Shown in pieces: positions 1-64,000 of a stretch of DNA of 64,000 nucleotides. Made by a program: the position numbers and the translations under genes. Within the stretch, counting starts at the first letter, position 1. Every line of letters starts with the position of its first letter. The notes under the pieces were generated by a model. That model made no database searches. It had not been told where the DNA came from and saw only the letters and a program-made list of their open reading frames with translations. The stretch lies in the IMG/VR virus record IMGVR_UViG_3300030329_004647, positions 124,001 through 188,000 of that record; one strand, 5' to 3'.

Positions 1-1
1 G

Positions 2-1204
2 TTAATCCAAGAACAAGTCCAGTCACCACCTTATGACCTATATACCCAATGGGAAGGTTCTGGTGGAAAAGTTATAACATCTAAGGAATGGAGTGATAAA
101 AAAATATTTAAAGCAGGTTTTATAAATTACATAGGTCCTTTTGGAGATAGAGGTTATGTTGTTTTAATGCCTGGTACAAAATATGTAGATGGAATTGGTG
201 AGATATCTTCACCTGTTGTAAATTCTAAATACCCTCCTATCGGAGGAAATGTGGACAACCAATTATTTAAAATAGAAGATAGAAAATTTAGACCTGGTCA
301 AAATAAAGTGTATGGGGGTGATTTGAAGTGGGCTGAAGGAAACCCACAAATTGACTTTATGAAATATCAAAATAACGATTTATGGGAGTTAGGCAGTCAA
401 GCTAAAGCTTTACAATCTGATATGAATAGAGGTGGTGGTCAGACTAAAACTAGATTTCATTTTTTAGCTTACTCTCAAAGAACTAATGGTAACTTAAGAA
501 TTCTAAACATAAATATTAGATTAAAAAACATAAAAGAATTAGAAGCAGAGGGTAAAACAGACAATACAAAAAAAGGTACTTTAAGCATTAACAATTATGT
601 AAAACAACGTGGTGGTAATGCATGGCACTTAGAATATGGTTCAGCACCGTTAGCGACTTATGGACCTGGAAACATTAGTATAGAGGAAGATTTACCAGAA
701 TTTGTTACCGACGAATACCAGTTTGATGCTGGTGAAAATTTTGATTTCGATTCTGCAGTTCTAACTCAATTAGCTAAAGACGCCATCAAAGAAAAAATTA
801 TTGACGCTATAAATGAATTAGGAGAATATAAAAGTGCTTATTTAAAAGAATTAGGTAAAAAACCCGTAATAATCACAGCTTACTCTTCTATCGACGCAGA
901 TTCTGAAACACCAGGTGGTGGTGGTGATTTTGGACCATGTCAAAGTATTAAAAAATCAGGAAAACGAAAAGATTATAATAAATGCCTTAGTCAATATAGA
1001 GCTAATACAGTTGTAAAACATCTCCAAGATAATTATTCGGATATATTTGGTAATGTTAAATTAAAAGGTATTGGAGGTGGTGAAAACCCATCTAAAAATA
1101 GTTGGAAACCAGGAAAAAAGAATCATGACTCTAAAACAACCCAAAAAGACCGTAAGTTTACAATTAAATTACCAGGATTTACTATACGAAGAAAAGTAGG
1201 TTAA
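2..1204 (+). CDS. 5'-truncated protein with C-terminal OmpA-like (peptidoglycan-binding) domain
   Basis: Frame is open from position 2 (LIQEQVQSPP...), so the gene begins before the window. C-terminus has the OmpA_C-like pattern IITAYSS...YNKCLSQYRANTVVKHL...GIGGGE...QKDRKFTI. Confidence 0.6.
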   Translation, partial: LIQEQVQSPPYDLYTQWEGSGGKVITSKEWSDKKIFKAGFINYIGPFGDRGYVVLMPGTKYVDGIGEISSPVVNSKYPPIGGNVDNQLFKIEDRKFRPGQNKVYGGDLKWAEGNPQIDFMKYQNNDLWELGSQAKALQSDMNRGGGQTKTRFHFLAYSQRTNGNLRILNINIRLKNIKELEAEGKTDNTKKGTLSINNYVKQRGGNAWHLEYGSAPLATYGPGNISIEEDLPEFVTDEYQFDAGENFDFDSAVLTQLAKDAIKEKIIDAINELGEYKSAYLKELGKKPVIITAYSSIDADSETPGGGGDFGPCQSIKKSGKRKDYNKCLSQYRANTVVKHLQDNYSDIFGNVKLKGIGGGENPSKNSWKPGKKNHDSKTTQKDRKFTIKLPGFTIRRKVG

Positions 1205-1785
1205 TAAATGTAATTTCTTGATATTTGAAAGGAAGAGTATATAGCAAGATGTGTTTTACCCTTCCATGTGAATAAACCTAACTGAGTAGACCCAGAACCA
1301 ATACCCACAATACCATCCCCAACAGAAGCCCAGTTTTTTATGATAATTTGGTGCCCAGGAGAGTTGTCCCAAGAGTTAACTAAATAAGTAGCTAAGTCTT
1401 GGTAAGTGACAAATCTTTCAGAGGACACACATGTTAACATACTTACTTCTGAATATGCATCAACTTCATACTTTAATGTTTTATTTTGGTATTGTGATTG
1501 TATCTCATCATATACATCTACACTTATTTTATTTAATATATGTTTACCTTCAGGATGCCCAGCAGTTTGTTGTTCCACTAAAACACCTGTAATGTATGTA
1601 GATAAATTGTCGTGTAAAACATCAGAATAAACTAACTTTGGATTTCCGTACGATTCACGATAATCATTAATTTCTACAAATACTAAACTATCTATAAGTT
1701 CAGCATTAAAATTATTATAATCAATTACCTGTGAATAGGTTGTTAGTGTTATAAGAGTTAGTAATAATGTAATTAATTTTTTCAT
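1201..1785 (-). CDS. Secreted CAP/SCP-domain protein
   Basis: Signal peptide MKKLITLLLTLITLTTYSQ; CAP motifs INDYRESYG and LVNSWDNSPGH. Confidence 0.7.
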   Translation of the reverse strand: MKKLITLLLTLITLTTYSQVIDYNNFNAELIDSLVFVEINDYRESYGNPKLVYSDVLHDNLSTYITGVLVEQQTAGHPEGKHILNKISVDVYDEIQSQYQNKTLKYEVDAYSEVSMLTCVSSERFVTYQDLATYLVNSWDNSPGHQIIIKNWASVGDGIVGIGSGSTQLGLFTWKGKTHLAIYSSFQISRNYIY

Positions 1786-1789
1786 ACTA

Positions 1790-1820
1790 CAAAGATAATA
1801 AATTTTAATTAAACAACAAA
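1790..1820 (-). promoter_or_regulatory. Bacteroidota-type primary-sigma promoter (TTTG-N19-TATCTTTG)
   Basis: Minus-strand TTTG at 1820-1817 and TATCTTTG at 1797-1790, 4 nt before the ATG at 1785. Confidence 0.7.
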
Positions 1821-1822
1821 GA

Positions 1823-1830
1823 TATTTATA
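1823..1830 (+). promoter_or_regulatory. Putative late promoter TATTTATA
   Basis: Motif recurs upstream of many structural genes; here upstream of 1848. Confidence 0.6.
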
Positions 1831-1847
1831 ATAAAAAAAAGAATATT

Positions 1848-2141
1848 ATGAATTTTTTCAAAAACATGTTAAGTAGTGAAGGTAAAGTATCTAGTAAGAG
1901 ATTTGTTACCTTCGTATGTCTTTTATTTATGTTAATCGGGTACACCGCTAATTTATTCTGGGATTTCACAATAGATGATAATCTATTCCAGTCACTTCAA
2001 TGGATTGTAATGGCGGGTCTTGGTTTTACAGCTGCAGAGAATTTTTCACCTAAAGGTGAAGAAACACCAGTAGAAGAAGAACCATCACCAACATCTACGA
2101 CTGTAACCCATCAGTATGATTATGATGAGGAAGACATTTAA
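1848..2141 (+). CDS. Small two-TM membrane protein (holin-like)
   Basis: SSKRF followed by two hydrophobic segments and an acidic tail. Confidence 0.45.
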   Translation: MNFFKNMLSSEGKVSSKRFVTFVCLLFMLIGYTANLFWDFTIDDNLFQSLQWIVMAGLGFTAAENFSPKGEETPVEEEPSPTSTTVTHQYDYDEEDI

Positions 2142-2145
2142 AAAC

Positions 2146-2174
2146 AAAAAAACCACTTAATAAGTGGTTTTTTT
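2146..2174. terminator. Bidirectional intrinsic terminator
   Basis: AAAAAAACCACTT-AAT-AAGTGGTTTTTTT between convergent genes. Confidence 0.85.
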
Positions 2175-2195
2175 TATTTCTATGTAATTATTTAA

Positions 2196-2834
2196 TTATC
2201 TTTTTGAAGCGTGATATCCCGCTAATATTGATTTACAATGCTTTTCACTCTTACATTTTCTCCATACACCAAGCTTAGGGTCGTTATCATCTAAAATAAC
2301 CCAACCACCAGCTCTTTTTCTAATACAACCTTTTGGTGAGTCTTCACAGTAGTTTCCACCTTTCTTTTCTTTTAATATTCTTTTTAATCTTTCTACAATA
2401 GTTTTAACTTTTTTTGTAGATTCATTAGCTCCGAATCCCATCATTCCGTGTGCTGGACTATCTGGGTTAGAATCGTCACCCATTCCATCATCAGCCATAT
2501 CATCTTCATCATGTGGTGTTAACTGACCTGTTAGTTTTTCACCAGCCACTTTTTGTAAATTACTAATATCCTCACCCATTTCCTGAGAGATTTTTTTTCT
2601 TCTATTGGCTAAGTACTTGTCTGAGCTATCGACATCACCATCATTATCTATGTCCGCGTCCTCTTTTCCTACAGGGTCTAATTTGGTTTCACCCATCTCC
2701 TGTTTTACTCTTCCAGTTCCTATCATTCCCATATTACCCATGCTCGATATATTATTACCCATTTTTGCTTTTACAGTTTTTTCTATAAGAGCTATGAGTT
2801 CTGATTCTGTTAGTCTAATTTTTTTTGTTTTCAT
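2196..2834 (-). CDS. Putative internal head protein with Dx[DN]xDG motif
   Basis: N-terminal IRLTESELIALIEK; DPVGKEDADIDNDGDVDSSDKYL motif; charged, low complexity. Confidence 0.5.
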   Translation of the reverse strand: MKTKKIRLTESELIALIEKTVKAKMGNNISSMGNMGMIGTGRVKQEMGETKLDPVGKEDADIDNDGDVDSSDKYLANRRKKISQEMGEDISNLQKVAGEKLTGQLTPHDEDDMADDGMGDDSNPDSPAHGMMGFGANESTKKVKTIVERLKRILKEKKGGNYCEDSPKGCIRKRAGGWVILDDNDPKLGVWRKCKSEKHCKSILAGYHASKR

Positions 2835-4321
2835 ATTTCATTTACTACTTGGAATTTTATTACTCTTCTATAAGTATTTACTTGTTGGTTTGAAATCGCT
2901 TTTAAATCTATAAAATACTCATTTGGTATCATATCTCTAGTGTCTACTAGGAAATAGTTTTGGTTAAACGCTCTATTAACAGGAGTCCATGGTTGTGTTT
3001 CTACTTCTGTTGTTCCCTGTCTAACATATAATCTATAGTCTAAATTTTCTATAGCTACGTGTTCATTTACTGTGTATGGTACTCTTACAGATACTATTAC
3101 TTTTCTAATATCATCATTGGTTACCTTTTCATCTAATTTAATTCCAGATAAAGAAAATCCATATTCCTTAGGTAACTCATCATTAGTGCCGATTTGGTAA
3201 TAGGAAGTTTCTGGTAATATTGTAAATTCATTTGTTACATTAGATAAAGAAATATTATCTATAGACATATTTGACCATTGGTCTTGGAATAAACTAGGTG
3301 TTCCATATGTGTCTCCCGTGACATTTAACCCAACATAATAAACACCACAAGTACATTGTGTAGCTGTCATAGATGTATATACAACATCATCACAATCATA
3401 TATAGTTACTTGAGGTAAATTATCTAAATTAGTAGGTACCCCATTAGTGTTAACATACAAATACAATTTATTATTTTTTGATTTATAGAATTGATTTCTA
3501 TCGTCTTGTATTAAATCGTTATAATAAGTTAAAACATAAGGTTCATAAAAAGTTTGAGTATACTTTGTAAAAAACCCTACTGTGTAAGATTCTGTAAGTC
3601 CAGTTAACTCCTCAAATTCTACTGGATAAGACACAACATAAGTAATACCTGTTGTAATAGAAGTATCACCAGTCAACCTACGATTTATTTCGTCTGTCAT
3701 ATCAATAGAAATGTCTTCATTACCATTATCAAAAGATTGGGTTCCTAAGACTTCAAAAGTCGACGAATCATTACTTTGATAAGTTCCATGATAATCCCAA
3801 GGAGTTACCGTAGTAGCCGATAACCAATTACTAGGCCTTTGTGACCAAGTTCTATCCCACTCGGGAGCAAACATACCAGGAGCTTGTACAAAGTCATAAC
3901 CGATACCTTCGTCCCAAGTTACCCCAGTAACTTTTAATAGGTTTAAAATAAATGAACTAGCCCTATTTGAACCATTATTTAACTTATCCCTTAACAAGTC
4001 CTTATCAAACGAGGACGTATTAGTCATTTTTAATGTGTGTGAAACAGCACACTCACCAGTTAATATAATACAACCACTATCAACTTTTTCTTTAATAGCA
4101 GCAATATCTACATCAAAAATAAATCTAGAAAAGAAATTACCCGAAGAAAACGTATACCCTGTATTACCTCCACAGGTGTCCCCTGAGAGACCTGTATACT
4201 TACATGGGTTCGAGGTATCCCTACCATAGAAAAGTTCCATAACAGGGTTCTTTGCGGTGTTAACAAGGCTATTGTTAACAATAGTATTATTTTTTGAGAA
4301 GTATGATTTATAATAAGACAT
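2831..4321 (-). CDS. Putative virion structural (baseplate-region) protein
   Basis: 496 aa, beta-rich, Thr/Ser/Gly motifs, follows gp5-like gene, preceded by TATTTATT (4343-4336). Confidence 0.5.
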   Translation of the reverse strand: MSYYKSYFSKNNTIVNNSLVNTAKNPVMELFYGRDTSNPCKYTGLSGDTCGGNTGYTFSSGNFFSRFIFDVDIAAIKEKVDSGCIILTGECAVSHTLKMTNTSSFDKDLLRDKLNNGSNRASSFILNLLKVTGVTWDEGIGYDFVQAPGMFAPEWDRTWSQRPSNWLSATTVTPWDYHGTYQSNDSSTFEVLGTQSFDNGNEDISIDMTDEINRRLTGDTSITTGITYVVSYPVEFEELTGLTESYTVGFFTKYTQTFYEPYVLTYYNDLIQDDRNQFYKSKNNKLYLYVNTNGVPTNLDNLPQVTIYDCDDVVYTSMTATQCTCGVYYVGLNVTGDTYGTPSLFQDQWSNMSIDNISLSNVTNEFTILPETSYYQIGTNDELPKEYGFSLSGIKLDEKVTNDDIRKVIVSVRVPYTVNEHVAIENLDYRLYVRQGTTEVETQPWTPVNRAFNQNYFLVDTRDMIPNEYFIDLKAISNQQVNTYRRVIKFQVVNEI

Positions 4322-4343
4322 ATCTATTCTTTAATAATAAATA

Positions 4344-6248
4344 TCAATTAATTCTGATGTTTTGATTTAAAACTGTTTCTGAAGCCTCTTGTATCAGTTT
4401 ATCTAGCTCTCCTTTTTCATCATTAGCACCTGCATCCGCTTCTTTATTCGCACATGCATGTTTGTGGTCCTTTAAAAATTCTACTATTTTTTTAAGTAAT
4501 TTTATTAAAGGTTCACCCCTAACCATAGAATTAGTAGAACTATCAACTTCCTTTATTAATTGTTCTTGGGTTAATCCATAGTTATCTGTCATATTAACAG
4601 TTCCCTGAGTTCCGTCTGGTCCTGCACTATTAGAAGAATGAGACACAAAATATATTTTTTCAGCACTACCGACAACAAAACCCTGTTGTTGGTCAGGTAT
4701 AGTATTTAGTCTTTCATCTTCGAACTCTACAGTTTTAGTAGGTACACTATCATTATCAGTCATTTTTTTAGGCTCAATCATAAACCCATTATTGACTACA
4801 CTTCCTAATTTTATTTTATTACAAATCTCGTTTAACCCGTTACTAGCGACAGTAGGTGGTGTAGTGTCTAATCCATTTCTAGTTGTAGCATTAGGTCTAA
4901 ACCATAAAGGATGTGTATTTCCTTGAACAGCATTTGCCATACTCTCACTACCCTCTCCCGTATCAAAGTCAAATGATTTTGTTGGGTTATCTGGGTCCTG
5001 TTTTAAACATTCGGTCCAGTTATTATTATGAACTTCACTAATAAAATCATTAACTTCTTTTATATATTCTTCACTAGTAACACCATTAAACGATTGTTTA
5101 AATATTTGCCTTTGTTTAGGCACATCAACTGGAGTATCTCTCCAAGTCCTAGAACAAGTTAATTTTCCACTGGTATTTGTTGGAGCGACAACTTGACCAT
5201 CTACAACACCTCCTTGAGCGTTTTCAGGGACATTACCATCATTTTCAGGTATAGTAGTAGCACTAGTAGTAGCTCCTGACGCGTCATACCCCGTCATAAT
5301 ATAAAAACTAACACCACCATTAACAGTTTGACCAGTGCCTCCATTAAAAGTACCCCAATTATCAATATGATACTCAATAAACCCCCTCATATTTTGGTCA
5401 TCTAATTCCTCTCTAGTATTAGTAAATTTTTCTAAAACTAGTGTGTTTGGGAATGTAGCTAGTTGCATTCCAGTATATTTGGTATTAAAAGCAGGTGTAT
5501 TAGGTGTGGTTTGATTTCTTATCATAGCACCAGTTCTAATAAGAACTTGAGGATATTCCTCAAAACTTGTACTGTCTTGAAAAGAACCATCTTCTAGACG
5601 AGGACCTATTTGTTTTTGTGGGACTTTCTCCTTCATACCAAGGATAACATCAGCACCATCTAATTTACCACCTCCACCACGACCTTTTATAGCGATATCA
5701 CCTGGATTAGGTATTACACCTTTAGACTCCACTGATGAACTTATAGGCACACCTTTTTCAGGTCTAAAATCTACCTCTTTACTCGTCCACATACTTCCTT
5801 TAGAATAGTGTTCTTGATAACCACCTGTTTGGAATTGAGAAATAAGAGGACCTATGTACTCAGCGTTTTGACTTTTATTTATTGGGTCGTAGTATATTAT
5901 TTTATGTAACTCATCTTCTTTTGGAATAATATTAAGATGTTGTGGTAAAAATGGTGTAATAATAAACGGGTCACTATCTTCCCATGGAACATAATTAGGT
6001 ATTTCATTACTATTACCAAAATTACTTCTTCCTGTTTTAGCTTTTTTGTCTTCTTCTTGTACAAATGTTATAGCGTCTGCTAACTGTCCTACAATCTGGT
6101 CTTGACCAAAAGGTATTACAGAACGAATTCTACAAGCTCCTCTTGGGTCGTTATTATCTACACATACAGCTAAATCAATAACATGTGCACGAGCCCTAGC
6201 TTGTTTACCAGTAGTTCTTGGAGCTACAAAATTATTTCCTACCGCCAT
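4344..6248 (-). CDS. Baseplate hub/central spike protein (gp5/VgrG OB-fold-like)
   Basis: N-terminal CVDNNDPRGACRIRS resembles the gp5 OB-fold start; C-terminal RGEPL...HKH resembles a spike-tip HxH. Confidence 0.6.
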   Translation of the reverse strand: MAVGNNFVAPRTTGKQARARAHVIDLAVCVDNNDPRGACRIRSVIPFGQDQIVGQLADAITFVQEEDKKAKTGRSNFGNSNEIPNYVPWEDSDPFIITPFLPQHLNIIPKEDELHKIIYYDPINKSQNAEYIGPLISQFQTGGYQEHYSKGSMWTSKEVDFRPEKGVPISSSVESKGVIPNPGDIAIKGRGGGGKLDGADVILGMKEKVPQKQIGPRLEDGSFQDSTSFEEYPQVLIRTGAMIRNQTTPNTPAFNTKYTGMQLATFPNTLVLEKFTNTREELDDQNMRGFIEYHIDNWGTFNGGTGQTVNGGVSFYIMTGYDASGATTSATTIPENDGNVPENAQGGVVDGQVVAPTNTSGKLTCSRTWRDTPVDVPKQRQIFKQSFNGVTSEEYIKEVNDFISEVHNNNWTECLKQDPDNPTKSFDFDTGEGSESMANAVQGNTHPLWFRPNATTRNGLDTTPPTVASNGLNEICNKIKLGSVVNNGFMIEPKKMTDNDSVPTKTVEFEDERLNTIPDQQQGFVVGSAEKIYFVSHSSNSAGPDGTQGTVNMTDNYGLTQEQLIKEVDSSTNSMVRGEPLIKLLKKIVEFLKDHKHACANKEADAGANDEKGELDKLIQEASETVLNQNIRIN

Positions 6249-6426
6249 CTTTGTATCGTTTTTTCATTTCATCATTTAGAAGATTGTAATTTCCCTCAAC
6301 ACTATCTAAATGTAATGTAAGTTTTATAATAAGGTCTTTAGTCTTATCAAACTCAGTTTTTAATTTATCCATCTCCGTTAGAAGATGTTTATTAGGTTTA
6401 TCTTTATAGTCTTTTAAAATTTCCAT
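6232..6426 (-). CDS. Small coiled-coil hypothetical protein
   Basis: 64 aa, tightly coupled with neighbours. Confidence 0.55.
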   Translation of the reverse strand: MEILKDYKDKPNKHLLTEMDKLKTEFDKTKDLIIKLTLHLDSVEGNYNLLNDEMKKRYKDGGRK

Positions 6427-6428
6427 AG

Positions 6429-8534
6429 TTATAAATAAAGTCCATTTGATACTATAGGTGGTATAATGGTTAATCCTGGTGGACCACTCGCGGTAGCTGG
6501 GTCTGATATAGACTGCACCCGTCCATTAGTTGATTTTTCATCATCCATAGATTCTATTAAGGCAAATTGTCCTAATAAATCTAAATTAGGTTCACCACTA
6601 GGCATATCTCCGGTAGGATAACCAAATTCCTCTAGTTTAGTTATTAATTTTTCAAAAGTTCTAAGTGAACTAGTACCAGCTCTTTTCTTAGTCGCGAACA
6701 ACAACCAAGGAGGTACACCAAACGGTACGTCAGGCGCCACCGCTTCCAGTAACCTAAGTAATGTGTCTAAAATACTTTTACAGTCTTTTGCATTACGAAG
6801 TTCATCAATCCAAGGCATTAAAGCGTTAATTAATGCTGTTACTACTTTTATATATTTTTTACCCTTCTCCCCAATTATTCTTTTTAATTTATCCATTAAC
6901 ATTTTGGTTAAATAACCAATTACAATGTTAAATAATATTCTCACAACTTCAGCTAAAACTTCTCTAGCTATTCTTACAACTACTCGTTTAAATATTTTCA
7001 TCCATTCTTTTGGATTTGAAGCTAAAAGAGCGTTTTCATTTAAAAATTTATACACCAGTACCACAGGTAAACAAAGTTTTGGTGATAATAATGCAATCAT
7101 TAATATGTCAGGAAATTTTACAATTAATTCTTCTTTAAAATCTATAGACCAATCTAGTGGATTAAAATAAGGGTCTGGTTCCTTATCTGCAGACTCCGCT
7201 AGTCCATTTTGTATTATTAACTCAAAAGTTTTAAACCCACTACCAGCTTGAACTAGTTCAGCTTGAATAATATCATCTGCTGCATCTATAAAGGTTTGGA
7301 GGTCTAAAGGAATTTCTATTTCTGCACAGGATTGCAGCGCAATAACCCCTTTTCGTTTTCTATTAGTTTCATCCACCAAATTTTGTTGTTCCTCAACATT
7401 AAATCTAAACCATGAATCATCATCATCTAATTCTTGTATAAATTGTTTAGTATCTGTACCTACTTCACCCAAGTCTCCTCCATCACAAGCACCTATTATA
7501 TTATTAAGAACTTTAATTAATTCATTTATCCCTAAAAGGTCAGCAAGATTTACACCACCGTTTCCGAAAGTTATAAGTCCAGATAATAATTCTAATATTG
7601 CTCCTAATATGTTATGTAGTTGGAATAGACGTATGTTCTCAAAATAATCAACTACAAACTCAATTACAGTAAATTTTGTTCCGTCTCCAGGTGATGCTTG
7701 ACCACCAGGACCAGGACACCCATCAAACACACTATTGTTGTCTGCAGCACCACCATTACTAGCTTTGTAATGTGGTGAGATTTTAAGGTAATCACCACCA
7801 TCATATTCTATTGTAAAAAGATTTAAACCACTTTTACCTTGTACTTGATATGGTGTGTTAGGGTTTTGTAATAAAAAATGTAAAAATCTATTCATCGAAA
7901 AAGGTGTTGAACCCGCAACGTAGGGTTCAGCTTCATAAGCAAACTTCCCAACTCCCTCGTCAGGAGATAACTTTAAATTTTTGAATAAATCTATATGAGA
8001 TATTTTTATCTCTATGGGACACGAAATACCATCACCCACAACGGGTACATTCATACTTAAATCACAATTAAAAGCGGCAAGAATTTCTTCTATTACAATA
8101 TGTTTGATTTTAGGTATAACAGTAAATATGGCTTGTTTTATCACCTTACTTAATAAAGCTGAGTAATTAACCTGTGAAGCACGTAACATTTGTTTGTTAG
8201 CTCTTTCACGCCATGCTTGACCTTTATCCCTAGCGTCGTCCGCTTGAGCTTGAAGTTCTTCTTGACCTTGTTTTTTTGCTTTTTTTATGTTCGCACGAAA
8301 GTTCTCTTTTTTTTCTCTAACTTTACTACTGGAATTTTCATAAGCTTGTGTTTCCTTAATTAGAGTTAATAAAAAAGGTAGAGGGTTCTCAACAATTCCT
8401 TGTAGAGCCTTAAAAGTTTTTTTCCACTCTTCTAAGTTTTTCCTTTCCTTCTTTTGACCATCTAATTCTAGTAATCTAGTAAGAGCCTGGATTTGGGCAA
8501 TAATATCCTTTTTATCTTGTTTAGTATCTGACAT
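6429..8534 (-). CDS. Large hypothetical protein, probably virion/baseplate-associated
   Basis: 701-aa ORF in late operon upstream of spike gene. Confidence 0.5.
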   Translation of the reverse strand: MSDTKQDKKDIIAQIQALTRLLELDGQKKERKNLEEWKKTFKALQGIVENPLPFLLTLIKETQAYENSSSKVREKKENFRANIKKAKKQGQEELQAQADDARDKGQAWRERANKQMLRASQVNYSALLSKVIKQAIFTVIPKIKHIVIEEILAAFNCDLSMNVPVVGDGISCPIEIKISHIDLFKNLKLSPDEGVGKFAYEAEPYVAGSTPFSMNRFLHFLLQNPNTPYQVQGKSGLNLFTIEYDGGDYLKISPHYKASNGGAADNNSVFDGCPGPGGQASPGDGTKFTVIEFVVDYFENIRLFQLHNILGAILELLSGLITFGNGGVNLADLLGINELIKVLNNIIGACDGGDLGEVGTDTKQFIQELDDDDSWFRFNVEEQQNLVDETNRKRKGVIALQSCAEIEIPLDLQTFIDAADDIIQAELVQAGSGFKTFELIIQNGLAESADKEPDPYFNPLDWSIDFKEELIVKFPDILMIALLSPKLCLPVVLVYKFLNENALLASNPKEWMKIFKRVVVRIAREVLAEVVRILFNIVIGYLTKMLMDKLKRIIGEKGKKYIKVVTALINALMPWIDELRNAKDCKSILDTLLRLLEAVAPDVPFGVPPWLLFATKKRAGTSSLRTFEKLITKLEEFGYPTGDMPSGEPNLDLLGQFALIESMDDEKSTNGRVQSISDPATASGPPGLTIIPPIVSNGLYL

Positions 8535-8905
8535 TACACTTCATATTCATCACTTTTGTCGTTAGAATCTGAATCTTGTGTTAATAGACTTGAAATTGAT
8601 TCTCTAATATCGTCACTTAAAGAACCAATAGTAGCTGAATTAGGAACTCTCTTATCTATTAAAGAGGAGTGTAATTTAGCTAACTGTAATTTTTTTTCAA
8701 TAGAGGAGTCAACAATTTTTTGTTGTTCTTTGAGAACAGGCCCTAGAAGAGTTAAGTCGGTAGCTTCTTTCATAAAAGAAATCATCTTGTTTTGTATACG
8801 TATAGCAGTAGTTCGTTGTTCTACACATTCATTATAGATTTCTTGCATAAGAGAAAGTACACTTTCATTATCTAACGTTATTTTCTTTTTTTTAGGTCTT
8901 GGCAT
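8534..8905 (-). CDS. Hypothetical helical protein (late gene)
   Basis: 123 aa; TATTTATA 5 nt upstream of ATG. Confidence 0.55.
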   Translation of the reverse strand: MPRPKKKKITLDNESVLSLMQEIYNECVEQRTTAIRIQNKMISFMKEATDLTLLGPVLKEQQKIVDSSIEKKLQLAKLHSSLIDKRVPNSATIGSLSDDIRESISSLLTQDSDSNDKSDEYEV

Positions 8906-8910
8906 AATAT

Positions 8911-8918
8911 TATAAATA
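8911..8918 (-). promoter_or_regulatory. Putative late promoter TATTTATA
   Basis: + strand TATAAATA at 8911-8918, heading the 8905-4344 operon. Confidence 0.6.
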
Positions 8919-8923
8919 TTTTG

Positions 8924-9625
8924 TTACTCATTTCTAAACTGCGAAATTAATTCACCGTATAAAACCTTGTATCTTCTAAGGGCCATCCTAATTTCTTTAG
9001 TGGTTAGACCAGTCATTTCTCTTAGGTGATATAGTATTACATTCTTATTAAATTTATTACCTTCACCACCTATAAAAATCCTTTCAAAGTTCTCGAAAAC
9101 ATCAATAAGTGATAATCCTACCTTGTTTTCATTCTCACTAAGTTTGTTTTCTGACATAAATACCTTTAGTTGGCTTATGTAAATTTTTATAAAATCACTA
9201 ATATTACTTTCCTCATCATCGATATGATACACCATGTCATCTCTTTCCTGAACACTAGTGGAAATATCTTCGTAAGATATTTTTCTTTTTAATTCCTTTT
9301 GGTCTTTCATTATTTGTCCCATTAGATAATTTTTACAAATAGTACCAAAATAGGAATAGGCTTTTTTACCTTTCTCAGGTTTAAATTTATCGGCTTTAGT
9401 TATTAAAAAAGATAATGTGTCAGCATGAATGTCTCTAAAATCTAAGTTACGTCTATATAATTTATAACGTCTTATAATACTATCAATCATCTTATTTAGT
9501 GGAGCACGTAAATTATCATTATAAACTTTATTTTTTTCGCTCCAAGTGGTAGCAGTTAGAAAAACTCTAACAGCTGCCTCCTCATTTTCACCGAAGTAAA
9601 GCCCTTGTGTTCTAGGTCTAGGCAT
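8924..9625 (-). CDS. Phage RNA polymerase sigma factor (T4 gp55-like late sigma)
   Basis: Region-2-like segment FLITKADKFKPEKGKKAYSYFGTICKNYL resembles gp55 F.P....NPFAYFTQI; C-terminal helical segment. Confidence 0.6.
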   Translation of the reverse strand: MPRPRTQGLYFGENEEAAVRVFLTATTWSEKNKVYNDNLRAPLNKMIDSIIRRYKLYRRNLDFRDIHADTLSFLITKADKFKPEKGKKAYSYFGTICKNYLMGQIMKDQKELKRKISYEDISTSVQERDDMVYHIDDEESNISDFIKIYISQLKVFMSENKLSENENKVGLSLIDVFENFERIFIGGEGNKFNKNVILYHLREMTGLTTKEIRMALRRYKVLYGELISQFRNE

Positions 9626-9631
9626 ACTTAC

Positions 9632-10432
9632 TTACGCTTCTGTTGTCTGATATTTTATTGGTCTATCCTGTGTGAAAAAATATTCTTTTTTAGCTGTGTC
9701 CACCCAAAATTTTGCTTCATTAGGTGAAAGCTTGTGCTTTGGATGGTTTTTATAATCCCAAAAAAGAGAATGCTCTCTCATATTTGTGTGTTTATAACCC
9801 ACCTTAGGTACAGTCATGATTTGAATATCGTTGTATGTAGCTCTTAATAAAAACTCATAAGAAAAAGTTAATTTAATATTAGATTTTAATCCCCCGATAT
9901 CTCTAAAACTTTCTGACCTCATCACCATTCCAGATGTTTGGAAATTTTGGTAATTAAGTAAAGTATTGTTGTCTAGGTACCCCATTTTTTCTGAGAATCC
10001 CATAGCCCATAAAGCTTCATTTGTGAAACCTAAAAATTCATTAGTTTCTGATGTTTCCACTACTAACGGGAAAAATAAATCCACATCTTCATAATAGTCT
10101 ATATATTGTTGTACATTTTTAAACCATATTTTAGAGTACTCATCATCAAACTCTAAAACAGAAAACCAATCTGTTTCTATATTATCCACTCCAAAATTTA
10201 TTTGTCCACTAAATGAAGAATCACCACTATTAAATAAAACATCAACATCTAAATTTTCTGGCTTTTCCCACTCTTCGAAAAATTTTATTATATCATTTTT
10301 AGCTGCATGTACAACTAATATTTTTTTAGGTTTATCAACCTGCTCCTCTAAGCTTTTAATGCATTTGGTAAATAAATTTTTAAACTCACCTGAAACATCA
10401 TTAACTGGTATAATTACTGTAATATCATTCAT
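9632..10432 (-). CDS. Glycosyltransferase family 2-like
   Basis: ITVIIPV start, INFGV..TDWFSVLEFDD (DxD-like), YEFLLRA. Confidence 0.75.
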   Translation of the reverse strand: MNDITVIIPVNDVSGEFKNLFTKCIKSLEEQVDKPKKILVVHAAKNDIIKFFEEWEKPENLDVDVLFNSGDSSFSGQINFGVDNIETDWFSVLEFDDEYSKIWFKNVQQYIDYYEDVDLFFPLVVETSETNEFLGFTNEALWAMGFSEKMGYLDNNTLLNYQNFQTSGMVMRSESFRDIGGLKSNIKLTFSYEFLLRATYNDIQIMTVPKVGYKHTNMREHSLFWDYKNHPKHKLSPNEAKFWVDTAKKEYFFTQDRPIKYQTTEA

Positions 10433-10437
10433 TTTAT

Positions 10438-11529
10438 TTAATTTTTAGCTTCTTCCATAACTGGACTTAATTTATTAATCATCATATTGATGTCTTCTAC
10501 TTTTTGAGTTTTAATACTTTCAAAATACCCTAACAAAGAATTCTTTTCTTTTTCTTGTGAAAACATTAAAGGTGTATTGGCTGTTTCATAGTATAACTCT
10601 TCAGGTAAAGTATCCTCCAACCAATTTTTCATATAAGCACCAATCATGTCTACAATTTTTAAATATTCGAATGTCCATAATCCATTATTTTCCGTTAACC
10701 AGTCAGGCTTTAATGTTGGTGCTAATCCGATTACTGGTGTTCCACACTGCATACTTTCTAAAGGAAAAGTACCCCAACCTGAAATTCTATCTACCCAAAC
10801 TGAAACACATGATTCAGAAAGTGATTCTGAAACAGCTTTTCTTGAAATATTTCTAATATCTCTAAAAGTAACCCATCTGTATTGTGGGAATTTAATATAA
10901 AAAGATTTTATAATCTTAACTGTATCTCTAGGGTCTCTAGTATGAATAGAAATTATAGGTTTTTTAGGTTCTTCCGTTTTTTTGAAGTATTCGGGTATGG
11001 AAGGTGTTACCACTTTTATATTTAAACTATTTTCTGTATAAAATTGCTCCAAATATTCTTTTTGTGAAGTAGTAGTAGTAATACAATGGTTTATACCATA
11101 ATTACCCCAACTAAATCCTGGTTGTAAAGTATCAAATTTGTAATCATAAGATTGACATAACATAATACGCGTACAAGGCATATTATTTGTTTGTTCTAAG
11201 ATATGACCAAATTTTTCAGGTATGATTACATAATCTGCTACTCCCACAGCTAAGTCTTGTTCTATAATAGCGTGTGGTAATGAAGAATATTCTTCACCCA
11301 ACCAATCGGTAACTGGTTTGTAATCTTTTTTATCATATAAAATAAAAGCGTTGTAATTATTTTCATTTAATATTTTAACCCATTCATAATTTACAGCTAC
11401 ACTCGCCATAGCTGTACCTTGTGTGTCAGGAGTTATAAAATAAATTTTACTTTCATTTTTATTTATTTTTTCCAGAGCCTCTGTTAATAGGGCTACTTTT
11501 TCTTCTGGTGTTTTTTGTTCGTTTTCCAT
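10438..11529 (-). CDS. GT-B (GT4-like) glycosyltransferase
   Basis: IIPE motif; SGWGTFPLESMQCGTPVIG matches the GT4 EgFGlp.lEama.G.PVI pattern. Confidence 0.7.
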   Translation of the reverse strand: MENEQKTPEEKVALLTEALEKINKNESKIYFITPDTQGTAMASVAVNYEWVKILNENNYNAFILYDKKDYKPVTDWLGEEYSSLPHAIIEQDLAVGVADYVIIPEKFGHILEQTNNMPCTRIMLCQSYDYKFDTLQPGFSWGNYGINHCITTTTSQKEYLEQFYTENSLNIKVVTPSIPEYFKKTEEPKKPIISIHTRDPRDTVKIIKSFYIKFPQYRWVTFRDIRNISRKAVSESLSESCVSVWVDRISGWGTFPLESMQCGTPVIGLAPTLKPDWLTENNGLWTFEYLKIVDMIGAYMKNWLEDTLPEELYYETANTPLMFSQEKEKNSLLGYFESIKTQKVEDINMMINKLSPVMEEAKN

Positions 11530-11532
11530 GTT

Positions 11533-11826
11533 TTATGACCTTTTTAATATATTATATTCAATTAATGTGTTAAAAGCTAACCTAAATGGTATGGTAGTTT
11601 TATTTAAAGCTAAGTGTCCCATTTCATTATCCACTTCTTCACCATACCCTAAAAGAGTATCGAGTAACCCTCTAAAAAATTCCCATCTAGGTAAGTTTAT
11701 GTTATTCTTTCCATCTTCTTCTTCTACCATTACAACGTGAGACATTAAAGTATCTACATCTAGATACAGATAATCCTTCCCAATTTTTACTTGTATATCT
11801 CTTAGTTGGGGTTCTTTATTTTTCAT
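11533..11826 (-). CDS. Hypothetical protein
   Basis: 97-aa ORF coupled in operon. Confidence 0.55.
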   Translation of the reverse strand: MKNKEPQLRDIQVKIGKDYLYLDVDTLMSHVVMVEEEDGKNNINLPRWEFFRGLLDTLLGYGEEVDNEMGHLALNKTTIPFRLAFNTLIEYNILKRS

Positions 11827-12370
11827 TAGTTATAATGTTTTTAATATCTGAAAACTTATCAATCTCAAAGTCCGCCTTGATAGTTTTATTATATTCTGTT
11901 ATTAGTTTTATTGTTTTTTTATTCCCCGCGGTATTCTTTAAAATGTTAGGGTCTGCTGTAATAAAATAATCCGCCTCTTCACAAAGTACAGATAAATCTT
12001 CTAATTTGTAGAATAATATTTTATCAACACAACAACCATATTTTGCAAGAAACCATAAAGTAGCTGCTTTACCTTTTCCTAGTTCGTCAGATAACAAGGT
12101 TATTTTACTATCAGGAAAATCTTTAAAAAATTCATGTAAGAAAGAAAAACAATTTTTTTCTTTTTCCTTAGCAGCTCCAAAAATTTCCATAGAAGCTTCT
12201 ATGTATAAAAATTCTTTCAAACCATCCTCCTCCTCAAACTCAAAAAATTCTTTTAAATTCATATTAGTTATTGGTTCTACAGCCTCTTTTTTGGTGTATT
12301 TTTCATACACCTCTTTCATTTTACCGAAAGTATCTCTTAAAACGTCGTTTAGTGTTATATATATGTTCAT
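11816..12370 (-). CDS. 5'(3')-deoxyribonucleotidase-like HAD-fold protein with degenerate motif I
   Basis: IYITLNDVLRD replaces the usual DxDGVLxD; TLWFL and YNK motifs as in phage NT5C-like proteins. Confidence 0.5.
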   Translation of the reverse strand: MNIYITLNDVLRDTFGKMKEVYEKYTKKEAVEPITNMNLKEFFEFEEEDGLKEFLYIEASMEIFGAAKEKEKNCFSFLHEFFKDFPDSKITLLSDELGKGKAATLWFLAKYGCCVDKILFYKLEDLSVLCEEADYFITADPNILKNTAGNKKTIKLITEYNKTIKADFEIDKFSDIKNIITNEK

Positions 12371-13105
12371 TTATCCTATAGAGTCAAACACTCTTTCTAT
12401 TTTAGCAATTAATGGATTTCTTACTACATCCGCTTTATTAAATTGTACACAACCAATCCCATCTATGTCTTGAAAGTGGTCCATAAGAAAAGTAAGACCG
12501 TTTCCACCTTTAGAATCTTGCTGTCTTTCGTCACCTAAAAATATCATTTTAGAATCTTTACCTAGTCTAGTCATTATAGTTCTCATATTTTCTTGTGATA
12601 TGTTTTGTGCTTCATCTACAATTATAATAGACCTATCTAGATTAATTCCCCTCATATACGCTATAGGCATCTCTTCAATAGTTTTTAACTCTCTAAGTCT
12701 CTGAGTAATAGCCTGTCCCACCAATTTTTCAAAATTATGGACAAATGAAAACATAAAAGGCTCCATCTTCTCTCTTAATCCACCTTTTAAAAACCCAATT
12801 TCTTCATTTTTTAAAGTAGTCACTGATTTTACGATTACCACTTTTTTATATTTCCTGTATCGTTTTATTAACTTTAAAGCTTCTGCACACGCTAAATACG
12901 TTTTACCAGTACCAGCTGGCCCAGAACAAATAGTCACTTCATTTTCTTTTATAGAATTTACTAATTTTTTTTGATTTCCTGTTTTACATTTAACACTAAT
13001 TGTCATAGTGTCAGTCATTCTAGTTTCCTCAGTATTATTCTGATAAATCCATGCTTCGACCTCTTCTTGTTCTTCTCTACTTAATCTTTTACTTCTTTTA
13101 CTCAT
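12371..13105 (-). CDS. phoH: PhoH-family ATPase
   Basis: GPAGTGKT, IGFLKG, YMRGINL, DEAQN, TRLG, GDERQ, VVRNPL. Confidence 0.92.
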   Translation of the reverse strand: MSKRSKRLSREEQEEVEAWIYQNNTEETRMTDTMTISVKCKTGNQKKLVNSIKENEVTICSGPAGTGKTYLACAEALKLIKRYRKYKKVVIVKSVTTLKNEEIGFLKGGLREKMEPFMFSFVHNFEKLVGQAITQRLRELKTIEEMPIAYMRGINLDRSIIIVDEAQNISQENMRTIMTRLGKDSKMIFLGDERQQDSKGGNGLTFLMDHFQDIDGIGCVQFNKADVVRNPLIAKIERVFDSIG

Positions 13106-13271
13106 TTATAGTTTCTTTTTTAGTGTTTACTGTTATTACGCAAGGTATAGTCTCAATTCGTTCCATAAATTTACCGTAGATTACTTCAAATCTCTCATGT
13201 CTACTTACTAAACTAAAGGGAACCATTGGTTCTCCATGACCATAACTTACCATGTCCCATAATTCATACAT
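13098..13271 (-). CDS. Small hypothetical protein (57 aa, not in ORF track)
   Basis: MYELWDMVSYGHGEPMVPF...KETINE*; ATG overlaps the ugd stop and the end overlaps the phoH start. Confidence 0.55.
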   Translation of the reverse strand: MYELWDMVSYGHGEPMVPFSLVSRHERFEVIYGKFMERIETIPCVITVNTKKETINE

Positions 13272-14149
13272 TATATTTCATTTTTTTCAAGGTTATTAAT
13301 TATTGCTCTACCTTCCATTTTTTCCCAATCCTTGTTAGTCCTAACCATTGTATTAGTGTTATGTGTAGCATCTAACATAGGTGTTTTTATTAAAAGTTTA
13401 TTAGCTTCATGTCTTAACGCTAATAAATCTTTAGGAAAACAATGACCACCAAACCCAAAGTCACCATCTGGCCCAGGAACATTCCAATGTGAGTAACCTA
13501 AACGTTCATCTAATTTAGCATACTCAATTACTTTATCGTAATCAACACCTAACCCTTTACAAACATTATACATTTCATTTGCAAAAGACACTTTAGTAGC
13601 TAAAAAAGTATTAGTTAGATATTTTACCATTTCTGCATATGTAGAATCTGTTTTTACTACATGTACTTTTGGAAAAGCTTTAGAAAAAATAGGTTTAACT
13701 TTAGCGGTAACCTCATTAGGACCACCTAGAATTATTCGGTTTTGATTTTTATAGTCTTCTATTGAATTCGCTTCAGTTAGAAATTCTGGATTATATACTA
13801 AAGATACTCTATTAAATCCTTTTTGTAGTTTTTTAGTAGTTCCAGGGGGTATAGTAGATTTAAGAACAATTGTTCTAGTTTCGTTTCCATAATAATCTTT
13901 AATATCACAATAGTTATTTATTTCACTTAAAACCTCTTCCACAATACCAGTATAACACTTACCCTCATTATCCATAGGTGTTGGTAGACATAAAAAAATT
14001 ATTTTACACCTCTCAACAATATCAACTAGTGTGTTAGTACTAAATTCTGGTTTGTTTAAATCAAAAGTTAATATATTAAAATATTTTTGAAGACCTTCTT
14101 TAACAGCGGTTCCTACAAAACCCTGTCCAACTATTCCTATTTTATCCAT
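13271..14149 (-). CDS. ugd: UDP-glucose/GDP-mannose 6-dehydrogenase family protein (short form)
   Basis: GQGFVG, CLPTP, KSTIPPG, NPEFL, catalytic GFGGHCFPKD; lacks C-terminal UDP-binding domain. Confidence 0.85.
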   Translation of the reverse strand: MDKIGIVGQGFVGTAVKEGLQKYFNILTFDLNKPEFSTNTLVDIVERCKIIFLCLPTPMDNEGKCYTGIVEEVLSEINNYCDIKDYYGNETRTIVLKSTIPPGTTKKLQKGFNRVSLVYNPEFLTEANSIEDYKNQNRIILGGPNEVTAKVKPIFSKAFPKVHVVKTDSTYAEMVKYLTNTFLATKVSFANEMYNVCKGLGVDYDKVIEYAKLDERLGYSHWNVPGPDGDFGFGGHCFPKDLLALRHEANKLLIKTPMLDATHNTNTMVRTNKDWEKMEGRAIINNLEKNEI

Positions 14150-15005
14150 TTTTAATTTGTTCTATATAATTTTTTAAATTTATCTTAGGTTCCCAACCCA
14201 ACTTTTTAGTGTTAGTATTATCTAATATAACAGAAGATAAACGTTCACCCCTTCTTTCAGGAACCAAAACCCAGTTATCAGTAAACATAGAAGCAACATC
14301 TGCTAATTTCCAGTTTTTACCAGTACCTAACATATATTCACTATTAAAACCTTTTTCTATTGTCATAATAATACCATTAATGATATCGTCAATATGTGTA
14401 AAGTCACGTGACTGTGTTCCTGGGGAAACCACTGTTAATGGCTCACCTTTTTTATACTGTCCCTCAAAAATTCCTATTACCGCTTTATAATCACCTTCCA
14501 TAATTTGTTTAGGACCATATACGTTGTAAAAATAAACTATTTCATATTTTAGAGAATACCATTCACCAAAATTTTTAATTAATTCTACATTTTTAGCTTT
14601 AGTCCAAGAATACGGGGATAAATTTTCATCCTTACCATCATTACCAAACTTACTACTAGATGCTGAATAAATTAATTTAACGTTATTTTTATGACAAAAA
14701 TTAACTATTTTCATAGTACCGTAACCATTAGATTTTAAAACATAATCTATATCTTTAAAAGAATTAACAATTCTAGAGTACTCACCAAAATGAAAAATTA
14801 TATCAATATCGGGTTTAACCAATTCATCAATATCCCAAGTATTTCCCTTAATATAATTTACTCGTTTGTCGTTTATGTGGTTTTTAATGTTACCAGTAAA
14901 ATAATTGTCTAAAGAAGTTATATTGATATTTTTATAACGTGATAATAATTCTTCTATAAGTGAAGACCCAATAAATCCTGCTCCACCAGTTACTAATATT
15001 TTCAT
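14142..15005 (-). CDS. NAD-dependent epimerase/dehydratase
   Basis: TGGAGFIGS, YSWTK (YxxxK), YNVYGP, RDFTHIDD. Confidence 0.85.
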   Translation of the reverse strand: MKILVTGGAGFIGSSLIEELLSRYKNINITSLDNYFTGNIKNHINDKRVNYIKGNTWDIDELVKPDIDIIFHFGEYSRIVNSFKDIDYVLKSNGYGTMKIVNFCHKNNVKLIYSASSSKFGNDGKDENLSPYSWTKAKNVELIKNFGEWYSLKYEIVYFYNVYGPKQIMEGDYKAVIGIFEGQYKKGEPLTVVSPGTQSRDFTHIDDIINGIIMTIEKGFNSEYMLGTGKNWKLADVASMFTDNWVLVPERRGERLSSVILDNTNTKKLGWEPKINLKNYIEQIKNG

Positions 15006-16166
15006 TTATTTATCTATTCTTTTTATGATATCACAAACAAATTTAATATCATCATATGTTAAATTTGGATGATTAGGTAAATATAAAGCTTTATTATCTA
15101 TAATTTCAGCATTTGGAAGTGTTAACTCACCGTAAAGTTTAGAGTAAAATGGTTGTTTGCCCATAGAACCACAAATAAGTGGTCTAACCTCTACCCCATT
15201 AGACTCCAATTCCTCAACCAACTTATTTCTATTATTAGAAACATATGGAAAAGCAAAATTAGAGACAAAATAGTCACCAGATTGTTGTGGAAAATATGAT
15301 AAGTCTCCTAATAGTTCATGGTAAATACTGTAATTTTTATGTCTTAACCTAACAGTTTCGTCTAACTTATCAAGTTGTCCTAATCCTATATAAGCTTGTA
15401 AATCAGTTGCTCTCATATTAAATCCAGGCACATAAAAAGTGTATAACCCATTAAAATTACTAACCTCCCACTCATCTCTTAATTTTTTAGTTGAGGTGTC
15501 ACACAAATCTCTATCCCAACCATGACTTCTTAACATGAGAATTAAATCATAAATTTCTTTTTCATTTGTACAAATTAATCCACCTTCAATCGTTGACATG
15601 TGATGACCAAAGTATGTTGAAAAAGTAGACATCAAGCCAAAATTTCCCAAAGTCTTGTCTTGGAATTTAGACCCTAAACTTTCACACACATCTTCTAATA
15701 GTGAAACGTTATATTTTTCACACAAACTTACTATTTTATCCATTTCAGGAACTAATCCTAAAACAGAAACTAATATAAGAGCTTTAGGACTGTCCTTTTT
15801 AAAAATCTCCTCCAAATGATTAAGGTCGACCGATAGATTTTTTAAATCTACATCACATAAAACAGGTTTCAAACCTAATTGTATTACAGGTGATAAATCT
15901 GTAGCCCAAGATAAAGAAGGGACAACCACCTTATCTCCTATGTTTAATAGTCCTTTTTGTACTAGAACATATAACATAATTAAATTTGCTGAGGAACCAG
16001 AGTTGACAAATACACAATGTTTACAACCGAGCCATTTTGCAAATAATTTTTCGAATTCAACAGTCAGTGTATTTTTAGTTAACCTAGGATAAGTTTTTAA
16101 CCATTCTATTAATCTATCAATATCTTTATTGTCGATAGTATCTTTTACTAATTCTATTTTATTCAT
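15006..16166 (-). CDS. colD: GDP-4-keto-6-deoxy-D-mannose 3-dehydratase (ColD-like, DegT/PLP family)
   Basis: VNSGSSANL, EDVCESLG, STYFGHHMSTIEGG (His in place of PLP Lys), RSHGWDRD; adjacent to fcl/gmd. Confidence 0.75.
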   Translation of the reverse strand: MNKIELVKDTIDNKDIDRLIEWLKTYPRLTKNTLTVEFEKLFAKWLGCKHCVFVNSGSSANLIMLYVLVQKGLLNIGDKVVVPSLSWATDLSPVIQLGLKPVLCDVDLKNLSVDLNHLEEIFKKDSPKALILVSVLGLVPEMDKIVSLCEKYNVSLLEDVCESLGSKFQDKTLGNFGLMSTFSTYFGHHMSTIEGGLICTNEKEIYDLILMLRSHGWDRDLCDTSTKKLRDEWEVSNFNGLYTFYVPGFNMRATDLQAYIGLGQLDKLDETVRLRHKNYSIYHELLGDLSYFPQQSGDYFVSNFAFPYVSNNRNKLVEELESNGVEVRPLICGSMGKQPFYSKLYGELTLPNAEIIDNKALYLPNHPNLTYDDIKFVCDIIKRIDK

Positions 16167-17068
16167 ACGCCTCTAAGATTTGGGTAGGTTTTTACAAAAT
16201 GTTCTATTGTTTCTTTTAAACCCACCTCTATAGGGGTAAATTTAAAGTCTGGTACGTAAGACATTAATTTTTTATTACAACTAGGTTTTCTAAATTGACC
16301 ATCTGGTTTGTCGTCTTGCCATACTACTTTACCATCAAAACCCATGTTATTCACTATCAAATCCACCAAATCTTTAATAGATATTTCGTGTGAGGTTGAA
16401 AAAATTATTGGTTCAGATTCATCGTAATTCTCTAAAGCCCAATTAGTTAACTTACCAATATCTTTTGCGTATATAAATTCTCTTAATGGTTTTCCAGAAC
16501 CCCAGACCTTAAAATCGGTATTATTTTTTTTAGCTAAATAACATTTGTGTATAAGTGACGGTATTACGTGTCCACTATCTAAATTAAAATTATCATTAAG
16601 ACCATATATGTTTGTAGGTATTACACTTACAAAATCTAACTTATACTGGTCTCTATATACTTCAGTTTGTACATCTAACATTCTTTTAGCATAGGCATAA
16701 CCATAATTAGAAGAATGGGGTGCCCCCAAGTGAATCTTTTTTTCTGTTAAAGGGTACTCCACTGAGTCGGGAAATATACAAGTAGACAGGAAAGAAACCA
16801 CTTTCTCTACTTTATATAATCTACAAGCTTCTAATACGTTAGTATTTATCATAATGTTATCATAAAAAAACTCTCCTTTAGCTTTCATATTCCCACCGAC
16901 ACCGCCAACTCTAGCAGCAGCATGAATTACGTGTGTTGGTCGATGAGTTTCAAATATCTTCTTTACATCTGACCACTTTCTTAAGTCACCATCTTTAGAC
17001 CCTAATTTTATTTCCGCGTCTATAGTTGAACCAACTAACCCACTTCCGCCTGTAATTAATCTTTTCAT
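16163..17068 (-). CDS. fcl: GDP-L-fucose synthase / GDP-colitose synthase (Fcl/ColC)
   Basis: TGGSGLVG, AARVGG, LSTCIFP, YAYAKR, PTNIYG, WGSGKPLREF; start refined to MKRLITGG. Confidence 0.88.
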   Translation of the reverse strand: MKRLITGGSGLVGSTIDAEIKLGSKDGDLRKWSDVKKIFETHRPTHVIHAAARVGGVGGNMKAKGEFFYDNIMINTNVLEACRLYKVEKVVSFLSTCIFPDSVEYPLTEKKIHLGAPHSSNYGYAYAKRMLDVQTEVYRDQYKLDFVSVIPTNIYGLNDNFNLDSGHVIPSLIHKCYLAKKNNTDFKVWGSGKPLREFIYAKDIGKLTNWALENYDESEPIIFSTSHEISIKDLVDLIVNNMGFDGKVVWQDDKPDGQFRKPSCNKKLMSYVPDFKFTPIEVGLKETIEHFVKTYPNLRGV

Positions 17069-18039
17069 TTTAATTTTTTTAACCAATCGTTTATCATGTC
17101 ATCCATCATAGTCTCAAAAGTATACTTAGGTTCCCAACCGAGTATTTTTTTAATTTTACTAGAGTCACCCTTTAAATGTTCTAACTCTTCAGGTCTATAA
17201 TATTTTTCATCAGTAACTACATAATCTCTCCAATCTAAATCCAGCTTACTAAAAACATATTCTACTAAATCTTTAACCGTATGAGACACACCCGTTGAAC
17301 ACACATAATCATCTGCTTTGTCATGTTGTAACATTAACCACATAGCTTCTACGTAGTCTTTTGCGTGACCCCAGTCTCTACTTGCATGTAAATTACCCAA
17401 ACTTAATTTATCAGTCAAACCAAGTTTTATTTTTACCGCTTCCTTAGCTACCTTTCCCGTAACAAAATTTGTGCCCCTTCTAGGTGATTCATGATTAAAA
17501 AGAATACCATTACACAAAAACATACCGTAAGAGTTACGATAATTTCTTACTAAATTATAACCATACACTTTTGCACACCCATATGGTGACACAGGATTTA
17601 ATGGGGTGGTTTCTCGTTGATACCCATCTTCATCTATGCTATTTCCAAACATTTCTGAACTACTAGCCTGATACATTTTAGACTTAGGAGATACTAATCT
17701 TATAGATTCTAGAAGATTTAAAGTTCCAGTAGCAATAGAGTGGGTGGTATATATGGGTTGGTCAAAGCTAATTCTAACATGTGATTGAGCTGCAAGATTA
17801 TATATCTCATCAGGTTCACACATCTGTAATACTCTAATTAAAGAGGCCATATCCAACATATCTGCGTATTCCAATCTTATTTTACCGTATACTTCTTTGG
17901 TTAGTCTAGCTGTTTGATTTTCAGCTACAGAATTTCTTTTTAAAATCCCCCAAACCTCATATCCTTTTTCTAATAAAAATTCTGCTAGATATGAACCATC
18001 CTGTCCATTTATTCCTGTTATTAATGCTACTTTACTCAT
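17065..18039 (-). CDS. gmd: GDP-mannose 4,6-dehydratase
   Basis: ITGINGQDGSYLAE, AAQSHVRISF, YQASSSEMFG, NHESPRRG, RDWGHAKDY. Confidence 0.96.
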   Translation of the reverse strand: MSKVALITGINGQDGSYLAEFLLEKGYEVWGILKRNSVAENQTARLTKEVYGKIRLEYADMLDMASLIRVLQMCEPDEIYNLAAQSHVRISFDQPIYTTHSIATGTLNLLESIRLVSPKSKMYQASSSEMFGNSIDEDGYQRETTPLNPVSPYGCAKVYGYNLVRNYRNSYGMFLCNGILFNHESPRRGTNFVTGKVAKEAVKIKLGLTDKLSLGNLHASRDWGHAKDYVEAMWLMLQHDKADDYVCSTGVSHTVKDLVEYVFSKLDLDWRDYVVTDEKYYRPEELEHLKGDSSKIKKILGWEPKYTFETMMDDMINDWLKKLK

Positions 18040-18041
18040 AA

Positions 18042-19115
18042 TTATTTTTTGTATTTTTCTACGTAATCACTACATAGACCCATAATATTTTTATGTTCTT
18101 TATTATCCCATTCAGGCATTACTTGGATTGAATTACTTGTCAGCTCCTTGCCTGGATATGTCCACATTACCCCTTTAGATGTGAGGGTAACATCATCTTC
18201 TTGGTGCCAAAAACAATGTATATCGTTTTCTAACATTTTATTTAAAGCTATTATATTTTTCGCATGACACCATAACTTTTCATTTTTTAAAAATTCTATT
18301 GGTATTTCGTATTGAGGGTTATCGTGGCCTAAATAAAATTTATCATTTACTACCCATACATCCACCTCAACGTCATACCCTAAGTCCAACGCTTTCTTAA
18401 CATACGATGGAGAATTTTCTAATTTTTCATTCTTACCATTTATATTGCCTCTATGAGAAATTAAAATAGTATCGTTTTTTTCTACCAAACCAAATTCCTC
18501 TAGTATTAAAGGTATTGTTTTTTGGTTTGCGTGAATATGAGCCCCATCCCAGTTATCCAACAAGTCTGGTTTGGTATACCCTTCACTATCTATCATTTTA
18601 TAAAAAATACTATAAAAAGGTATAGAGTTTTTTTCACACATCTCTTTTGCGTAGTCATTAAATTCTTTAGTAACCTCATTTCTCTCTAAACACGTACCAA
18701 AAGAAGGTCCCCCGGTATATTTTTTAGTTGGATGCCAACTTGCAATTGGACCCCAAACAGCTACCTTCATTCCCCAGTTTTTAACTTGTAGAACAGCTTC
18801 AATATATCTATCCACACATTCACGTACTATTTCTTTAACTGTTTTATTTTGTAATTCCATTTGTTTTATAAGATGAGCTCTACAATCTACTTCACCACAA
18901 CAAAACAAAATAGTATCATCAGTAGTTATACCAACCCTATTAATTACATTTTGTATTATTGATAATTTTCTTTCTAGTTGATAGGCTGTTACAGGACCTA
19001 ACCTGTATGTTCTAAACCACGGTAATCTATCGTCTGACCTTCCAGGCCATTCGGGAGTCATTAACTCTACACCCGAAAAAACAGCAGAATGACTGTCCCC
19101 AATACAATGTATCAT
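18042..19115 (-). CDS. Fusion: SGNH-hydrolase-like domain + GDPD/PLC-like phosphodiesterase domain
   Basis: N-terminal IGDSHS, GEVDCR, DGAHIH; C-terminal ISHRGN...YDVEVDVW...LGHD...WCHAKN. Confidence 0.6.
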   Translation of the reverse strand: MIHCIGDSHSAVFSGVELMTPEWPGRSDDRLPWFRTYRLGPVTAYQLERKLSIIQNVINRVGITTDDTILFCCGEVDCRAHLIKQMELQNKTVKEIVRECVDRYIEAVLQVKNWGMKVAVWGPIASWHPTKKYTGGPSFGTCLERNEVTKEFNDYAKEMCEKNSIPFYSIFYKMIDSEGYTKPDLLDNWDGAHIHANQKTIPLILEEFGLVEKNDTILISHRGNINGKNEKLENSPSYVKKALDLGYDVEVDVWVVNDKFYLGHDNPQYEIPIEFLKNEKLWCHAKNIIALNKMLENDIHCFWHQEDDVTLTSKGVMWTYPGKELTSNSIQVMPEWDNKEHKNIMGLCSDYVEKYKK

Positions 19116-20092
19116 ATTTCTAATTTTTTAATTATTTCTTCAAAAAAAAGATTTTCTTTTTCCTGAGAAGATTCGTTACCAATATTCCAAGGATTACCAG
19201 CACCATGTATTGTGTTAAACATGGTATGGATGGAAAAACCATTTTTTACGTATAAAACTTTTAATTTATTATTATTTCTGTAAATGTTTTGTGTTACCTC
19301 ATCATAAGCGTCTCTAATCATTCCTGTTATTTCAGTCCACCTATCAGATTTAATAATAAAAAGATTATTATTAAAATAAGGTTCATCTAATTCTGTAAAA
19401 CTATAAGAATGTTTAGACATTAGTCTATTAAAATTAGTGGTGATATAGTCGTTTAGTAAGAAATGACCCTCCCATGAAATTCTCATAGGATGCATACCCA
19501 TTAGATTAGTCCCTAAGTTTCTAAGAATATCATAGTATTTTTTAGGAGACCATTTAGTAGAATTAATAGTAGCTTCATTTAATGGTTCATAATCGACACC
19601 CCACAAACCTTTAGGTAATGGTCTGTCTAAAAAAATGTTATTTAATTTTTCTTTTATCTTTAAGTCAGTTACGAAGTCTTCTATAAACAAATCTACACAA
19701 GGGATTGTAGTAGACATAGTAGGCATAATCTGCATCACTTCAGAACTTTCTAAAACATTTAAATTTTCTATCATATAATCCCAAACATGACACGGAACAA
19801 ATACGTCTTCATCCCACTTCGCTAAATAAGGTGTATCACAATTTTTAGTTTTATTTATCTTAGACATGTAGTTATGTCCGTTTGGGTGGTAAATTATTTC
19901 ACATTCTATATTTTTAAGATGTGTTTTACTATTTTCTAATTCTGATTTATCGTCTGGATTATCAGCTAGAACAACAACTTTAATTTTATCTTTATTTTCT
20001 TTTTTTATGCCTGATAACATACTAAAAGCTGCTTTGTGAAATTTAGCTCTAGTGTGTGAAAGATAGTATAATGTTAAAAGTTTATTGTTCAT
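19112..20092 (-). CDS. Putative GT-A fold glycosyltransferase
   Basis: YLAKWDEDVF DxD-like motif; in glycan cluster. Confidence 0.5.
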   Translation of the reverse strand: MNNKLLTLYYLSHTRAKFHKAAFSMLSGIKKENKDKIKVVVLADNPDDKSELENSKTHLKNIECEIIYHPNGHNYMSKINKTKNCDTPYLAKWDEDVFVPCHVWDYMIENLNVLESSEVMQIMPTMSTTIPCVDLFIEDFVTDLKIKEKLNNIFLDRPLPKGLWGVDYEPLNEATINSTKWSPKKYYDILRNLGTNLMGMHPMRISWEGHFLLNDYITTNFNRLMSKHSYSFTELDEPYFNNNLFIIKSDRWTEITGMIRDAYDEVTQNIYRNNNKLKVLYVKNGFSIHTMFNTIHGAGNPWNIGNESSQEKENLFFEEIIKKLEI

Positions 20093-20876
20093 TTTTTAAT
20101 ATTTCTTTTTTTATATATGTCTTTAGAGGACAATCTTTTTTGTAATTTACTCTTTTTACTGATACGTAACCCTCATTAAACTTTTCATTAATTTGTTCTT
20201 GTGTAAGAATCCAGTTTTTATTGGGACACGATGGGTCAAAAGTACCAAAAAATGGTGGAAATTTCCACTCCTGACCTGTTAGTAATGCCATAAAACCTGG
20301 GTATAATGAAATCATATCTTGATTCGGATACAACTCAACACACACGTCTATATGCTTTTTACATAGTAACATAGACTCCCTTGTTAAGGTCATGTGTTCC
20401 CAGTTAGAGGCCATAGGTGTAGGAACATTTAATACTTTATGCATATCTTTTTGGTCCCAACGCCCGTAAGGTTGAGTTAACGGGTCTCCTTTAATATCAG
20501 TACTAAAATCTTTACCAGTATAATCAGAGTCCCAGTTAGGTGTGTTATAAAACATCACATAGTTTATATTTTTTTCATAATCAAAAGGCCTTATAAAGTA
20601 TTGATTTGCTGATACTAAACAAAAATGGTCAAAAGAGTTAATCTCTTCTTCTGTAAGACTTTTTACAAGTTCTATAAAAGCACCAAAAATAAAAGATGAA
20701 TGATTAACTGGACCTACATTATGTCTAGTTTTAATCTTAGGATGTTTAACGGTTGGATGATTAACAAAAAAATCACAGTTATCATGTAGAGAACCTATGT
20801 TGTCAACAATATCCTGTATATCATCATAATCATGAACCCCACAATGACCAAAAATTACAAAACCACATCTATTCAT
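20082..20876 (-). CDS. Putative glycosyltransferase (GT14/Core-2-branching-like)
   Basis: FDHFCLVSANQYFIRP resembles GT14-like pattern; C-terminal VKRV. Confidence 0.4.
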   Translation of the reverse strand: MNRCGFVIFGHCGVHDYDDIQDIVDNIGSLHDNCDFFVNHPTVKHPKIKTRHNVGPVNHSSFIFGAFIELVKSLTEEEINSFDHFCLVSANQYFIRPFDYEKNINYVMFYNTPNWDSDYTGKDFSTDIKGDPLTQPYGRWDQKDMHKVLNVPTPMASNWEHMTLTRESMLLCKKHIDVCVELYPNQDMISLYPGFMALLTGQEWKFPPFFGTFDPSCPNKNWILTQEQINEKFNEGYVSVKRVNYKKDCPLKTYIKKEILKNEQ

Positions 20877-20877
20877 T

Positions 20878-21213
20878 TTAATTACCTTTATACGCTCTAA
20901 TTGAATTTATTTTATTTTCAGAATCAAATGTGATAATATCCGTCACTAATAATGTGTCAGTTTCATTTATAACTACTTCTATTTCACAAGCAACAGTATT
21001 GTCTTCTTGAAACATTTTACTTGGTCTAACTTCCACAGACTCAACCGCTTCAAAAATTTGTTCATTTGATTTTATAACATTATCTAATCCTTTTGAATTA
21101 ACCTCCCAATCACGTAAATAACAATCTTCTGAAAGAAGTTTTCTTAATCCATCTAAATCTTGATTGGAAAAAGTTTTAAAGTAGGTTAAACATATATTTT
21201 TTAAATTGTCCAT
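20878..21213 (-). CDS. SnoaL/NTF2-like protein
   Basis: YFKTFSNQDLDGLRKLLSEDC...IITFDSENKINSIRAY. Confidence 0.75.
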   Translation of the reverse strand: MDNLKNICLTYFKTFSNQDLDGLRKLLSEDCYLRDWEVNSKGLDNVIKSNEQIFEAVESVEVRPSKMFQEDNTVACEIEVVINETDTLLVTDIITFDSENKINSIRAYKGN

Positions 21214-22193
21214 TCTATTAATTTTTTTATATGAGCTTTAATTTTTTCTTTAATGGTACCTTCCACTTCTCCAAGCTCACTTTTTAATGATAAAAATTTA
21301 TTATCAGATAGTACATAATGACCACATATTTCTACCAAAGTTTTTTTATTATCTTGAGGAATGAAATCTTCATTTACCCACTTTCTCCACCTATTAGATT
21401 CTAGACAAATTTCAAAAAATATTTCTTTTTGTTCTTCGTTCATTAATGAGTATAAAATAGTAGATTCTAACCGACCAAGTTCAGGAGCTATATTAATAGC
21501 GTCTAAACCATTTTGAAATCTAGATTGAAAATCTTTTTGAGATATATAATCCCCGTTATGTTCTTTGGATAGTAAATTAAATTTTTTTACTAAAGTAACC
21601 ATAGATAATAATTTATTCACATCATAAGTTCCTGTATTATGTGTTTCCTTTAATCCTGTTCCTGACTGTATAACACAAAATTTAATTTTAGAAAAAATAT
21701 TATCGGTTAGTTCTTTTTTAACCCTGGTCAACATATATGATATATCATCTAAAGAAAATGGACGTATACCCTCCTCGGTTCCTATCTCAAATAATATATT
21801 AGGATTTTGTTGGTGACAAAATTTAATTAAGTCTATAGTTTTATCTACCCCCTCCTTTATGTCTTTTATTTTTACCCAAGGGTCTATATGTATTAAATCT
21901 AAATATTTACAATCGTGGTTTAAAGAGTTATAACCATCGTCATCTTTATATCCTTGTCCAGGCCCTGCATGGTCCCGTTGCACTTCTATAAGATTAGTTT
22001 TAGATTTAATATAAGACATAAACTTTTCGGTTGTCCAGTTATTAACATAACCGCCGTCAAATTCTACCTGTCTTCTAGAAGGTATGAGTGTTATAATAGT
22101 TTGTAGTTCATTAGCTAATTCTATAGTGGAGTCCACTATATTTTTACTCATAGGTCCTACGTAAAGTTTTGCTGTTGTTGTATTGTTTTCCAT
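21201..22193 (-). CDS. TIM-barrel sugar(-phosphate) epimerase/aldolase-like (GatZ/KbaZ/UxaE-like)
   Basis: SRRQVEFDGGY, RDHAGPG, IHIDP, EIGTEE, KEHNGDY, INIAPELG. Confidence 0.55.
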   Translation of the reverse strand: MENNTTTAKLYVGPMSKNIVDSTIELANELQTIITLIPSRRQVEFDGGYVNNWTTEKFMSYIKSKTNLIEVQRDHAGPGQGYKDDDGYNSLNHDCKYLDLIHIDPWVKIKDIKEGVDKTIDLIKFCHQQNPNILFEIGTEEGIRPFSLDDISYMLTRVKKELTDNIFSKIKFCVIQSGTGLKETHNTGTYDVNKLLSMVTLVKKFNLLSKEHNGDYISQKDFQSRFQNGLDAINIAPELGRLESTILYSLMNEEQKEIFFEICLESNRWRKWVNEDFIPQDNKKTLVEICGHYVLSDNKFLSLKSELGEVEGTIKEKIKAHIKKLIEWTI

Positions 22194-23752
22194 AGATTGT
22201 ATTTTCCAAAGTAGTATAAGAATAAATCAAATGGATGATGATGTAAAGGAGACATGTTTAACCATATTATAGAAGTTAATATTTTTACCTTATCCAGGCT
22301 TAAATTTTTATCTAAAATAAATTGATGTAGTGTTTTTTCACACATAGATAATAAATGTCTACGATTTATATCACAATATATTTTGTCATCACCAATTTCT
22401 ATATTGAATAAATTATCATTAATAATATCATGATTAACAATTAAATTATGATTAAGTTTAGCTAAATCATAATGTATATCCCCTAATTTTAACTCTCCAC
22501 CAAAATCCTGCCTCCAATCTATTAAAGAAAAAGAACCATCCGATTTTTCTATAATATTCTCTAATATAAAATCTCCGTGAAAATAATTAGGTGAATTAAC
22601 ATTAGTTAGAATGTTTTTAACTAGTGATAGTTGGTATTTTACTGGTGGTATATACTCATCATTTATTATTTCTTCTTTATCTACTATATGTTGTTTTTTA
22701 ATTAAAGAATCTAATCGACTAATAGTTTTTTTAATGTAAAAATCTTCACAAATGTCTCTAAATTCATTTACTGATGGATAAATAACATTTTTATCCACAC
22801 CCTTAGACCATAGGTTAATATCAGTCCAGTTTAGTAAATCACTAAAACTTTTAGGTGTGACAGAACGTGAAAATAACTCACCCTCTACTAATTCGTATTT
22901 ATAGAAATTTTTAGTGCTGTCTATAATTTTAGGTACCGAATCCCCAAGAATAGAAGCTCTATCGACTCTTTTTTTAACAATATCTTTATTGTGGAAAAAT
23001 TTTATAACTTTATTATCTAAAATATAAATGGATTCATCTAACTTATCTAAAACATTTATTTCATTATTAATTACTTTTCTTGCTTTATTTAATGAAGATA
23101 CATTTCCTATGTCTTGCCATTTATGACATTCTTCTAAAACAAAACTATTTTTTTTCATCATTTTACTGTAGACATCACAATCAGATATGGAGTCATTAAC
23201 TCTATCCGTGTACACCTCATATAAACAAGACCAAAAATTTACATAGTCATTAATCCCAGCTACACCAACAAATTCATAATCATAGTTAAGTTCTCCTTTT
23301 TCATTAATTCTAGATATCTTAGAACCAGAAACATTTAATGTTCTATATTGAGAACTATTAATTTTTTTATGGCCAACAAGATAGTTTTTATTTGGGGTTA
23401 TATTTTGATAGTCTAAAATAGTATCACAAGCATGAAAAATAAAAGGACATTGTAAGTGATTTTTGGTTTGAAGCATCGAGTAAACCAAACTACTTCCTTT
23501 TCCAGAAAATACGTCAACCCACACAAATTGAAATTTTCTATCTGGGTATGCTAATTCTAAAAATTCTTTAACATGGTCACCAAAATGACCAAGGGTTATA
23601 ACAAACTCTACAGTTTTAGGGTAAGATTCTATTATATAAGATATAGCAGGTTTAGGACCGATTCTTACTAGAGATTTATTGGTAAAATTTGTTATTTCAC
23701 CTAATCTAGACCCCAATCCTGATGTTGTCAGTAATACCTTATACTCTTCCAT
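22157..23752 (-). CDS. Fusion: sugar nucleotidyltransferase + APH/choline-kinase-like domain
   Basis: N-terminal SGLGSRLG...NKSLVRIG.KP, WQDIGN; C-terminal HGDFILENII...LIDWR...YDLAKL. Confidence 0.7.
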   Translation of the reverse strand: MEEYKVLLTTSGLGSRLGEITNFTNKSLVRIGPKPAISYIIESYPKTVEFVITLGHFGDHVKEFLELAYPDRKFQFVWVDVFSGKGSSLVYSMLQTKNHLQCPFIFHACDTILDYQNITPNKNYLVGHKKINSSQYRTLNVSGSKISRINEKGELNYDYEFVGVAGINDYVNFWSCLYEVYTDRVNDSISDCDVYSKMMKKNSFVLEECHKWQDIGNVSSLNKARKVINNEINVLDKLDESIYILDNKVIKFFHNKDIVKKRVDRASILGDSVPKIIDSTKNFYKYELVEGELFSRSVTPKSFSDLLNWTDINLWSKGVDKNVIYPSVNEFRDICEDFYIKKTISRLDSLIKKQHIVDKEEIINDEYIPPVKYQLSLVKNILTNVNSPNYFHGDFILENIIEKSDGSFSLIDWRQDFGGELKLGDIHYDLAKLNHNLIVNHDIINDNLFNIEIGDDKIYCDINRRHLLSMCEKTLHQFILDKNLSLDKVKILTSIIWLNMSPLHHHPFDLFLYYFGKYNLWKTIQQQQNFT

Positions 23753-24086
23753 AATTATCCTCTAATCGTACGATATCGTCCTCCCCAAAATACTCACCCC
23801 ATTGAACCTCAATGAAAATCATATCATTACTACTATTATTAATAGGTCTATGCTTATCACCAACAGGAACTAAAATAGTACTACCGACAGTGACCTCAAT
23901 AACTTCATCATTAAGAATAACTTGTCCCGAACCCTGTACTACTGTCCACACTTCATTTCTTTTGTGGTGATATTGGTAACTTGGGGCACCGCCAGGTTTA
24001 ATAACTATTCTTTTAACTTTACAATAATCACAATCTAATAAATTTTCAAAAGTACCCCACGGTCTTTCTTCATTGTAGTTTTTCAT
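23739..24086 (-). CDS. Mannose-6-phosphate isomerase type II cupin (standalone)
   Basis: ERPWG, KVKRIVIKPG, SYQYHHKRNEVW, IEVQWGEYFGEDDIVRLEDNYGR. Confidence 0.88.
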   Translation of the reverse strand: MKNYNEERPWGTFENLLDCDYCKVKRIVIKPGGAPSYQYHHKRNEVWTVVQGSGQVILNDEVIEVTVGSTILVPVGDKHRPINNSSNDMIFIEVQWGEYFGEDDIVRLEDNYGRV

Positions 24087-24451
24087 ATTTTTAAATCTTT
24101 TATACCTTCAGTATTACGTCTTAAATTAACTGCAAAGGCAGTACCAGTCCTACCATCTTCCTTCATGTCGTTTATCAAATATCTTACTCCACCACCAAAA
24201 CCCATGACTAGTTGGTCATAAATTATTCCAGCTTCTGACAATTGTTGTTCAGTTTGTTTTCTAGCGGTATTTCTTCTACCAGTAGTTAAAACAATATGGT
24301 ATCCCTTTTTTTCCCATTCTAAAAGCTTCTCAATGGTTCCAGGGAGAGGTTCCATTTTAGCATTAGGTTTTGTAGCCTCACTAGGTAACATATGTTTAAC
24401 CAATGTACCATCTATATCACAAAATATTGTTTTAGGTCTATTTTCACTCAT
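24083..24451 (-). CDS. Small HAD-superfamily phosphatase
   Basis: FCDIDGTL, LTTGR, INDMK. Confidence 0.8.
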   Translation of the reverse strand: MSENRPKTIFCDIDGTLVKHMLPSEATKPNAKMEPLPGTIEKLLEWEKKGYHIVLTTGRRNTARKQTEQQLSEAGIIYDQLVMGFGGGVRYLINDMKEDGRTGTAFAVNLRRNTEGIKDLKI

Positions 24452-24452
24452 T

Positions 24453-25808
24453 TTATAATTTTTTTGAAATTTTATTTATAACAGTGTCTATGTAATCGAA
24501 TACTTCTTCAGTGTAGTGTGGAGAAGCCCCAACAAAAAACACTCTATCTAAAACAATATTTGCTTTAGGGTAGTCTTTATAATCACCTAGGTGTTTATAT
24601 CCAGGGTGTAGAAGTATATTACCAGCAAAGTAATTTCTAGTCTGTATTTTATTATCTTCTAACTCCTTCACAATTATTCTTTTTTGTTCAGCACTTTCAC
24701 AAATAAAAGGAGTACCGAACCAAGAGGTTTCGGCTTTTTCTAATTCTATAGGAACCCTTAATGAAGGAATATTTTTTTGAAAAATTTCGGTTATTCTATT
24801 TTTACTAATAATTCTACGTTCATGTATTTCATCAAATTTATCTAGTTGAACTAGACCTATAGCTCCTTGCATGTCTAAAGGTTTTAGATTATAACCCACA
24901 TTAGTGAATACGTATTTATGGTCAACAATTCCATCGTAATCTTCTAACCAAGGACTAAATCTTTTTCCACAAGTACCACAACCCAGAAGATTAGCTGAAC
25001 CTACACAATAACAATCTCTCCCCCACCAAGCAAAACTTCTAGCTAACTCTATAATTTTTGGATTTGCTGACGAAACCATCCCGCCTTCACCAGTGGTAAT
25101 GTGGTGAGCTGGATAAAATGAACATGATGAAGCGATAGAGTAGTCTGTAAGGTACTTACCGTCCCACTTACTACCCAGACTATCGCAATTATCCATAATT
25201 AATTGTATGTTATGTTTTTTAGCTATTTCATTTAACTTATCAAAATCTGGTGAGTTACCTAGTACAGGAGATATGAATATAGCTTTAGTTTTTTCGGTCA
25301 CTAAATCTTCTATTAAATCCACATCAAAGTTAAGAGTGTCTAATTCTATATCTACAAAAATAGGTGTTAAATTATTTTGTACTAAAGGAGCTAGAGTAGT
25401 CGGAAATCCTACCACTGAAATTAAAACCTCATCACCATCATTCCAACCAAAGTATTTTTTAAGAGCGGCTATTAATACAAGATTTGCAGAACTTCCAGAA
25501 TTAACCATAGTAGATTTTTGAAAATTAAAAATTCTAGAAAACATCGTTTCAAATCTATGTACGTTTGCACCTGTTGCTAACCACTTACCATATAAAAAAG
25601 CTTCCATAGCTGCAACCACTTCCCGTGTGTTCCAGTACGGTCCAGAATAGTATATAGGGGTTTTTCCTGGTTCAAATTTTTGATTTACATTATAGGCATA
25701 TTTTAAAATAGGATTTTCTTCATTTAACTCAGCTACAATCTCCTCTATATGTTCTACTTTATTTTTCTTTTTAGTAAGTCCTAATATTTTTTTAAGTTTT
25801 TTTATCAT
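24453..25808 (-). CDS. rfbH: NDP-4-keto-6-deoxyglucose 3-dehydratase (RfbH/DdhC E1-like)
   Basis: VNSGSSANL, DNCDSLGS, SFYPAHHITTGEGG, WGRDCYC...CGTCGKRF Fe-S motif, DHKYVF, TRNYFAGN. Confidence 0.85.
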   Translation of the reverse strand: MIKKLKKILGLTKKKNKVEHIEEIVAELNEENPILKYAYNVNQKFEPGKTPIYYSGPYWNTREVVAAMEAFLYGKWLATGANVHRFETMFSRIFNFQKSTMVNSGSSANLVLIAALKKYFGWNDGDEVLISVVGFPTTLAPLVQNNLTPIFVDIELDTLNFDVDLIEDLVTEKTKAIFISPVLGNSPDFDKLNEIAKKHNIQLIMDNCDSLGSKWDGKYLTDYSIASSCSFYPAHHITTGEGGMVSSANPKIIELARSFAWWGRDCYCVGSANLLGCGTCGKRFSPWLEDYDGIVDHKYVFTNVGYNLKPLDMQGAIGLVQLDKFDEIHERRIISKNRITEIFQKNIPSLRVPIELEKAETSWFGTPFICESAEQKRIIVKELEDNKIQTRNYFAGNILLHPGYKHLGDYKDYPKANIVLDRVFFVGASPHYTEEVFDYIDTVINKISKKL

Positions 25809-25820
25809 TCCTTTTAATTT

Positions 25821-26549
25821 TTATTTATTTATACAATCTTTATATCTTTCTAACGGTAACGCATTTTCTTTTTCTATATCTGCCCAAGAAAAGAAATTAA
25901 AATGTTTATGTTTTTCATCCATCCCAATCCAAAACTCAGCTTGATGTCTGTAGTCAAGTATAAAATTTTCTGGATTGATAATCCAGTCAATCGTAGGTAG
26001 TTTTGAAAGATATTCAGCATTTGCCCACCATATATTTCCAGAGTAGTGAGGCACATAGTCTTCGTATCCATCCCTCATATCTTTATTCCAGTTAGCACCA
26101 CAACTATCGTGGGTTTCTAATTTTTCTATACACTTTAAAAAGTTTTCTATTGAAAAATAAAAATGCATATTTCTTCTATCCATCATTTTTGGGTCATTCC
26201 AGTTCCAAGTGGACACGGATAAAGTTTGTGTGTATAAAACCTTATAATCTTTATTATTATCTACAAAATCTCTAAGTAATCTTAGGGTTGGCAATTCATA
26301 GTCTAATAAATTACCCACTCTAGTTATTTTATAGTTGTCAAAATTAAGTAAATGTTCTGGAAAGGGTAGGTCCCCAACAACATTAAAATGTACATAATCT
26401 ATGTAGTCAAATAAGCCAGATTTATTACCTTTTTCGACTATATCTTTAATTATTCTTTCATAAGTCGTGTTATATGCATGATTATTACCAATTACTGGAG
26501 TTGCAACATGCATAAACATAACCGCTTTATTATTCTTCATATTTATCAT
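25821..26549 (-). CDS. Glycosyltransferase-like hypothetical protein
   Basis: YELPTL, HYSGNIWWANAEY, RHQAEFWIG; type often seen in viral glycan clusters. Confidence 0.4.
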   Translation of the reverse strand: MINMKNNKAVMFMHVATPVIGNNHAYNTTYERIIKDIVEKGNKSGLFDYIDYVHFNVVGDLPFPEHLLNFDNYKITRVGNLLDYELPTLRLLRDFVDNNKDYKVLYTQTLSVSTWNWNDPKMMDRRNMHFYFSIENFLKCIEKLETHDSCGANWNKDMRDGYEDYVPHYSGNIWWANAEYLSKLPTIDWIINPENFILDYRHQAEFWIGMDEKHKHFNFFSWADIEKENALPLERYKDCINK

Positions 26550-26850
26550 TTTTTACACAAGGTGTTTTTACCACAACTGTGGTAACATGAGTTAAACATT
26601 TAAAGTCCGTACTTTCACCTGGTTTTATTACTATTATATCATCCGCCGAATATTCCACCCCATTCATCTCGACCACACCATCAACTATTACAGTAAATTC
26701 CGTAGCCACCTTATGAGTGTGTCTTTTTTCTACAGCACCCTCTAAATACCTTTTAACTGCCACCTCAAAGTCTTGAGTTTTATAAAGGCTAGGTTCAAAG
26801 TCACCCACAAACCAACCCTTAATCATTTCATTTAAATTATGTTTTTCCAT
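26530..26850 (-). CDS. Cupin-fold protein
   Basis: GWFVGDFEPS, HTHKVATEFTVIVDG, VVKTP...DKY. Confidence 0.75.
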   Translation of the reverse strand: MEKHNLNEMIKGWFVGDFEPSLYKTQDFEVAVKRYLEGAVEKRHTHKVATEFTVIVDGVVEMNGVEYSADDIIVIKPGESTDFKCLTHVTTVVVKTPCVKNDKYEE

Positions 26851-28217
26851 TAGTATTTATGATTTTCTAAAAATTTATTTAAATCTTCTGGTGTTCCTAA
26901 TCCCCACATTTTTTTAGTGTGAAACGTCTTTATTTTTTTACCATCCTCTATAGCTTCATTATATATTGGACAAACATAAAATTCATTGTTTATTCTTAAG
27001 TCTTTTTCAATCATTTGTTCACCATATCTTACATAATCAGAACCCTTTGACCAATAGTATATACCCACCGTAGCGATATTACTTATTGGCTTTTTTTCTG
27101 CAACTTCAGATACATACCCATCATTATCTAGTTTAGCAAAACTCCATTTTGGATGAGTTGCGGTAAAAGATAAAATACCACCATCAATTTCATCTGCCAT
27201 CATAGAGTACATAAACTCATTAGAATCCCACTCCACAAACTGGTCAGAGTTTGCTATTAATAAAGGTTCATCATTATTTATAAATTCTTTAGCTAATAAA
27301 GTTGTACATGCTGCACCTTCTGTTACCCCATCAACCTGAACTATTTCACAACCAGGTGTAATAAGGTTTAGTAAGTGTTTTAAGTTATACTTTTCATAGT
27401 GTGATTTTTGAACAATGTATATGTGACGTGCATCAATATTTAAATTTTCAGTCACTACTTGAATCATAGGTTTATTATTAACTTCTATCAGTGGTTTAGG
27501 GAAAGTATACCCAGCTTTTTCAAATCTAGAACCTGCTCCTGCCATAGGGATTAAAACATTCATTTTTCCACCTTGCCACTTAGGTATAATAGCACCGTTA
27601 TTATGTTTGTCTAAATGTTCATTAATTTTTTCGTATGTAACATCTTCACAGTCTTTAACCGCACATAAATGACCTCCACTTTCTACCGCTCCCTTTCTAC
27701 CGTGATGAGAATCCTCAATAATAAGAGTTTGTTTTGGTGACACACCAAAATGTAACATACATTTCATGTACATTTCAGGATGTGGTTTAGGTTTAATAAC
27801 ATCTTGATTCGTGTATAGAACATCTATGTGTTCCATAAACCCTTTTCTAATTAGTTGTAATTTTGCTGTTTCTCTAATTGAATTAGTACAACAAGCTATC
27901 TGATATCCTGAATCTTTTAATCTTCTTAGAATGTCTTTAATTCTAAAATCTTGTGAAAATTTATCTATAATAGATACGGTTTTTTCTTGTTTAAGTTTCC
28001 ATACTATGTTATGAACATCCTTTGATAGTCCTTTTGAGGATGTTAACATTTCTAATTTTTTTGTGGTAGATAACCCATCATATGTAGATAGGTGTTCATC
28101 TCTGGAAATGATAAACTTTTCATCTATGGTTTCTAAAGCTTTATTTAAAGCTTCGTAATGTAATTCTCTAGCGTTTACTAAAACACCATCTAAGTCAAAT
28201 ATAATTAATTTAATCAT
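26850..28217 (-). CDS. Fusion: HAD phosphatase + nucleotidyltransferase
   Basis: FDLDGVL, KPHPEMY, IEDS; then IPMAGAGSRF...PKPLIEV, NSDQ, AEKKPIS, GLGTPEDL. Confidence 0.8.
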   Translation of the reverse strand: MIKLIIFDLDGVLVNARELHYEALNKALETIDEKFIISRDEHLSTYDGLSTTKKLEMLTSSKGLSKDVHNIVWKLKQEKTVSIIDKFSQDFRIKDILRRLKDSGYQIACCTNSIRETAKLQLIRKGFMEHIDVLYTNQDVIKPKPHPEMYMKCMLHFGVSPKQTLIIEDSHHGRKGAVESGGHLCAVKDCEDVTYEKINEHLDKHNNGAIIPKWQGGKMNVLIPMAGAGSRFEKAGYTFPKPLIEVNNKPMIQVVTENLNIDARHIYIVQKSHYEKYNLKHLLNLITPGCEIVQVDGVTEGAACTTLLAKEFINNDEPLLIANSDQFVEWDSNEFMYSMMADEIDGGILSFTATHPKWSFAKLDNDGYVSEVAEKKPISNIATVGIYYWSKGSDYVRYGEQMIEKDLRINNEFYVCPIYNEAIEDGKKIKTFHTKKMWGLGTPEDLNKFLENHKY

Positions 28218-28279
28218 TTTATTTAATTTCTAATTTTATTAGAAAAAATACTAGAATTATTTGGTAAAGTAAACGTTGG

Positions 28280-29197
28280 TTAAATGTTTTGAATGATGTT
28301 CTCAAACAAGTTAATAAGATAATCTAAGTTAATAACATTAGACTGTTTATTGCTAACTATTGGTTCCTTAAAATAACTTTGATATAGCTTATCGTCAGAG
28401 TCTATTTCTAATATTTTTTCTATTAATTCTTCATCACTTTCAAAATCAAAATAATTTAAAAAGCTATTAGGGTTATATTCTTCGTGTATCCTATCATTTC
28501 CCCAGTAAATCGGGATAACACCAGATATAAATGGTTCTATAAATTTTTCACTAATCATACCATTCATACTTACCATTTCTCCATTCTCAATTACCGCGTT
28601 AGGGTAAGAAGGATATGTAGCTCTAAAGTTATTCTCAAAAGCAATATTAAATTTATAATCTTTTATAAAATTTATTTTTGGTAAGGAGGAGTTTAAAGAA
28701 GTATTATCAAAAGGAATGGAAAAGTCTTTGAATGGGTGAACATTAGTTTCTACTTTTTTTACATTATTTAATTTATGAAAAAAACGACCTCTTTTACCGT
28801 GTAAACTTCTACTTACATAAGAACAAAATTTTGTTTTTGGTGGTATAGGTCTATTTTCTTGGGTAAAAAAACTAAAATCCTTTATTAATCCATTTTTTAT
28901 AAATTCATAAACATATTGATAGTAGGCTGGAAATCTTGTGTAATTAGGATAATCTAAAAAAAATCCACCTAAAAAATGGTCAGCAATTTCTGGTGTGGGT
29001 ACTGGAAAATAAGGTTCCCCACCATTAAAATAAATGGTATACACATCAGGAAATGGTCGGTCATTTAAAGAAATTACTAAATTAGGGTTTGAGTCGACCA
29101 CAGTAACATTATGATTTTGACTTAATATCCACACAAAAAAATTATCCTGCTTATTAAAACCACCCCAAAATTCATGAAAATATAATCTAATATCCAT
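28280..29197 (-). CDS. GT10 alpha-1,3/4-fucosyltransferase-like
   Basis: KTKFCSYV, KINFIKDYKFNIAFEN, ISEKF, IPIYWG. Confidence 0.82.
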   Translation of the reverse strand: MDIRLYFHEFWGGFNKQDNFFVWILSQNHNVTVVDSNPNLVISLNDRPFPDVYTIYFNGGEPYFPVPTPEIADHFLGGFFLDYPNYTRFPAYYQYVYEFIKNGLIKDFSFFTQENRPIPPKTKFCSYVSRSLHGKRGRFFHKLNNVKKVETNVHPFKDFSIPFDNTSLNSSLPKINFIKDYKFNIAFENNFRATYPSYPNAVIENGEMVSMNGMISEKFIEPFISGVIPIYWGNDRIHEEYNPNSFLNYFDFESDEELIEKILEIDSDDKLYQSYFKEPIVSNKQSNVINLDYLINLFENIIQNI

Positions 29198-29198
29198 T

Positions 29199-29927
29199 TT
29201 ATTTATCTGTATTTTCTTTAGTAGTTCTAAGGTCTATTTCATATGCGGTACAATCTATATTTTCTTGTCTAGTTAATCTAGGAACAATAGCATAACAAGT
29301 TTCATTTTTTTGTTTAACTACTTCACTAAAAGCTCCGTCTGCTGTGTAATATCCTTCTTTATTAAATTCAGCCATTGTTTTAGCAAAGGATTTTGTTATA
29401 CCAATACTGTGAGTACAGTGTAAGTGAATAAAATTATCTTTTGTTACTTTACATATATTAGAAGAGTGGTTTGGTTGCGGATACATATTTCCGTCCCACC
29501 CTAGGTATACCATGCCCCAGTCATTAGGAAGTTGTGACATGTAATCTTCTACATTTTCAAATTCTGGAAAAAAGATACAATCGTCCTCCAATATTAATAC
29601 CTTCTCCCAATCACCATTAGCTATTTTTTCATACATTTTAACATGGGACAAAGAACATCCTATTTGTCCAAAAGATAGATTTTGTGGCATTACCCTAACT
29701 ATACCATTCGTGTCTGTATGTAAATTAGTAAAACCAGCTTTAGAACCATCTATACCATAAAACAACTCATAATCTAATCCATCCAACCTATCTTTTATTC
29801 TTTGTATTCTTGATTTAGCAGTTGGTGCTAAATTAGCATTAGCCACAAAATCAGATTCATTAAAATCATGTTCTAGTGTTAACACTAAAACTTTATCGAA
29901 TAATTTATTTAATATACTTAAATCCAT
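29199..29927 (-). CDS. GT25 glycosyltransferase
   Basis: GIDG, GQIGCSLSH, LILEDD, DWGMVYLG. Confidence 0.82.
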   Translation of the reverse strand: MDLSILNKLFDKVLVLTLEHDFNESDFVANANLAPTAKSRIQRIKDRLDGLDYELFYGIDGSKAGFTNLHTDTNGIVRVMPQNLSFGQIGCSLSHVKMYEKIANGDWEKVLILEDDCIFFPEFENVEDYMSQLPNDWGMVYLGWDGNMYPQPNHSSNICKVTKDNFIHLHCTHSIGITKSFAKTMAEFNKEGYYTADGAFSEVVKQKNETCYAIVPRLTRQENIDCTAYEIDLRTTKENTDK

Positions 29928-30595
29928 GTTTTTATATAGTTTTTAGTTTCATCACTCATTTCATTAAAAGCTCTATCTTTAAATTTTAAAAGTGAAACTG
30001 AGGATTCAGGGTTCATATAGAATGTGTATTTTTCCCTAACTTGTTTGGACCAAACAACATCTTCGGATTCTCCCCACATTCTATTTTCATCTAAAGGAAA
30101 TTCTTTCATTATATGTTTTTTACATACCCAGTAAGCTCCTGAAATATACATCCACTTAGTAAACTCAGTAAAGTCATAAGGAAGAAGAAATTCTTTATTT
30201 TTCACACCTAAAGGTTCCACATCAAAAGCCCATAAAGTCCAATCTCTATATCGACTACCATCTCTATTTAAAATTTTAGTCATACAAACATCAAAATCGT
30301 TTCCAAATTTTAAAAAGCCATCATACCAATTCTTAGATAAAAATACATAATCGTGTAAGTAAACAATGTTATCAAACTTAGCTTCATTAGTGATGATATT
30401 CTTTTTTTTAGTAATCCACATTGGTCTTTGAGTCTCATCAAATGGAATAACCCGAGTATTTTCCGCTTTAACATTACTATTACCAACTACAATAATTTCA
30501 AAATTAGGGATATTTTGTGATAATATAGAATTTATAACTATTTCTACAAAATCATCCGAAGAACCGTTTGTTATTATTCCAAAAGTAAAATCCAT
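29918..30595 (-). CDS. GT2-like glycosyltransferase
   Basis: FTFGIIT, KKKN, VYLHDY, WGESEDVVWS. Confidence 0.65.
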   Translation of the reverse strand: MDFTFGIITNGSSDDFVEIVINSILSQNIPNFEIIVVGNSNVKAENTRVIPFDETQRPMWITKKKNIITNEAKFDNIVYLHDYVFLSKNWYDGFLKFGNDFDVCMTKILNRDGSRYRDWTLWAFDVEPLGVKNKEFLLPYDFTEFTKWMYISGAYWVCKKHIMKEFPLDENRMWGESEDVVWSKQVREKYTFYMNPESSVSLLKFKDRAFNEMSDETKNYIKTWI

Positions 30596-30597
30596 AA

Positions 30598-31410
30598 TTA
30601 AAAGTAGTTTGTGTAGTTTTTAAAAATCCAATCTTCAGCGAGAATAAATTCCTTTGATTTATCTAAATTATTCTTAATAGCTTCCATTCTATTAATATAA
30701 TCTTCTTCTGTTAAATTATCTAAAATATTTTTTAACTCTTCCACAGTTTCAAAAAATATTATTCCATTTTCGTCAAAAAAGTTTTTAACAGAGTGGGTTC
30801 CCCAATATATTGGTATGGTTCCAGTAGCGAAACAATCTATTATTTTTTCCGTAAAATAATCATCATACTTTATATTTTCTACTACTACTGAAAATCTGTA
30901 TTTAGACAACCCATCTATTTTGAACTCTAAATCATTAATTCCTCTTCCATAAACATCTATATTATTACCCATTTCTTTAATAATAGAATGCCTTAATTTG
31001 TGACCAGTAGTTGTTTGTTTATTTGAAGCTATGATAGAACATAGAGAAGACTTAGGCCATATTTTTATATCTTTATCGTCAATCCAACACCCAGCGTGAG
31101 GATACCATTTAAATTTTTCAGGGTCACTTTCTATTAGTTCTTGGGAATAGGTAAATATTACATCATATCTATCTTTGACAGTTTTAACCGACTCATACCC
31201 TCTTGGATTTATAGATGGAGGTTCTATCAACCAACCTATATTTTTTTTGTATGGTGAACTTAATACGTGTGTAATTAAGTAGTCAGTAAAAAAACAAATT
31301 TCGGATTCATAATCTTCCCTAATCCACTCAAAGTAAGAGGGTTTTCTTCCATGACAAGAAGATTCACCATGAGCGAAACACATGTCTTTTATTAGTATTT
31401 TTTTATTCAT
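30598..31410 (-). CDS. GT10-like glycosyltransferase
   Basis: YRFSVVVEN, YFTEKIIDCFATGTIPIYWG. Confidence 0.75.
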   Translation of the reverse strand: MNKKILIKDMCFAHGESSCHGRKPSYFEWIREDYESEICFFTDYLITHVLSSPYKKNIGWLIEPPSINPRGYESVKTVKDRYDVIFTYSQELIESDPEKFKWYPHAGCWIDDKDIKIWPKSSLCSIIASNKQTTTGHKLRHSIIKEMGNNIDVYGRGINDLEFKIDGLSKYRFSVVVENIKYDDYFTEKIIDCFATGTIPIYWGTHSVKNFFDENGIIFFETVEELKNILDNLTEEDYINRMEAIKNNLDKSKEFILAEDWIFKNYTNYF

Positions 31411-32204
31411 TTTAAAATAAATTTAATTTCTTGATGAGGACCATTAACGTCAGTAAAATCCATATTAACAAAATCTAGTCTTTTTCCATTAATATATTCC
31501 CTCACTAATTCTTTTTCACTGTAACTTATTTTTTTACCATAAGGATTGTTAAAAACGTCGTTAACTTTATTAACAGGAATACTAACCAACTTACTCTCTT
31601 CGAATGAATGCATAAATCTTTCACCAATTATAGGTAAAAAATGCTGTAAATTAGCTTCTAGTGTGTTGGGTGATGTAAAGGGACACCTTTCTAATATTTT
31701 TAGTATAAATTCTTTTTTAAATATATGGCCATCAACAGATAGTGGATAGGCAAAATCAACTTCATTTTCATCCCATCTCCATTTTAAAACACCATTGTTA
31801 TTACTTACATTTTTAGTTTCATAACTTTTAGAAGCGGGATGAGAATAGTTACAATTTAATCCTAGTCTTAGGGAAAAACAGGCTGCGTCATCATCTATAT
31901 TAATTTTATTAAACTGAAGTGTTTTAAAAATAACACTATCATCTGTCATGAAAGAAAATAACTTAAATTTTTGTTTTCTAACAAACGATAATACTTGATT
32001 GTAAAAATCCTCTTCTTCTATATTAAAATTAACATCTGGATGTTCTTTTATGAGTGTCTTGTACGCGGATTCATAATGAGGTGCTGTTGTTTTATATATA
32101 ATATTTATGTTAAAAAAATTGGGCATATTAAGATATATAGAGTTTAACAACCCATCTAATTGTAATGGTCTATTTTTAGAAAATATAACTAATTCACACC
32201 TCAT
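31407..32204 (-). CDS. GT-A-like putative glycosyltransferase
   Basis: IFSKNRPLQL, FMTDD, FSLRLG, YPLSVDGHIF. Confidence 0.5.
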   Translation of the reverse strand: MRCELVIFSKNRPLQLDGLLNSIYLNMPNFFNINIIYKTTAPHYESAYKTLIKEHPDVNFNIEEEDFYNQVLSFVRKQKFKLFSFMTDDSVIFKTLQFNKINIDDDAACFSLRLGLNCNYSHPASKSYETKNVSNNNGVLKWRWDENEVDFAYPLSVDGHIFKKEFILKILERCPFTSPNTLEANLQHFLPIIGERFMHSFEESKLVSIPVNKVNDVFNNPYGKKISYSEKELVREYINGKRLDFVNMDFTDVNGPHQEIKFILK

Positions 32205-32815
32205 TTTAATAAATTATCATAGTTTACAACTCTTCCTTGTATATCTGAATAACCTTCTCTTTGAAAAGCAATAGAGGGGTTAGTACAATATACATTAAAA
32301 CTTTTTTGAATCATTGTATAGTAGTTATCTACTTGTTTTTTATGTTTAGGTAATATGCTTTCTATTACGTCATACACCGTTGATTTTACAGCGACACAAT
32401 GAATCGCTACTGTATAGTGTAATTTTAATGTTGTCTCATTTATAACTTGGGGTGGTGAACCGTATCTATGATTACCACCAAAATAAATCATATCCCAATC
32501 ATCGGGAATGTTATTCATAAATTTATCTAAATTTTTTAATTCAGGCCCAAAAACCACATCATCCTCCAACATTAGATAATGGGGTAAATTATTTTCTTTA
32601 GCGTGACGCACTAAAGATAAGTTACTCTCCAATATACCTAATTCTCCTGGGAGTATAAATTTAGGTTTTTCTAACTTACTACCATCTACAGCTGAAAATC
32701 GTTCAACATCTTTTAATCCCACTCTATCAAACTCTGAACAAGCTTCTTCCCACCTATCCTTTCTTTGGTCCAAATTAATACAAAATATGTCTTTAAAATA
32801 TTTGTTAAAACTCAT
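32201..32815 (-). CDS. GT25 glycosyltransferase
   Basis: CINLDQRKDRW, RFSAVDG, GELG, MLEDD, DWDMIYFG, QREGYSDI. Confidence 0.85.
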   Translation of the reverse strand: MSFNKYFKDIFCINLDQRKDRWEEACSEFDRVGLKDVERFSAVDGSKLEKPKFILPGELGILESNLSLVRHAKENNLPHYLMLEDDVVFGPELKNLDKFMNNIPDDWDMIYFGGNHRYGSPPQVINETTLKLHYTVAIHCVAVKSTVYDVIESILPKHKKQVDNYYTMIQKSFNVYCTNPSIAFQREGYSDIQGRVVNYDNLLK

Positions 32816-34464
32816 AATAGTTCTTCGTATGTTTTTATAATTTCATTTATTGTGTATGTCGAACGGAATTTTTCCATATCTCCAGGTACCTCATTATATG
32901 TTATATCTAGAATATTACCACTTTCATCGACATTGTAAATCCATCCTGGTCTATTACATAGCCAACCCTCGATAGTTGTTCTACCTAATAATATACCAGC
33001 CGTCTCATGACACTCCTTTATATAGTTTTCTACAGACCAAGTAGGTTCAAAATATTTAACATGTGGTTCATTAATTTTATCTAAATAGTCCGCTCTCTTT
33101 TTACCCACAATCCATAATTCTTTATTGTCAGATTTAGTTTTCTCAATTAAATCTTCTATAGTCAATTGTCTTAACCAATCTATAGTACCCACGAATAAAA
33201 TTCTAGGCTTTATATTTTTTTGTAATGGATAGTGTTTAAATCTTGTTTCATCAAAAGGATTATAAATGGTAACCGTTTTATCCTCTGAGATGTTAAACCT
33301 ATCTTCGATATATTTTTTAATTTCAGGACGAATACATATATATTTTTTAATTCTTTCATCTAATACCGGTTGTTCTAATTCTAAAACTTCAGAATGTATG
33401 GTACAGAGTATAGATGATGCTTGGGGATATAGATTTAACATTCCTTCTGTTATTGGTTTGTGATGTAAGTGAAGAACGTCAAACTTAACATCTTTTACTT
33501 TATAAAGCTGTCCCTCTACTGTTTGTATTTGTCCTTGAGCTGTGTTAAGCACTGTTTTACCATCTCCTTTAAAAAATCCTGGAGGTTCATTTATAGACCA
33601 TAATGTTACACCATAGGTTTTTATTTTTTTAGATATACTACCTCCTATATTTGAACAGATGTGTACGTCATGTCCCTCTTGAGCTAAACCTTTAGCTAGC
33701 TCGTAAACATGTAACTCAGAACCCGTATAATCGTTAAAATTTAAACAAGCTATTAATATCTTTAGTTTTTCACCTTTCCATAATTTACGATTCATAAAAA
33801 CAGGTAAATTGGTAGAATACTTCTCAACGAACAATTGTCTAGCCTCTTCCCATTTATCATTAGTAGCACCAATTGAAAGGTGTGTAATTTTAATATTAGA
33901 GTGTACCCCTATTTTAACACCATCCATATAATTAGGAAAACAAAACCCCACATCATAAAAGTGAAAATTGGTAAAACTCTCATCAAACTTATGTTTTATA
34001 CTATTTTTTTTAATAGAGAAAAATAATCCGTCTACTAATACAACGTCATCAATTCTATTTCCTATATCTTTAGAATATCTACTTAACCATCTTTTACCTT
34101 CATGTTCGTGATAAACAGCACCATGCATTTTTGAAAAGTCATCCCACCATCGTCCACTAGAAGGCATATATCTCGTTCCCGCTACACCTAAAATTCCATA
34201 GTCTTTATTTTTTTTATGATGATTTAAAACCCTTCTACCCCAATTACGAGTATCAAACTTTATGTCGTCATGACAAAATACCACAATATCGTTTGTGGCT
34301 TTAGAAAGTCCGATGTTAAAAGCTTCAGATAATGAATATTTGCCATCGTTTTCTATAGGAATAACTTCTACCTTGTGTACACCACAAGTTGATTTTATTA
34401 GTTCTACAAAGTAGGGGTCTACTTTTTTTGTAGAAAACACTACTGATAAATTTTTAAAGTTCAT
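32812..34464 (-). CDS. Bifunctional glycosyltransferase (GT-A Glyco_tranf_2_5-like + GT-B)
   Basis: N-terminal FCHDDI, GVAG, VDGLF, FHFYD; C-terminal TGSELHVYELAKGL, IYNPFD, GRTTIEGW. Confidence 0.75.
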   Translation of the reverse strand: MNFKNLSVVFSTKKVDPYFVELIKSTCGVHKVEVIPIENDGKYSLSEAFNIGLSKATNDIVVFCHDDIKFDTRNWGRRVLNHHKKNKDYGILGVAGTRYMPSSGRWWDDFSKMHGAVYHEHEGKRWLSRYSKDIGNRIDDVVLVDGLFFSIKKNSIKHKFDESFTNFHFYDVGFCFPNYMDGVKIGVHSNIKITHLSIGATNDKWEEARQLFVEKYSTNLPVFMNRKLWKGEKLKILIACLNFNDYTGSELHVYELAKGLAQEGHDVHICSNIGGSISKKIKTYGVTLWSINEPPGFFKGDGKTVLNTAQGQIQTVEGQLYKVKDVKFDVLHLHHKPITEGMLNLYPQASSILCTIHSEVLELEQPVLDERIKKYICIRPEIKKYIEDRFNISEDKTVTIYNPFDETRFKHYPLQKNIKPRILFVGTIDWLRQLTIEDLIEKTKSDNKELWIVGKKRADYLDKINEPHVKYFEPTWSVENYIKECHETAGILLGRTTIEGWLCNRPGWIYNVDESGNILDITYNEVPGDMEKFRSTYTINEIIKTYEELL

Positions 34465-35449
34465 ATTTTTTTATATAGTATTTTATAGTTTCGTTAATAC
34501 TGTCCTCAAAAGAGTAAACAGGCCACCAACCTAAATCCGTTGTAATTTTATCATGATTAATTGAGTATCTAAAATCATGCCCCGCTCTATCCTTTACAAA
34601 ACTTATTAAATTTTGGGAGTCAACATTACCCGTGAGTTCATCGAAATTTTTACACATAAAAGTGATTAAATCTATGTTCGATAGTTCCATGTCACCCCCT
34701 ATATTATATTTTTGTCCTGAAGTTCCATTATGAAAGACACTATCTAATGCTCTACAATGGTCATCCACATACAACCAATCTCTTATATTTTTACCATCAC
34801 CATAAACAGGTATTTCTGTTCTATTATAAAGATTTTTTATAACGGTTGGTATTAGTTTTTCTTCATGTTGTCTAGGACCAAAATTATTAGAACAATTAGT
34901 CATAACAACATCCAAACCAAAAGTATGAAAATATGATAGTACAAAGTGGTCAGATGACGCTTTAGACGCGGAATAAGGTGACCTAGGAAGGTATAATGAG
35001 TTTTCATGTGAAGATGGTGAATCCATGTCTAATGACCCATAAACCTCATCAGTAGAAATATGTAAAAATCTTTTAGTTTTATATTTTAAAGCTAAGTTTA
35101 ATAAATTTAATGTCCCTATAACATTAGTTTCCGCGAATATAGTAGGATTTTCAATAGAATTGTCTACATGACTTTCAGCTGCTAGATGAAAAATTCCATG
35201 AGGATTAAACTCTTTGAAGATTTCCTCAAGTTTACTTTTATCCCTAATATCACATTTTACAAAATGGTAATTAGGATGATTCTCAACATCATTTAAATTA
35301 TTTAAATCAGCAGCATAAGTTATAGAATCTACATTTACGATTAAATAATCTTTATACTTTTCAAGAAGGTGAATTATTAAATTAGAACCGATGAATCCCA
35401 ATCCTCCAGTCACTAATATAATCTTATTATTATTTAATGGTATTAACAT
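34454..35449 (-). CDS. rmlB: dTDP-glucose 4,6-dehydratase
   Basis: TGGLGFIGSN, HLAAESHVDNSI, STDEVYG, PYSASKA, NNFGPRQHEEKLIP, DRAGHDFRY. Confidence 0.93.
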   Translation of the reverse strand: MLIPLNNNKIILVTGGLGFIGSNLIIHLLEKYKDYLIVNVDSITYAADLNNLNDVENHPNYHFVKCDIRDKSKLEEIFKEFNPHGIFHLAAESHVDNSIENPTIFAETNVIGTLNLLNLALKYKTKRFLHISTDEVYGSLDMDSPSSHENSLYLPRSPYSASKASSDHFVLSYFHTFGLDVVMTNCSNNFGPRQHEEKLIPTVIKNLYNRTEIPVYGDGKNIRDWLYVDDHCRALDSVFHNGTSGQKYNIGGDMELSNIDLITFMCKNFDELTGNVDSQNLISFVKDRAGHDFRYSINHDKITTDLGWWPVYSFEDSINETIKYYIKKYEL

Positions 35450-35452
35450 AAA

Positions 35453-36088
35453 TTATAGTTTACCTGTGGAACCAAATCCTTTATCACTCCTAGATGTTCC
35501 ATCCAAATTATCTACTTTACGTAAATTAATCCATCTAGGACTAAGAACATAATTTATCACCGCTTGTGCAATTCTTTCACCAGGTTTTAAAGTGTACTCC
35601 TCATTAGATAAGTTTATTAAAATTACTTTTATCTCACCTCTATATCCATTATCTACAGTTCCTGGTGTATTTAAAACACTTATTCCATGTTTAAGGGTTA
35701 AACCACTTCTGGGTCTTACTTGTATTTCATAATCTTGGGGTAACTGGAAAAAAACCCCAGTAGGTACTAAAGTTCTTTCCATAGGACCAAGAGTTAATGG
35801 AGACTCTATATTTGCTCGTAAATCCATTCCACTATCAGTATCATATTGATAGTGAGGGTCATCAAAAGTTGATGTATTAACAAATTTTATATCAAATTTT
35901 TGTTGTACTCCAGACGAAAAATCCTTAGTTAAATTATCTATAGATTCTGTATCTAAACCAAATTGAGCTCCAATCTCAGCAACTGTAGGAACTTCTTCTG
36001 ATGATTCTTCAGAATACCCTTTTAATTTTTCTAATGTAGATTTTAAGGATTTATTTTGGAATAAATTTTCTGGTGTTAGTTTTTTCAT
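35453..36088 (-). CDS. dut: dUTPase (trimeric) with N-terminal extension
   Basis: SGMDL, QVRPRSGL, PGTVDNGYRGEI, ERIAQ, RSDKGFGSTG. Confidence 0.93.
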   Translation of the reverse strand: MKKLTPENLFQNKSLKSTLEKLKGYSEESSEEVPTVAEIGAQFGLDTESIDNLTKDFSSGVQQKFDIKFVNTSTFDDPHYQYDTDSGMDLRANIESPLTLGPMERTLVPTGVFFQLPQDYEIQVRPRSGLTLKHGISVLNTPGTVDNGYRGEIKVILINLSNEEYTLKPGERIAQAVINYVLSPRWINLRKVDNLDGTSRSDKGFGSTGKL

Positions 36089-36786
36089 TATAAAGTTTTA
36101 ATTTTTTGTATTAATTTTATTGTGGATTTTACATCCTCTTCACAATAATTTTTTATTTTATCCTTATCACTATTATTATAGTAATAATTGTGCATATTTG
36201 AACCATTAACCTCATTATCTTTTGGATTGTCTATTCCCATGGTTGCACATATTAATTCTAAAGAAGACAACCCTTTAAATGAATTAAAATTCCAAACCTC
36301 CTTGGTGTCTAAAACTTTTGACTCCCAAGGTTTGATTTTATAATTAGGAATAATATTAGGGACTTTTATGTTATTAATTAACATTCTTTTAGCGATATAC
36401 GGTAAATCAAAATTTTTAATATTATGACCACAAATATTAAAATTTAAATTATCTACTCTGTCAAAAAGAGAGGATGTTTTTTGTAATATATCTTTCTCAT
36501 TACCCATAAAAGTATCTAATTTAATTTCACCATCTGCCATTAAAAAACCAACAGACACACATACTATCTTCCCAAACTCAGGAATTAAAGCTGCTCTTTT
36601 TGTGAATAATTGATTACTAGATAAATTAGAATCTTCAGGATAACGTCTTTTAAAGTAATCTACGCCTGTAGACTCCCACACTTTAAAGAGATGGGGATAT
36701 TCAGAATGTAAAGAATCTAAATCCTCCTCAATTCCTACCGTCTCTATATCAATAAATAAAAGTTTTGTTATGTCTTCTTTAATCAT
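36088..36786 (-). CDS. PolB-related DEDD 3'-5' exonuclease
   Basis: FIDIETV, FGKIVCVS, GHNIKNFDLPY, YCEEDV; start refined to MIKED. Confidence 0.8.
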   Translation of the reverse strand: MIKEDITKLLFIDIETVGIEEDLDSLHSEYPHLFKVWESTGVDYFKRRYPEDSNLSSNQLFTKRAALIPEFGKIVCVSVGFLMADGEIKLDTFMGNEKDILQKTSSLFDRVDNLNFNICGHNIKNFDLPYIAKRMLINNIKVPNIIPNYKIKPWESKVLDTKEVWNFNSFKGLSSLELICATMGIDNPKDNEVNGSNMHNYYYNNSDKDKIKNYCEEDVKSTIKLIQKIKTL

Positions 36787-36794
36787 TTTTATTT

Positions 36795-36833
36795 TAAAGA
36801 TAAAAAAAATCGACCTATAATCCAAGTCGATTT
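36795..36833 (-). promoter_or_regulatory. TTG-N20-TATCTTTA promoter overlapping an intrinsic terminator hairpin
   Basis: Minus-strand TTG 36825-36823, TATCTTTA 36802-36795; inverted repeat AAATCGAC (36807-36814)/GTCGATTT (36826-36833) with minus-strand U-tract. Confidence 0.55.
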
Positions 36834-36857
36834 AATTTTTTTATCATTTAAAATTGA

Positions 36858-37085
36858 TTAATAATATTTAGGAGTCAATTTAGGGTGTAAAATATCTTCA
36901 TAAGGTGCTTTTACTAAAGAAACTATTTCTGAATCTCTAGCATCTTCACTTAGATACTTACTTAATCTTTGAGTTGCTTCATACACAGACTCGGATTCTA
37001 CCACATATTTAAATTTTTTGACCTTTGGATTTCCCTGGTTGTCAATTACACCAGTTTCAAATGCTACGATTGCTTGATAGTACAT
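36858..37085 (-). CDS. DUF4494-like small protein (Bacteroidota-associated)
   Basis: YYQAIVAFE...GNPKVKKFKYVVESESVYEA...EIVSL resembles DUF4494. Confidence 0.5.
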   Translation of the reverse strand: MYYQAIVAFETGVIDNQGNPKVKKFKYVVESESVYEATQRLSKYLSEDARDSEIVSLVKAPYEDILHPKLTPKYY

Positions 37086-37089
37086 ATTT

Positions 37090-38322
37090 TTACGCTTTTT
37101 TAATTAATTCTTTATATATCTGTGCTCTAGTTTTACACACATTATCCATATGGTATTTTTGCACATCCTCATAGAGTTTTTCACCCAAGTCCTTTACCAT
37201 GTTAGGGTTATCTATAAGTCTTTTTATGTGTTGATACCACTGTTTGTGATTTTTTCTAGTTTCTACCATGAGACAATTTCCTTTAGAATTTAGTTTACCA
37301 CCATATTCTACTGCATTAACACAATCTATTTGGTAAGGACCGTAGTCTTGTGCAATTAATGCCTTTTTATGAAAACCAGCTTCAATAACTTTTAATTGTG
37401 ATTTTACATAGTTAAAGACATGTTCTTTAATAGGTGCTAGTGATACATCAAATAAGTTATAGTTAGAAGCATAAGTAGTAATAGGTTTAGTCCATACTCT
37501 TCTATATGGTAACTCTTCTTCCCCTTTATACTTACCTTTTTTAAATGACTGTAACCAATCACCATATTCTTTTGATACTATTTTATAATTCTCAGTAAAT
37601 ATCTTTTCGTAAGTATACCAAATAGACTCATGAGGCTCTATATCTCTAGTGGTTTGTTGTCCTGTTTGTTGGTTCATTTCCGTAATTTTACCTCTAAGGT
37701 CATAACCACACAATACAAATTGAAATTTTCCAGTACAACTTGTACTTAATCTTCCAGGCATCCCACTTAGAATTTCTAAATCTTTTAAGTGAGAAGAACC
37801 ACCTAACCAACCTATTCTAACCACATCAGAATCTACTGGTTTAGGTTGAAACTGTCGTTCATTAGGGTTTACAGCGTTAGGTAAAATAAAAATTTCACCA
37901 CCGAAAGTCTTCATTTCATTAGCATAAATTTGTGTTGTAGTACTAATATACTCTGTTTCTTTAAGGTGAGCTTTAATATTTTTATCTAATTGGTGCTGCT
38001 TAACTATCGCGTGTGCTGGATGGTCTATAGTAGGTAACCAATAGTCGTCTATATCCATAATAGCTGGTATACCTAACTTTTTTATTTTCTTTAACGCTTT
38101 TAACGAAACTTCATGATTAGGGCTTAAATGTCTATGAAAATGAATTAAATCATATCCTGTTAAATAACTTTCATCATCTAATTTAGGTTCATAATCAACA
38201 TCAACCCAGAAATCTTCGGGATATAATTCTTGTAAACGTATATGAGGGTCTACTGACCTAAACTTACTAACCCCAGTTCTATCACTAGGTATAACTAAAA
38301 TTTTGTATTTCGAATTGTCCAT
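37090..38322 (-). CDS. GT-B glycosyltransferase
   Basis: GVSKFRS, DIDDYW, LPNA, RIGWLGGSSH, LAPI...FNYVKSQLKVIEAG. Confidence 0.78.
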   Translation of the reverse strand: MDNSKYKILVIPSDRTGVSKFRSVDPHIRLQELYPEDFWVDVDYEPKLDDESYLTGYDLIHFHRHLSPNHEVSLKALKKIKKLGIPAIMDIDDYWLPTIDHPAHAIVKQHQLDKNIKAHLKETEYISTTTQIYANEMKTFGGEIFILPNAVNPNERQFQPKPVDSDVVRIGWLGGSSHLKDLEILSGMPGRLSTSCTGKFQFVLCGYDLRGKITEMNQQTGQQTTRDIEPHESIWYTYEKIFTENYKIVSKEYGDWLQSFKKGKYKGEEELPYRRVWTKPITTYASNYNLFDVSLAPIKEHVFNYVKSQLKVIEAGFHKKALIAQDYGPYQIDCVNAVEYGGKLNSKGNCLMVETRKNHKQWYQHIKRLIDNPNMVKDLGEKLYEDVQKYHMDNVCKTRAQIYKELIKKA

Positions 38323-38327
38323 ATGAA

Positions 38328-38356
38328 ATTATAAAAGACTAAATCGAATATGTCAA
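38328..38356 (-). promoter_or_regulatory. Perfect TTGACA-N17-TATAAT promoter
   Basis: + strand tgtcaa 38351-38356 and attata 38328-38333; ATG at 38322. Confidence 0.7.
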
Positions 38357-38367
38357 TTAGTGTGGGA

Positions 38368-38994
38368 TTAAAATTTTTCAGAAGAGGTTATTTTTCCGTA
38401 AAAAACTGTATCACCTACTTTAACTTGAAGATTTTCATCCATAGGACTTCTCATGGTTAGTCTTTCTTCTATTCTTTCATCTATAACTTCATCTATTACT
38501 TCACTAATAGATTCTTTTATGATGTTTTTTAAAGTAGATTTGTTTAATTTAACATTTTTGGTTGGTGTGGCATTAGGTTTAGACTCTACTATTCTTTGTG
38601 GTTGAGGAGATGAATTATTACCCGTATTCACATACTTATCCATTTTTTCTTTAATACCATCAGTAAACGAAGCAGGTAACTCATTACCCATTTGTATATC
38701 TGGTATAGGATGTTCAATCATTAATTTTTTAATGTCTTCTGGTAATCTAGAACCTTTTATTTTATCCTCAGTAATGCCTGCTTTAGGCTTCATATTCATC
38801 CCTGAATCTTTTCCTTTTATAAAATTTTGAGTTAAACTCGGTGGTTTTTTTTCTGAAAAAGAAGGCATTGACGACATGGAATTTGACTGTGTAAATGAAG
38901 CGTTTGAGATTGGTTGCATTTTGTCACCCTCAACCTTATTCATTACGTGTTTTGCTTTTAATAGTTTTTCCTGTAAAGTGGTAAAATCTGTCAT
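38368..38994 (-). CDS. Hypothetical protein (possible head-associated)
   Basis: 208 aa; LNKSTLKNIIKESISE motif. Confidence 0.5.
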   Translation of the reverse strand: MTDFTTLQEKLLKAKHVMNKVEGDKMQPISNASFTQSNSMSSMPSFSEKKPPSLTQNFIKGKDSGMNMKPKAGITEDKIKGSRLPEDIKKLMIEHPIPDIQMGNELPASFTDGIKEKMDKYVNTGNNSSPQPQRIVESKPNATPTKNVKLNKSTLKNIIKESISEVIDEVIDERIEERLTMRSPMDENLQVKVGDTVFYGKITSSEKF

Positions 38995-38996
38995 AT

Positions 38997-39389
38997 TTAA
39001 AATTTAGCGTTTAAAAGTACTCTATTCATCGATTTATCTCCAAAAGGGTTGTATAACGGGGGCTTAGAAAAATCCTCAAAAGCACCATCAACCATTTTAG
39101 GTTTAAAACTTTTTATTCTATCTAATCTAAACAACCTCCAATCAGGTAAAGGAATTCCTTCTTCATTCACCTTAAGTGAAGGTCCTTCGGTTTGATACGC
39201 TCTTAAAACTTTATTATTTCTTTTAGAAAGTCCTAAAGCTACTGGTTCTATGGTTCTTTTACCTGGACCCAGTTTAGAGTCGTCTTCATAACCTAGTTCA
39301 CAAACATGTTTATTTCTAATCGCGTCAGAAATTTCTGCTTGAGAAGCTTGCTCAAGAATAATATTTTTAAATATATTGTAAAGAGTCAT
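38997..39389 (-). CDS. Standalone WYL-domain protein
   Basis: Y...KRTIEPVALG...LRAYQ...WRLFRLDRI. Confidence 0.7.
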   Translation of the reverse strand: MTLYNIFKNIILEQASQAEISDAIRNKHVCELGYEDDSKLGPGKRTIEPVALGLSKRNNKVLRAYQTEGPSLKVNEEGIPLPDWRLFRLDRIKSFKPKMVDGAFEDFSKPPLYNPFGDKSMNRVLLNAKF

Positions 39390-39399
39390 TTTTTTAATA

Positions 39400-39768
39400 T
39401 TAAGGACTCAAATCACCTAAAGTAACACTACCATTACTTTTAGCTAAATTACCCGCGGAATATTCGTTATCTCTAGAATATGTGTTCTTTGTTAGATTTC
39501 CTATTCTTCCACTACCAGGTTCTCCATTACCCAAAATATCTAAACTTCCACCAGTATTATCACTATCATAAACATTTAGATACTGTGCATTACCCTTACC
39601 TTTAGGGTCACCGTCAGAAACAGCGTTAGGGTGATTAGCACTATAAGTTTGAGCACCCCCATTTTGACCATTATAGAGATTTCTACTTATTAGTTTATTT
39701 CTCTCTAATTCTGCCAATTCGGAAAGAGCTTCCCCAGCTTTAGATTTGTTTAAATTTGCATCAGCCAT
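39400..39768 (-). CDS. Gly/Asn-rich hypothetical (probable virion) protein
   Basis: 122 aa in late-type operon. Confidence 0.5.
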   Translation of the reverse strand: MADANLNKSKAGEALSELAELERNKLISRNLYNGQNGGAQTYSANHPNAVSDGDPKGKGNAQYLNVYDSDNTGGSLDILGNGEPGSGRIGNLTKNTYSRDNEYSAGNLAKSNGSVTLGDLSP

Positions 39769-39774
39769 TTTTTA

Positions 39775-40239
39775 TTATTTTAATTCAGTTATTATTTGTT
39801 TTATTCTTTTTATTTCTTCATATATAGGTTTATCACTATAAATAGACCTAGAATCATTTGGTGCCTTAACTAACCTAACTTTAGTTGCGTTTTTAGAGTT
39901 ATCTTTAGTGTGTTCTTTTTTAAACTGATTAGGCATCCCAGCGTTCATTCTTTGTCTTTTCCCAGACTCAATTGATTTACGTCTATGTTCTAGTTTACTA
40001 TTAACCCAATCTAATAACTCATCACCACCTATTAATTTATAGACCTTAGGGTCCATATCATTTTCCATCTCATGTTTTATTTTTTTAGCTTGACCATAAT
40101 TAACTCCTTTTTTTTCACATAGACCATTTAGTCTATCATACCCATTTTGTTTTTCATTAGAGTTGGACAGATTGGTTGTAAGTACCGATAGTAGTTCATC
40201 AGGTAACTTATAAAAATCATTTACTAAATCTTTGTTCAT
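39775..40239 (-). CDS. Hypothetical protein
   Basis: 154 aa; C-terminal YEEIKRIKQII. Confidence 0.5.
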   Translation of the reverse strand: MNKDLVNDFYKLPDELLSVLTTNLSNSNEKQNGYDRLNGLCEKKGVNYGQAKKIKHEMENDMDPKVYKLIGGDELLDWVNSKLEHRRKSIESGKRQRMNAGMPNQFKKEHTKDNSKNATKVRLVKAPNDSRSIYSDKPIYEEIKRIKQIITELK

Positions 40240-41015
40240 TTTTTGTTGTAAGAAACTTTTATATCCAAACCTTCCTTGTCTCCTAACTTTTTTAGTTGAT
40301 TTATTTTTCTATCTAAAAAATAATTAATGTCTTCTTCGTCTTCGTCTATCTCTTTAGAGGATATTTCACCATCCTCACTACGTTTACTAAGAATTACCTC
40401 AATCATTTTTCGCATTCTATCTTCAGATATTTTTTTAAGTTTAGCTCTTTCGTTTAATCTTTTTAAATCTTCTTCACCTTCTATAGCTCCCGAAGCTTCA
40501 GCTCTATCTTTAGCCTCATCCTCATTAAAACCATACTCTTTTTCGTACATGTCAACTATTTCTTCAAAATCCATTCTATCGGTCTTAAGAGGCAACCCAT
40601 CACTTTTTTCATTTTGAACACCCAACATATCTTGCATGTCAATTTCTTTAATAGGTTTTTCAGATTCTACAGATTCACCCCAATACCTTTTATAAAAGTA
40701 ACCTTTTCCTTGTTCTCCACTTTGTCTAGTAGCAGGTACCACAGCATCGGTAGTTTTCTTTTGAGATATAGTCTGGTTATTATTATATCCTAAAGGCACT
40801 TTATTACCAAGAATAGACCCGTCAAAGTCCACTAACTCATCTATTTCTTCTTCTGTATCTTCAGATTTTTTCTCCTCCAATTCCGACTGAGAAGGAAGTG
40901 CAGGGTCTATCAGATAATCATAAGTTATCACAACTTCATCTTTATCTATAGGCATACCTTTATGTAAAAGTTTCATTTCGTCTTTAGTTAATTCTATTTC
41001 TTTTTTCGTAGCCAT
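40236..41015 (-). CDS. Acidic hypothetical protein (possible head-associated)
   Basis: 259 aa, very acidic; TATTTATA upstream at 41040-41033. Confidence 0.5.
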   Translation of the reverse strand: MATKKEIELTKDEMKLLHKGMPIDKDEVVITYDYLIDPALPSQSELEEKKSEDTEEEIDELVDFDGSILGNKVPLGYNNNQTISQKKTTDAVVPATRQSGEQGKGYFYKRYWGESVESEKPIKEIDMQDMLGVQNEKSDGLPLKTDRMDFEEIVDMYEKEYGFNEDEAKDRAEASGAIEGEEDLKRLNERAKLKKISEDRMRKMIEVILSKRSEDGEISSKEIDEDEEDINYFLDRKINQLKKLGDKEGLDIKVSYNKK

Positions 41016-41032
41016 ATTATATAATCTTTATA

Positions 41033-41067
41033 TATAAATATTAAGTTATGGTAGAATGATATTTATT
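41033..41067. promoter_or_regulatory. Divergent pair of putative late promoters
   Basis: Minus-strand TATTTATA (41040-41033) and plus-strand TATTTATT (41060-41067) in a 56-bp intergenic gap. Confidence 0.6.
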
Positions 41068-41071
41068 ATTA

Positions 41072-43837
41072 ATGGGAACACAAAATTTAAATAACTACTA
41101 CTTCAACAAAGTAGACGCAAAAATAAATTATAGTTCATACTATGATTTCTATTTAGCTTCTGATGGAAAAGATTTTCAGACAGAAGTTGTTTATTCAAAT
41201 AATATTATAGGTTACGATAATGGGTTTGTATTACCTACTTGGATAGACTTAGATGATTCACTGTGTAGTCAAAAATCGACACTTACCTGTAACAGTATCA
41301 GAACATATTCTCCAGGAGGAGAGCCTATAGTAAATCCTTACCTACAAGTTATATTAAGTAAAAATTATTGGCCAGAAGCCACTACAGACTGTCCATGTCC
41401 ATTTACGGGTACACAATCAGGAAGTTCTGCTTATACCATCTTTAATATTAGTTTAACTGGTATCGATAACGGTTTATTTACAGGAATGACTAGTGCATCA
41501 ACAATAGACCTATATAATATACTACCCCAAGACCTAACATTTTCAGCTAACTCTTACGATAGAAGATTCAAAATGCATCAAGTAAGGTCGTCGAACTTCA
41601 CCAATCACGCGACACCATATAATGATAACATGCTTCCAAAATCAGGTTACACATCCTACGCTATAAGTTCTACTACTGACAACTCAGGTTACTACCAAGA
41701 GTTAAATGGTGGATTTTACCAAGGATTTTATAAATTATATGGGTACCCATATGAAGTACTACCCAATAGAACTGAATGTGGTTGGACAATGGAAACTTTT
41801 TTAAAATTAAGAGTTACAGGAAGTACCAGTCCTAGTTCAGCCTCAACATGTTTTTCTACAAACCATAACCAATGTGCGGGGTATCTTCTAGGTTCGGTAA
41901 CTGGAGGCTCCAATCTGGGTTCAAGTGTATGGATTACAGATGGTTCATGTACACACGTTGGTTGTGGAAGTGGTGACGACCAACCTTATTACGACGGAAG
42001 TGTAACATATAGTGCTATTAACAATCTAGATAGTTTTGTTGTAACTCCTGTGGACTATACATTCCCTATAAGATACGCGTACATTCCTAACAAAGTAGTA
42101 CAAGGAAAAAGTTATGAATTCCTATTTACCATATCCGATTACACAGGTGGTTATGTATCCCCTCAGGCAGGTACTTTTATCCAAAGTCAAGAAGTTTTTT
42201 CTGGTAATGGGAGACATAGAAGTACAGCTATTAACGCGGGTGTTGACCCATATGGTGGTATGGTTCCATGGGCTTGTGCTAAAGATTGTTTAGCTCTACT
42301 TTTGAGATTCGATGATGAATTTGGTGGTGTTGTAAGTGATATTGTAGTGAGAGAAAAAACTACACTTAATGACATTAATCCTAACAATACTGGATTTTTC
42401 TACTATCAAGGAACGAGAGCAGAAAATAAATTTTGGGAACCCTTTAGTGCAGAAACAGGATGCACATCTTTTACAGGGTACTGTAGTGAAACAGGTTTAA
42501 CGGGAGATACATGTACTCTAGATATATCAAGTGGAGCAACGGGATATACCACCATTTATGAATTAGATTGTTGTAATGGGGTAATTAGCGCTAATACTCT
42601 CGGACCAACTAAGGTAAAGGTTAAAAAAGGCCCATGCACTACCGAAGAAAGATACCTACCCGTATCAGCTATATCAGATACCTACTCCAATGCTTTTGGG
42701 GTTAGAATGACGCCAGACTTTAAATTAGGATATAGAGCTTTAAGGTATACAGGGTCTTGTGTGACTACAGGAACTTCAGTAGATTGTAATACCGGAGGTG
42801 TGTTTAATTGTGGGTATAATGTTGAGGAGGCCTATTCTGATGTTATTTGTCCTGTATTAGTAAATTCTGGAACTTGTGAGGATACGTGGATACAAGTTTC
42901 CGTAGTATATGAAAGGGATGTTTGCTTTAGTGGGTGTAATTTAGAAAATAAAGGGGGATTAAATGACTTACTTAAAACGCCTACTTTTTATGAGTGGGAA
43001 AGATATGGATATGATGATGTTAAAAGATGTAATGATGAATACCCGTTAATACCAGAAGATGGTTATTATGATTTAGAATGTAGTGGAGCCACTCAAGGAC
43101 TAACATCAACAGGGGATACTGGGTATGGAAAATGGTTATCCGAAAAAGATTTACGAGAAGGAACTTTAAGTTTCTATGTTAACGGAAGAAGAGTAATGAA
43201 AGTGGAAAATTTTGAGGAAATCATACCTAGAGCTTTAAATACTCATAGAAATTTACAAGTTGGTGTGCCATTTAATATGTCATGGGGTGGTGGTTCACAA
43301 GGGTTATACGAAAATGTAACCTATCAAGGTACAGGTTGTACTGGAAGCCCACCATATGTACAAGACGCAAATGATTTAGGTTTATTAATTGAAAAACATT
43401 TTGCGGGTAGTTGGATGGGAGGAATATCTCAATTTAGATATTATATTAAACCATTACAAGCAGATGAAATATATCATAATTTCTTAGTCAATAAAGATAG
43501 GTATAGTTTAATAGATTGTGAGTTTCACAAAAACTGTACTAGAAATGTTTGTAGTAATCCACAAACCTTATATTATAGAGATGGTGATTCCTTAGACATT
43601 AAGGTAATTTTTGAAGGACCGAACATGAACAATGTTTTTGTAGGAACGGATGGTCAGAACATAAAATTTAAGTCCGATTTACAAGAAAACATATCTTCTG
43701 TAACTTATAAGAAAAACAATGAAGAGGTTAGTTTACCGTTTATTTTACGCTCTTCAGATAATCTAGAAATTATAATTTCCGCTATGGATTCGAGTATAAA
43801 TTCAATAATAACATTAATAGGTAATGAAATTAAGTGA
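41072..43837 (+). CDS. Large Cys/Ser/Thr/Gly-rich virion protein with LamG/ConA-like C-terminal region
   Basis: GTLSFYVNG...GGISQFRYYIKPLQADEIYHNF LamG-like ending; many [ST]GxT motifs. Confidence 0.55.
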   Translation: MGTQNLNNYYFNKVDAKINYSSYYDFYLASDGKDFQTEVVYSNNIIGYDNGFVLPTWIDLDDSLCSQKSTLTCNSIRTYSPGGEPIVNPYLQVILSKNYWPEATTDCPCPFTGTQSGSSAYTIFNISLTGIDNGLFTGMTSASTIDLYNILPQDLTFSANSYDRRFKMHQVRSSNFTNHATPYNDNMLPKSGYTSYAISSTTDNSGYYQELNGGFYQGFYKLYGYPYEVLPNRTECGWTMETFLKLRVTGSTSPSSASTCFSTNHNQCAGYLLGSVTGGSNLGSSVWITDGSCTHVGCGSGDDQPYYDGSVTYSAINNLDSFVVTPVDYTFPIRYAYIPNKVVQGKSYEFLFTISDYTGGYVSPQAGTFIQSQEVFSGNGRHRSTAINAGVDPYGGMVPWACAKDCLALLLRFDDEFGGVVSDIVVREKTTLNDINPNNTGFFYYQGTRAENKFWEPFSAETGCTSFTGYCSETGLTGDTCTLDISSGATGYTTIYELDCCNGVISANTLGPTKVKVKKGPCTTEERYLPVSAISDTYSNAFGVRMTPDFKLGYRALRYTGSCVTTGTSVDCNTGGVFNCGYNVEEAYSDVICPVLVNSGTCEDTWIQVSVVYERDVCFSGCNLENKGGLNDLLKTPTFYEWERYGYDDVKRCNDEYPLIPEDGYYDLECSGATQGLTSTGDTGYGKWLSEKDLREGTLSFYVNGRRVMKVENFEEIIPRALNTHRNLQVGVPFNMSWGGGSQGLYENVTYQGTGCTGSPPYVQDANDLGLLIEKHFAGSWMGGISQFRYYIKPLQADEIYHNFLVNKDRYSLIDCEFHKNCTRNVCSNPQTLYYRDGDSLDIKVIFEGPNMNNVFVGTDGQNIKFKSDLQENISSVTYKKNNEEVSLPFILRSSDNLEIIISAMDSSINSIITLIGNEIK

Positions 43838-43883
43838 TTTTTAGTGCAACCAAAATAATTATAGTAAAGAAACATTTTAAAAT

Positions 43884-44765
43884 ATGCCATCATACATTAG
43901 ATTACTAACAGAAAAAAACACCAATGTCCCTATTCCACCAACAGGGCATACATCAATATTCTCTAGCAGTGGAACAACACACGGAGAAAAACAATATACA
44001 TTATATTATAAAACACCAGGTGGTAGCACGTATCCAGTAGGATACCAAGCTCTTTTAATGAGTGGTGGTACTTTTTCTGGCACTGTAGAGTTTTTATCAG
44101 GAGCAACTTTTGGTGGGTTGACTGCTGATACAGGAAACTTCTTATCAGGAATGACATCTAGTACTGGTATATTTTCAGGTATTAGTACTGGTTTTATCAC
44201 AGCAACTACAGGTGTCTTTACAGCGATAACAGCAACTGACGGCATAACTGGTGGTACAGGTTGTGTTTTCTCTGCTGTAACAGTAGCAGGTTCAGGTCTA
44301 ACCGCTGATACTATATACGCTACAACAGGTGTTACTGTAATAGGTGGATTAACAGCCACTACTAGTGGAACTACCTTCCCACCGAACCAAACAGTATCAT
44401 TTACTACAGGAGCAACAATAAGTGCTTGTGTTGAAACTTATATTTGTACAGCACAAACGCAGTCTTTAGTAATCGCACCATCCCCAACCTTAACAACTAG
44501 TAGTACGGGTACCACTGGCAGCTATTCTTTCTATAAAGTTAATACTACTGGAGGTGATTTTGGTACTCAGTTACCAGACGCGGCAGATGGAGAATTAAAA
44601 TATTTTGCTGTAGTAGCTGGGACTAATGAATTTGCTATACATGGAGTTAATCTTAATGGCACAAAACTAGTTTTAGATGCTATAGGAGAAGGGGCTACCC
44701 TTATTTATGATTCTACTACTACTAAATGGACTGTATTAGGCACAACAGGAACATTGACAGTTTAA
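43884..44765 (+). CDS. Ser/Thr/Gly-rich fibre/decoration-like virion protein
   Basis: Repeated SGGT/SGAT/SGMT/TAIT/SAVT units; C-terminal beta domain. Confidence 0.55.
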   Translation: MPSYIRLLTEKNTNVPIPPTGHTSIFSSSGTTHGEKQYTLYYKTPGGSTYPVGYQALLMSGGTFSGTVEFLSGATFGGLTADTGNFLSGMTSSTGIFSGISTGFITATTGVFTAITATDGITGGTGCVFSAVTVAGSGLTADTIYATTGVTVIGGLTATTSGTTFPPNQTVSFTTGATISACVETYICTAQTQSLVIAPSPTLTTSSTGTTGSYSFYKVNTTGGDFGTQLPDAADGELKYFAVVAGTNEFAIHGVNLNGTKLVLDAIGEGATLIYDSTTTKWTVLGTTGTLTV

Positions 44766-44768
44766 ATT

Positions 44769-45155
44769 ATGGAATTTTTCGTTAGAAAAGAATCACTAGA
44801 ACCAATTCTTAAGTTACAACTTGTACAAGACGGTAGAAATGACTTTGATGCATTTTATGATAAGTTATCTAATTCTACTATAAAATTTTCTATGAGAAAA
44901 GTAGAAAATGGTGTTTATAAAATTTTAAATAGAGCCGGTGGAATTGTACAAAAAACAAAAGAAAGTATTAATGCTCCTACAGAATATTACATTTATTATA
45001 GATGGAGAAAAAGTGATGTTAACAAAGTAGGTAGATTTCAAGGAATGTTTTCTATATATTTACACGACGAGTGTACAGAACTTAAAGTACCAATCAGAGA
45101 AGACCTATTTATTAATATAACAGATTCTTTTGTTCAAACTTCTTGTGACTGTTAA
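44769..45155 (+). CDS. BppU-like baseplate protein
   Basis: FFVRKESLEPILKLQL...IKFSM...YYRWRKSDVNKVGRFQGMF...LKVP. Confidence 0.5.
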   Translation: MEFFVRKESLEPILKLQLVQDGRNDFDAFYDKLSNSTIKFSMRKVENGVYKILNRAGGIVQKTKESINAPTEYYIYYRWRKSDVNKVGRFQGMFSIYLHDECTELKVPIREDLFINITDSFVQTSCDC

Positions 45156-45186
45156 TTGAATTTCCAACTTTTTATTATTACTTTTA
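45156..45186 (+). promoter_or_regulatory. TTG-N20-TACTTTTA host-type promoter for DNA polymerase
   Basis: TTG 45156-45158, TACTTTTA 45179-45186; same register as other early-type promoters. Confidence 0.5.
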
Positions 45187-45211
45187 CAGTATAATATAAA
45201 AACGAAATTTA

Positions 45212-47932
45212 ATGCACATCCCAACTCAAAAAGACATAGAACAATTTCTACACGGTAATGACCCAGAAAAATACATAGTATCCTTAGAATTTGGTTATCG
45301 TTCAGGTAAAATATACAAAATTAAAGAGGACCCTAAAAGAGGAAAAATTGTAGAACCCGATACCTTTGTACCATTTTGTTGGGTAGGTGACCTAAGAAGT
45401 AAAAATTTTTACCAAAATAATAAAATCCTCCAAAAACAAGCAATTTCTAAATATGGAATTTTAATAGAGCCATTAGACACAGCTAATGATGAAAGATTAG
45501 AATCTGGATTAAAATACTTAGTAAAAACAACCAAAACTTATAGAGACTTAGTTACGTTTTTTAGACAGGGTGGGTTGGAACCGTGGGCTCAAGACAATAG
45601 GGATACTATTCTTATTTTACCACCTATAGAACAATATTTAATACAAAAACAAAAAAGATTATTTAAAGGATTTGAAGATTATGATAATATCCATAGGTTT
45701 GTTTTTGATTTGGAGACCACAAGTTTAAGACCTTCAGATGGTAGAATTTTTATGATTGGTATGAAGGACAATAGAGGGTTCGAAAGAGTTATAGAAGTCA
45801 AAAACGATAATGAAAGTGAAAAAGACGCTATTATACAATTTTTTGAAACTATTGATGTAATACGACCAACAATTATTGGTGGTTATAATTCAGCAAACTT
45901 TGATTGGGATTGGTTATTTGAAAGAGCACAAATTTTAGGTGTAGACACCACTAAATTTAAAACACTTAATCCAAATGAAGGATATAAATTAAAAAAAGGG
46001 GTTTTAAAGTTAGGTGCAGAAGTAGAAGAATACAATCAACTTAAAATATGGGGATACAATTCAATTGATATAGCACACGCGGTTAGAAGAGCACAAACTA
46101 TTAATTCAGACATTAAAAGTTGGGGACTAAAATATATAACCCAATTCACCAATTCTGAAAAACCAAACAGGGTTTATGTTCCTGGTGATAAAATTGCGTC
46201 AACTTATAGTGAAAATAAAGAGTATTACCTAAATAAAGATAATGGTAACTATAAGTTAACCACAGAACCAGGTTTACACAATTTAGATAAAAAATTTCCT
46301 AATGTTTATGAAAAGGTTAATGGTGAGTATATTATAGAAAGATATCTTATGGACGATTTATGGGAAACAATGGAGATTGACGCTCAATTTAACCAAGCTT
46401 CCTTTCTACTAGCTTCTATGGTACCCACTACCTATGAAAGAGTTTCTACTATGGGGACAGCTACATTATGGAAAATGTTAATGTTAGCTTGGTCCTATAC
46501 AAATAATTTAGCTATCCCTAAGAAAAAGGAAAAAAGACCTTTTGTCGGCGGACTATCACGATTAGTTAAAACGGGTTACTCAACTAAAGTTTTAAAATTA
46601 GATTTTAGTTCACTATACCCTTCAATACAATTAGTACACGACGTATTCCCAGAATGTGATGTTACTGGAGCTATGAAATGTATGTTAAAATATTTTAGAG
46701 ATACTAGGATAAAATATAAAAATTTAGCTTCAGAATATTATGAAAAAGATAAAAAAAAGTCTGAATCTTTTGGGAGAAAACAACTACCTATTAAAATTTT
46801 TATTAATTCTATGTTTGGTTCTTTATCAGCACCTCAGGTATTCCCTTGGGGTGACATGGATAGAGGTGAAGAAGTTACTTGTACCGGAAGACAATATTTA
46901 AGACACATGATAAAATGGTTTATCTCAAAAGGATATAAACCTTTGGTGTTGGATACTGACGGTGTTAATTTCTCATCACCAGAAGGTGTCGAGTCACATT
47001 CATATGTGGGTGTCGGTAATAACGAATTGGTGAAAAACGGAAAGGAGTATACTGGTAGTGATGCTCATGTAGCTGAGTATAACGATTTATATATGGTGGG
47101 TGAAATGGGGTTAGATACAGACGGAACTTGGCCCTCTTGTATTAATGTAGCTAGAAAAAATTACGCTTTACTTACTGATAAAGGAAAGGTTAAATTGACG
47201 GGTAATTCTATTAAGTCTAAAAAAATGCAAGGATTTTTAGAAGATTTTATAGATAAAGGTTTAAGAATTTTATTAGAAGGTAGGGGTTCTGACTTTATAG
47301 AATATTATTATGAATATTTGACATTAATATTTAATAAAGAAATTCCATTAGCTAAAATAGCTAATAAGGCAAGAGTAAAACAAAGTATAGAAGCTTATAA
47401 AAAACGATGTACACAAAGAACCAAAGCTGGACATTTAATGGCAAGACAAGCTCATATGGAGTTAGCAATTAGTAAAAACTTAAAAGTAGATTTAGGAGAT
47501 ACAATACATTATGTTAATAATGGTAAAGTAATGTCTCATGGTGATGTACAAAGAAAAAAGAAAAAAGACGGTACTGAAGAAATTGTTTTAAATTGTTATT
47601 TAATTTCAGAAAATGAACTACAAAATGAAACAACAGGAGAATATAATGTACCAAGATGTATAGCCGCGTTCAATAAAAGAATCGAACCATTATTAGTTTG
47701 TTTTAAACCAGAAATTAGAGACAGTATTTTAGTTAAAAAACCAGAAGATAGACAATACTTCACAAGAAAACAATGTGAATTAATAAATGGTATAGCTAGA
47801 AGACAAGGGGACCAAGACTCTCTAGAAGAAATATTAGAGTTATCTCCAGAAGAAAAAATATTCTGGTCTCAAACTATGGGAGAAAGTGAAAATTATTTTC
47901 TTGAAAAATTAGGACTCTTTGATACCGTCTGA
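45212..47932 (+). CDS. Family B DNA polymerase
   Basis: Exonuclease FDLETT, GYNSANFD; polymerase DFSSLYPS, KIFINSMFG, DTDG, KNYA. Confidence 0.93.
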   Translation: MHIPTQKDIEQFLHGNDPEKYIVSLEFGYRSGKIYKIKEDPKRGKIVEPDTFVPFCWVGDLRSKNFYQNNKILQKQAISKYGILIEPLDTANDERLESGLKYLVKTTKTYRDLVTFFRQGGLEPWAQDNRDTILILPPIEQYLIQKQKRLFKGFEDYDNIHRFVFDLETTSLRPSDGRIFMIGMKDNRGFERVIEVKNDNESEKDAIIQFFETIDVIRPTIIGGYNSANFDWDWLFERAQILGVDTTKFKTLNPNEGYKLKKGVLKLGAEVEEYNQLKIWGYNSIDIAHAVRRAQTINSDIKSWGLKYITQFTNSEKPNRVYVPGDKIASTYSENKEYYLNKDNGNYKLTTEPGLHNLDKKFPNVYEKVNGEYIIERYLMDDLWETMEIDAQFNQASFLLASMVPTTYERVSTMGTATLWKMLMLAWSYTNNLAIPKKKEKRPFVGGLSRLVKTGYSTKVLKLDFSSLYPSIQLVHDVFPECDVTGAMKCMLKYFRDTRIKYKNLASEYYEKDKKKSESFGRKQLPIKIFINSMFGSLSAPQVFPWGDMDRGEEVTCTGRQYLRHMIKWFISKGYKPLVLDTDGVNFSSPEGVESHSYVGVGNNELVKNGKEYTGSDAHVAEYNDLYMVGEMGLDTDGTWPSCINVARKNYALLTDKGKVKLTGNSIKSKKMQGFLEDFIDKGLRILLEGRGSDFIEYYYEYLTLIFNKEIPLAKIANKARVKQSIEAYKKRCTQRTKAGHLMARQAHMELAISKNLKVDLGDTIHYVNNGKVMSHGDVQRKKKKDGTEEIVLNCYLISENELQNETTGEYNVPRCIAAFNKRIEPLLVCFKPEIRDSILVKKPEDRQYFTRKQCELINGIARRQGDQDSLEEILELSPEEKIFWSQTMGESENYFLEKLGLFDTV

Positions 47933-48874
47933 CGAAACAATCATCCAAGAAGACATAGGTTCATAATATCTAAACTCAACACAACTTTCAGGCAACATCT
48001 CTAAAGACTCCCATTGATTATCTATGTAACCTTTATCTGGAAATACGTTACAATTTGCTAATGATTTAATAACATATTTTTTAGCAACATGACTGTCTAA
48101 GGTATAATCTACATCCTCATCTAAGACAATAAAAACATCTTTTTCACAAAGACATTCTTTTTTAGTGGTTTCCGTTGAAGTATTAACCTTAGGTGTGTGA
48201 CCCTTTTTAAGATATTCTATTATAGCTAGAGTAAGTAATTTATAGTTAACTCCTCTAGGGGTCTTACCATCTATTTCATATGATACAAAATCAGTTAGTC
48301 CTAAATCATGTACTTCTTCCGCTATTAATCCTATAGCTTCTGTTTTATCTGCCTTCCACCTAAATCTTTTAGTTTCTAAACTTAATAAATTTTCTAAATT
48401 TAGAATATCCGTATTTCTAATATCGTATTTAACTCTTTTTGTCGAGGTATCAATGTATATGTTACCATTAGAATCAATACCTAAAGCGTCTTTATCCGCA
48501 GCCAATAAATTACTTCTATTAATTTGTAGGCATGTAGCACTAAACGCGGGAACATTTGGGTTACTCCTATCAATTGGGTCTAAAGGTGCTTGACCAATAG
48601 ATAAAACTGTAGTCGCACTTGTTATTCCTGAATATGTTGTTATAGCTACACCGTGAGTACAATCTTCAGTAAGATTTCCAGCACTATTATATATTGAACT
48701 ACCAACTAACAGTGTAGCTCCACTAGAACATCGTGTACATGCACTAGAATAACTAAATCCGTTATTCATAGCTCTGAAATTTCCTAAATAAAAAGTGTTA
48801 CCAGATAATATAGCGGTTTGACCACTATATTGCCTCATTTGTCTACTATAATCTATCTTTGTATAAAATCCCAT
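47909..48874 (-). CDS. Fibre-like protein with internal intramolecular chaperone (peptidase S74) domain
   Basis: STKRVKYDI...RFRWK...IGLIAEEV...VNYKLL; S/T/G-rich N-terminus. Confidence 0.65.
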   Translation of the reverse strand: MGFYTKIDYSRQMRQYSGQTAILSGNTFYLGNFRAMNNGFSYSSACTRCSSGATLLVGSSIYNSAGNLTEDCTHGVAITTYSGITSATTVLSIGQAPLDPIDRSNPNVPAFSATCLQINRSNLLAADKDALGIDSNGNIYIDTSTKRVKYDIRNTDILNLENLLSLETKRFRWKADKTEAIGLIAEEVHDLGLTDFVSYEIDGKTPRGVNYKLLTLAIIEYLKKGHTPKVNTSTETTKKECLCEKDVFIVLDEDVDYTLDSHVAKKYVIKSLANCNVFPDKGYIDNQWESLEMLPESCVEFRYYEPMSSWMIVSSDGIKES

Positions 48875-48875
48875 A

Positions 48876-50006
48876 TTAAATTACGTAAATACTTCCTGGA
48901 TTCATTGGCCTATATCCTAATGATTTATTTAGGTTTTCTGCCTCTAGAGCTTTTCTCTCTAACATTTTATCATTCCTTAATCTTTCTAATCTAGCTACTA
49001 ACTCCTCTATTAATTTAGCATATTCATCTTTAGCTTCATTTAATAAACTATCATACTCTAAAGTAAGTTCTGAATCTGGTGTTTTTAAATTACCACCAAA
49101 CTTTCCTCGGACACGACCTAATATTTCTTTAGATTTAGCGAAAAAATATCTTCTAACCCATGATTGAGCTGGAGGATTAAGTTCACCAAAATTAATTTCA
49201 TCCAATCTTACATCACTAGGTAATAATACAATATCTTTATTTTTTGCTAAACAATCGTCTCTATCACCACCAGTATCATAATACCAATAATAAACTCTGT
49301 GTTGGTTAACATCTATATTACCAAAATCAAATCTTCCACCAGGTACATTATATAGGTGTAGGTACTTAACTCCATTCACACCACCTGCTCCAGCTGTTAT
49401 TCTATATGTTAATTCACCACCAATAATTCTATTTTTAAGATTTCTATCCTGCATTCTTAATAGGATATCAAAAGCAGGCATCATATAATAAGAACCTTGA
49501 ATCCCCATTTGAGCAAATCCTCCAGGACCACCAACACCCATTCCACCAAATCCACCAAAAGCACCTAAAAACGGGTCTAAAAAAGCTTCGTTTAATTCTG
49601 CACGACTATACCACAACACTTCATTAATCTCTCGACCAGCTGGTATTTCATACATTTGTTGGTTATTAACTAAGGTTACATAGTCTTGTTTTAATTGGTA
49701 CGGTCCTCCAGCTTGTAAACCTACAATCTTTGAGTATGCGTAAGTAAATGACGTTTCAAAGTTAAGGTCTCTAGTCATAAAAGCGTTGGTGAGAGAAATA
49801 ACATCCTGGTCTTGACCATATAAAGAAGACCATTGATTTTCTATCAACCAATCCTGTATATACTGACCATAATCCATTATAGCTACTTCTAATGCCGTAT
49901 CTAACATTTCATCTTCTAATTCAACAGCTCTTATAGGAGCACCTAACATGTGCTTACACTGTTTAAATAATTTTTCTCTTTTTAAGGGGTCTATTGTTGG
50001 TTCCAT
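48876..50006 (-). CDS. Neck protein (T4 gp13-like)
   Basis: LGAPIRAVELED, WVRRYFFAKSKEILGRVRGKF; TATTTATA at 50030-50023. Confidence 0.7.
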   Translation of the reverse strand: MEPTIDPLKREKLFKQCKHMLGAPIRAVELEDEMLDTALEVAIMDYGQYIQDWLIENQWSSLYGQDQDVISLTNAFMTRDLNFETSFTYAYSKIVGLQAGGPYQLKQDYVTLVNNQQMYEIPAGREINEVLWYSRAELNEAFLDPFLGAFGGFGGMGVGGPGGFAQMGIQGSYYMMPAFDILLRMQDRNLKNRIIGGELTYRITAGAGGVNGVKYLHLYNVPGGRFDFGNIDVNQHRVYYWYYDTGGDRDDCLAKNKDIVLLPSDVRLDEINFGELNPPAQSWVRRYFFAKSKEILGRVRGKFGGNLKTPDSELTLEYDSLLNEAKDEYAKLIEELVARLERLRNDKMLERKALEAENLNKSLGYRPMNPGSIYVI

Positions 50007-50046
50007 AAGCTAATTCTTTTACTATAAATATTAGCAACTACGCATT

Positions 50047-50070
50047 AAAAAAGGTTCAAAAAGAACCTTT
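50047..50070 (-). terminator. Intrinsic terminator
   Basis: AAAGGTTC-AAAAA-GAACCTTT with minus-strand U-tract after the 50095 gene. Confidence 0.6.
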
Positions 50071-50094
50071 CTTATATAAATTAGAATAAATAAC

Positions 50095-50703
50095 TTAATC
50101 TTCGTCTGTAATCTTATATTCTAGCTCCTGTCCTACAAGAGGTTCTTCTTTTTCAATCTCTATATCAACTTCGGATTCTTCTTCAGTTGGTGGAGTCATC
50201 ATTTCCTCATATTGTGTTAGTAAGTTTTGAACACCTCTACCAAACAAATCTTCATTACCTATATTATCTCTAAGGTCAAAAATATCTTGTACTAGTCTAT
50301 CTTGAGGAGAAATAGCCACCTCTGTTTCTTCCATTACTCTATGGACTATTCTTTTAAGTGTAGACTCATTTATTTTTACAACTTTTTTAGATTCATTCAT
50401 TCCTAATCCTTTAAATGTTCCATATCCTTCAGAGTTTTCATTTTTACCCTCAACCTCCATTTCTTTCATTTCTTCCATTTCAGTTTTTTCAGTATCCTCC
50501 ATTTCAGCTATCTCATCAGCTATTTTTCGTTGTGCTTTTGTTAACTCCTTAATGTCTGCGTTATACTTACCATGATTTTTTAAACCTTCTTTTGCAATCT
50601 TAAGAGCGTTGTATGCTGCTTTTAAGTCTGTTTTAGTATTCTTTGAATCACCCTCGTATAGGTTCATTAGAGTTTTACGTAGTTTAGATTTTATATTTTC
50701 CAT
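50095..50703 (-). CDS. Charged hypothetical protein (putative internal head protein)
   Basis: Start refined to MENIKSK with TATTTATT at 50727-50720; KKVVKINESTLKRIV motif. Confidence 0.5.
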   Translation of the reverse strand: MENIKSKLRKTLMNLYEGDSKNTKTDLKAAYNALKIAKEGLKNHGKYNADIKELTKAQRKIADEIAEMEDTEKTEMEEMKEMEVEGKNENSEGYGTFKGLGMNESKKVVKINESTLKRIVHRVMEETEVAISPQDRLVQDIFDLRDNIGNEDLFGRGVQNLLTQYEEMMTPPTEEESEVDIEIEKEEPLVGQELEYKITDED

Positions 50704-51192
50704 ACTGTTGTGTTTTAATAATAAATATTTACTACACCAATAAAGATACATTAGGATTATAGTATAAATTTTTTCTTTATAAAAAAGCGGTATTTAATTA
50801 TAATATTTTAATCACATTTAGAGCTAGTCTTTAAAAAGTAAAAAACAATAAAAAAATAGTTAAGTTTGTCGTAAAAATATTAACAACAGAAATAGTAACA
50901 TAGCTAAACTTATGACAATTAGCTGTAATTAAATAAAAATCACCCTAAAACCTTGACTTATTTTACGACAATTTTATATTAAAACTTGGAAAAATTAGAG
51001 TAAATTAGTGAAAATAATGGAAAATAATTGATATTAAAAAAAATACGTCTAACGTGTGTATAAACGTAAGTTTTTTAATAATTAAAATTAAGTTTGTATT
51101 ATTGACTACTATGGTTGGGGTTAAAATATGGGTTTTTAGTAATAATAACGGGTATTTATGACTACCAATAACAGTTATAAAAAATAGTGATT

Positions 51193-51417
51193 ATGGATTC
51201 AGTATTTAAGTATGTAAATGGTTTTATTAGTGGAGTTGGAAGTCTTTTTATGGCTTTCATACCAGTAACGATTCTATGGTATGTATTGACTGGCGGTGCT
51301 GTGTTTAACATGGACGTAGTAGGAAACTTAACAAATCTTCTAACAAGTTTAGGTGACGGAGGTTTTGTTGGTTTAGTAGTATTAGTTATTCTAGCATCCT
51401 TTTTTACAAAAAAGTAA
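51193..51417 (+). CDS. Small membrane protein
   Basis: MDSVFKYV..., two or three hydrophobic segments; TATTTATG at 51153-51160. Confidence 0.6.
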   Translation: MDSVFKYVNGFISGVGSLFMAFIPVTILWYVLTGGAVFNMDVVGNLTNLLTSLGDGGFVGLVVLVILASFFTKK

Positions 51418-51491
51418 AATAAAAAAAGGTGAAGATAATTCTCTTACACCTTAAAAAAAAATGAGAATATAAAAAGAGAAAAAATTTTAAT

Positions 51492-51899
51492 ATGAAAAAT
51501 TTAATTTTAGCAGGGATTTTCAGTTTAGCCACTTTATGTGGGTATTCACAAACAAAGGGAGACTGGTATGTAGGAACAGGCGACATCGCGAACAGCGCTT
51601 GGACTGACTGGGCAGTATCACCAACGATTGGATACGGAATTATGGACAACCTAATGATAGGAATGTCTGTATCACAAGCTGATTCTACTGTGGATATGGA
51701 TTTGGATTTTCACGCAAGATACTTTACAAAAGGATATTTTGTGTATGTTGCAACAGATGGATTGAGTACTGACAACATGGTTTTAGGAGGTGGTAAAATG
51801 TTTGCCTTCAGAAACAATATGTACATCGACCCAAAAATTGTATACAACATGGGTGAAAAGACCACAAACCTTACAATGGGATTTGGTTTCAAATTTTAA
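51492..51899 (+). CDS. Outer-membrane beta-barrel protein (small, Bacteroidota-type)
   Basis: Signal peptide ending GYSQ, TKGDW start, amphipathic strands, C-terminal MGFGFKF BAM signal. Confidence 0.72.
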   Translation: MKNLILAGIFSLATLCGYSQTKGDWYVGTGDIANSAWTDWAVSPTIGYGIMDNLMIGMSVSQADSTVDMDLDFHARYFTKGYFVYVATDGLSTDNMVLGGGKMFAFRNNMYIDPKIVYNMGEKTTNLTMGFGFKF

Positions 51900-51914
51900 C
51901 AAAATAGTAAAGGA

Positions 51915-52009
51915 TAAATAATTTAAGACGGTTGCAAATTAGTGAAAGTTTTTTCCCGCAACCAAAAGATGGAAACTAATTACGGATTTTGAATTATTTA
52001 AGAGTTGCG
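51915..52009 (+). ncRNA. Candidate structured RNA with pseudoknot in 3' UTR
   Basis: Pairings 51915-51926/51989-52000, 51930-51935/51958-51963 and crossing 51937-51943/51975-51981. Confidence 0.35.
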
Positions 52010-52012
52010 AAG

Positions 52013-52038
52013 AACCCTGACGACGGTCAGGGTTTTTT
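52013..52038. terminator. Intrinsic terminator between convergent genes
   Basis: AACCCTGAC-GACG-GTCAGGGTT-TTTT. Confidence 0.85.
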
Positions 52039-52690
52039 ATTGCTTAGACTTTAAAGTATCACTAACATTATTCCAGTTAACAACTTTCCAGAAATTTTTT
52101 ATATATTTTTTTCTATCGGACATGTAATTAAGGTAATAAGCGTGTTCCCACACATCTAAACCTAGTAGAGGTTCCCCTAATCCTTCCATTAAAGGATTAT
52201 CTTGATTGGGTGTTGTAACTATTTTAAGTCGTCCATTTTTTAACACCAACCAACACCAACCAGAACCAAATACTTTACCTGACTCTTCGTCAAACTGTCT
52301 TTTAAAATTATCAAGACTACCAAAATCTTTATTTATTTTTTGTCTTAGTTCTTTAGACAAGTCTGTTTTGTTGGGGGTGATATAATCTTTAAAAAATAAA
52401 CTATGATTATAATACCCACCAGCATTATTCCTAGTAAAAGTATCATAATTTTTAATACCTTTAATAATTTTTTCTATGTCTTTTGGTGGGTTTTTTCTTT
52501 TAGATAGAGCTTCATTTAGTTTTGTTGTATACCCCTTATAATGTTTATTATAATGTTCCCACATTGTTTCATAACCCACGAAATCTTTAACAGAATTATA
52601 ATCATATGGTAGACTAACCCTCTTAAAAAATGATTTTTTAGCTTCCGCTATAATATTTTCGTTTAATATTTTCTTAATTAAATTTCTCAT
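52037..52690 (-). CDS. sodA: Fe/Mn superoxide dismutase (Mn-type signature)
   Basis: HYNKH, NNAGGYYNHSLFF, FGSGWCWL, NQDNP, DVWEHAYY. Confidence 0.9.
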   Translation of the reverse strand: MRNLIKKILNENIIAEAKKSFFKRVSLPYDYNSVKDFVGYETMWEHYNKHYKGYTTKLNEALSKRKNPPKDIEKIIKGIKNYDTFTRNNAGGYYNHSLFFKDYITPNKTDLSKELRQKINKDFGSLDNFKRQFDEESGKVFGSGWCWLVLKNGRLKIVTTPNQDNPLMEGLGEPLLGLDVWEHAYYLNYMSDRKKYIKNFWKVVNWNNVSDTLKSKQ

Positions 52691-53142
52691 TGTTTACTAA
52701 CTTTTTGCCAATAAGGTGACCTTAAAAGTACTGGGTACAGCTTTTTAGCTATCTCTTTGAATACTTTATTAATATTATCCATGTCGTCAACGTCTTTTTT
52801 ATTGTCATGAACAAATCTAAGAGCCGCTCTAGTAAAAATATCTCTTATCTCTTGTGCATTATCCCATAAATATTTAACAGGACCCTCTTGGTCCTCAAAA
52901 AAAGAATCTGTATTATAATCGCCAGTTTCCTTTCCTCGATTTAAAATATCAGAAGAAAAATGATGCTCCAAATTAGACTTACCGTCTGTTAAAAATGGTG
53001 AAAGGTCGGTCATTAACATATTATAAGCACCCCATAGTCTAAGCTGTTCAATATATCTAGAGACCTCAAAACGGTCTTTTGTTGGTAGTAGTTCTAAAGC
53101 ATCGTAATTATCTATTAGGTAGTCTATATCTGATTTTGACAT
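52687..53142 (-). CDS. Hypothetical protein
   Basis: 151 aa; TATTTATT at 53171-53164 upstream. Confidence 0.55.
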   Translation of the reverse strand: MSKSDIDYLIDNYDALELLPTKDRFEVSRYIEQLRLWGAYNMLMTDLSPFLTDGKSNLEHHFSSDILNRGKETGDYNTDSFFEDQEGPVKYLWDNAQEIRDIFTRAALRFVHDNKKDVDDMDNINKVFKEIAKKLYPVLLRSPYWQKVSKQ

Positions 53143-53172
53143 ATAAATTAAGTTTAGTTTTTAAATAAATAT

Positions 53173-54906
53173 TTAGAGAGACTGCATTTCCTGTAGTATT
53201 TCCGCAAACATGTCTTCTTCTTCCATGTTATCTCCCATTACAGTGTCTATAATTCTTTTTTTCTGTTGTACTATATTATATATAATACGTTCTATTGTAT
53301 TTTCAAAAATAGGATATATACATGACACATTTTTCTTTTGTCCTATTCTAAATGCTCTATCTTCCGCTTGAGACATTGTAGCTGGAACAAAAGACAGGTC
53401 ATTAAATATTACAACCTCAGCCTCTGTAAGAGTAATACCAACCCCACCAGCAACTATATTTGAAACAAATACTTTTACATTTGAGTCATTTTGAAAATCG
53501 TCTACACTTTTTTGTCTATCTTCTTTTTTCATTTGACCATATAATGGAACAGCTACCTTTTTATATTTTGAAAGAATTTGCATTAGAGGTTCAGTAAAGT
53601 TTGTAAAAACAATCACCTTTTTATCTTGTTCTAAACACTGGTCAATAAGGTCATATGTGTTTTTGAGTTTTTCTAGAGCAATAAGTTGTCTAACCTTCAT
53701 TAGTTTGGACAGCTGTATTGTTAAACTTTTATTTTTGTTATCGTTTGCCCAATCCAAATACTCACCAACCTCTCTTTGATATTCCGTAGAATTTAACTCC
53801 AAAAAAATTGGCGTTATAATTTTATCTGGTAAATCTAATATTTCTTCTTTTAGTCTTCTTAAAACTTTTTGTTTAGTTCGGTCCCGTAATTCTTCTAGGT
53901 TGGATGCTCCATGAGTTAACCAAATTTTTCTATTCCCTTTTCTAATCTGATACCCATCACAATATCTTTTAACATAATGAACCCAGTTTTTCGCTACTCT
54001 AGAGTCTACTAACTTAAGAATATTATAGTAATTCATTGGTCTAGAAGTCATAGGTGTACCAGTTAATAACCAAACCTTTTTAATTTTAGAACATAAATTA
54101 TTCACCAACTTAGTACGTTGAGCTTTAGGATTAGAAATGTAATGAGCCTCATCTATTATAATTAAATCAAAATTTTCATCTAAAATAGTCGTAATACTCT
54201 TATCTATAGAGTGAAAGTTTTTTAATATATCATAATTTATTATTACGAATTTACCACTTTTCCACTTCTTACCCTCAACAATTCCAATTTCTTCTTTACT
54301 ATAATTTTCTATTTCTCTTTTCCAGTTTAATTTAAGTGTAGCTGGACATATTACTAATATTTTAGTTGACTTACTCTCAATAGCGGCTATTGTCCCACTA
54401 GTAGTTTTACCAACACCCATATCATCAGCTAAAATAAATTTATCATTACCTAATAATTTTTCTATAGCAATTTTTTGGTGGTCATAAGGCATTCTATGTG
54501 AATAAGGAGAGTAGTCTACAGAAACCTTTCTTTCTGTGTTAACAATAATTTGTGCTTTAGGCACCCAGAAGTCGTTTAAAGGATGAGTATCTATTATCTT
54601 CCCCCAAACATGGTAAGCTTTATCACTTTCACTTAATATTTTTTCTACCCATATTTTTTCTGGTTTTTTTTGTAAAAAGTTTTGTGACATAAGTGTTTCA
54701 CTTAAATAATCATCTATCTCAATCCACTTACGAGCTATTTTAGGTACATTTTCATAATTTTTAATAATATAGTCTGCTTGTTTACGAGTGGGCAAAAAGT
54801 TTTTAGATAACTTTAAATTGTTTTTTAATTTCAATATATAGTTATTTGCCCCCTCATATTTACTTAAGAGACTTAAAGATTCTATTTCAGGAAGTAAGTT
54901 ATCCAT
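53173..54906 (-). CDS. SNF2-family (SMARCAL1/HARP-like) helicase
   Basis: DDMGVGKT, DEAH, LTGTP, LRRLK, GVGITLT, QAEDRAFRIGQ; start refined to MDNLL. Confidence 0.88.
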   Translation of the reverse strand: MDNLLPEIESLSLLSKYEGANNYILKLKNNLKLSKNFLPTRKQADYIIKNYENVPKIARKWIEIDDYLSETLMSQNFLQKKPEKIWVEKILSESDKAYHVWGKIIDTHPLNDFWVPKAQIIVNTERKVSVDYSPYSHRMPYDHQKIAIEKLLGNDKFILADDMGVGKTTSGTIAAIESKSTKILVICPATLKLNWKREIENYSKEEIGIVEGKKWKSGKFVIINYDILKNFHSIDKSITTILDENFDLIIIDEAHYISNPKAQRTKLVNNLCSKIKKVWLLTGTPMTSRPMNYYNILKLVDSRVAKNWVHYVKRYCDGYQIRKGNRKIWLTHGASNLEELRDRTKQKVLRRLKEEILDLPDKIITPIFLELNSTEYQREVGEYLDWANDNKNKSLTIQLSKLMKVRQLIALEKLKNTYDLIDQCLEQDKKVIVFTNFTEPLMQILSKYKKVAVPLYGQMKKEDRQKSVDDFQNDSNVKVFVSNIVAGGVGITLTEAEVVIFNDLSFVPATMSQAEDRAFRIGQKKNVSCIYPIFENTIERIIYNIVQQKKRIIDTVMGDNMEEEDMFAEILQEMQSL

Positions 54907-54912
54907 TATATA

Positions 54913-54955
54913 CAAATATAATAAATTCTCTAATATAAACAATTAAGTATTTATC
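54913..54955. promoter_or_regulatory. Divergent promoters: minus TTG-N19-TATATTTG (helicase) and plus TATTTATC (neck gene)
   Basis: CAAATATA 54913-54920, CAA 54940-54942; TATTTATC 54948-54955. Confidence 0.65.
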
Positions 54956-54960
54956 TATAT

Positions 54961-55479
54961 ATGGCAAAACAGAAAAAAATACCTATTACAAGGATATCTC
55001 GATTTTTTGGGTCGGAAGATTTTGACCTAGAACAACAAATGGGGATGGAATGGTTACATGGTGACATGCATTTCACATTAGTATTATTTAGGGTAGATAG
55101 AAGACAATCAGACGTAGATGATGTTTATGGTGAATCAGGTCCAGAAGAAATTAGATATTTTGCTCCTGTAGAATTTAACGCTTACGTCAAAATAGATGAA
55201 CCACAAAATAAAAGCTACGCCGATGGACTTGTAAATCAGATGGAGCCAGGAAATCTTACCTTTGGTGTTTATACTAAACATTTAGATGAATTAGATATTG
55301 ATATTTCTTATGGTGATTACATTGGTTATCAAGAAACCGAAGATAGGATGAGATATTATAGTGTAACTAATGATGGAAGAGTAACATCCGATTTAAAACA
55401 CACCATTGGTGGATACAAACCTTTTTATAGGACAATAAAATGTGCTTACGTAACACCAAATCAATTTAAAGGAATATAA
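54961..55479 (+). CDS. Neck/head-closure protein (gp14-like)
   Basis: DDVYGES...L.ELDIDISYGDYI pattern; position before tail terminator and sheath. Confidence 0.55.
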   Translation: MAKQKKIPITRISRFFGSEDFDLEQQMGMEWLHGDMHFTLVLFRVDRRQSDVDDVYGESGPEEIRYFAPVEFNAYVKIDEPQNKSYADGLVNQMEPGNLTFGVYTKHLDELDIDISYGDYIGYQETEDRMRYYSVTNDGRVTSDLKHTIGGYKPFYRTIKCAYVTPNQFKGI

Positions 55480-56567
55480 TGGCATTACCTAAAAAAGTTA
55501 AAAAGAATTTAGATATTACTTCTAGAAAGGTACAAGAAGAGTATCCGTTTGGTTATAACGGAATACAAGTTCCTGACAGAAGAAAAGAATTAGCAGGACT
55601 CATAACAGAAGACGGTACATTTTTACCTAAATCGGTATTACATGAAGACCTAGACGGGGGTATGTTAAGTTTTGTACAAGAACAACTAAAAGTAGCACTT
55701 AACGGAAAACAACTTCCTGTCATAGATAGAATTTTAACCATTCAACGATGGGGAGAATTTGCACAAACTTGGAGTTTTGCTAATGAAGATAAAAATGTAG
55801 AACTACCTTTTATTGTTGTAGTAAGAAAACCAGATGTACAATACGGTAGTAATCCAGCTTTAAGATATACAATCCCAAATAGAAAACAGTTTCATTTTGC
55901 CAAAGTACCAACTTGGGATGGAACTAGAAAAGGTATGGACGTTTATACAATTCCACAACCCGTACCTATAGACATTACTTATGATGTTAAAATCGTATGT
56001 AATAGAATGAGAGAACTTAACATTTTTAACAGAAAAGTAATGCAAACTTTTACTTCTAGACAAGCCTATACTTTTGTTAAAGGACACTATGTTCCAATAA
56101 TACTTAATTCTGTAGGTGATGAAAGTGTTATAGATACTGACGATAGAAGGTACTATCAACAAAATTATAGTTTTATCTTATTAGGATTTTTAATTGACGA
56201 GGAGGAGTTTGAAGTAAAACCAGCAATTACCAGAAACTTAATGTTATTTGATTTTGATGTTAAAAATAAAAGAAAAAATATACAGGTTATGGATGGGAAG
56301 GTTAACCCATACAAATATAGAAGAAAATTAAATTATGAAATAGGGTCAACAACCCCAGAAGTAGGAACTATAACTTATCAGTATAGAGCTAATATAAAAA
56401 CTGTAAGAACAAGAAACGTATCGTCAGTAACATTTAAAATTAATGGTGTGACGGACAACTCACCAGAAATAGAAATAAAGAAGTTGGATAAATTAGAAGT
56501 GATTATTGATATAGACGATAACTCTAAAACATCTATGGTTGTATTAGAAGAAACTCTTTTACCTTAA
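55479..56567 (+). CDS. Tail terminator/sheath stabiliser (gp15-like)
   Basis: LPFIVVVR, PQPVPIDITYDVKI, F..LGFL; directly upstream of sheath. Confidence 0.55.
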   Translation: MALPKKVKKNLDITSRKVQEEYPFGYNGIQVPDRRKELAGLITEDGTFLPKSVLHEDLDGGMLSFVQEQLKVALNGKQLPVIDRILTIQRWGEFAQTWSFANEDKNVELPFIVVVRKPDVQYGSNPALRYTIPNRKQFHFAKVPTWDGTRKGMDVYTIPQPVPIDITYDVKIVCNRMRELNIFNRKVMQTFTSRQAYTFVKGHYVPIILNSVGDESVIDTDDRRYYQQNYSFILLGFLIDEEEFEVKPAITRNLMLFDFDVKNKRKNIQVMDGKVNPYKYRRKLNYEIGSTTPEVGTITYQYRANIKTVRTRNVSSVTFKINGVTDNSPEIEIKKLDKLEVIIDIDDNSKTSMVVLEETLLP

Positions 56568-56728
56568 CCCTCTCCGTATATATCACTTTTTTGTTTACAA
56601 TTTTTTTCTATTAACTTTTCTATATACCTGGATAGGAGTAAACCATGTTTTTTACAATACCTTTTAAGTATTCTATGGTATTCTTCTCGAATCTTTAAAT
56701 TTTTTATTTTTTTGTTGTTTTCTTTCAT
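56564..56728 (-). CDS. Ribbon-helix-helix (Arc/CopG-like) DNA-binding protein, 54 aa (not in ORF track)
   Basis: MKENNKKIKNLKIREEYHRILKRYCKKHGLLLSRYIEKLIEKNCKQKSDIYGEG: beta strand, helix, G turn, helix. Confidence 0.65.
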   Translation of the reverse strand: MKENNKKIKNLKIREEYHRILKRYCKKHGLLLSRYIEKLIEKNCKQKSDIYGEG

Positions 56729-56749
56729 AGGTAGAAAAAAGGTAGAAAA
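56729..56749. repeat. Tandem direct repeat AGGTAGAAAA x2 (11-bp period), candidate operator
   Basis: Copies at 56729-56738 and 56740-56749, abutting the RHH start codon. Confidence 0.55.
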
Positions 56750-56808
56750 TATTCATACTTTACAATAAATAGTACGTTTTTAGCAATACCTTTTCGGTTG
56801 GGAAAAAG

Positions 56809-56816
56809 TATTTATC
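56809..56816 (+). promoter_or_regulatory. Putative late promoter TATTTATC for tail sheath
   Basis: Recurring motif; an opposite copy at 56764-56771 faces the RHH gene. Confidence 0.55.
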
Positions 56817-56855
56817 TAATGATAAAATAAATTTATTTAGTAAAAAAAGACAAAT

Positions 56856-59800
56856 ATGGCTAACGGTAATAATAGAGTATTCGTATCTCCAGGGGTATAC
56901 ACCTCGGAAAAAGATTTAAGTTTTGTAGCACAGAGTGTTGGTGTTACAACATTAGGTTTGGTCGGAGAGACCAAAAAAGGGCCAGCTTTTGAACCAATCT
57001 TTGTAAGTAATTATAGTGACTTTACAACTAGATTTGGTAGTACATCAGCTGACAAATTTGTTGATACACAAATTCCTAAACACGAATTAGCATTTATAGC
57101 AAAATCTTACTTATCACAATCAAATCAATTGTTTGTGACAAGAGTATTAGGATTAAATGGTTATGATGCAGGACCATCTTGGTCAATAACAACAATCGGT
57201 GAAGTAGACCCACTATACGTTTCTGCTGCAACATCAGCTCAAACAACGAGTAACTGGAGTGACATTATTTACATTCCAATGACCTCAACTACCGCTACGC
57301 CAGACGGAATATATTTAACATATAACTCTGCGACAGGAAAGTTTAGTGACCCTATCACTGATATGACAACATTTGGGGGTGCCAATTTCCCAATTCAAAA
57401 TTACCAACTAACAGGCCAAACATTTATTAATGGGTATGGAACTACTTTAGGTACTTTTATTGATGAAATAACCTCTTTTGTTAACACAGTAAATGGTGGG
57501 GACAATATGTCTTGGGATGGTTCAGGACTAAGTCAATACTGGTATTATGGTGTATTAGGTACAGGAACAACTGTTGGTGGTGAAGGAGCAAATAGTTTTT
57601 GTGAACATTACGCTAACACGTGGATGACAGGTAATACATCAGGATTATCCATTCAAGCAATAGACCATGAAAATAGATTAGCTGTTGACGCTTCAAACTT
57701 CTATGATGACCAAAATGATGGTTGGTATGACACTTTATTCGAGTATGAATATGGTGAAGGTGCTAACTGTTACTGTACTTCTTATTCAGGTTCTTCATTT
57801 GATATGTTTGGTTATTCAGCTTTAACAGCTCAAACATATATAGATGAAGTTGACTTAAGTACTAGTGGAGCAAGTACATTCTTTGCTGGTGGACAATTTA
57901 ATAATGACCCAACATCAGGAGGAACAAGTACAGAATGGTCAGGAGCTACAGGAGTAAATGGAACAGGTGGACAAGCTGTAATATCGTTTACGGCTACTAG
58001 TAGTGGTGGTCCAGAAACTTGGGCATACAGAATTGGTTCAACATCAGCTAACGCAACAGGTGTAGTAGCTAATGTATGGAGTTCCCTATACCAAACACCA
58101 GTGGGAACATATGATAGTATAGGACCTGTAACGACACATCCTTATGTACCATCTGATTTTGACGAGGTATTATCAGGAGGAACAGCATCCACAACAACAG
58201 TATTAAAGAGTAATCCATATCCAGTACCATTAACGCCATTCGATTTCGCGAAGAGTGGTACAACTTGTGATACTAGTATAGGAGCTTACTCAGCTGTTTC
58301 AGTAATTTATAGTGGATTTGCTAATATTGGTAGTTTAGTAGGTGGTAACTTAGGTGGAGCAGGAACTGGATTCGACCAAGGTAATCTATCTTCAGGTATT
58401 TCACATACCTTTGTTGGTTTCTCTGGAGCTGACGGACCAAACTCATATTCTGGGACACTTGCTGTTAATATGGTATTCTATAGTGCTGATTGTCAATCAC
58501 AAAATCTGTTAACATTACAATTAAGTGGTTGTGCAGCTGAATATCAAAATGTAAGTGCAGACACTGAATATCACAACTTAGTAGTGGCAACAATGAGAGC
58601 TAGAGGACAAAGTTCACTTTCTACAGGAGGACCAGTCTATACAATTAGTGGTTCATCATCATCCTCAACAGGAGCTTACGGTGATGTAACATTTAATTGT
58701 TTAGGAGCTTACCAACCAATAGTTGATGACCCATTCTTTAATTTTGGTATAAGTGCTAGAACGGATGGTGGAGCAACATATAACTTTGATGTGAGCATGA
58801 ATACATCATCTAAAAATTACCTACCAAAAGTATTAGGTAGAAATGTATTTGATAAAAAAATGGAGGAAGTTCCTATTTTTGTTGAGGAAGTTTACCCTAA
58901 TATCCTAAAATATGGATTTAATAGAAATAGAATTAGAGGCCTAAACTGTTGTTTATTAAAATTACCAGCAGCAAGATGGAACAATACAGGTATGGATTCT
59001 ATAGGTTGGTACATGCAACAATGGCAAACACCAGAAACACCTTACGTAGTTTCAGAATTACGAGGTGAGGATGTATATAGACTATTTAAATTTGTTTCTA
59101 TTTCAGACGGTACAGAAGCAAATAGAGAATATAAAGTATCAATTATAAACATTTCATTTGAAAGATTAGAGTTTGATGTATTAGTTAGAGATTTCTATGA
59201 TAGTGACGCTAGTCCTGTTGTTTATGAAAAATTCACAAGATGTAGTTTAGACCCATCATTACCTTCTTTTATAGGAAGAAAAATAGGTACTTCAGATGGT
59301 CAATACGAATTAAGGTCTAAATACACAATGTTATATTTAACTGAAGAGGTTTTAGATGGAACACTTAAAGACGCTGTTCCAGCAGGTTTTGATTACTACG
59401 ATTTTAGAAATTATGAAAACGGTGCTGGTAAAACGTGTAGAGCTATTCCACCGATGTTAAAATATAAAACAAAATACTTTACGGCTGGAGAAGTAGTTTA
59501 TGACCCACCTTATGATAACGCTGACGGAAGTGCTAACTCTTATATATCACCAGGTGACAATGTGAGAAAAACATATTTAGGTATTTCTGACACAGTAGGT
59601 GCAGCTATAGATTTTGATTTCTTCGAGTATAAAGGTAAGAAAACACCAGTATCGGTTTGTACAGATGTTAATGGTGTAAGTTGGGGAACAATCAGAAAAG
59701 GTTTCCATATGGATTCAGGAGCTACAATAATTGTTGCGGGTTCTGGAACGTATATAACACAATCGGGTACAACTCTTAGTGGTGACTCTATCTTTGAGGT

Positions 59801-60941
59801 GGGAGCAGCAGACTTTAGAGGTGAACCAGCATCAAGTAATCACCCATACAAAAAACTAAATTCTCGTAAATTTACTTTAGCACCTTATGGTGGTTTTGAT
59901 GGATGGGATGAATACCGTAAGTTTAGAAGTAATGGTGATTCCTATAGACTTGGACTACAAGGATTCTTAAATGGAGCGTGTAATGACGCGGTTTACCCGT
60001 CAGCTGTAGGAGACGGTTCATTTAAAGCTCTAAGTAGTACTGAAGCAAATACGGATTATTTTGCATACCTTAGAGGTGTACAAACATTCCAAAACCCAGA
60101 AGCGGTTAATATTAATGTATTTGCTACACCAGGTATTGACTACGTTAACAACCAATCTCTAGTTAAAGAATCTATAGATATGGTAGAAAGTCAAAGAGCT
60201 GACTCGTTATATATTACGACAACACCTGACTTTAACATGTACGTACCAACATCTTCAGATGTGACAAATCAAATATCACCAACAGAAGCTGGAGATAATT
60301 TAGAGGACTCACTAATAGATTCTAACTATACGGCAACGTATTATCCATGGATTTTGGTTAGAGATGACAATAGTAATAAACAAATCTATATACCACCAAC
60401 ATCAGAGGTTACTAGAAACTTAGCATTAACTGATAATGTAGCATTCCCTTGGTTCGCTTCAGCAGGTTATACACGTGGTTTAGTAAACGCACAAAGAGCT
60501 AGAAGAAAACTGACTCAGGACGAAAGAGATACGTTATATGTTGATAGAATTAACCCAATAGCGACATTCTCAGATGTAGGACCAATTATTTTTGGACAGA
60601 AAACTCTACAAATTAAAGAGTCTGCTCTTGACAGAATTAATGTTAGAAGATTATTATTACAAACAAGAAAACTAATTTCCGCGGTAGCTGTTAGACTACT
60701 ATTCGAACAAAATGATGATGTAGTAAGACAACAATTCTTAGACCTAGTTAACCCTATATTAGATTCTATTAGAAGAGATAGAGGTTTAACAGACTTTAGA
60801 GTTGTACTTTCTAACGACCCAGAAGAAATTGATAGAAATGAATTAAATGGTAAGATTTACTTAAAACCTACAAGAGCGTTAGAGTTTATCTTCATAGAAT
60901 TCTTGATAACACCAACTGGAGCAGAATTTGAATCAGTTTAA
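56856..60941 (+). CDS. Contractile tail sheath protein (gp18-like) with large insertion
   Basis: VSPGVYTSEKDLS, GETKKGPAFEP, WFASAGYTRG, RINPI, GQKTLQ, LDRINVRRLL, IYLKPTRALEFI. Confidence 0.92.
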   Translation: MANGNNRVFVSPGVYTSEKDLSFVAQSVGVTTLGLVGETKKGPAFEPIFVSNYSDFTTRFGSTSADKFVDTQIPKHELAFIAKSYLSQSNQLFVTRVLGLNGYDAGPSWSITTIGEVDPLYVSAATSAQTTSNWSDIIYIPMTSTTATPDGIYLTYNSATGKFSDPITDMTTFGGANFPIQNYQLTGQTFINGYGTTLGTFIDEITSFVNTVNGGDNMSWDGSGLSQYWYYGVLGTGTTVGGEGANSFCEHYANTWMTGNTSGLSIQAIDHENRLAVDASNFYDDQNDGWYDTLFEYEYGEGANCYCTSYSGSSFDMFGYSALTAQTYIDEVDLSTSGASTFFAGGQFNNDPTSGGTSTEWSGATGVNGTGGQAVISFTATSSGGPETWAYRIGSTSANATGVVANVWSSLYQTPVGTYDSIGPVTTHPYVPSDFDEVLSGGTASTTTVLKSNPYPVPLTPFDFAKSGTTCDTSIGAYSAVSVIYSGFANIGSLVGGNLGGAGTGFDQGNLSSGISHTFVGFSGADGPNSYSGTLAVNMVFYSADCQSQNLLTLQLSGCAAEYQNVSADTEYHNLVVATMRARGQSSLSTGGPVYTISGSSSSSTGAYGDVTFNCLGAYQPIVDDPFFNFGISARTDGGATYNFDVSMNTSSKNYLPKVLGRNVFDKKMEEVPIFVEEVYPNILKYGFNRNRIRGLNCCLLKLPAARWNNTGMDSIGWYMQQWQTPETPYVVSELRGEDVYRLFKFVSISDGTEANREYKVSIINISFERLEFDVLVRDFYDSDASPVVYEKFTRCSLDPSLPSFIGRKIGTSDGQYELRSKYTMLYLTEEVLDGTLKDAVPAGFDYYDFRNYENGAGKTCRAIPPMLKYKTKYFTAGEVVYDPPYDNADGSANSYISPGDNVRKTYLGISDTVGAAIDFDFFEYKGKKTPVSVCTDVNGVSWGTIRKGFHMDSGATIIVAGSGTYITQSGTTLSGDSIFEVGAADFRGEPASSNHPYKKLNSRKFTLAPYGGFDGWDEYRKFRSNGDSYRLGLQGFLNGACNDAVYPSAVGDGSFKALSSTEANTDYFAYLRGVQTFQNPEAVNINVFATPGIDYVNNQSLVKESIDMVESQRADSLYITTTPDFNMYVPTSSDVTNQISPTEAGDNLEDSLIDSNYTATYYPWILVRDDNSNKQIYIPPTSEVTRNLALTDNVAFPWFASAGYTRGLVNAQRARRKLTQDERDTLYVDRINPIATFSDVGPIIFGQKTLQIKESALDRINVRRLLLQTRKLISAVAVRLLFEQNDDVVRQQFLDLVNPILDSIRRDRGLTDFRVVLSNDPEEIDRNELNGKIYLKPTRALEFIFIEFLITPTGAEFESV

Positions 60942-60962
60942 AACTAAATAAAAATTATTACG

Positions 60963-61247
60963 ATGGAATTGAATAAAGAAATTTTAATAGAAAGTTTAGG
61001 TGTGAAGTCGACTGGAGCTAAACATTTTACTAATAATAAAAAACAATCAGTTATTATAAGTGAAAAACAACTCGAAAGATTAGTAGAAAAATATGTCAAT
61101 GAAGATGAAAATGTTGTTAATATCGACATACCATCGGGAAGTAACGTAGAAGTTACCCCAAAAGATGAAGATATGGCAGAAGATGTTGTAGCAGGAATCG
61201 ACAATGACATGATTGATGAGGAAGAATCTTGTCCAGACGATGTTTAA
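60963..61247 (+). CDS. Small acidic hypothetical protein
   Basis: ILIESLG and IISEKQLERLVE motifs. Confidence 0.55.
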   Translation: MELNKEILIESLGVKSTGAKHFTNNKKQSVIISEKQLERLVEKYVNEDENVVNIDIPSGSNVEVTPKDEDMAEDVVAGIDNDMIDEEESCPDDV

Positions 61248-61275
61248 TCTACATTAAGTTTACTTCTTAATATTA

Positions 61276-61307
61276 TATAAAAAACTCCTACACAGGAGTT
61301 TTTTATA
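61276..61307. terminator. Intrinsic terminator
   Basis: TATAAAAAACTCCT-ACAC-AGGAGTTTTTTATA. Confidence 0.8.
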
Positions 61308-61365
61308 TTATAACCATATAGTTTATGTAAGTTGTATTAACAAAATGTTTTAATATTTATAAGAT

Positions 61366-62226
61366 ATGAGTAAAATTATCATAACAGCAAAACAACTAGA
61401 ACATCTAAGTAATGTAGTTAAAGAACAAGCTAGAGCAAATAATGGTGCTGTAAGAGCTTATTCTTTTGATTGGGACGACAATATCCTCCATATGCCTACT
61501 AAAATTGCAATTGATTACAATAACGGCACAGAATGGGTACCAACCCTCATAACCACTGAAATGTTTTCTAAGGTAAGAGAAAATGAAAATTTTAGGGTAA
61601 ATGAAGATTCCTTTGTTAATTTTAGAAATGATAATGTTTTTTTTGACGACCTTAATGAAGCTTTACAAAAAAGAAGTTTCGCTCCTTCTTTTGAAAAATT
61701 TAAAGAATCTTTAATATACGCTAATCCTTTTTCTATTATTACAGCAAGAGGACATACACCAGAAGTTTTTCCTAAAGGTATAAAAGTAATAATTGGAAAT
61801 ACTTTTAGTGAGGGAGAACTAGAAGATATGTTATTTAACATTAAGAAGAAATATCCAGAAACTGTGGACTATTCACCGTGGGACGCGATTGATTTTTATT
61901 TAAATGAAAATGAATACCACCCTGTAACATCCGAAGAATTCGGTAAAAAATTCGGAAATAGGTTCATCAATACGGATAACCCTGAAGAAGCTAAAAAAAC
62001 AGCACTTAGAAATTATATAGAAAAAGTTGTAAACGGTGTTAGTAAAATAGAAGATGGTAATTATTCACAATTATCTATAGGTTTTAGTGACGATGACTAC
62101 GGTAATATAAGTGCTGTAATAAATTTAATAAAAGATGAACTAAACCAAAAGTATCCACAAGTAAATTTTGTTGTATATGACACATCTAGTGGTGACATAA
62201 ACAAAATTGTAGTTAAAAGAGAATAG
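61366..62226 (+). CDS. HAD-superfamily hydrolase-like protein
   Basis: FDWDDNIL, IITARGH, IGFSDDD; TATTTATA at 61354-61361. Confidence 0.6.
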   Translation: MSKIIITAKQLEHLSNVVKEQARANNGAVRAYSFDWDDNILHMPTKIAIDYNNGTEWVPTLITTEMFSKVRENENFRVNEDSFVNFRNDNVFFDDLNEALQKRSFAPSFEKFKESLIYANPFSIITARGHTPEVFPKGIKVIIGNTFSEGELEDMLFNIKKKYPETVDYSPWDAIDFYLNENEYHPVTSEEFGKKFGNRFINTDNPEEAKKTALRNYIEKVVNGVSKIEDGNYSQLSIGFSDDDYGNISAVINLIKDELNQKYPQVNFVVYDTSSGDINKIVVKRE

Positions 62227-62296
62227 AAACAAGAAAGTTTTCAAATATAGATATATTTATAATAGTAAATAAAAGAAATTTTTAAAAATACACAAT

Positions 62297-62785
62297 ATGG
62301 CTGATTTATTAATGAAAATGCCCGTTCCTTATGAACCGAAAAGAAAGAATCGGTTTATTTTGAGATTTGATTCTTCACTGGGTTTAAACGAGTGGTACGT
62401 TGAAAGTACATCAAGACCACAAGTAACAATAAATTCTGTAGAAATACCTTTCCTAAACACATCTACTTATGTGGCAGGAAGATTTACATGGAATACTGTT
62501 AATGTAACATTCAGAGACCCAATCGGTCCTTCAGCAGCACAAGCGTTGATGGAGTGGGTTAGACTACACGCTGAGTCAGTTACTGGTAGAATGGGATATG
62601 CTGCGGGATATAAGAAAAATATCGATTTAGAATTATTAGACCCTACAGGAGTTGTTGTAGAAAAATGGGTAATGCAAGGTGTATTTTTAACAGATGTTAA
62701 TTTTAATGACTTATCTTATAGTGATGACGGACTATCTAACATTTCTGCTACACTAAGACCAGACAGATGTATATTAGTTTACTAA
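62297..62785 (+). CDS. Tail tube protein (gp19-like)
   Basis: YEPKRKNRF, YVAGRFTW, TFRDPI, MEWVR, LLDPTGVVVEKW; TATTTATA at 62254-62261. Confidence 0.88.
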   Translation: MADLLMKMPVPYEPKRKNRFILRFDSSLGLNEWYVESTSRPQVTINSVEIPFLNTSTYVAGRFTWNTVNVTFRDPIGPSAAQALMEWVRLHAESVTGRMGYAAGYKKNIDLELLDPTGVVVEKWVMQGVFLTDVNFNDLSYSDDGLSNISATLRPDRCILVY

Positions 62786-62806
62786 AACTATAAAACATAC
62801 AATATT

Positions 62807-62832
62807 AAAAAACCCCAGTTATGGGGTTTTTT
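62807..62832. terminator. Bidirectional intrinsic terminator
   Basis: AAAAAACCCCA-GTTA-TGGGGTTTTTT. Confidence 0.8.
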
Positions 62833-63445
62833 TATTTAAAGGGGCAACATTTTTATTTTTGGGATAAGGTTGTTTAATCCACTTAGTTTTAAGGGTTTTA
62901 TCAAAAACTAACATGTATCTATGTTTTCTAGTCCTATCCCTCCATTCACCTCGTTTATTTTTTACGGGTCCTCGAGAATGTTTTATAAACGTACCATCAC
63001 CCAACTCAAACCAAAAATCTTTCTTTTTATCTGTTAATCCATAATACGAAAAATTGGTTGCCTGATAAATGTAACCATTATGTAGTTTGGAATCAGCATA
63101 AGATATTACAGCTTTAAGAACTGTTTCTTTTTTAAGAAGTTTAATAGATTTTGAGACGAACCAAGATAATAAATTTTTAAAATTGTGTTCGGGATGTACA
63201 CACAGTCTTCCCAGTTCATATATTCCCTCCTGAGAACTCCTATCTAAACCAAAACAACCTTTAACTAATTCAGGCACAGAGGGAGCATGAAAGATACATA
63301 CACTTATTAACTCATCTTGTTTAAAAATTCCGTAATTAAAACCACATCTGAAACCTTTACTTTCTTTTGACAAGTAATGATATTCATTAAGTAGCTTAGC
63401 GCATTCGGATTTAGTAATAGCTCTAATGCTTAAATTTTGAAACAT
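62819..63445 (-). CDS. Mom-like (GNAT-fold) DNA modification protein
   Basis: YHYL, YGIF, ELGRLC, SWFVSKSIKLL, VISYADS, GYIYQATNF. Confidence 0.65.
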   Translation of the reverse strand: MFQNLSIRAITKSECAKLLNEYHYLSKESKGFRCGFNYGIFKQDELISVCIFHAPSVPELVKGCFGLDRSSQEGIYELGRLCVHPEHNFKNLLSWFVSKSIKLLKKETVLKAVISYADSKLHNGYIYQATNFSYYGLTDKKKDFWFELGDGTFIKHSRGPVKNKRGEWRDRTRKHRYMLVFDKTLKTKWIKQPYPKNKNVAPLNKKTP

Positions 63446-63515
63446 ATAATAATTATATTTTATAATGTTGATATAAAATTATAATAAACTTAAATTAGTA
63501 TTTAAACGCAAAAAT

Positions 63516-64000
63516 ATGGATTTACAACAAAACACACCAGAAATGGAACCACAAGTAGCTTATGACATGGTAGAATTGCCTTCTAAGGGCGTATTTTATC
63601 CTGGCAATAAGAAAAGTGTAAAGGTTAGCTACCTCACAGCTGAAGATGAAAATATTTTAACAGCACCTAATCTTGTACAATCAGGAGAAATGATGGACAT
63701 TTTATTAGGTAAGAAAATTTTAGATAAAGATATTGATATAGCAACTTTAGCTGAATGTGATAGACAAGCGGTCCTAATCTTTTTAAGAAACACCGCTTTT
63801 GGTTCGGAATACACTTTTAATCTTGTAGACCCAGTAACTAATGAAAGTTTTGAACACATAGAAGACTTAAGTAATTTAACATTCAAAGAAGTTAAAATAA
63901 GTCCAAACAAAAAAGGAGAATACGAAACCACACTCCCAAAAAGTGGACGAAAGGTAATGTTAAAAACCTTGTCACCAAAAGATGAACAAGAATTAAATGA
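63516..64000 (+). CDS. Baseplate hub assembly protein (T4 gp26-like), 3'-truncated (not in ORF track)
   Basis: MDLQQ...VELPSKGVFYP...YLTAEDENILT...DRQAVLIFLRNTAFGSEY; open to window end. Confidence 0.75.
   Translation, partial: MDLQQNTPEMEPQVAYDMVELPSKGVFYPGNKKSVKVSYLTAEDENILTAPNLVQSGEMMDILLGKKILDKDIDIATLAECDRQAVLIFLRNTAFGSEYTFNLVDPVTNESFEHIEDLSNLTFKEVKISPNKKGEYETTLPKSGRKVMLKTLSPKDEQELN

What the first reader, a model, noticed from the sequence alone, without database searches (positions are those of the whole stretch)
9632..38322. ~29 kb phage-encoded glycan biosynthesis block without export machinery: candidate virion glycosylation system
Seen: more than 30 tightly coupled minus-strand genes, with about 13 glycosyltransferase-like ORFs (GT2, GT4, GT10 x2, GT25 x2, GT14-like, a GT-A/GT-B fusion) plus Gmd, Fcl, ColD, RfbH, RmlB, Ugd, an epimerase, PMI cupin, HADs and two nucleotidyltransferase fusions. 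I see no Wzx/Wzy/ABC exporter, no initiating polyprenyl-phosphate transferase and no obvious TM anchors. Known: bacterial surface glycan loci need those exporters, while some giant viruses and a few phages glycosylate their own virions in the cytoplasm. Inference: the phage builds a complex, variable oligosaccharide on cytoplasmic acceptors (virion proteins), perhaps for adsorption, stability or shielding.
Basis: partly seen in the sequence, partly recalled or inferred. Interest (0 to 1): 0.9.

Follow-up and report, generated by a model that had tools for sequence, protein, structure and literature searches.

The report
Phage sugar-chain factory without exporters
A large uncultured marine T4-like phage carries about 35 back-to-back genes that make unusual activated sugars and join them into a complex sugar chain using only soluble enzymes; similar but smaller clusters are known in marine phages, and what the chain is attached to (phage particle, host surface or DNA) is still unproven.

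Summary
Window 9632-38322 carries 35 minus-strand genes, and 30 of 34 junctions overlap or are 5 bp or less apart. Eleven to twelve genes are glycosyltransferases (GTs). Enzymes are present for GDP-fucose, GDP-colitose and a 3,6-dideoxyhexose, plus sugar-1-phosphate activation. No integral-membrane protein, flippase, polymerase, ABC exporter or initiating phosphotransferase is present.

The window is part of a 232-kb T4-like jumbo phage that recurs in Tara Oceans assemblies. The new result concerns architecture. In eight relatives the same slot is bounded by four conserved soluble GTs. The genes between them are almost completely different, and again none is a membrane protein.

Comparable "LPS-like" clusters are already described in cultured marine T4-like phages (P-SSM2, S-SCSM1, ACG-2014f) and in pelagimyophages. 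So this is a large new member of a known kind, not a new kind.

I rate lipid-independent glycosylation of phage virion proteins at about 0.4. Remodelling of host envelope glycolipid through host exporters is about 0.3. DNA glycosylation by the whole block is below 0.1. Glycoproteomics of virions would decide.

The parts
38328..38356 (-). Perfect sigma-70-type promoter (TTGACA-17-TATAAT) directly upstream of the conserved GT-B gene
   Evidence: It matches 12 of 12 consensus positions. The -35 and -10 hexamers are conserved upstream of the orthologue in L003-L006 and L008.
37090..38322 (-). Conserved left-flank glycosyltransferase with a GT-B fold, GT4-like
   Evidence: It hits phrog_7162 at E 5e-34. 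It is 49-60% identical in all 8 related loci. The AF2 model (pLDDT 61) matches GT4-type GT-B enzymes by Foldseek: GlgM, MshA, BshA, GtfC/Gtf3, SdgB and the chlorovirus NY2A GT. More than 7600 homologues were found, the listed ones mostly from Tara and other ENA/JGI metagenome records.
36807..37076 (-). Small DUF4494-like ORF (36863-37076) followed by an intrinsic terminator (36807-36833). Together they close the promoter-GT transcription unit.
   Evidence: The terminator has an 11-bp stem followed by a T-run. DUF4494 is a weak Pfam hit, and a matching ORF sits at the same position in L014.
35453..36825 (-). PolB-exonuclease/RNaseH-like gene (36088-36825) and dUTPase-like gene (35453-36088). 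These are nucleotide-metabolism genes inside the block, not glycan genes; the dUTPase-like gene is conserved in all relatives.
   Evidence: Pfam hits. The dUTPase-like gene is 41-55% identical in relatives.
34454..35449 (-). dTDP-glucose 4,6-dehydratase (RmlB)
   Evidence: TIGR01181 scores 416 bits, above the 365-bit equivalog cut-off.
32812..34464 (-). Two-domain GT. The N-terminal GT-A domain (Glyco_tranf_2_5) is conserved in all relatives. The C-terminal GT4-type GT-B domain is present only here and in L002.
   Evidence: Pfam E 3.6e-30 and 1.9e-12. The N-terminal ~345 aa are 46-55% identical in relatives. One exact metatranscriptome contig covers 33537-33856 (weak).
28280..32815 (-). Run of six GTs: GT25 (32201-32815), GT-A-like (31407-32204), GT10 fucosyltransferase-like (30598-31410), weak GT2-like (29918-30595), GT25 (29199-29927) and GT10 (28280-29197)
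   Evidence: Pfam hits. The two GT10 genes and the two GT25 genes are paralogue pairs. The Atlas structure match for 31407-32204 has TM 0.89-0.93. 29918-30595 has only a weak GT2 motif.
21201..28217 (-). Sugar activation and deoxysugar genes, in order: HAD (beta-phosphoglucomutase-like) + sugar-1-P nucleotidyltransferase fusion (26850-28217); cupin (26530-26850); unknown 242 aa (25821-26549); RfbH/E1-like 3-dehydrase (24453-25808); small HAD (24083-24451); PMI-type cupin (23739-24086); nucleotidyltransferase + APH-like kinase fusion (22157-23752); GatZ/KbaZ-like class II aldolase-fold protein (21201-22193)
   Evidence: Pfam and NCBIfam hits. Atlas match for 21201-22193. 25821-26549 remains unassigned.
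18042..21213 (-). SnoaL-like protein (20878-21213), GT6-like GT-A (20082-20876), GT-A/GT2-like GT (19112-20092), and a two-part protein with an N-terminal GDSH (SGNH-type) motif and a C-terminal phrog_34507 domain (18042-19115)
   Evidence: Pfam, (SnoaL). The AF2 model of 20082-20876 has pLDDT 95, and its top 50 PDB matches are all GT6. Atlas match for 19112-20092. PHROG hit and sequence reading for 18042-19115.
13271..18039 (-). GDP-sugar cassette: Gmd (17065-18039), Fcl-like (16163-17086), ColD (15006-16166), SDR that is a ColC candidate (14142-15005), and a nucleotide-sugar dehydrogenase lacking its C-terminal domain (13271-14149)
   Evidence: NCBIfam hits. ColD: best PDB hit is 2gms at E 2e-67, with the His188-equivalent residue present. 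The Ugd-like protein keeps its GxGxxG and GGHCFPKD motifs. The same Gmd-Fcl-ColD order occurs in cyanophage ACG-2014f at 48/34/39% identity.
9632..13271 (-). Conserved right flank: 57-aa ORF, PhoH (12371-13105), HAD/NT5C-like 184 aa (11816-12370), 97-aa protein (11533-11826), Agt/AmGGT-like GT-B (10438-11529) and GT2 (9632-10432)
   Evidence: Pfam hits. These genes occur in the same order in L013 and L015, at 22-49% identity. For 10438-11529, the PDB profile search hits 8xsg at E 1.1e-16 and the single-sequence search at 2e-10.

Best explanation
The block is a virus-encoded, entirely cytoplasmic glycan assembly line.

Shown:
- It encodes enzymes for GDP-L-fucose and GDP-L-colitose (Gmd, Fcl-like, ColD, SDR).
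- It encodes enzymes for a 4-keto-6-deoxy / 3,6-dideoxy hexose (RmlB, RfbH-like).
- It encodes hexose-1-phosphate activation (two nucleotidyltransferase fusions, a PMI cupin and HADs).
- It encodes 11-12 soluble GTs of both folds.
- It sits in a fixed genomic slot of a marine T4-like jumbo phage lineage.
- Four GTs are conserved at the edges: GT-B 37090, GT-A 32812 N-terminal domain, Agt-like GT-B 10438, and GT2 9632.
- The interior is replaced wholesale between relatives.

Inferred:
- The four conserved GTs start and build a conserved inner glycan on an acceptor shared by the whole lineage.
- The variable interior genes add a lineage-specific outer part rich in fucose and deoxysugars, by sequential transfer without a lipid carrier.
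- The acceptor is most likely one or more of the phage's own virion proteins, glycosylated in the cytoplasm before or during assembly. The glycan coat would leave the cell with the particle, so no exporter is needed.
- The coat would affect adsorption, stability or recognition of the particle.
For: Enzyme identities.

GT folds.

No membrane proteins: none in the window block, and none among the plus-strand ORFs of ten related loci. No exporter or phosphotransferase family appears in the precomputed Pfam annotation of three other islands.

Same slot, conserved flanks, different interior. Interiors elsewhere contain GT11 (two to four copies), GT17, FkbM methyltransferases, Epimerase_2 and others.

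Conserved flank GTs imply a conserved acceptor (inference).

The closest solved relative of one conserved GT is AmGGT, of the Agt family. Agt elongates glucose on cytoplasmically N-glycosylated proteins (PMC12159676).

The 264-aa product of 20082-20876 is indexed in 57 blocks of the collection; in the 24 contigs read, the neighbouring gene set was mostly the same (21 similar places collapsed), and the three loci shown (Tara Oceans) have the same gene order. So it is a fixed trait of this phage and not assembly noise.

Precedents: giant viruses carry clade-specific clusters that glycosylate virion fibrils or capsids (PMC10117803, PMC9614988). Mycobacteriophage capsid and tail-tube glycosylation is cited in PMC12619734. 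Bacterial flagellin, adhesin and serine-rich-repeat protein glycosylation islands also lack exporters (own knowledge).
Against: No acceptor was identified, and nothing computed here distinguishes a protein from a lipid-linked acceptor.

The GT families present (GT10, GT25, GT6-like; GT11 in relatives) and the sugars (fucose, colitose, dideoxyhexose) are typical of bacterial LPS/LOS. There, soluble GTs work on lipid-linked acceptors that host transporters export.

No initiating protein glycosyltransferase of a known type (NGT/GT41, for example) was found in the window.

AmGGT itself prefers oligosaccharides over glycopeptides (PMC12159676).

The conserved GT-B 37090 has a conserved strong sigma-70 promoter, so it is probably an early gene. 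That would also suit DNA or host-directed functions.

Only about 90 kb of the 232-kb genome was inspected, so membrane components could lie elsewhere.
Confidence: 0.4

Rival explanations
1. Host-envelope remodelling. The soluble phage GTs act at the inner face of the host membrane on lipid A-core (LOS) or undecaprenyl-linked units. Host MsbA/Lpt or Wzx/Wzy/WaaL then export the altered glycan. This changes the infected cell's surface so as to block superinfection, stop progeny adsorbing to debris, or deter grazers.
For: GT10, GT25 and GT6-like enzymes, colitose and dideoxyhexoses are hallmarks of LPS/LOS (family knowledge). This is the explanation offered in the literature for the homologous clusters of P-SSM2 (PMC1079782), pelagimyophages (PMC7029224) and S-SCSM1 (PMC9602691). 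LOS extension needs no dedicated exporter (established knowledge). Between-lineage variability would track host surface diversity.
Against: Characterised phage seroconversion systems use membrane proteins (GtrABC, Oac, Wzy variants; own knowledge), and none is present here or in the related loci examined. Four GTs are conserved across relatives whose other proteins have diverged to 25-60% identity. That fits a phage-encoded acceptor better than hypervariable host glycans. Wzx and Wzy are usually specific for their own repeat unit (established knowledge). The host is unknown.
Confidence: 0.3
2. Glycosylation of non-virion proteins in the cytoplasm. Possible targets are host surface or secreted proteins (flagellin, pilin, adhesins, receptors) or phage non-structural proteins, modified to alter receptor availability or protect them from proteolysis.
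For: This uses the same evidence for a lipid-independent, soluble pathway. One conserved GT is homologous to the Agt family.
Against: No candidate target is known. A 29-kb investment conserved in slot across a lineage is hard to justify for a host-specific protein target. There is no precedent in phages.
Confidence: 0.1
3. DNA hypermodification. Some or all of the GTs glycosylate modified bases in phage DNA to evade restriction or CRISPR systems. The most credible partial form is that only the early, conserved GT-B 37090 next to the dUTPase-like gene does so.
For: GT-B 37090 has a conserved consensus sigma-70 promoter, as T4 early genes do, and lies beside nucleotide-metabolism genes and near PolB. 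Phage DNA glycans are diverse (bioRxiv 10.1101/2023.12.21.572611).
Against: No hydroxymethylase, C5-methyltransferase, TET/5mYOX or thymidylate-synthase-like gene was found in the roughly 90 kb inspected. Known DNA glycans reach at most about three hexoses and need one or two GTs next to such enzymes (same preprint), not 11-12 GTs with fucosyl- and galactosyltransferase families that extend glycans. The phage already has a Mom-family DNA-modification gene. Foldseek did not place 37090 near the T4 alpha/beta-GTs among its top 50 hits.
Confidence: 0.07

Closest known systems
'LPS-like' or cell-wall gene clusters of marine T4-like phages (Prochlorococcus phage P-SSM2; Synechococcus phages S-SCSM1 and ACG-2014f; the pelagimyophage host-recognition island)
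   Same: The virion and replication core is T4-like (Gp23, Portal_T4, gp13, sheath). Nucleotide-sugar dehydratases and epimerases cluster with several GTs in a variable region. A Gmd-Fcl-ColD-like cassette in the same order occurs in ACG-2014f at 48/34/39% identity. Fucosyltransferases are prominent. The function is untested in every case (PMC1079782, PMC9602691, PMC7029224).
   Different: This phage belongs to a different, uncultured jumbo lineage; the PolB is only about 23% identical to any cultured phage, and megablast found no match. The cluster is larger, at about 29 kb with 11-12 GTs. It has a defined architecture of four conserved flanking GTs around an interchangeable core, in one fixed slot between the capsid and replication modules.
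Giant-virus virion glycosylation clusters (Megavirinae fibril glycans; chlorovirus capsid glycans)
   Same: The virus encodes both nucleotide-sugar pathways and soluble GTs. Gene sets are clade-specific and replace one another between relatives. Rare 'bacterial' sugars are made, and no lipid-carrier or export genes are present (PMC10117803, PMC9614988). Atlas neighbours of 19112-20092 include Nucleocytoviricota clusters.
   Different: Those viruses are eukaryotic, and the glycans were shown chemically on their virions. Here nothing has been shown chemically, and the host is a bacterium with its own LPS machinery.
Mycobacteriophage virion glycosylation
   Same: Phage-encoded soluble GTs modify capsid and tail-tube subunits in the cytoplasm (as cited in PMC12619734).
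   Different: By my recollection (primary paper not held), those phages carry only a few GT genes and no nucleotide-sugar pathways, and they are siphoviruses of actinobacteria. No sequence relationship was tested because no reference sequence was at hand.
NGT/Agt cytoplasmic protein N-glycosylation (Actinobacillus, Haemophilus) and AmGGT (PDB 8XSG)
   Same: The conserved GT-B 10438-11529 is specifically related to AmGGT/Agt. The profile E-value is 1e-16, against 0.02 for the next PDB hit. These are soluble, retaining, metal-independent GT-B enzymes that extend a sugar already on a protein or an oligosaccharide (PMC12159676).
   Different: Identity is roughly a quarter by eye over the 255 aligned residues, not computed. 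No NGT (GT41) partner was found in the window. Acceptor-specificity residues were not compared.
Bacterial O-antigen / capsule loci
   Same: Both contain nucleotide-sugar genes plus GT2, GT4, GT10, GT25 and GT6-type transferases, and both show conserved flanks around a variable centre.
   Different: Here there is no initiating phosphoglycosyltransferase, no Wzx/Wzy or ABC transporter, no chain-length regulator and no membrane protein at all.

Membership tests
Marine T4-like phage 'LPS-like' auxiliary glycan clusters | T4-like structural and replication core in the same genome | tested here: met
   Gp23, Portal_T4, Peptidase_S77, gp13, a weak gp19-like hit, tail sheath and PolB are present.
Marine T4-like phage 'LPS-like' auxiliary glycan clusters | Cluster of nucleotide-sugar dehydratases/epimerases with several GTs in a region that varies between relatives | tested here: met
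   Gene content. Variation across L002-L009 and L013-L015. A cassette is shared with cyanophage ACG-2014f.
Virus-encoded virion glycosylation (giant viruses, mycobacteriophages) | Soluble virus-encoded GTs, with or without sugar-nucleotide genes, and no lipid-carrier or export step | tested here: met
   Hydropathy and family scans.
Virus-encoded virion glycosylation (giant viruses, mycobacteriophages) | Glycan chemically attached to virion structural proteins | not testable with these tools
   This needs purified virions and glycoproteomics. The phage is uncultured.
Bacterial Wzx/Wzy- or ABC-dependent O-antigen/capsule locus | Initiating polyprenyl-phosphate sugar transferase (WecA/WbaP type) | tested here: not met
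   No such Pfam or NCBIfam hit, and no transmembrane segment in any ORF of the block.
Bacterial Wzx/Wzy- or ABC-dependent O-antigen/capsule locus | Flippase plus polymerase, or ABC exporter | tested here: not met
   No multi-TM ORF in the block or in the ten related loci examined. None appears in the Pfam context of L013-L015.
Phage seroconversion modules (GtrABC, O-acetyltransferase, Wzy variants) | Membrane-embedded modifying enzymes acting at or across the inner membrane | tested here: not met
   No integral-membrane ORF was found.
Phage DNA glycosylation systems (T4 alpha/beta-GT; C5-MT/5mYOX/GT clusters) | An enzyme making a hydroxymethylated base (dCMP/dUMP hydroxymethylase, or C5-methyltransferase plus TET/5mYOX) associated with the GT | tested here: not met
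   None was found in the window or about 26 kb of flanking genome. The rest of the 232-kb genome was not seen.
Phage DNA glycosylation systems (T4 alpha/beta-GT; C5-MT/5mYOX/GT clusters) | One to three GTs giving mono- to trisaccharides | tested here: not met
   There are 11-12 GT genes here. The comparison is with bioRxiv 10.1101/2023.12.21.572611.
NGT/Agt cytoplasmic N-glycosylation | Agt-type elongating GT-B | tested here: met
   10438-11529 against 8xsg: profile E 1.1e-16, single-sequence E 2e-10.
NGT/Agt cytoplasmic N-glycosylation | HMW1C/NGT (GT41) initiating enzyme | tested here: not met
   No ORF of the block has a GT41 or HMW1C-type hit.

The most novel reading that the evidence does not exclude
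A widespread lineage of marine T4-like jumbo phages coats its own virions with a two-tier glycan. A conserved inner part is built by four lineage-core soluble GTs. A lineage-specific, fucose- and deoxysugar-rich outer part is built by an interchangeable gene island. This would be a bacteriophage counterpart of giant-virus autonomous glycosylation and a 'serotype' system for phage particles.
Probability: 0.35. Interest if true: 0.8.

Novelty: new member of a known kind. Interest (0 to 1): 0.55.

Why it matters
Glycan gene clusters in marine T4-like phages have been catalogued for twenty years and routinely labelled 'LPS modification' without a test. This lineage recurs across Tara Oceans assemblies and is common in public metagenome collections: the conserved GT has more than 7600 homologues in the searched collection. 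It also offers a clean design, with four conserved soluble GTs framing a swappable island and no membrane component.

That design turns the open question of the acceptor into specific experiments. If virions are the target, phage particles carry strain-specific glycan coats. That would affect adsorption, decay, grazing and aggregation of a large part of the ocean virome. It would also extend virus-autonomous glycosylation from giant viruses to bacteriophages.

If the host envelope is the target, a lytic phage rewrites host surface antigens using host exporters. Either way the enzymes are a source of soluble fucosyl-, galactosyl- and deoxysugar transferases.

Tried and rejected
- Megablast of 24 kb of the block against cultured phages found no match.
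- Single-sequence PDB searches of unknown ORFs gave nothing usable. A profile of the GT6-like ORF also found nothing by sequence; only the structure prediction resolved it.
- The profile of the conserved GT-A domain matched only an uncharacterised structural-genomics GT-A, weakly.
- The first AF2 model of GT 37090 was of low confidence (pLDDT 61). I use it only for fold class.
- Host inference from the phage Fe/Mn superoxide dismutase failed. The best bacterial hits are 48% identity or less and spread over Bacteroidota, Bacillota and Planctomycetota.
- A T4-type late-promoter motif (TATAAATA) did not mark the structural genes, so it gave no timing information for the island.
- The 735-kb megaphage that shares the GT-B homologue shows no synteny with the block.
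- Cultured phages hold no homologue of the Agt-like GT or the GT6-like GT.
- Metatranscriptome evidence is two short exact contigs, and DNA carry-over cannot be excluded.
- ORF 25821-26549 stays unassigned.
- A link to the 'moraphages', whose core genome includes four GT orthogroups (PMC12619734), could not be tested because their sequences are not in the collections. The conserved sigma-70-type promoter argues against the Bacteroidota host predicted for that group.
- I rejected the idea that the block is a mis-binned bacterial O-antigen locus. It is flanked on both sides by phage genes on the same contigs in many independent assemblies.

Full report
**What is there.** The window is phage DNA. 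It carries a 1361-aa tail sheath, a family B DNA polymerase, an SNF2-type helicase, a gp13 neck protein and a gp55-like late sigma factor. Just outside it lie the Gp23 capsid protein, T4-type portal, prohead protease and terminase. It belongs to a 232-kb IMG/VR contig. The same sequence recurs in many Tara Oceans assemblies. G+C is about 31% throughout, with no sharp break at the block. No cultured phage is close: megablast finds nothing, and the best PolB hit is 23% identical.

**Checking the observation: layout and glycosyltransferases (GTs).** From 9632 to 38322 there are 35 genes, all on the minus strand. Thirty of 34 junctions overlap or are separated by 5 bp or less.

- Family models identify GT2, two GT10, two GT25, a GT-A + GT-B fusion and a PHROG glycosyltransferase.
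- Four ORFs with no family-model hit above threshold (one only a weak GT1 hit) were resolved by structure or profile.
  - 19112-20092 and 31407-32204 have GT-A folds.
  - 20082-20876 gave a pLDDT-95 model whose 50 best PDB matches are all family GT6, namely the ABO transferases, alpha-1,3-GalT and Bacteroides BoGT6a.
  - 10438-11529 is related to the AmGGT/Agt GT-B family.
- One more ORF, 29918-30595, has only a GT2-type N-terminal motif.
Its 'GT14-like' call was not reproduced.

**Checking the observation: sugar-nucleotide enzymes.**

- RmlB scores above the equivalog cut-off. Gmd, an Fcl-like SDR and an RfbH-like dehydrase are present.
- A ColD is present whose best PDB match is E. coli ColD (E 2e-67). 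It has histidine at the position of ColD His188, where aminotransferases have lysine.
- Also present are an SDR that could be ColC, a nucleotide-sugar dehydrogenase that keeps its catalytic cysteine motif but lacks the C-terminal domain, a PMI-type cupin and two HADs.
- There are two fusions: HAD-nucleotidyltransferase and nucleotidyltransferase-kinase.
- 21201-22193 is not a GT. It is a GatZ/KbaZ-like aldolase-fold protein of a family common in phages.
- 25821-26549 remains unknown.

**Checking the observation: absences and extras.** No ORF in the block hits a flippase, polymerase, ABC transporter or polyprenyl-phosphate transferase family. No GT has a hydrophobic segment of transmembrane strength. 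The block also contains genes unrelated to glycans: PhoH, a dUTPase-like gene, a PolB-exonuclease-like gene and a DUF4494-like gene.

**Comparative result.** Eight related viral contigs were found (PolB 75-78% identical where covered). Three Pfam-annotated contexts show the same slot.

- One side is conserved: a 921-aa protein, small genes including a WYL protein, GT-B 37090 (49-60% identity), the dUTPase-like gene, and the GT-A domain of 32812 (46-55%).
- The other side is conserved: PhoH, a 184-aa HAD-like protein, a 97-aa protein, the Agt-like GT-B (38-49%), the GT2 (34-46%), and the sigma-like gene.
- Between them the content is almost entirely different from phage to phage.
  - One relative has two GT11 fucosyltransferases (one only a faint hit), three FkbM methyltransferases and Gmd/Fcl.
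  - Another has four GT11, a GT17, GT2s, methyltransferases, several SDRs and a fuller Ugd.
  - A third has GT2s, a UDP-GlcNAc 2-epimerase, a nucleotidyltransferase and a RuBisCO-large-like protein.
- The interior runs from about 11 kb in L013 to about 21 kb in the window.
- None of the 232 non-overlapping plus-strand ORFs in ten such loci has more than a marginal hydrophobic segment.
- Within this phage species the block is stable. The gene order is the same in the loci shown from different ocean samples, and 21 further contigs were collapsed as having mostly the same neighbouring genes.

**Regulatory detail.** GT-B 37090 is preceded by a perfect TTGACA-17-TATAAT promoter in its 45-bp upstream gap. 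Both hexamers are conserved in five relatives. The GT and a small DUF4494-like gene are followed by a strong intrinsic terminator. This GT is therefore probably transcribed by unmodified host RNA polymerase, that is, early. That timing is inference. Two exact contigs from one marine metatranscriptome fall inside two of the GT genes, but DNA carry-over cannot be excluded.

**How it most likely works.**

- Shown: the block has the capacity to make GDP-fucose, GDP-colitose, a 3,6-dideoxyhexose precursor and activated hexoses. It has a dozen soluble transferases, several of which belong to families that extend existing glycans (fucosyl- and galactosyl-type enzymes).
- Inferred: the four conserved GTs act on an acceptor common to the lineage and lay down an inner glycan. 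The island enzymes decorate it in a lineage-specific way. The chemistry is sequential and independent of a lipid carrier.

**Weighing the acceptor.**

- In favour of a protein, and most simply a virion protein:
  - Membrane steps are completely absent in every island examined.
  - The flanking GTs are conserved while everything else changes.
  - One conserved GT is specifically related to the Agt family of the cytoplasmic protein N-glycosylation pathway (PMC12159676).
  - There are precedents in giant viruses, whose glycan clusters are also clade-specific (PMC10117803, PMC9614988), and in mycobacteriophages (cited in PMC12619734).
- Against:
  - Nothing identifies an acceptor.
  - The GT families and sugars are those of LPS/LOS. 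LOS extension by soluble GTs needs only the host's own MsbA/Lpt.
  - The literature on homologous clusters favours host-surface change (PMC1079782, PMC7029224, PMC9602691).
- DNA glycosylation by the whole block is unlikely.
  - No base-hydroxymethylating enzyme lies in the roughly 90 kb inspected.
  - Known DNA glycans need one or two GTs and reach about three hexoses.
  - The phage already encodes a Mom-family DNA-modification protein.
  - A DNA role for the early GT-B alone cannot be excluded.
- My estimates are: virion proteins 0.4, host envelope 0.3, other proteins 0.1, DNA 0.07, and the remainder unknown.

**Comparison with what is known.** The closest kind is the 'LPS-like' cluster of marine T4-like phages.

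- P-SSM2 has 24 such genes (PMC1079782).
- S-SCSM1 has 13, including Gmd, Fcl and three fucosyltransferases (PMC9602691).
- Pelagimyophages have GT-rich hypervariable islands (PMC7029224).
- Cyanophage ACG-2014f has a Gmd-Fcl-ColD-like cassette in the same order as here, followed by GTs, a methyltransferase and a sulfotransferase.

The present block is a larger example in a different, uncultured lineage. Its framed-island architecture is clearer than I have seen described in the papers read. It is not a bacterial O-antigen or capsule locus, a seroconversion module or a known DNA-glycosylation cluster, because defining features of each were tested and not met.

**Verdict.** Novelty is moderate: a new member of a known kind. 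The value lies in an experimentally tractable design for an old open question.

Noticed in passing
window 62819-63445 (-): A full-length Mom-family protein (Pfam PF25680, E 2e-27) sits in the tail-gene region. It suggests Mu-Mom-like DNA base modification in a marine T4-like jumbo phage.
   Followed up: partly
window 38328-38356 (-) and 36807-36833 (-): A perfect consensus sigma-70 promoter, conserved in relatives, and a strong intrinsic terminator bracket a two-gene unit. The canonical -35/-10 hexamers argue for a host with a standard sigma-70, and against a Bacteroidota host.
   Followed up: partly
window 21201-23752 (-): A GatZ/KbaZ-like aldolase-fold protein of a phage-wide family lies next to a nucleotidyltransferase + APH-like kinase fusion (phrog_4098). 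Together they could form an undescribed route to an activated ketose or rare sugar.
   Followed up: partly
window 18042-19115 (-): A two-part protein has an N-terminal GDSH (SGNH hydrolase/acyltransferase-type) motif. By eye, its C-terminal half shows HRG...EN...E.D...HD motifs like glycerophosphodiester phosphodiesterases; Pfam did not confirm this. It may add or remove acyl or glycerophosphate groups on the glycan. A relative has a 49%-identical C-terminal domain alone (L015 15787-16221).
   Followed up: partly
window 13271-14149 (-): A nucleotide-sugar dehydrogenase keeps its Rossmann motif and catalytic cysteine but lacks the whole C-terminal domain (292 aa). The same 292-aa gene is called in other Tara contigs, and a relative has a 365-aa version. 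It may be a decaying remnant or a minimal enzyme.
   Followed up: partly
window 52037-52690 (-): A phage-encoded Fe/Mn superoxide dismutase. The best bacterial relatives are 48% identical or less and are taxonomically scattered.
   Followed up: partly
window 56856-60941 (+): The tail sheath protein is 1361 aa, but only the last ~300 residues match sheath families. About 1060 N-terminal residues are unexplained and could be exposed decoration domains.
   Followed up: no
window 41072-43837 (+): A 921-aa protein rich in Cys, Gly, Ser and Thr has no family hit. It is divergently transcribed from the block and has a T4-late-type TATAAATA motif 39 nt upstream. Its length varies from 642 to 1049 aa in relatives. 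It may be a structural or fibre protein, and a candidate glycan acceptor or binder.
   Followed up: no
L015 13974-15149 (+): A RuBisCO-large-subunit-like protein is encoded inside the glycan island of a related phage, next to an FkbM methyltransferase. It is probably a RuBisCO-like enolase/isomerase acting on a sugar phosphate.
   Followed up: no
window 6429-8534 (-): A 701-aa protein downstream of the conserved GT pair has one strongly hydrophobic segment near residue 477. The segment is conserved in position in a relative that is only 24% identical. Function unknown.
   Followed up: no

What the first reader, a model, noticed from the sequence alone, without database searches (positions are those of the whole stretch)
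20878..24451. Uncharacterised sugar-activation cassette: HAD, PMI cupin, NTase-kinase fusion, GatZ-like TIM barrel, SnoaL
Seen: five coupled genes followed by two GT-like ORFs (20082, 19112). Known: GatZ/UxaE-family barrels epimerise ketose (phosphate)s. Inference: epimerise, phosphorylate, dephosphorylate and nucleotidylate steps for an unusual NDP-ketose or polyol donor, which I cannot match to a described pathway.
Basis: inference. Interest (0 to 1): 0.6.

Follow-up and report, generated by a model that had tools for sequence, protein, structure and literature searches.

The report
Conserved phage cassette for a rare nucleotide-sugar
A marine giant phage carries a tightly packed set of five genes, shared with hundreds of other viruses and bacteria, that most likely turns a common sugar phosphate into an activated rare sugar by an undescribed route, so it marks a widespread pathway that can now be tested.

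Summary
Five overlapping minus-strand genes at 20878-24451 encode a 122-aa HAD phosphatase, a PMI-type cupin, a LicC-like nucleotidyltransferase fused to an APH/LicA-fold kinase, a distant GatZ-family TIM barrel and a SnoaL-like protein. They lie in a roughly 22-kb sugar-gene stretch of a marine T4-like jumbo phage.

The cassette is conserved. Cupin, fusion protein, barrel and small HAD co-occur in 70-78 of 82 viral loci. The fusion protein is found in at least 264 prokaryote species and 216 viral contigs. Natural barrel-SnoaL and fusion-HAD proteins exist.

The barrel keeps the GatZ catalytic residues. In many bacteria the barrel and cupin are replaced by a HxlB-like isomerase and an RPE-like epimerase. 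That swap recurs at least 7-8 times on the fusion-protein tree.

Best reading: epimerise and isomerise a ketose phosphate, phosphorylate C1, remove the distal phosphate, then nucleotidylate. This is NDP-heptose logic built from unrelated folds.

Its identity (talose, or altrose/allose type) is unresolved. I found no published description.

The parts
24083..24451 (-). Minimal capless HAD phosphatase (122 aa); proposed to remove the distal (omega) phosphate
   Evidence: HAD Pfam and NCBIfam hits. D12, D14, T57 and D95 are conserved in at least 95% of 68 homologues. Present in 70 of 82 viral loci with the cassette. Cellular cassettes carry a KdsC-like HAD instead, sometimes fused to the NTase-kinase.
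23739..24086 (-). Stand-alone type II PMI-like cupin (115 aa); proposed ketose-phosphate to aldose-phosphate isomerase
   Evidence: PF01050 at 92.5 bits and TIGR01479 C-terminal part. H40, E45 and H79 are conserved in at least 95% of 92 homologues. Adjacent to the fusion gene in 73 of 82 viral loci.
22157..23752 (-). Bifunctional protein: N-terminal LicC/RmlA-fold nucleotidyltransferase (about residues 1-235) and C-terminal APH/LicA-fold kinase (about residues 240-531)
   Evidence: Model pLDDT 89.7. Foldseek and VIA matches to 4ecm, 1jyk, MurU and IPCT for residues 1-246. LicA 4r77 Z 15.7 and APHs for the C-terminal part. Invariant G12, G14, K26, D110, K251, H392-G393-D394, N399 and D412.
21201..22193 (-). 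Short (330 aa) divergent GatZ/KbaZ-family TIM barrel; proposed Zn-dependent ketose-phosphate epimerase
   Evidence: Model pLDDT 94. Best structural matches are GatZ 2fiq and 3txv at TM 0.77-0.80, then class II aldolases and UxaE. Invariant D74, H75, E140 and H212 align with GatZ D87, H88, E171 and H257 (PMC11907403). Adjacent to the fusion gene in 78 of 82 viral loci.
20878..21213 (-). SnoaL/NTF2-like accessory protein (111 aa), partner of the TIM barrel
   Evidence: SnoaL_2 at 35.3 bits. Natural barrel-SnoaL fusions P0018, P0063 and P0109, 35-44% identical to this ORF. Present in only 10 of 82 viral loci.
19112..20876 (-). Two soluble GT-A-like ORFs (264 and 326 aa); candidate transferases for the product
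   Evidence: No Pfam hit. Atlas structure neighbours are GT2, Branch and GT6 clusters. They follow the cassette in the same order in related phage contigs L092, L098, L103-L106 and L118.

Best explanation
The five genes are a self-contained pathway that makes a nucleotide-activated rare aldose from a central ketose phosphate. It moves the phosphate with a kinase and a phosphatase instead of a mutase.

Proposed order:
1. The GatZ-like metal TIM barrel, helped in some genomes by the SnoaL-like protein, epimerises a ketose omega-phosphate such as fructose-6-P.
2. The PMI-like cupin isomerises the new ketose phosphate to the aldose phosphate.
3. The APH-fold kinase domain phosphorylates the anomeric hydroxyl.
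4. The small HAD removes the distal phosphate.
5. The LicC-like domain of the same polypeptide couples the sugar-1-P to an NTP.

The soluble GT-A-like enzymes downstream would then use the product. Steps 3 and 4 could run in the opposite order.

What is shown: the folds, the conserved catalytic residues, the conserved neighbourhood, the fusions and the module swapping. What is inferred: the substrates, the order of steps, the nucleotide and the sugar. The candidates are D-talose if the barrel is a C4 epimerase like GatZ, D-altrose or D-allose if it acts at C3 like the RPE-type enzyme that replaces it, or the heptose analogues.
For: Conserved core:
- Cupin, fusion protein and barrel are adjacent in 78 of 80 viral loci.
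- By protein clustering: fusion protein 82, barrel 78, cupin 73 and small HAD 70 of 82 loci.

Natural fusions:
- NTase-kinase fused to a KdsC-like HAD: P0129, P0135, P0177.
- Barrel fused to SnoaL: P0018, P0063, P0109.

Catalytic residues are conserved in all four core enzymes. The GatZ tetrad aligns with invariant barrel residues (GatZ residues and its F6P/T6P 4-epimerase activity from PMC11907403).

Module replacement:
- Many cellular cassettes replace barrel and cupin with a HxlB-like SIS isomerase (TIGR03127, 187 bits against a cut-off of 160) and an RPE-family epimerase. That is again one epimerase plus one isomerase.
- The two cassette types are interleaved on the fusion-protein tree. 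Well-supported branches force at least 7-8 changes.

Logic and precedent:
- A kinase, a phosphatase and an NTase in one biosynthetic unit is the logic of the NDP-heptose pathway (GmhA, HldE or HddA, GmhB, HddC; from my own knowledge).
- APH-fold anomeric sugar kinases paired with NTases are known, for example AmgK/MurU (from my own knowledge). MurU 4y7t matches at Z 22.8.
Against: - No enzyme of this cassette has been assayed, and no substrate is shown.
- The best structural matches of both fusion-protein domains include LicC and LicA, which activate a non-sugar alcohol.
- The barrel is only distantly GatZ-like: no Pfam hit, hhalign probability 11%. Two GatZ substrate-contact positions differ (E44 to I37, K279 to N234), so its regiochemistry is open.
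- If the barrel acts at C4 and the RPE-like enzyme at C3, the two swapped modules would give different sugars. That fits poorly with their free exchange on the tree.
- HxlB-like enzymes normally move a carbonyl between C2 and C3, not C1 and C2.
Confidence: 0.55

Rival explanations
1. LicCA-like phospho-alcohol donor. The HAD releases a free sugar or polyol. The kinase phosphorylates a non-anomeric hydroxyl and the NTase makes a CDP-linked compound. That compound donates a sugar-phosphate or polyol-phosphate, as CDP-choline, CDP-glycerol, CDP-ribitol and CDP-6-fructose do.
For: LicC (1jyk, TM 0.83, Z 24.8), IPCT and PntC are among the best NTase matches. LicA (4r77, Z 15.7) is the best kinase-domain match. 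Some databases name homologues 'choline kinase'.
Against: - No LicD-type or CDP-alcohol phosphotransferase and no reductase were found among the ORFs scanned in the stretch.
- The conserved downstream partners look like GT-A glycosyltransferases.
- A PMI-type isomerase is near-universal in the viral cassette, and a polyol or ketose route would not need one.
- Sugar-1-P NTases (4ecm, GalU, MurU, HddC) match as well as LicC does.
- Similarity to LicC is marginal by sequence (E 0.002). LicA gives no sequence match at all.
Confidence: 0.2
2. Mutase-independent GDP-mannose supply. The cupin makes mannose-6-P from F6P. The kinase and HAD convert it to mannose-1-P and the NTase makes GDP-mannose. This would feed the GDP-mannose 4,6-dehydratase, the GDP-fucose-synthase-like gene and the GT10 genes in the same stretch.
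For: The cupin belongs to the PMI domain family of bifunctional GMP/PMI enzymes. The stretch holds a GMD (403 bits), a GFS-like SDR and two GT10-like genes, but no ManB or ManC was seen. A GMD-like gene lies within 8 kb of the cassette in 26 of 81 viral loci.
Against: - The epimerase-type barrel is present in 78 of 82 viral loci and has no role in a mannose route.
- The alternative cellular cassette has no PMI at all.
- A GMD is nearby in only 32% of viral and 12% of cellular loci.
- Methyltransferases are the most frequent accessory genes.
Confidence: 0.1
3. Salvage module only. The fusion protein recycles a free sugar (kinase then NTase, as in AmgK/MurU or FKP). The neighbouring HAD, cupin and barrel belong to other pathways and are merely adjacent in a sugar-gene-rich region.
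For: Kinase-NTase pairs and fusions are typical salvage enzymes (from my own knowledge). The flanking genes vary between loci.
Against: The core four genes keep their adjacency across phages, CPR bacteria, Proteobacteria, Campylobacterota and DPANN archaea. Covalent fusion-HAD and barrel-SnoaL proteins exist. The front-end module is always replaced as a pair.
Confidence: 0.07

Closest known systems
NDP-heptose pathway (GmhA; HldE or HddA; GmhB; HldE or HddC)
   Same: Same logic: ketose-phosphate isomerase, anomeric kinase, HAD phosphatase for the distal phosphate, then nucleotidyltransferase. As in HldE, the kinase and the NTase (two non-consecutive steps) sit on one polypeptide. HddC 6jq8 matches the NTase domain at Z 21.1.
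   Different: Different folds: a cupin instead of a SIS isomerase in the phage, an APH fold instead of a ribokinase or GHMP kinase, a capless 122-aa HAD instead of GmhB. There is also an extra epimerase step, the GatZ-like barrel. No sequence membership in any heptose enzyme family.
AmgK/MurU (UDP-MurNAc salvage) and NahK-type APH-fold anomeric sugar kinases
   Same: An APH-fold kinase that phosphorylates C1 of a sugar, followed by an RmlA/LicC-fold NTase. MurU 4y7t matches at Z 22.8.
   Different: Those are separate proteins in a salvage route. Here the two domains are fused and embedded in a de novo route with an epimerase, an isomerase and a phosphatase. The kinase domain has no sequence match to any solved structure.
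LicA/LicC (CDP-choline) and the LicCA fusion of spirochaetes
   Same: Same two folds in the same N-to-C order. LicC and LicA are among the best structural matches.
   Different: Only marginal sequence similarity. No LicB or LicD partners. Obligate association with sugar-phosphate enzymes.
GatZ/KbaZ fructose-6-P/tagatose-6-P 4-epimerase with a HAD sugar phosphatase (tagatose route, PMC11907403)
   Same: Best structural match of the barrel. The catalytic Asp, His, Glu and His residues are conserved. It is paired with a HAD phosphatase.
   Different: The barrel is about 90 residues shorter and scores below Pfam and NCBIfam thresholds. Two substrate-contact positions differ. It sits in an anabolic cassette that ends in a nucleotide sugar, not a free ketose.
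Type II PMI domain of bifunctional GMP/PMI enzymes (AlgA, ManC, WbpW)
   Same: PF01050 match over the whole protein, with the metal-binding His, Glu and His conserved.
   Different: It is a stand-alone 115-aa protein. Its NTase partner is LicC-like, not ManC-like, and its likely substrate is an epimerised ketose phosphate rather than F6P.

Membership tests
GatZ/KbaZ family (PF08013, TIGR02810) | Profile score above the curated cut-off | tested here: not met
   No Pfam or NCBIfam hit for the window protein. Homologues reach 20-23.5 bits against a cut-off of 26.7. A few homologues carry a precomputed PF08013 hit.
GatZ/KbaZ family (PF08013, TIGR02810) | GatZ-type TIM-barrel fold | tested here: met
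   Foldseek top hits are 3txv and 2fiq, E 5e-14 to 2e-12, TM 0.77-0.80. They rank ahead of class II aldolases at TM about 0.5.
GatZ/KbaZ family (PF08013, TIGR02810) | Catalytic Asp plus the His, Glu, His metal site (GatZ D87, H88, E171, H257; PMC11907403) | tested here: met
   These align with D74, H75, E140 and H212. All four are invariant in 45 homologues. The hhalign probability is low (11%), but the alignment is anchored by shared motifs.
GatZ/KbaZ family (PF08013, TIGR02810) | F6P/T6P C4-epimerase activity | not testable with these tools
   Needs an enzyme assay. GatZ E44 and K279 are replaced by I37 and N234.
Type II PMI cupin (PF01050) | Profile score above cut-off and conserved metal ligands | tested here: met
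   92.5 bits against a cut-off of 23.6. H40, E45 and H79 are conserved in at least 95% of 92 homologues.
HAD superfamily phosphatase | Motif I DxD nucleophile and acid, motif II Thr or Ser, motif IV acidic residue | tested here: met
   D12, D14, T57 and D95 are conserved in at least 95% of 68 homologues. PF03767, PF25109, PF24694 and PF08282 score above cut-off. No cap domain fits in 122 aa.
LicA/LicC phosphocholine pathway | LicC-fold cytidylyltransferase and choline-kinase-fold kinase | tested here: met
   1jyk Z 24.8, 4r77 Z 15.7. Fold level only.
LicA/LicC phosphocholine pathway | Sequence membership in the LicC and LicA families | tested here: not met
   LicC E 0.002 over 126 residues. 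A profile of the kinase domain finds no kinase in the PDB. No choline-kinase Pfam hit.
LicA/LicC phosphocholine pathway | Companion LicB transporter and LicD phosphocholine transferase | tested here: not met
   Neither was found among the ORFs scanned between about 8.9 and 41 kb. No polytopic membrane protein between 8.5 and 36.8 kb.
NDP-heptose pathway enzymes (GmhA, HldE/HddA, GmhB, HddC) | Homology to the pathway's enzyme families | tested here: not met
   No GmhA, HldE, HddA or GmhB model hit for the window proteins. The only link is a weak HddC-type match of a homologue's NTase domain (E 2e-4).
NDP-heptose pathway enzymes (GmhA, HldE/HddA, GmhB, HddC) | Pathway logic: isomerase, anomeric kinase, distal phosphatase, NTase | tested here: inconclusive
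   All four enzyme types are present, conserved and partly fused. The position phosphorylated and the phosphate removed are not known.

The most novel reading that the evidence does not exclude
This is a previously undescribed, very widespread nucleotide-sugar pathway for a rare aldose, such as D-talose or D-altrose/D-allose, often methylated. It has two evolutionarily interchangeable front ends: GatZ-like barrel plus PMI cupin, or RPE-like plus HxlB-like enzymes. Marine jumbo phages use it, together with only soluble glycosyltransferases, to glycosylate their own virion or another cytoplasmic target rather than an exported polysaccharide.
Probability: 0.4. Interest if true: 0.75.

Novelty: new variant of a known kind. 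Interest (0 to 1): 0.62.

Why it matters
If the reading is right, thousands of metagenomic genes now labelled 'hypothetical', 'choline kinase' or 'NDP-sugar pyrophosphorylase' belong to one pathway. They occur in CPR bacteria, DPANN archaea, SAR11 and SAR86, Bacteroidota, Campylobacterota, phages and possibly giant viruses.

That pathway would add a new monosaccharide donor to the microbial glycan repertoire. It would also be a second natural case, after NDP-heptose, of phosphate relocation by a kinase and a phosphatase instead of a mutase.

The repeated exchange of a GatZ-like/cupin pair for an RPE/HxlB pair is a clean natural experiment in non-orthologous displacement. It directly constrains what each enzyme can do.

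For phage biology, a roughly 22-kb sugar-gene stretch without any membrane step points to large-scale cytoplasmic glycosylation by a marine jumbo phage. The GatZ-like and HAD enzymes are also of practical interest for rare-sugar production.

Tried and rejected
- **Nucleotide similarity to cultured phages:** none. A protein search of the fusion protein against phage and plasmid records found only one uncultured marine virus and weak partial hits. No cultured phage with a known glycan can be used.
- **Sequence searches of the PDB:** nothing for the barrel or for a kinase-domain profile. Only structure comparison placed them.
- **Literature:** seven full-text searches. None found a description of the cassette. 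The library lacks most subscription journals, so this is not proof of absence.
- **Complex prediction on barrel plus SnoaL:** no verdict, score 0.00. Not evidence either way.
- **GDP-mannose supply reading:** considered and ranked low (see rivals).
- **tblastn at 1e-5 on cellular loci:** at first this suggested the barrel and cupin were in only about 30% of loci. Clustering and family scans showed the rest carry the alternative HxlB/RPE module.
- **Sugar identity:** I tried to deduce it from stereochemical bookkeeping of the two modules. Only a C3-epimerase reading makes them equivalent (altrose/allose type). The GatZ precedent points to C4 (talose type). This stays unresolved.
Full report
**Context**

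The window is bases 124001-188000 of a 232-kb IMG/VR virus record that CheckV estimates as 72% complete. It encodes:
- a 1361-aa tail sheath,
- a family B DNA polymerase,
- PhoH,
- an SNF2 helicase,
- a sigma-factor-like protein and a dUTPase.

The sheath is most similar to those of T4-like aquatic phages of Microcystis, Flavobacterium, Pelagibacter and Synechococcus. The finding's stretch occurs nearly identically in marine and seawater metagenomes from at least 13 studies. So this is a recurrent marine jumbo myophage of about 30% G+C.

**The observation**

Between PhoH (12371-13105) and the dUTPase (35453-36088), one minus-strand run of tightly packed genes is devoted to sugar chemistry. It contains:
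- a GDP-mannose 4,6-dehydratase and other SDRs,
- two DegT-type enzymes, one of them RfbH-like,
- a HAD-NTase fusion,
- GT10-, GT25-, GT2- and GT4-type transferases.

The five genes of the finding sit in the middle of this run, at exactly the stated coordinates. They overlap each other by 4, 14, 37 and 13 nt.

Family scans confirm the HAD, the PMI-type cupin and the SnoaL-like protein. The 531-aa protein and the 330-aa protein are nearly blank by Pfam, so I folded both with alignments of homologues.

- **The 330-aa protein** (pLDDT 94) is a TIM barrel. Its best matches are the GatZ-family structures 2fiq and 3txv at TM 0.77-0.80. Class II aldolases and UxaE follow.
- **The 531-aa protein** (pLDDT 89.7) has two domains.
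  - The N-terminal domain is a nucleotidyltransferase: 4ecm Z 25.3, LicC 1jyk Z 24.8, MurU Z 22.8, and also IPCT, PntC and HddC.
  - The C-terminal domain has an APH/choline-kinase fold: LicA 4r77 Z 15.7, and APH(4)-Ia.
  - The kinase motifs are invariant among 40 homologues. These are a beta-3 Lys, HGDxxxxN and a downstream Asp. The NTase glycine-rich loop, Lys and Asp are invariant too.

**Is it a unit?**

Both open proteins have thousands of homologues, mostly unnamed metagenomic proteins. A scan of one genome per species found the fusion protein in at least 264 species:
- many Patescibacteria,
- Bdellovibrionales and Bacteroidota,
- Gamma- and Alphaproteobacteria, including SAR86, Pelagibacteraceae and a cultured Marinomonas,
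- Arcobacter and Wolinella,
- Melainabacteria and Chlamydiales,
- DPANN archaea.

IMG/VR holds at least 216 viral contigs with it. In the 80 best viral loci, cupin, fusion protein and barrel are adjacent in 78. Protein clustering over 82 loci gives:

| Gene | Loci out of 82 |
|---|---|
| Fusion protein | 82 |
| TIM barrel | 78 |
| Cupin | 73 |
| Small HAD | 70 |
| SnoaL | 10 |

Two kinds of natural fusion tie the parts together.
- NTase-kinase-HAD proteins of about 700 aa.
- Barrel-SnoaL proteins of about 437 aa, whose C-terminal part is 35-44% identical to the window's SnoaL ORF.

The core is thus four genes, and SnoaL is an accessory of the barrel. Frequent further accessories are a TylF-like O-methyltransferase, often inserted between the fusion gene and the barrel, and a 375-aa methyltransferase with a C-methyltransferase-type C-terminal domain. 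Neither is present in this window.

**The informative variant**

In most cellular loci the barrel and the cupin are missing. In their place, directly upstream of the fusion gene, stand two other enzymes:
- a 184-aa SIS protein that passes NCBI's cut-off for 6-phospho-3-hexuloisomerase HxlB (187 bits against 160),
- a ribulose-phosphate 3-epimerase family protein (217.5 bits against 212.6).

A KdsC-like HAD follows the fusion gene. So one epimerase plus one isomerase of sugar phosphates is replaced by another such pair.

On a maximum-likelihood tree of 119 fusion proteins, the two cassette types are interleaved. Well-supported branches force at least 7-8 changes, and some lie within tight clades of Patescibacteria or Proteobacteria. 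This repeated exchange on a nearly constant kinase-NTase background argues that the two front ends deliver the same sugar phosphate, or a very similar one.

**Mechanism**

The barrel keeps the residues that a recent study assigns to catalysis in GatZ. That study shows GatZ and KbaZ to be fructose-6-P/tagatose-6-P 4-epimerases working by a Zn-dependent retro-aldol/aldol mechanism (PMC11907403).
- GatZ Asp87, His88, Glu171 and His257 align with D74, H75, E140 and H212.
- All four are invariant in 45 homologues.
- Two GatZ substrate-contact residues differ: E44 aligns with I37, and K279 with the invariant N234.

The cupin keeps its metal His, Glu and His residues. The HAD keeps its DxD, Thr and Asp residues.

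A biosynthetic unit that contains a kinase, a phosphatase and a nucleotidyltransferase is most simply a phosphate-relocation pathway. The textbook case is NDP-heptose synthesis, where HldE likewise joins the kinase and the NTase on one chain around the GmhB phosphatase step (from my own knowledge).

I therefore propose this order:
1. ketose phosphate to epimer (barrel, with or without SnoaL),
2. to aldose phosphate (cupin),
3. to aldose 1,omega-bisphosphate (kinase domain),
4. to aldose-1-P (HAD),
5. to NDP-aldose (NTase domain).

The soluble GT-A-like proteins encoded next would then use the product. They follow the cassette in the same order in a group of related large phage contigs.

**Which sugar?**

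This is not resolved.
- If the barrel is a C4 epimerase like GatZ and the cupin gives the manno-type C2 configuration, F6P would lead to D-talose.
- If the two front ends are truly equivalent, the barrel should act at C3, like the RPE-type enzyme. The product would then be of the D-altrose or D-allose type.
- Heptose analogues from sedoheptulose-7-P are equally possible.

All of this is inference from stereochemistry. The nucleotide is unknown as well.

**Rivals**

- **A LicCA-like CDP-alcohol donor.** LicC and LicA are among the best structural matches. But I found no LicD-type or CDP-alcohol transferase, no reductase and no membrane protein. Sugar-1-P NTases match equally well. The near-universal PMI-type isomerase would be unnecessary.
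- **A mutase-free GDP-mannose supply for the neighbouring GMD.** This is attractive locally. It does not explain the ever-present barrel, the PMI-less variant, or the modest co-occurrence with GMD (26 of 81 viral loci, 10 of 82 cellular loci).
- **A pure salvage role for the fusion protein.** This is contradicted by the conserved adjacency and the fusions.

**Comparison and novelty**

Every fold here is known, and so is the overall logic. The combination is not described in anything I could search. That library omits most subscription journals.

I file it as a new variant of a known kind: a nucleotide-sugar pathway of the NDP-heptose type, built from unrelated enzyme families, with an added epimerase and an exchangeable front end.

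It is right about the cassette and its general purpose. It should be amended in three ways:
- add the isomerase step,
- prefer an aldose over a ketose or polyol,
- treat SnoaL as optional.

Noticed in passing
window 13271-35449 (minus strand): The whole sugar-gene stretch (about 22 kb, more than 20 genes) has no predicted polytopic membrane protein and no flippase, polymerase or initiating phosphoglycosyltransferase hit. This suggests cytoplasmic glycosylation of a soluble target, such as virion proteins, or reliance on host export.
   Followed up: partly
window 24453-28217 (minus strand): A second uncharacterised activation module lies directly upstream. It holds a HAD_2 (beta-phosphoglucomutase-like)-NTP_transferase fusion (26850-28217), a 106-aa cupin (26530-26850), a 242-aa ORF with no Pfam hit (25821-26549) and an RfbH-like PLP enzyme (24453-25808; 367.6 bits, below the cut-off of 423). 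The HAD-NTase fusion recurs in 18 of 82 viral loci that carry the cassette.
   Followed up: partly
L011:6728-10100 and about 45 other cellular loci (L007-L075): An alternative cassette carries an HxlB-like 6-phospho-3-hexuloisomerase and an RPE-family epimerase in place of the barrel and cupin, plus a KdsC-like HAD. It is common in Patescibacteria, Bdellovibrionales and Bacteroidota. One viral contig (L164) has it too.
   Followed up: yes
window 56856-60941 (+): The tail sheath protein is unusually long at 1361 aa. Only its C-terminal part matches the sheath domain. The best partial matches are an uncultured 484-kb phage and phages of Microcystis, Flavobacterium, Pelagibacter and Synechococcus.
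   Followed up: partly
window 13271-14149 (-): A UDP-glucose/GDP-mannose dehydrogenase-like ORF of only 292 aa. The match starts at position 67 of the NAD-binding domain profile, and no C-terminal domain is hit. It may be truncated or degenerate.
   Followed up: no
window 36088-36825 (-) and 45212-47932 (+): A separate 245-aa PolB-type 3'-5' exonuclease-like ORF lies about 8 kb from the 906-aa family B polymerase gene.
   Followed up: no
window 28280-34464 (-): Paired GT10 (fucosyltransferase-like) and GT25 ORFs alternate with ORFs that have no Pfam hit. There is also a 550-aa protein with both a GT2-like and a GT4 domain.
   Followed up: no
L163 (IMGVR GVMAG-S-1035079-49) and UniRef A0A6C0KE16 (P0022): The cassette also appears on a contig binned as a giant-virus MAG, and the barrel appears in a 'viral metagenome' UniRef entry. 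Atlas neighbours of the 326-aa GT-like ORF include a Nucleocytoviricota cluster. This could be real or a binning artefact.
   Followed up: no
window 8924-9625 and 38997-39389 (-): A sigma-70 region-2-like ORF (E 2e-4, below cut-off) and a WYL-domain ORF flank the sugar-gene stretch.
   Followed up: no

What the first reader, a model, noticed from the sequence alone, without database searches (positions are those of the whole stretch)
57200..58570. Tail sheath roughly doubled in size by an S/T/G/C-rich insertion
Seen: the sheath is 1361 aa. About 450 aa between the conserved N-terminal block (VTRVLG) and VVATMRARG are low-charge, S/T/G-rich and full of [ST][GA]xT motifs. Known: T4-like sheaths are about 650-750 aa and insertions project outward. 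Inference: an outward-facing, possibly glycan-bearing coat repeated along the whole tail.
Basis: partly seen in the sequence, partly recalled or inferred. Interest (0 to 1): 0.6.

Follow-up and report, generated by a model that had tools for sequence, protein, structure and literature searches.

The report
Giant phage tail sheath, swappable cassette
A marine jumbo phage has an unusually large (1361-residue) tail sheath protein because a fast-evolving, exchangeable 476-residue surface cassette without known relatives sits at the point where sheath proteins send domains outward; what the cassette does, including whether it carries sugars, is untested.

Summary
Window 56856-60941 (+) encodes a 1361-aa T4-type tail sheath in a 232-kb marine phage contig. 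An 824-aa sheath from another huge phage matches residues 9-103 and 580-1358 and lacks everything between. The insert is therefore residues 104-579 (window 57165-58592), at one site.

The insert is 38% S/T/G, with only 5 K+R in 475 residues. It is acidic rather than uncharged, and it is not Cys-rich. The [ST][GA]xT motif is about 4-fold enriched over shuffles, here and across the family.

The insert explains about two thirds of the excess over T4 gp18. The rest is a family-conserved module at residues 586-1065.

The cassette has two parts. One is a confidently modelled alpha/beta domain (about 105-335 plus 535-585). Nested in it is a roughly 190-aa module (about 340-528) found only in the longest relatives. 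No sequence or fold relative of the cassette was found outside this sheath family.

The cassette is under purifying selection (dN/dS 0.05-0.32, against 0.02-0.09 in the core) and has been exchanged by recombination. It is not an intein, a repeat array or a DGR target.

Outward exposure is inferred from T4 gp18 topology. Glycan-bearing is untested: a 26-kb glycan gene cluster lies in the window, but no protein-glycosyltransferase signature was found.

The parts
56856..60941 (+). Tail sheath gene, 1361 aa (P0001)
   Evidence: ORF list and translation. T4 gp18 homology at E 2.9e-31. PF17482. phrog_23, tail sheath. The N-terminus matches the family consensus.
56856..57164 (+). Conserved N-terminal block, aa 1-103 (sheath N-arm and first part of the core), ending in FVTRVLGLNGY
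   Evidence: About 80% identity across the family. Aligns to residues 5-88 of the 824-aa insert-less sheath. Aligns weakly to T4 gp18 residues 3-60.
57165..58592 (+). S/T/G-rich, almost free of K and R, acidic
   Evidence: Absent from the LR756508.1 sheath. Composition. About 33% identity against 70% in the core. dN/dS 0.05-0.32. Recombination breakpoints at query positions about 122 and 571.
57168..57860 (+). Cassette domain A, first part (aa about 105-335): mixed alpha/beta domain
   Evidence: AlphaFold2 pLDDT mostly 84-96. Present, though divergent, in all family members. No PDB, BFVD or ESM-Atlas fold match.
57873..58439 (+). Cassette module B (aa about 340-528): nested extra module found only in the 1333-1375-aa class
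   Evidence: P0007 (1112 aa) aligns to query 5-339 and 529-1361 and lacks this piece. AF2 pLDDT 28-49, so it is unmodelled. Conserved anchors W..EWS, GTGST and AYTAV.V.LSGF. A profile search of 1.84 billion proteins found only 3 hits, apparently sheath fragments by their lengths and match positions. dN/dS 0.36 in L010/L011.
58458..58610 (+). Return strands of domain A (aa about 535-585), including VVATMRARG
   Evidence: AF2 shows confident long strands pairing with residues about 310-332. T579, R581, R583 and G584 are invariant in the family.
58611..60050 (+). Family-conserved extra module (aa 586-1065), shared with the insert-less 824-aa sheath
   Evidence: About 50-80% identity in the family. 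Aligned at 28% identity to LR756508.1. AF2 is mostly confident. Residues about 719-1013 match the surface domain of other sheaths: 9ezm_A Z 8.5, rmsd 3.5, 111 aligned; phiCD508 Z 7.5. From about aa 1010 it is homologous to gp18 residue 301 onward.
60051..60941 (+). gp18-type C-terminal core (aa 1066-1361) plus stop codon
   Evidence: phmmer to T4 gp18 residues 360-653. PF17482 and a weak PF04984 match. More than 90% identity across the family at 1251-1350. VIA match of 1256-1360 to the sheath/gp25-like C-terminal fold.
62297..62785 (+). Tail tube gene (context: the partner on which the sheath assembles)
   Evidence: phrog_4542, tail tube protein, 5.4e-31.
9632..35449 (-). Phage-borne sugar-nucleotide synthesis and glycosyltransferase cluster (context for the glycan hypothesis; its acceptor is unknown)
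   Evidence: Pfam hits: GT2, GT1-like, UDP-Glc/GDP-Man dehydrogenase, three epimerase/dehydratases, two DegT aminotransferases, two GDP-mannose 4,6-dehydratase-family proteins (1e-120 and 5e-84), a HAD-nucleotidyltransferase fusion, two GT10, two GT25 and a GT2_5+GT4 fusion.

Best explanation
The segment is a lineage-specific decoration cassette of folded domains, inserted at a single site in a T4-type tail sheath protein.

Chain order:
- The chain leaves the conserved N-terminal block after the strand FVTRVLG.
- It builds an alpha/beta domain (A).
- From a long hairpin of A it makes a second, nested module (B, about 190 aa).
- It returns through the strands ending in VVATMRARG.
- It continues into the conserved outer module and the gp18-type core that polymerises around the tube.

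Because every sheath subunit carries the cassette, it should form the outermost layer along the whole tail. That layer would be acidic, almost free of Lys and Arg, and rich in Ser, Thr, Gly and aromatic residues. The cassette is dispensable for the contractile core, since a natural homologue lacks it. It is kept by purifying selection, diverges three to four times faster than the core in amino-acid sequence, varies from about 170 to 480 residues, and is swapped between related phages by recombination.

Shown: the boundaries, the nesting, the composition, the selection regime, the exchange, and the absence of detectable relatives outside this sheath family.

Inferred: the outward position and the function.

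My split for function is:
- Weak multivalent adhesion to host-envelope or particle polysaccharide, in the manner of Hoc and Ig-like decorations: about 0.3.
- Acceptor for phage-made glycans: about 0.2.
- Passive shielding or bracing of the sheath surface: about 0.3.
- Something else: about 0.2.

The confidence figure refers to the 'exposed, exchangeable, folded decoration cassette' statement, not to any one function.
For: Identity as a sheath. The tail tube gene lies 1.4 kb downstream.

Single-site insertion: the 824-aa homologue aligns to 9-103 and 580-1358 only.

Nesting: P0007 lacks residues 340-528. AF2 shows a long hairpin (model 215-237 and 451-474) flanking the unmodelled piece.

Folded and selected:
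- pLDDT is about 90 for domain A.
- dN/dS is 0.05-0.32 in 16 pairs, and 0.32 (A) and 0.36 (B) in L010/L011.
- W, Y and G anchors are conserved in module B.
- Aromatic content is 13.6%.

Fast and variable: cassette identity about 33% against about 70% in the core. Lengths run from 169 to 479 aa.

Composition conserved despite divergence: S+T+G 32-48% and K+R 0-3% in all cassettes measured.

Exchange: in L035 against L042, third-codon-position identity is about 0.9 in the flanks and 0.47-0.68 inside query positions 122-571. dS is 1.11 inside against 0.15 in the core.

Not hypervariable within a strain: contigs from independent 2025 seawater metagenomes cover the cassette with 0-1 differences per kb.

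Exposure: the T4 gp18 nested-domain map, with its protruding Domain I (PMC3004832), and the finding that extra domains lie away from the tube in surveyed sheaths (PMC9230969).
Against: No assembly model or map shows where the cassette sits. The N-terminal correspondence with gp18 rests on weak alignments: conditional E 1.8e-4, and not significant.

Module B was not modelled (pLDDT 28-49), so 'folded' rests on selection and conservation patterns for that part.

The dS values near or above 1 are close to saturation, and alignment error in the cassette could inflate both dN and dS. The clean case for recombination is one pair, L035/L042.

Every function listed is inference from composition and analogy.
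Confidence: 0.75

Rival explanations
1. Glycan-bearing coat. Ser and Thr residues of the cassette are O-glycosylated in the cytoplasm by the phage's own glycosyltransferases, so the tail is sheathed in sugar. The model is flagellin central domains, or the capsid and tail-tube glycosylation of mycobacteriophages.
For: A 26-kb cluster carries at least 8 glycosyltransferase-family ORFs and pathways for deoxy and amino sugars. GT2 matches occur in 3 of 3 relatives' long records, and GDP-mannose dehydratase in 2 of 3. No initiating phosphoglycosyltransferase or Wzx flippase was found in the phage record, which fits a soluble acceptor. The cassette has 24% Ser+Thr, and the [ST][GA]xT motif is enriched 3.8-fold across 70 family cassettes. 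Seven other ORFs in the genome carry similar K/R-poor, S/T/G-rich stretches. Virion glycosylation is known in mycobacteriophages, as summarised in PMC12619734.
Against: No Maf/MptE-like or GT41-like protein glycosyltransferase was found. Known sequons are not enriched, with ratios of 0.82 and 0.72. Forty per cent of the motif occurrences sit in five conserved alignment columns, as a structural turn would. The cluster could instead act on DNA: Mom-like, dUTPase and dCTP-deaminase-like genes lie nearby. It could also act on the host envelope. The record is estimated to be only 72% complete, so the absences are weak evidence.
Confidence: 0.2
2. Adhesin layer. The cassette is a carbohydrate- or envelope-binding domain that gives the tail many weak contacts with host surface polysaccharide or marine particles. 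Cassette swapping would then track host surface diversity.
For: The composition is aromatic-rich (13.6% F+Y+W), S/T/N/G-rich and low in charge, which from general knowledge is typical of sugar-binding beta domains and phage receptor-binding tips. The sharp recombination boundaries and length classes resemble host-range modules. An adhesion role has been proposed for extra sheath domains (PMC9230969). A tail-spike-like protein (L001) shares the composition.
Against: There is no match to any lectin, CBM or Ig-like family or fold. The cassette is under net purifying selection, not dN/dS above 1. Sheath surfaces are not known receptor-binding sites in model phages.
Confidence: 0.3
3. Passive structural role. 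The cassette only braces neighbouring subunits, or shields the conserved sheath surface from proteases or fouling. Its variability would then reflect weak constraint rather than interaction with a partner.
For: dN/dS is raised but stays below 1, as expected for relaxed constraint. Stabilising contacts by extra domains have been proposed for phage 812 (PMC9230969).
Against: A three-fold range in length and wholesale cassette replacement are hard to reconcile with precise bracing contacts. The strict maintenance of composition and of the motif across cassettes at 30% identity argues for active selection on surface properties.
Confidence: 0.3
4. The segment is an intein, a diversity-generating-retroelement target, a tandem-repeat array, or an assembly or annotation artefact.
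For: None beyond the unusual size and the low-complexity look of the sequence.
Against: No Hint, intein or endonuclease domain was found at E up to 0.1. The segment is present at variable size in every relative. Self-BLAST finds no internal repeat. The genome has no reverse transcriptase and no second copy of the cassette DNA. The same sequence was recovered with 0-2 differences in independent metagenomes from 2014 and 2025. An identical 1361-aa protein is on record from 3 contigs.
Confidence: 0.02

Closest known systems
Bacteriophage T4 gp18 tail sheath (659 aa; PDB 3FOA, 3J2M, 9MKB)
   Same: The C-terminal roughly 350 residues are homologous (E 2.9e-31; profile E 2.4e-38), and the N-terminal arm matches weakly. 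The design is the same: outer domains are nested insertions between N- and C-terminal parts that form the inner layer (PMC3004832). The gene lies next to the tail tube gene.
   Different: T4 has about 258 residues (Domains I and II) between the conserved blocks; this protein has about 960. No similarity of the cassette to gp18 Domains I or II was detected by sequence or by Foldseek.
Multi-domain ('type 3') sheaths of jumbo and huge phages: LacPavin_0818_WC45 (1283 aa), Mad1_20_16 (1248 aa), Agrobacterium phage Atu_ph07 (1086 aa)
   Same: These are very large sheaths with five or more domains added to the conserved core, and size correlates with genome size (PMC9230969). The present phage contig is 232 kb.
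   Different: At 1361 aa this protein is longer than any in that survey. The extra domains described there are mostly Ig-like beta-sandwiches, and no Ig-like match was found here. Homology to those particular proteins was not tested.
The 824-aa sheath of uncultured huge phage LR756508.1 (484 kb)
   Same: It is collinear with this protein over the N block, the conserved outer module and the core, at 28-37% identity. It is the best match in the phage collection.
   Different: It lacks the whole cassette, so it serves as the natural 'before insertion' state.
Flagellin hypervariable central domains (D2/D3). This is an analogy recalled from general knowledge and was not tested here.
   Same: A filament subunit whose conserved termini polymerise, with a central insertion that is surface-exposed, variable in length, exchanged between strains and, in many bacteria, O-glycosylated on Ser/Thr without a strict sequon.
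   Different: The protein, the fold and the assembly are unrelated. No flagellin-type glycosyltransferase (Maf) was found.
Virion glycosylation in mycobacteriophages (Freeman et al. 2023, as cited in PMC12619734)
   Same: Phage-encoded glycosyltransferases and a structural protein as the proposed acceptor.
   Different: In those phages the glycans sit on C-terminal extensions of the capsid and tail-tube subunits, not on a sheath insertion. Here there is no biochemical evidence at all.

Membership tests
Contractile tail sheath, T4 gp18 type (PF17482 + PF04984; PHROG 23) | C-terminal sheath domain (PF17482) | tested here: met
   PF17482 at residues 1256-1349, 30.3 bits against a cut-off of 26.9. 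VIA match of 1256-1360 to sheath and gp25-like C-terminal folds, Z 9.2 for 6od1_B and 5.4-6.4 for the sheath chains listed.
Contractile tail sheath, T4 gp18 type (PF17482 + PF04984; PHROG 23) | Subtilisin-like sheath domain (PF04984; gp18 Domain III, C-terminal part) | tested here: inconclusive
   Pfam gives 16.8 bits, below the cut-off of 31.4. However, direct homology to T4 gp18 residues 360-653 is E 2.9e-31, and the family profile reaches gp18 residue 301 at E 2.4e-38. Many relatives carry a precomputed PF04984 hit.
Contractile tail sheath, T4 gp18 type (PF17482 + PF04984; PHROG 23) | Conserved N-terminal arm that pairs with the C-terminal domain | tested here: inconclusive
   Residues 9-66 align to gp18 3-60 at only 5.2 bits. 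The block is about 80% conserved in the family and 37% identical to the LR756508.1 sheath.
Contractile tail sheath, T4 gp18 type (PF17482 + PF04984; PHROG 23) | Encoded beside the tail tube gene | tested here: met
   The tail tube gene (phrog_4542, 5.4e-31) is at 62297-62785, with the sheath gene ending at 60941.
Contractile tail sheath, T4 gp18 type (PF17482 + PF04984; PHROG 23) | Forms a six-start helical sheath that contracts | not testable with these tools
   This needs virions or in vitro assembly.
Type 3 multi-domain sheath (Evseev et al. 2022) | [quoted passage not shown] | tested here: met
   Domains A and B, the 586-1065 module and the core were resolved by alignment and by AF2.
Intein | Hint splicing domain, with or without a homing endonuclease, excised from a conserved host protein | tested here: not met
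   No such Pfam family at E up to 0.1. The segment is variable, always present, and has its own conserved fold elements.
Ig-like, FN3 or BIG decoration domain (Hoc-like; common in sheath extra domains) | Beta-sandwich fold recognisable by Pfam or by fold search | tested here: not met
   No Pfam hit. Foldseek against PDB and BFVD gave E of 0.086 or worse. VIA best Z 4.3 (3fc7_B, rmsd 3.1, 81 aligned). Atlas TM 0.30 or less. Module B was not modelled, so it is untested by fold.
DGR variable protein | Reverse transcriptase plus a template repeat nearly identical to the variable region | tested here: not met
   No PF00078 match in the genome. The cassette DNA matches only itself. There is no within-strain variation in independent metagenomes.
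Glycosylated filament or virion protein | Glycosyltransferase and sugar-nucleotide genes in the same genome | tested here: met
   The 26-kb cluster at 9632-35449. Relatives carry similar genes.
Glycosylated filament or virion protein | A recognisable protein-directed glycosyltransferase (Maf/MptE-like, GT41 or NGT) | tested here: not met
   PF01973 and PF13844 are absent from the phage record. Seven ORFs in the cluster have no family assignment.
Glycosylated filament or virion protein | Glycan detected on the protein | not testable with these tools
   This needs mass spectrometry or glycan staining of virions or of co-expressed protein.

The most novel reading that the evidence does not exclude
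The cassette, together with the other K/R-poor, S/T/G-rich virion proteins of this phage, is the acceptor for the oligosaccharides made by the 26-kb phage glycan cluster. A widespread group of marine jumbo phages would then carry a sugar-coated contractile tail, with the [ST][GA]xT motif as the acceptor site. This would be a phage counterpart of flagellin glycosylation or of giant-virus fibril glycosylation.
Probability: 0.2. Interest if true: 0.75.

Novelty: new variant of a known kind. Interest (0 to 1): 0.45.

Why it matters
Sheath proteins enlarged by outward domains are already a recognised pattern in large phages, so the size alone is not a surprise.

What is new is the behaviour of this insert. 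It is a discrete cassette with no detectable relatives. It obeys a strict compositional rule: almost no Lys or Arg, and about 40% Ser, Thr and Gly. It carries an enriched short motif. It comes in nested length classes. It has been replaced by recombination between otherwise near-identical sheath genes.

The family is abundant in sea water. There were 5941 word-search hits and at least 575 IMG/VR loci, so whatever the cassette does is done on a very large scale.

The cassette gives a concrete, testable handle on an open question: what the extra domains on phage tails are for. Because the same genomes carry large glycan-synthesis clusters, it is also a good place to ask whether marine phages glycosylate their virions.

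Tried and rejected
Intein: rejected. There is no Hint or endonuclease domain, and the segment is variable but always present.

Internal repeats: none found by self-BLAST.

DGR or contingency hypervariation: rejected.

Cys-rich: rejected.

Word search restricted to residues 121-575: it returned only the protein itself. The 8000-candidate limit applied, probably filled by compositionally similar proteins. This result is uninformative, not evidence of absence.

ESM-Atlas feature search of 121-575: only unnamed clusters at 0.92, giving no lead.

Fold searches of the cassette model: Foldseek against PDB (best E 3.6), Foldseek against BFVD (best E 0.086), VIA wide (best Z 4.3, PAS-like, not above background) and Atlas by shape (TM 0.30 or less) gave no credible match. 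Half of that model is low-confidence, and the domains were not folded separately, so this does not prove a new fold.

AF2 of residues 560-1361: the conserved core (1065-1287) came out at pLDDT 22-45. The likely reasons are that the N-terminal arm was missing and the alignment is only 60-70% diverse. That model was used only for residues 570-1015 and for the C-terminal domain.

Searches of the phage record for Maf-like, GT41, Bac_transf and Wzx families were all negative. The record is estimated to be 72% complete.

Similarity between the two cassette boundaries (RVLGLSGY.DAGPSW against RSRG.ST..SGGPVY): hhalign P 0.038, too weak to claim a duplication.

The moraphage paper (PMC12619734) was read as a possible description of this lineage. 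Nothing ties this contig to that group, so no claim is made.

The Freeman 2023 paper on virion glycosylation is not held in the library.
Full report
**What is there**

Window 56856-60941 (+) is one ORF of 1361 aa, stored as P0001. The window is part of a single 232,028-bp virus contig at about 32% G+C, which CheckV estimates to be 72% complete.

The protein is a T4-type contractile tail sheath:
- phmmer against PDB sequences matches T4 gp18 at E 2.9e-31 over residues 1076-1360, equivalent to gp18 360-653. There is a weak N-terminal match of 9-66 to gp18 3-60.
- Pfam finds PF17482 above its cut-off and PF04984 below it.
- PHROGs gives phrog_23, tail sheath, at 7.7e-54.
- A tail tube gene follows at 62297-62785.

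Nothing in Pfam matches residues 100-1065 at E up to 0.1.

**Checking the observation**

Residues 101-575 are 37.7% S+T+G. They hold five K+R (1.0%) and 8.8% D+E, so the segment is acidic rather than uncharged. Cys is 1.3%, the same as in the next 490 residues, so the segment is not Cys-rich.

The [ST][GA]xT motif occurs 13 times against 3.0 +/- 1.65 in 5000 shuffles. Self-BLAST finds no internal repeats.

**Is it an insertion, and where exactly?**

The best match in the phage collection is an unannotated 484-kb uncultured phage, LR756508.1. Its sheath ORF is 824 aa. Its residues 5-88 align to query 9-103, and its residues 80-822 align to query 580-1358. Query 104-579 has no counterpart. The cassette is therefore residues 104-579 (window 57165-58592), inserted at one site.

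Compared with T4 gp18 (659 aa), the roughly 700 extra residues have two sources. One is this 476-aa cassette. The other is a larger conserved outer module at 586-1065, which the insert-less homologue also has.

**The family**

A word search returned 5941 significant hits. The listed ones are 1018-1375 aa, mostly from marine metagenomes (ENA, JGI, Tara), on contigs of up to 424 kb. IMG/VR holds at least 575 loci.

The N block and residues 576-1361 are conserved, at 50-95% identity to the query by window. Residues 121-575 fall to 1-34% by window and are of variable length. Three length classes exist, with cassettes of about 170-190, 230-310 and 430-480 aa.

In the 28 full-length relatives, the cassette is about 33% identical to the query against about 70% for the rest of the protein.

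P0007 (1112 aa) matches query 5-339 and 529-1361. Residues 340-528 are therefore a further nested module (B), present only in the longest class.

**Structure**

AlphaFold2 on residues 95-600, with 86 aligned relatives, gave three results:
- A confident mixed alpha/beta domain for residues about 105-335, with pLDDT mostly 84-96.
- Confident long strands at about 540-585 that pair with residues about 310-332.
- pLDDT of 28-49 for residues about 336-534, which is module B.

Module B nevertheless has conserved anchors, namely W..EWS, GTGST and AYTAV.V.LSGF.

Fold searches with this model found nothing credible:
- Foldseek against PDB: best E 3.6.
- Foldseek against BFVD: best E 0.086.
- VIA wide: best Z 4.3, 3fc7_B, rmsd 3.1, 81 aligned, within background.
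- ESM Atlas by shape: TM 0.30 or less.

A profile of module B, searched with HMMER against 1.84 billion representatives, found three proteins. By their lengths and match positions they look like fragments of the same sheath family.

The second model, residues 560-1361, was confident for 570-1015 but poor for the core. VIA matched residues about 719-1013 to the surface domain of other sheaths: 9ezm_A at Z 8.5, rmsd 3.5, 111 aligned, and phiCD508 at Z 7.5. It matched 1256-1360 to the sheath C-terminal fold.

A family profile extends the homology with gp18 back to gp18 residue 301.

**Evolution**

Nei-Gojobori estimates on 16 close pairs of IMG/VR genes give dN/dS of 0.02-0.09 for the core and 0.05-0.32 for the cassette. 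In the long-class pair L010/L011, domain A is 0.32, module B is 0.36 and the core is 0.05-0.10. The cassette is therefore constrained, but less so than the core.

In L035 against L042, the core is 98.9% identical in protein with dS 0.15, while the cassette has dS 1.11. Third-position identity falls from about 0.9 to 0.47-0.68 exactly within query positions 122-571. That pattern indicates replacement of the cassette by recombination.

Across all cassettes measured, S+T+G stays at 32-48% and K+R at 0-3%, whatever the length or sequence.

The [ST][GA]xT motif is enriched 3.8-fold across 70 family cassettes (482 observed against 127 expected), and 91% of them have z above 2. The N-x-S/T and D-[ST]-[AILVMT] motifs are not enriched. 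About 40% of motif occurrences sit in five conserved columns, and the rest are spread over 84 columns.

**Not a hypermutation target or an artefact**

The genome has no reverse transcriptase and no second copy of the cassette DNA. The same strain turns up in marine metagenomes from 2014 and, in other studies, from 2025. Contigs from three 2025 runs cover the cassette with 0-1 differences per kb. Contigs of related phages pile up only on the conserved C-terminal part.

**Orientation**

In T4 gp18, Domain I (98-188) is inserted in Domain II (88-97 and 189-345). Domain II is inserted in Domain III, which lies between the termini that form the inner Domain IV. Domains I and II are solvent-exposed, and Domain I protrudes outward (PMC3004832).

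The cassette here leaves the chain right after the strand FVTRVLG. That strand aligns, weakly, with the end of the N-terminal part of Domain III in T4-like sheaths. In a survey of 112 sheaths (321-1283 aa), the additional domains lie away from the tube (PMC9230969).

Outward exposure is therefore the expected arrangement, but it was not modelled here.

**The glycan question**

Window 9632-35449 (- strand) is a 26-kb cluster of sugar-nucleotide enzymes and at least eight glycosyltransferase-family ORFs. All three relatives whose long records could be searched carry GT2 matches, and two carry GDP-mannose dehydratase.

The phage record has no match to Bac_transf or Wzx. That fits a soluble acceptor, but only weakly. 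It also has no Maf-like or GT41-like protein glycosyltransferase.

Seven other ORFs in the genome have long K/R-poor, S/T/G-rich stretches. One of them is tail-spike-like.

The acceptor could equally be DNA or the host envelope. I put sheath glycosylation at about 0.2.

**Verdict**

This is a real, well-bounded insertion. It is best described as an exposed, folded, exchangeable decoration cassette in a type-3 multi-domain sheath.

The kind is known. The cassette itself has no detectable relatives, and its compositional rule, nesting and recombinational exchange are new details. Its function is open, and my split among the candidate functions is given under Best explanation.

Noticed in passing
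window 9632-35449 (- strand): A 26-kb phage-borne glycan cluster. It holds GT2, GT1-like, two GT10 (fucosyltransferase-like), two GT25, a GT2_5+GT4 fusion, UDP-Glc/GDP-Man dehydrogenase, epimerase/dehydratases, two DegT aminotransferases, two GDP-mannose 4,6-dehydratase-family proteins and a HAD-nucleotidyltransferase fusion. A PhoH gene sits inside it, and seven ORFs have no family. Its acceptor is unknown.
   Followed up: partly
window 43884-44765 (+); genome G000:C1 20387-23572, 26046-29417, 108582-109220, 194913-201023, 211928-215434, 218135-220756: Seven other ORFs have stretches of 150 aa or more with K+R at 3% or less and S+T+G at 33% or more. Two large proteins are K/R-poor throughout (1123 aa with 1.5% K+R; 873 aa with 1.1%). 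One ORF (L001) matches tail-spike and virion structural PHROGs. The 2036-aa ORF ends in a metallopeptidase/endolysin-like domain.
   Followed up: partly
window 57138-57188 and 58587-58640 (aa about 95-111 and 578-595): The two cassette boundaries resemble each other: RVLGLSGY.DAGPSW against RSRG.ST..SGGPVY. BLAST aligned both to the same strand of the insert-less homologue. hhalign gives P 0.038 over 17 columns, which is too weak to call a duplication or a recombination handle.
   Followed up: partly
window 62819-63445 (- strand): An ORF matching the Mom-like DNA modification protein PHROG (4.7e-37), and more weakly HNH and homing-endonuclease PHROGs, lies directly after the tail tube gene on the opposite strand.
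   Followed up: no
window 60963-61247 and 61366-62226 (+): Two ORFs (94 aa and 286 aa) lie between the sheath and tube genes. The 286-aa one has only a weak hit to a PHROG of unknown function. In T4 the sheath and tube genes are adjacent.
   Followed up: no
window 56500-61300 (read laying): The same strain, with 0-2 differences per contig piece, occurs in seawater metagenomes from several independent studies in 2014 and 2025. A marine metatranscriptome run holds contigs at 59376-59793 with 0-1 differences, which hints at transcription, although DNA carry-over is not excluded. Summed contig depth peaks about 20-fold at 60525-60685, where contigs of many related phages align.
   Followed up: partly
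window 8924-9625 (- strand); 35453-36825 (- strand): A weak Sigma-70 region 2 match (E 2.3e-4, below the cut-off) flanks one end of the glycan cluster. A dUTPase/dCTP-deaminase-like gene and a PolB-type exonuclease gene flank the other end.
   Followed up: no
L085 (IMGVR_UViG_3300031857_024884, 203 kb): IMG/VR classes this relative's record as a provirus, while the others are classed as linear. If that is correct, some members of this jumbo-phage group may integrate. This was not examined.
   Followed up: no
P0001 residues 1065-1287 (window 60048-60716): The most conserved part of the protein was the worst modelled by AlphaFold2 (pLDDT 22-45) when folded without the N-terminal arm and with a 60-70% identical alignment. 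High conservation with shallow diversity can therefore give a poor model.
   Followed up: no
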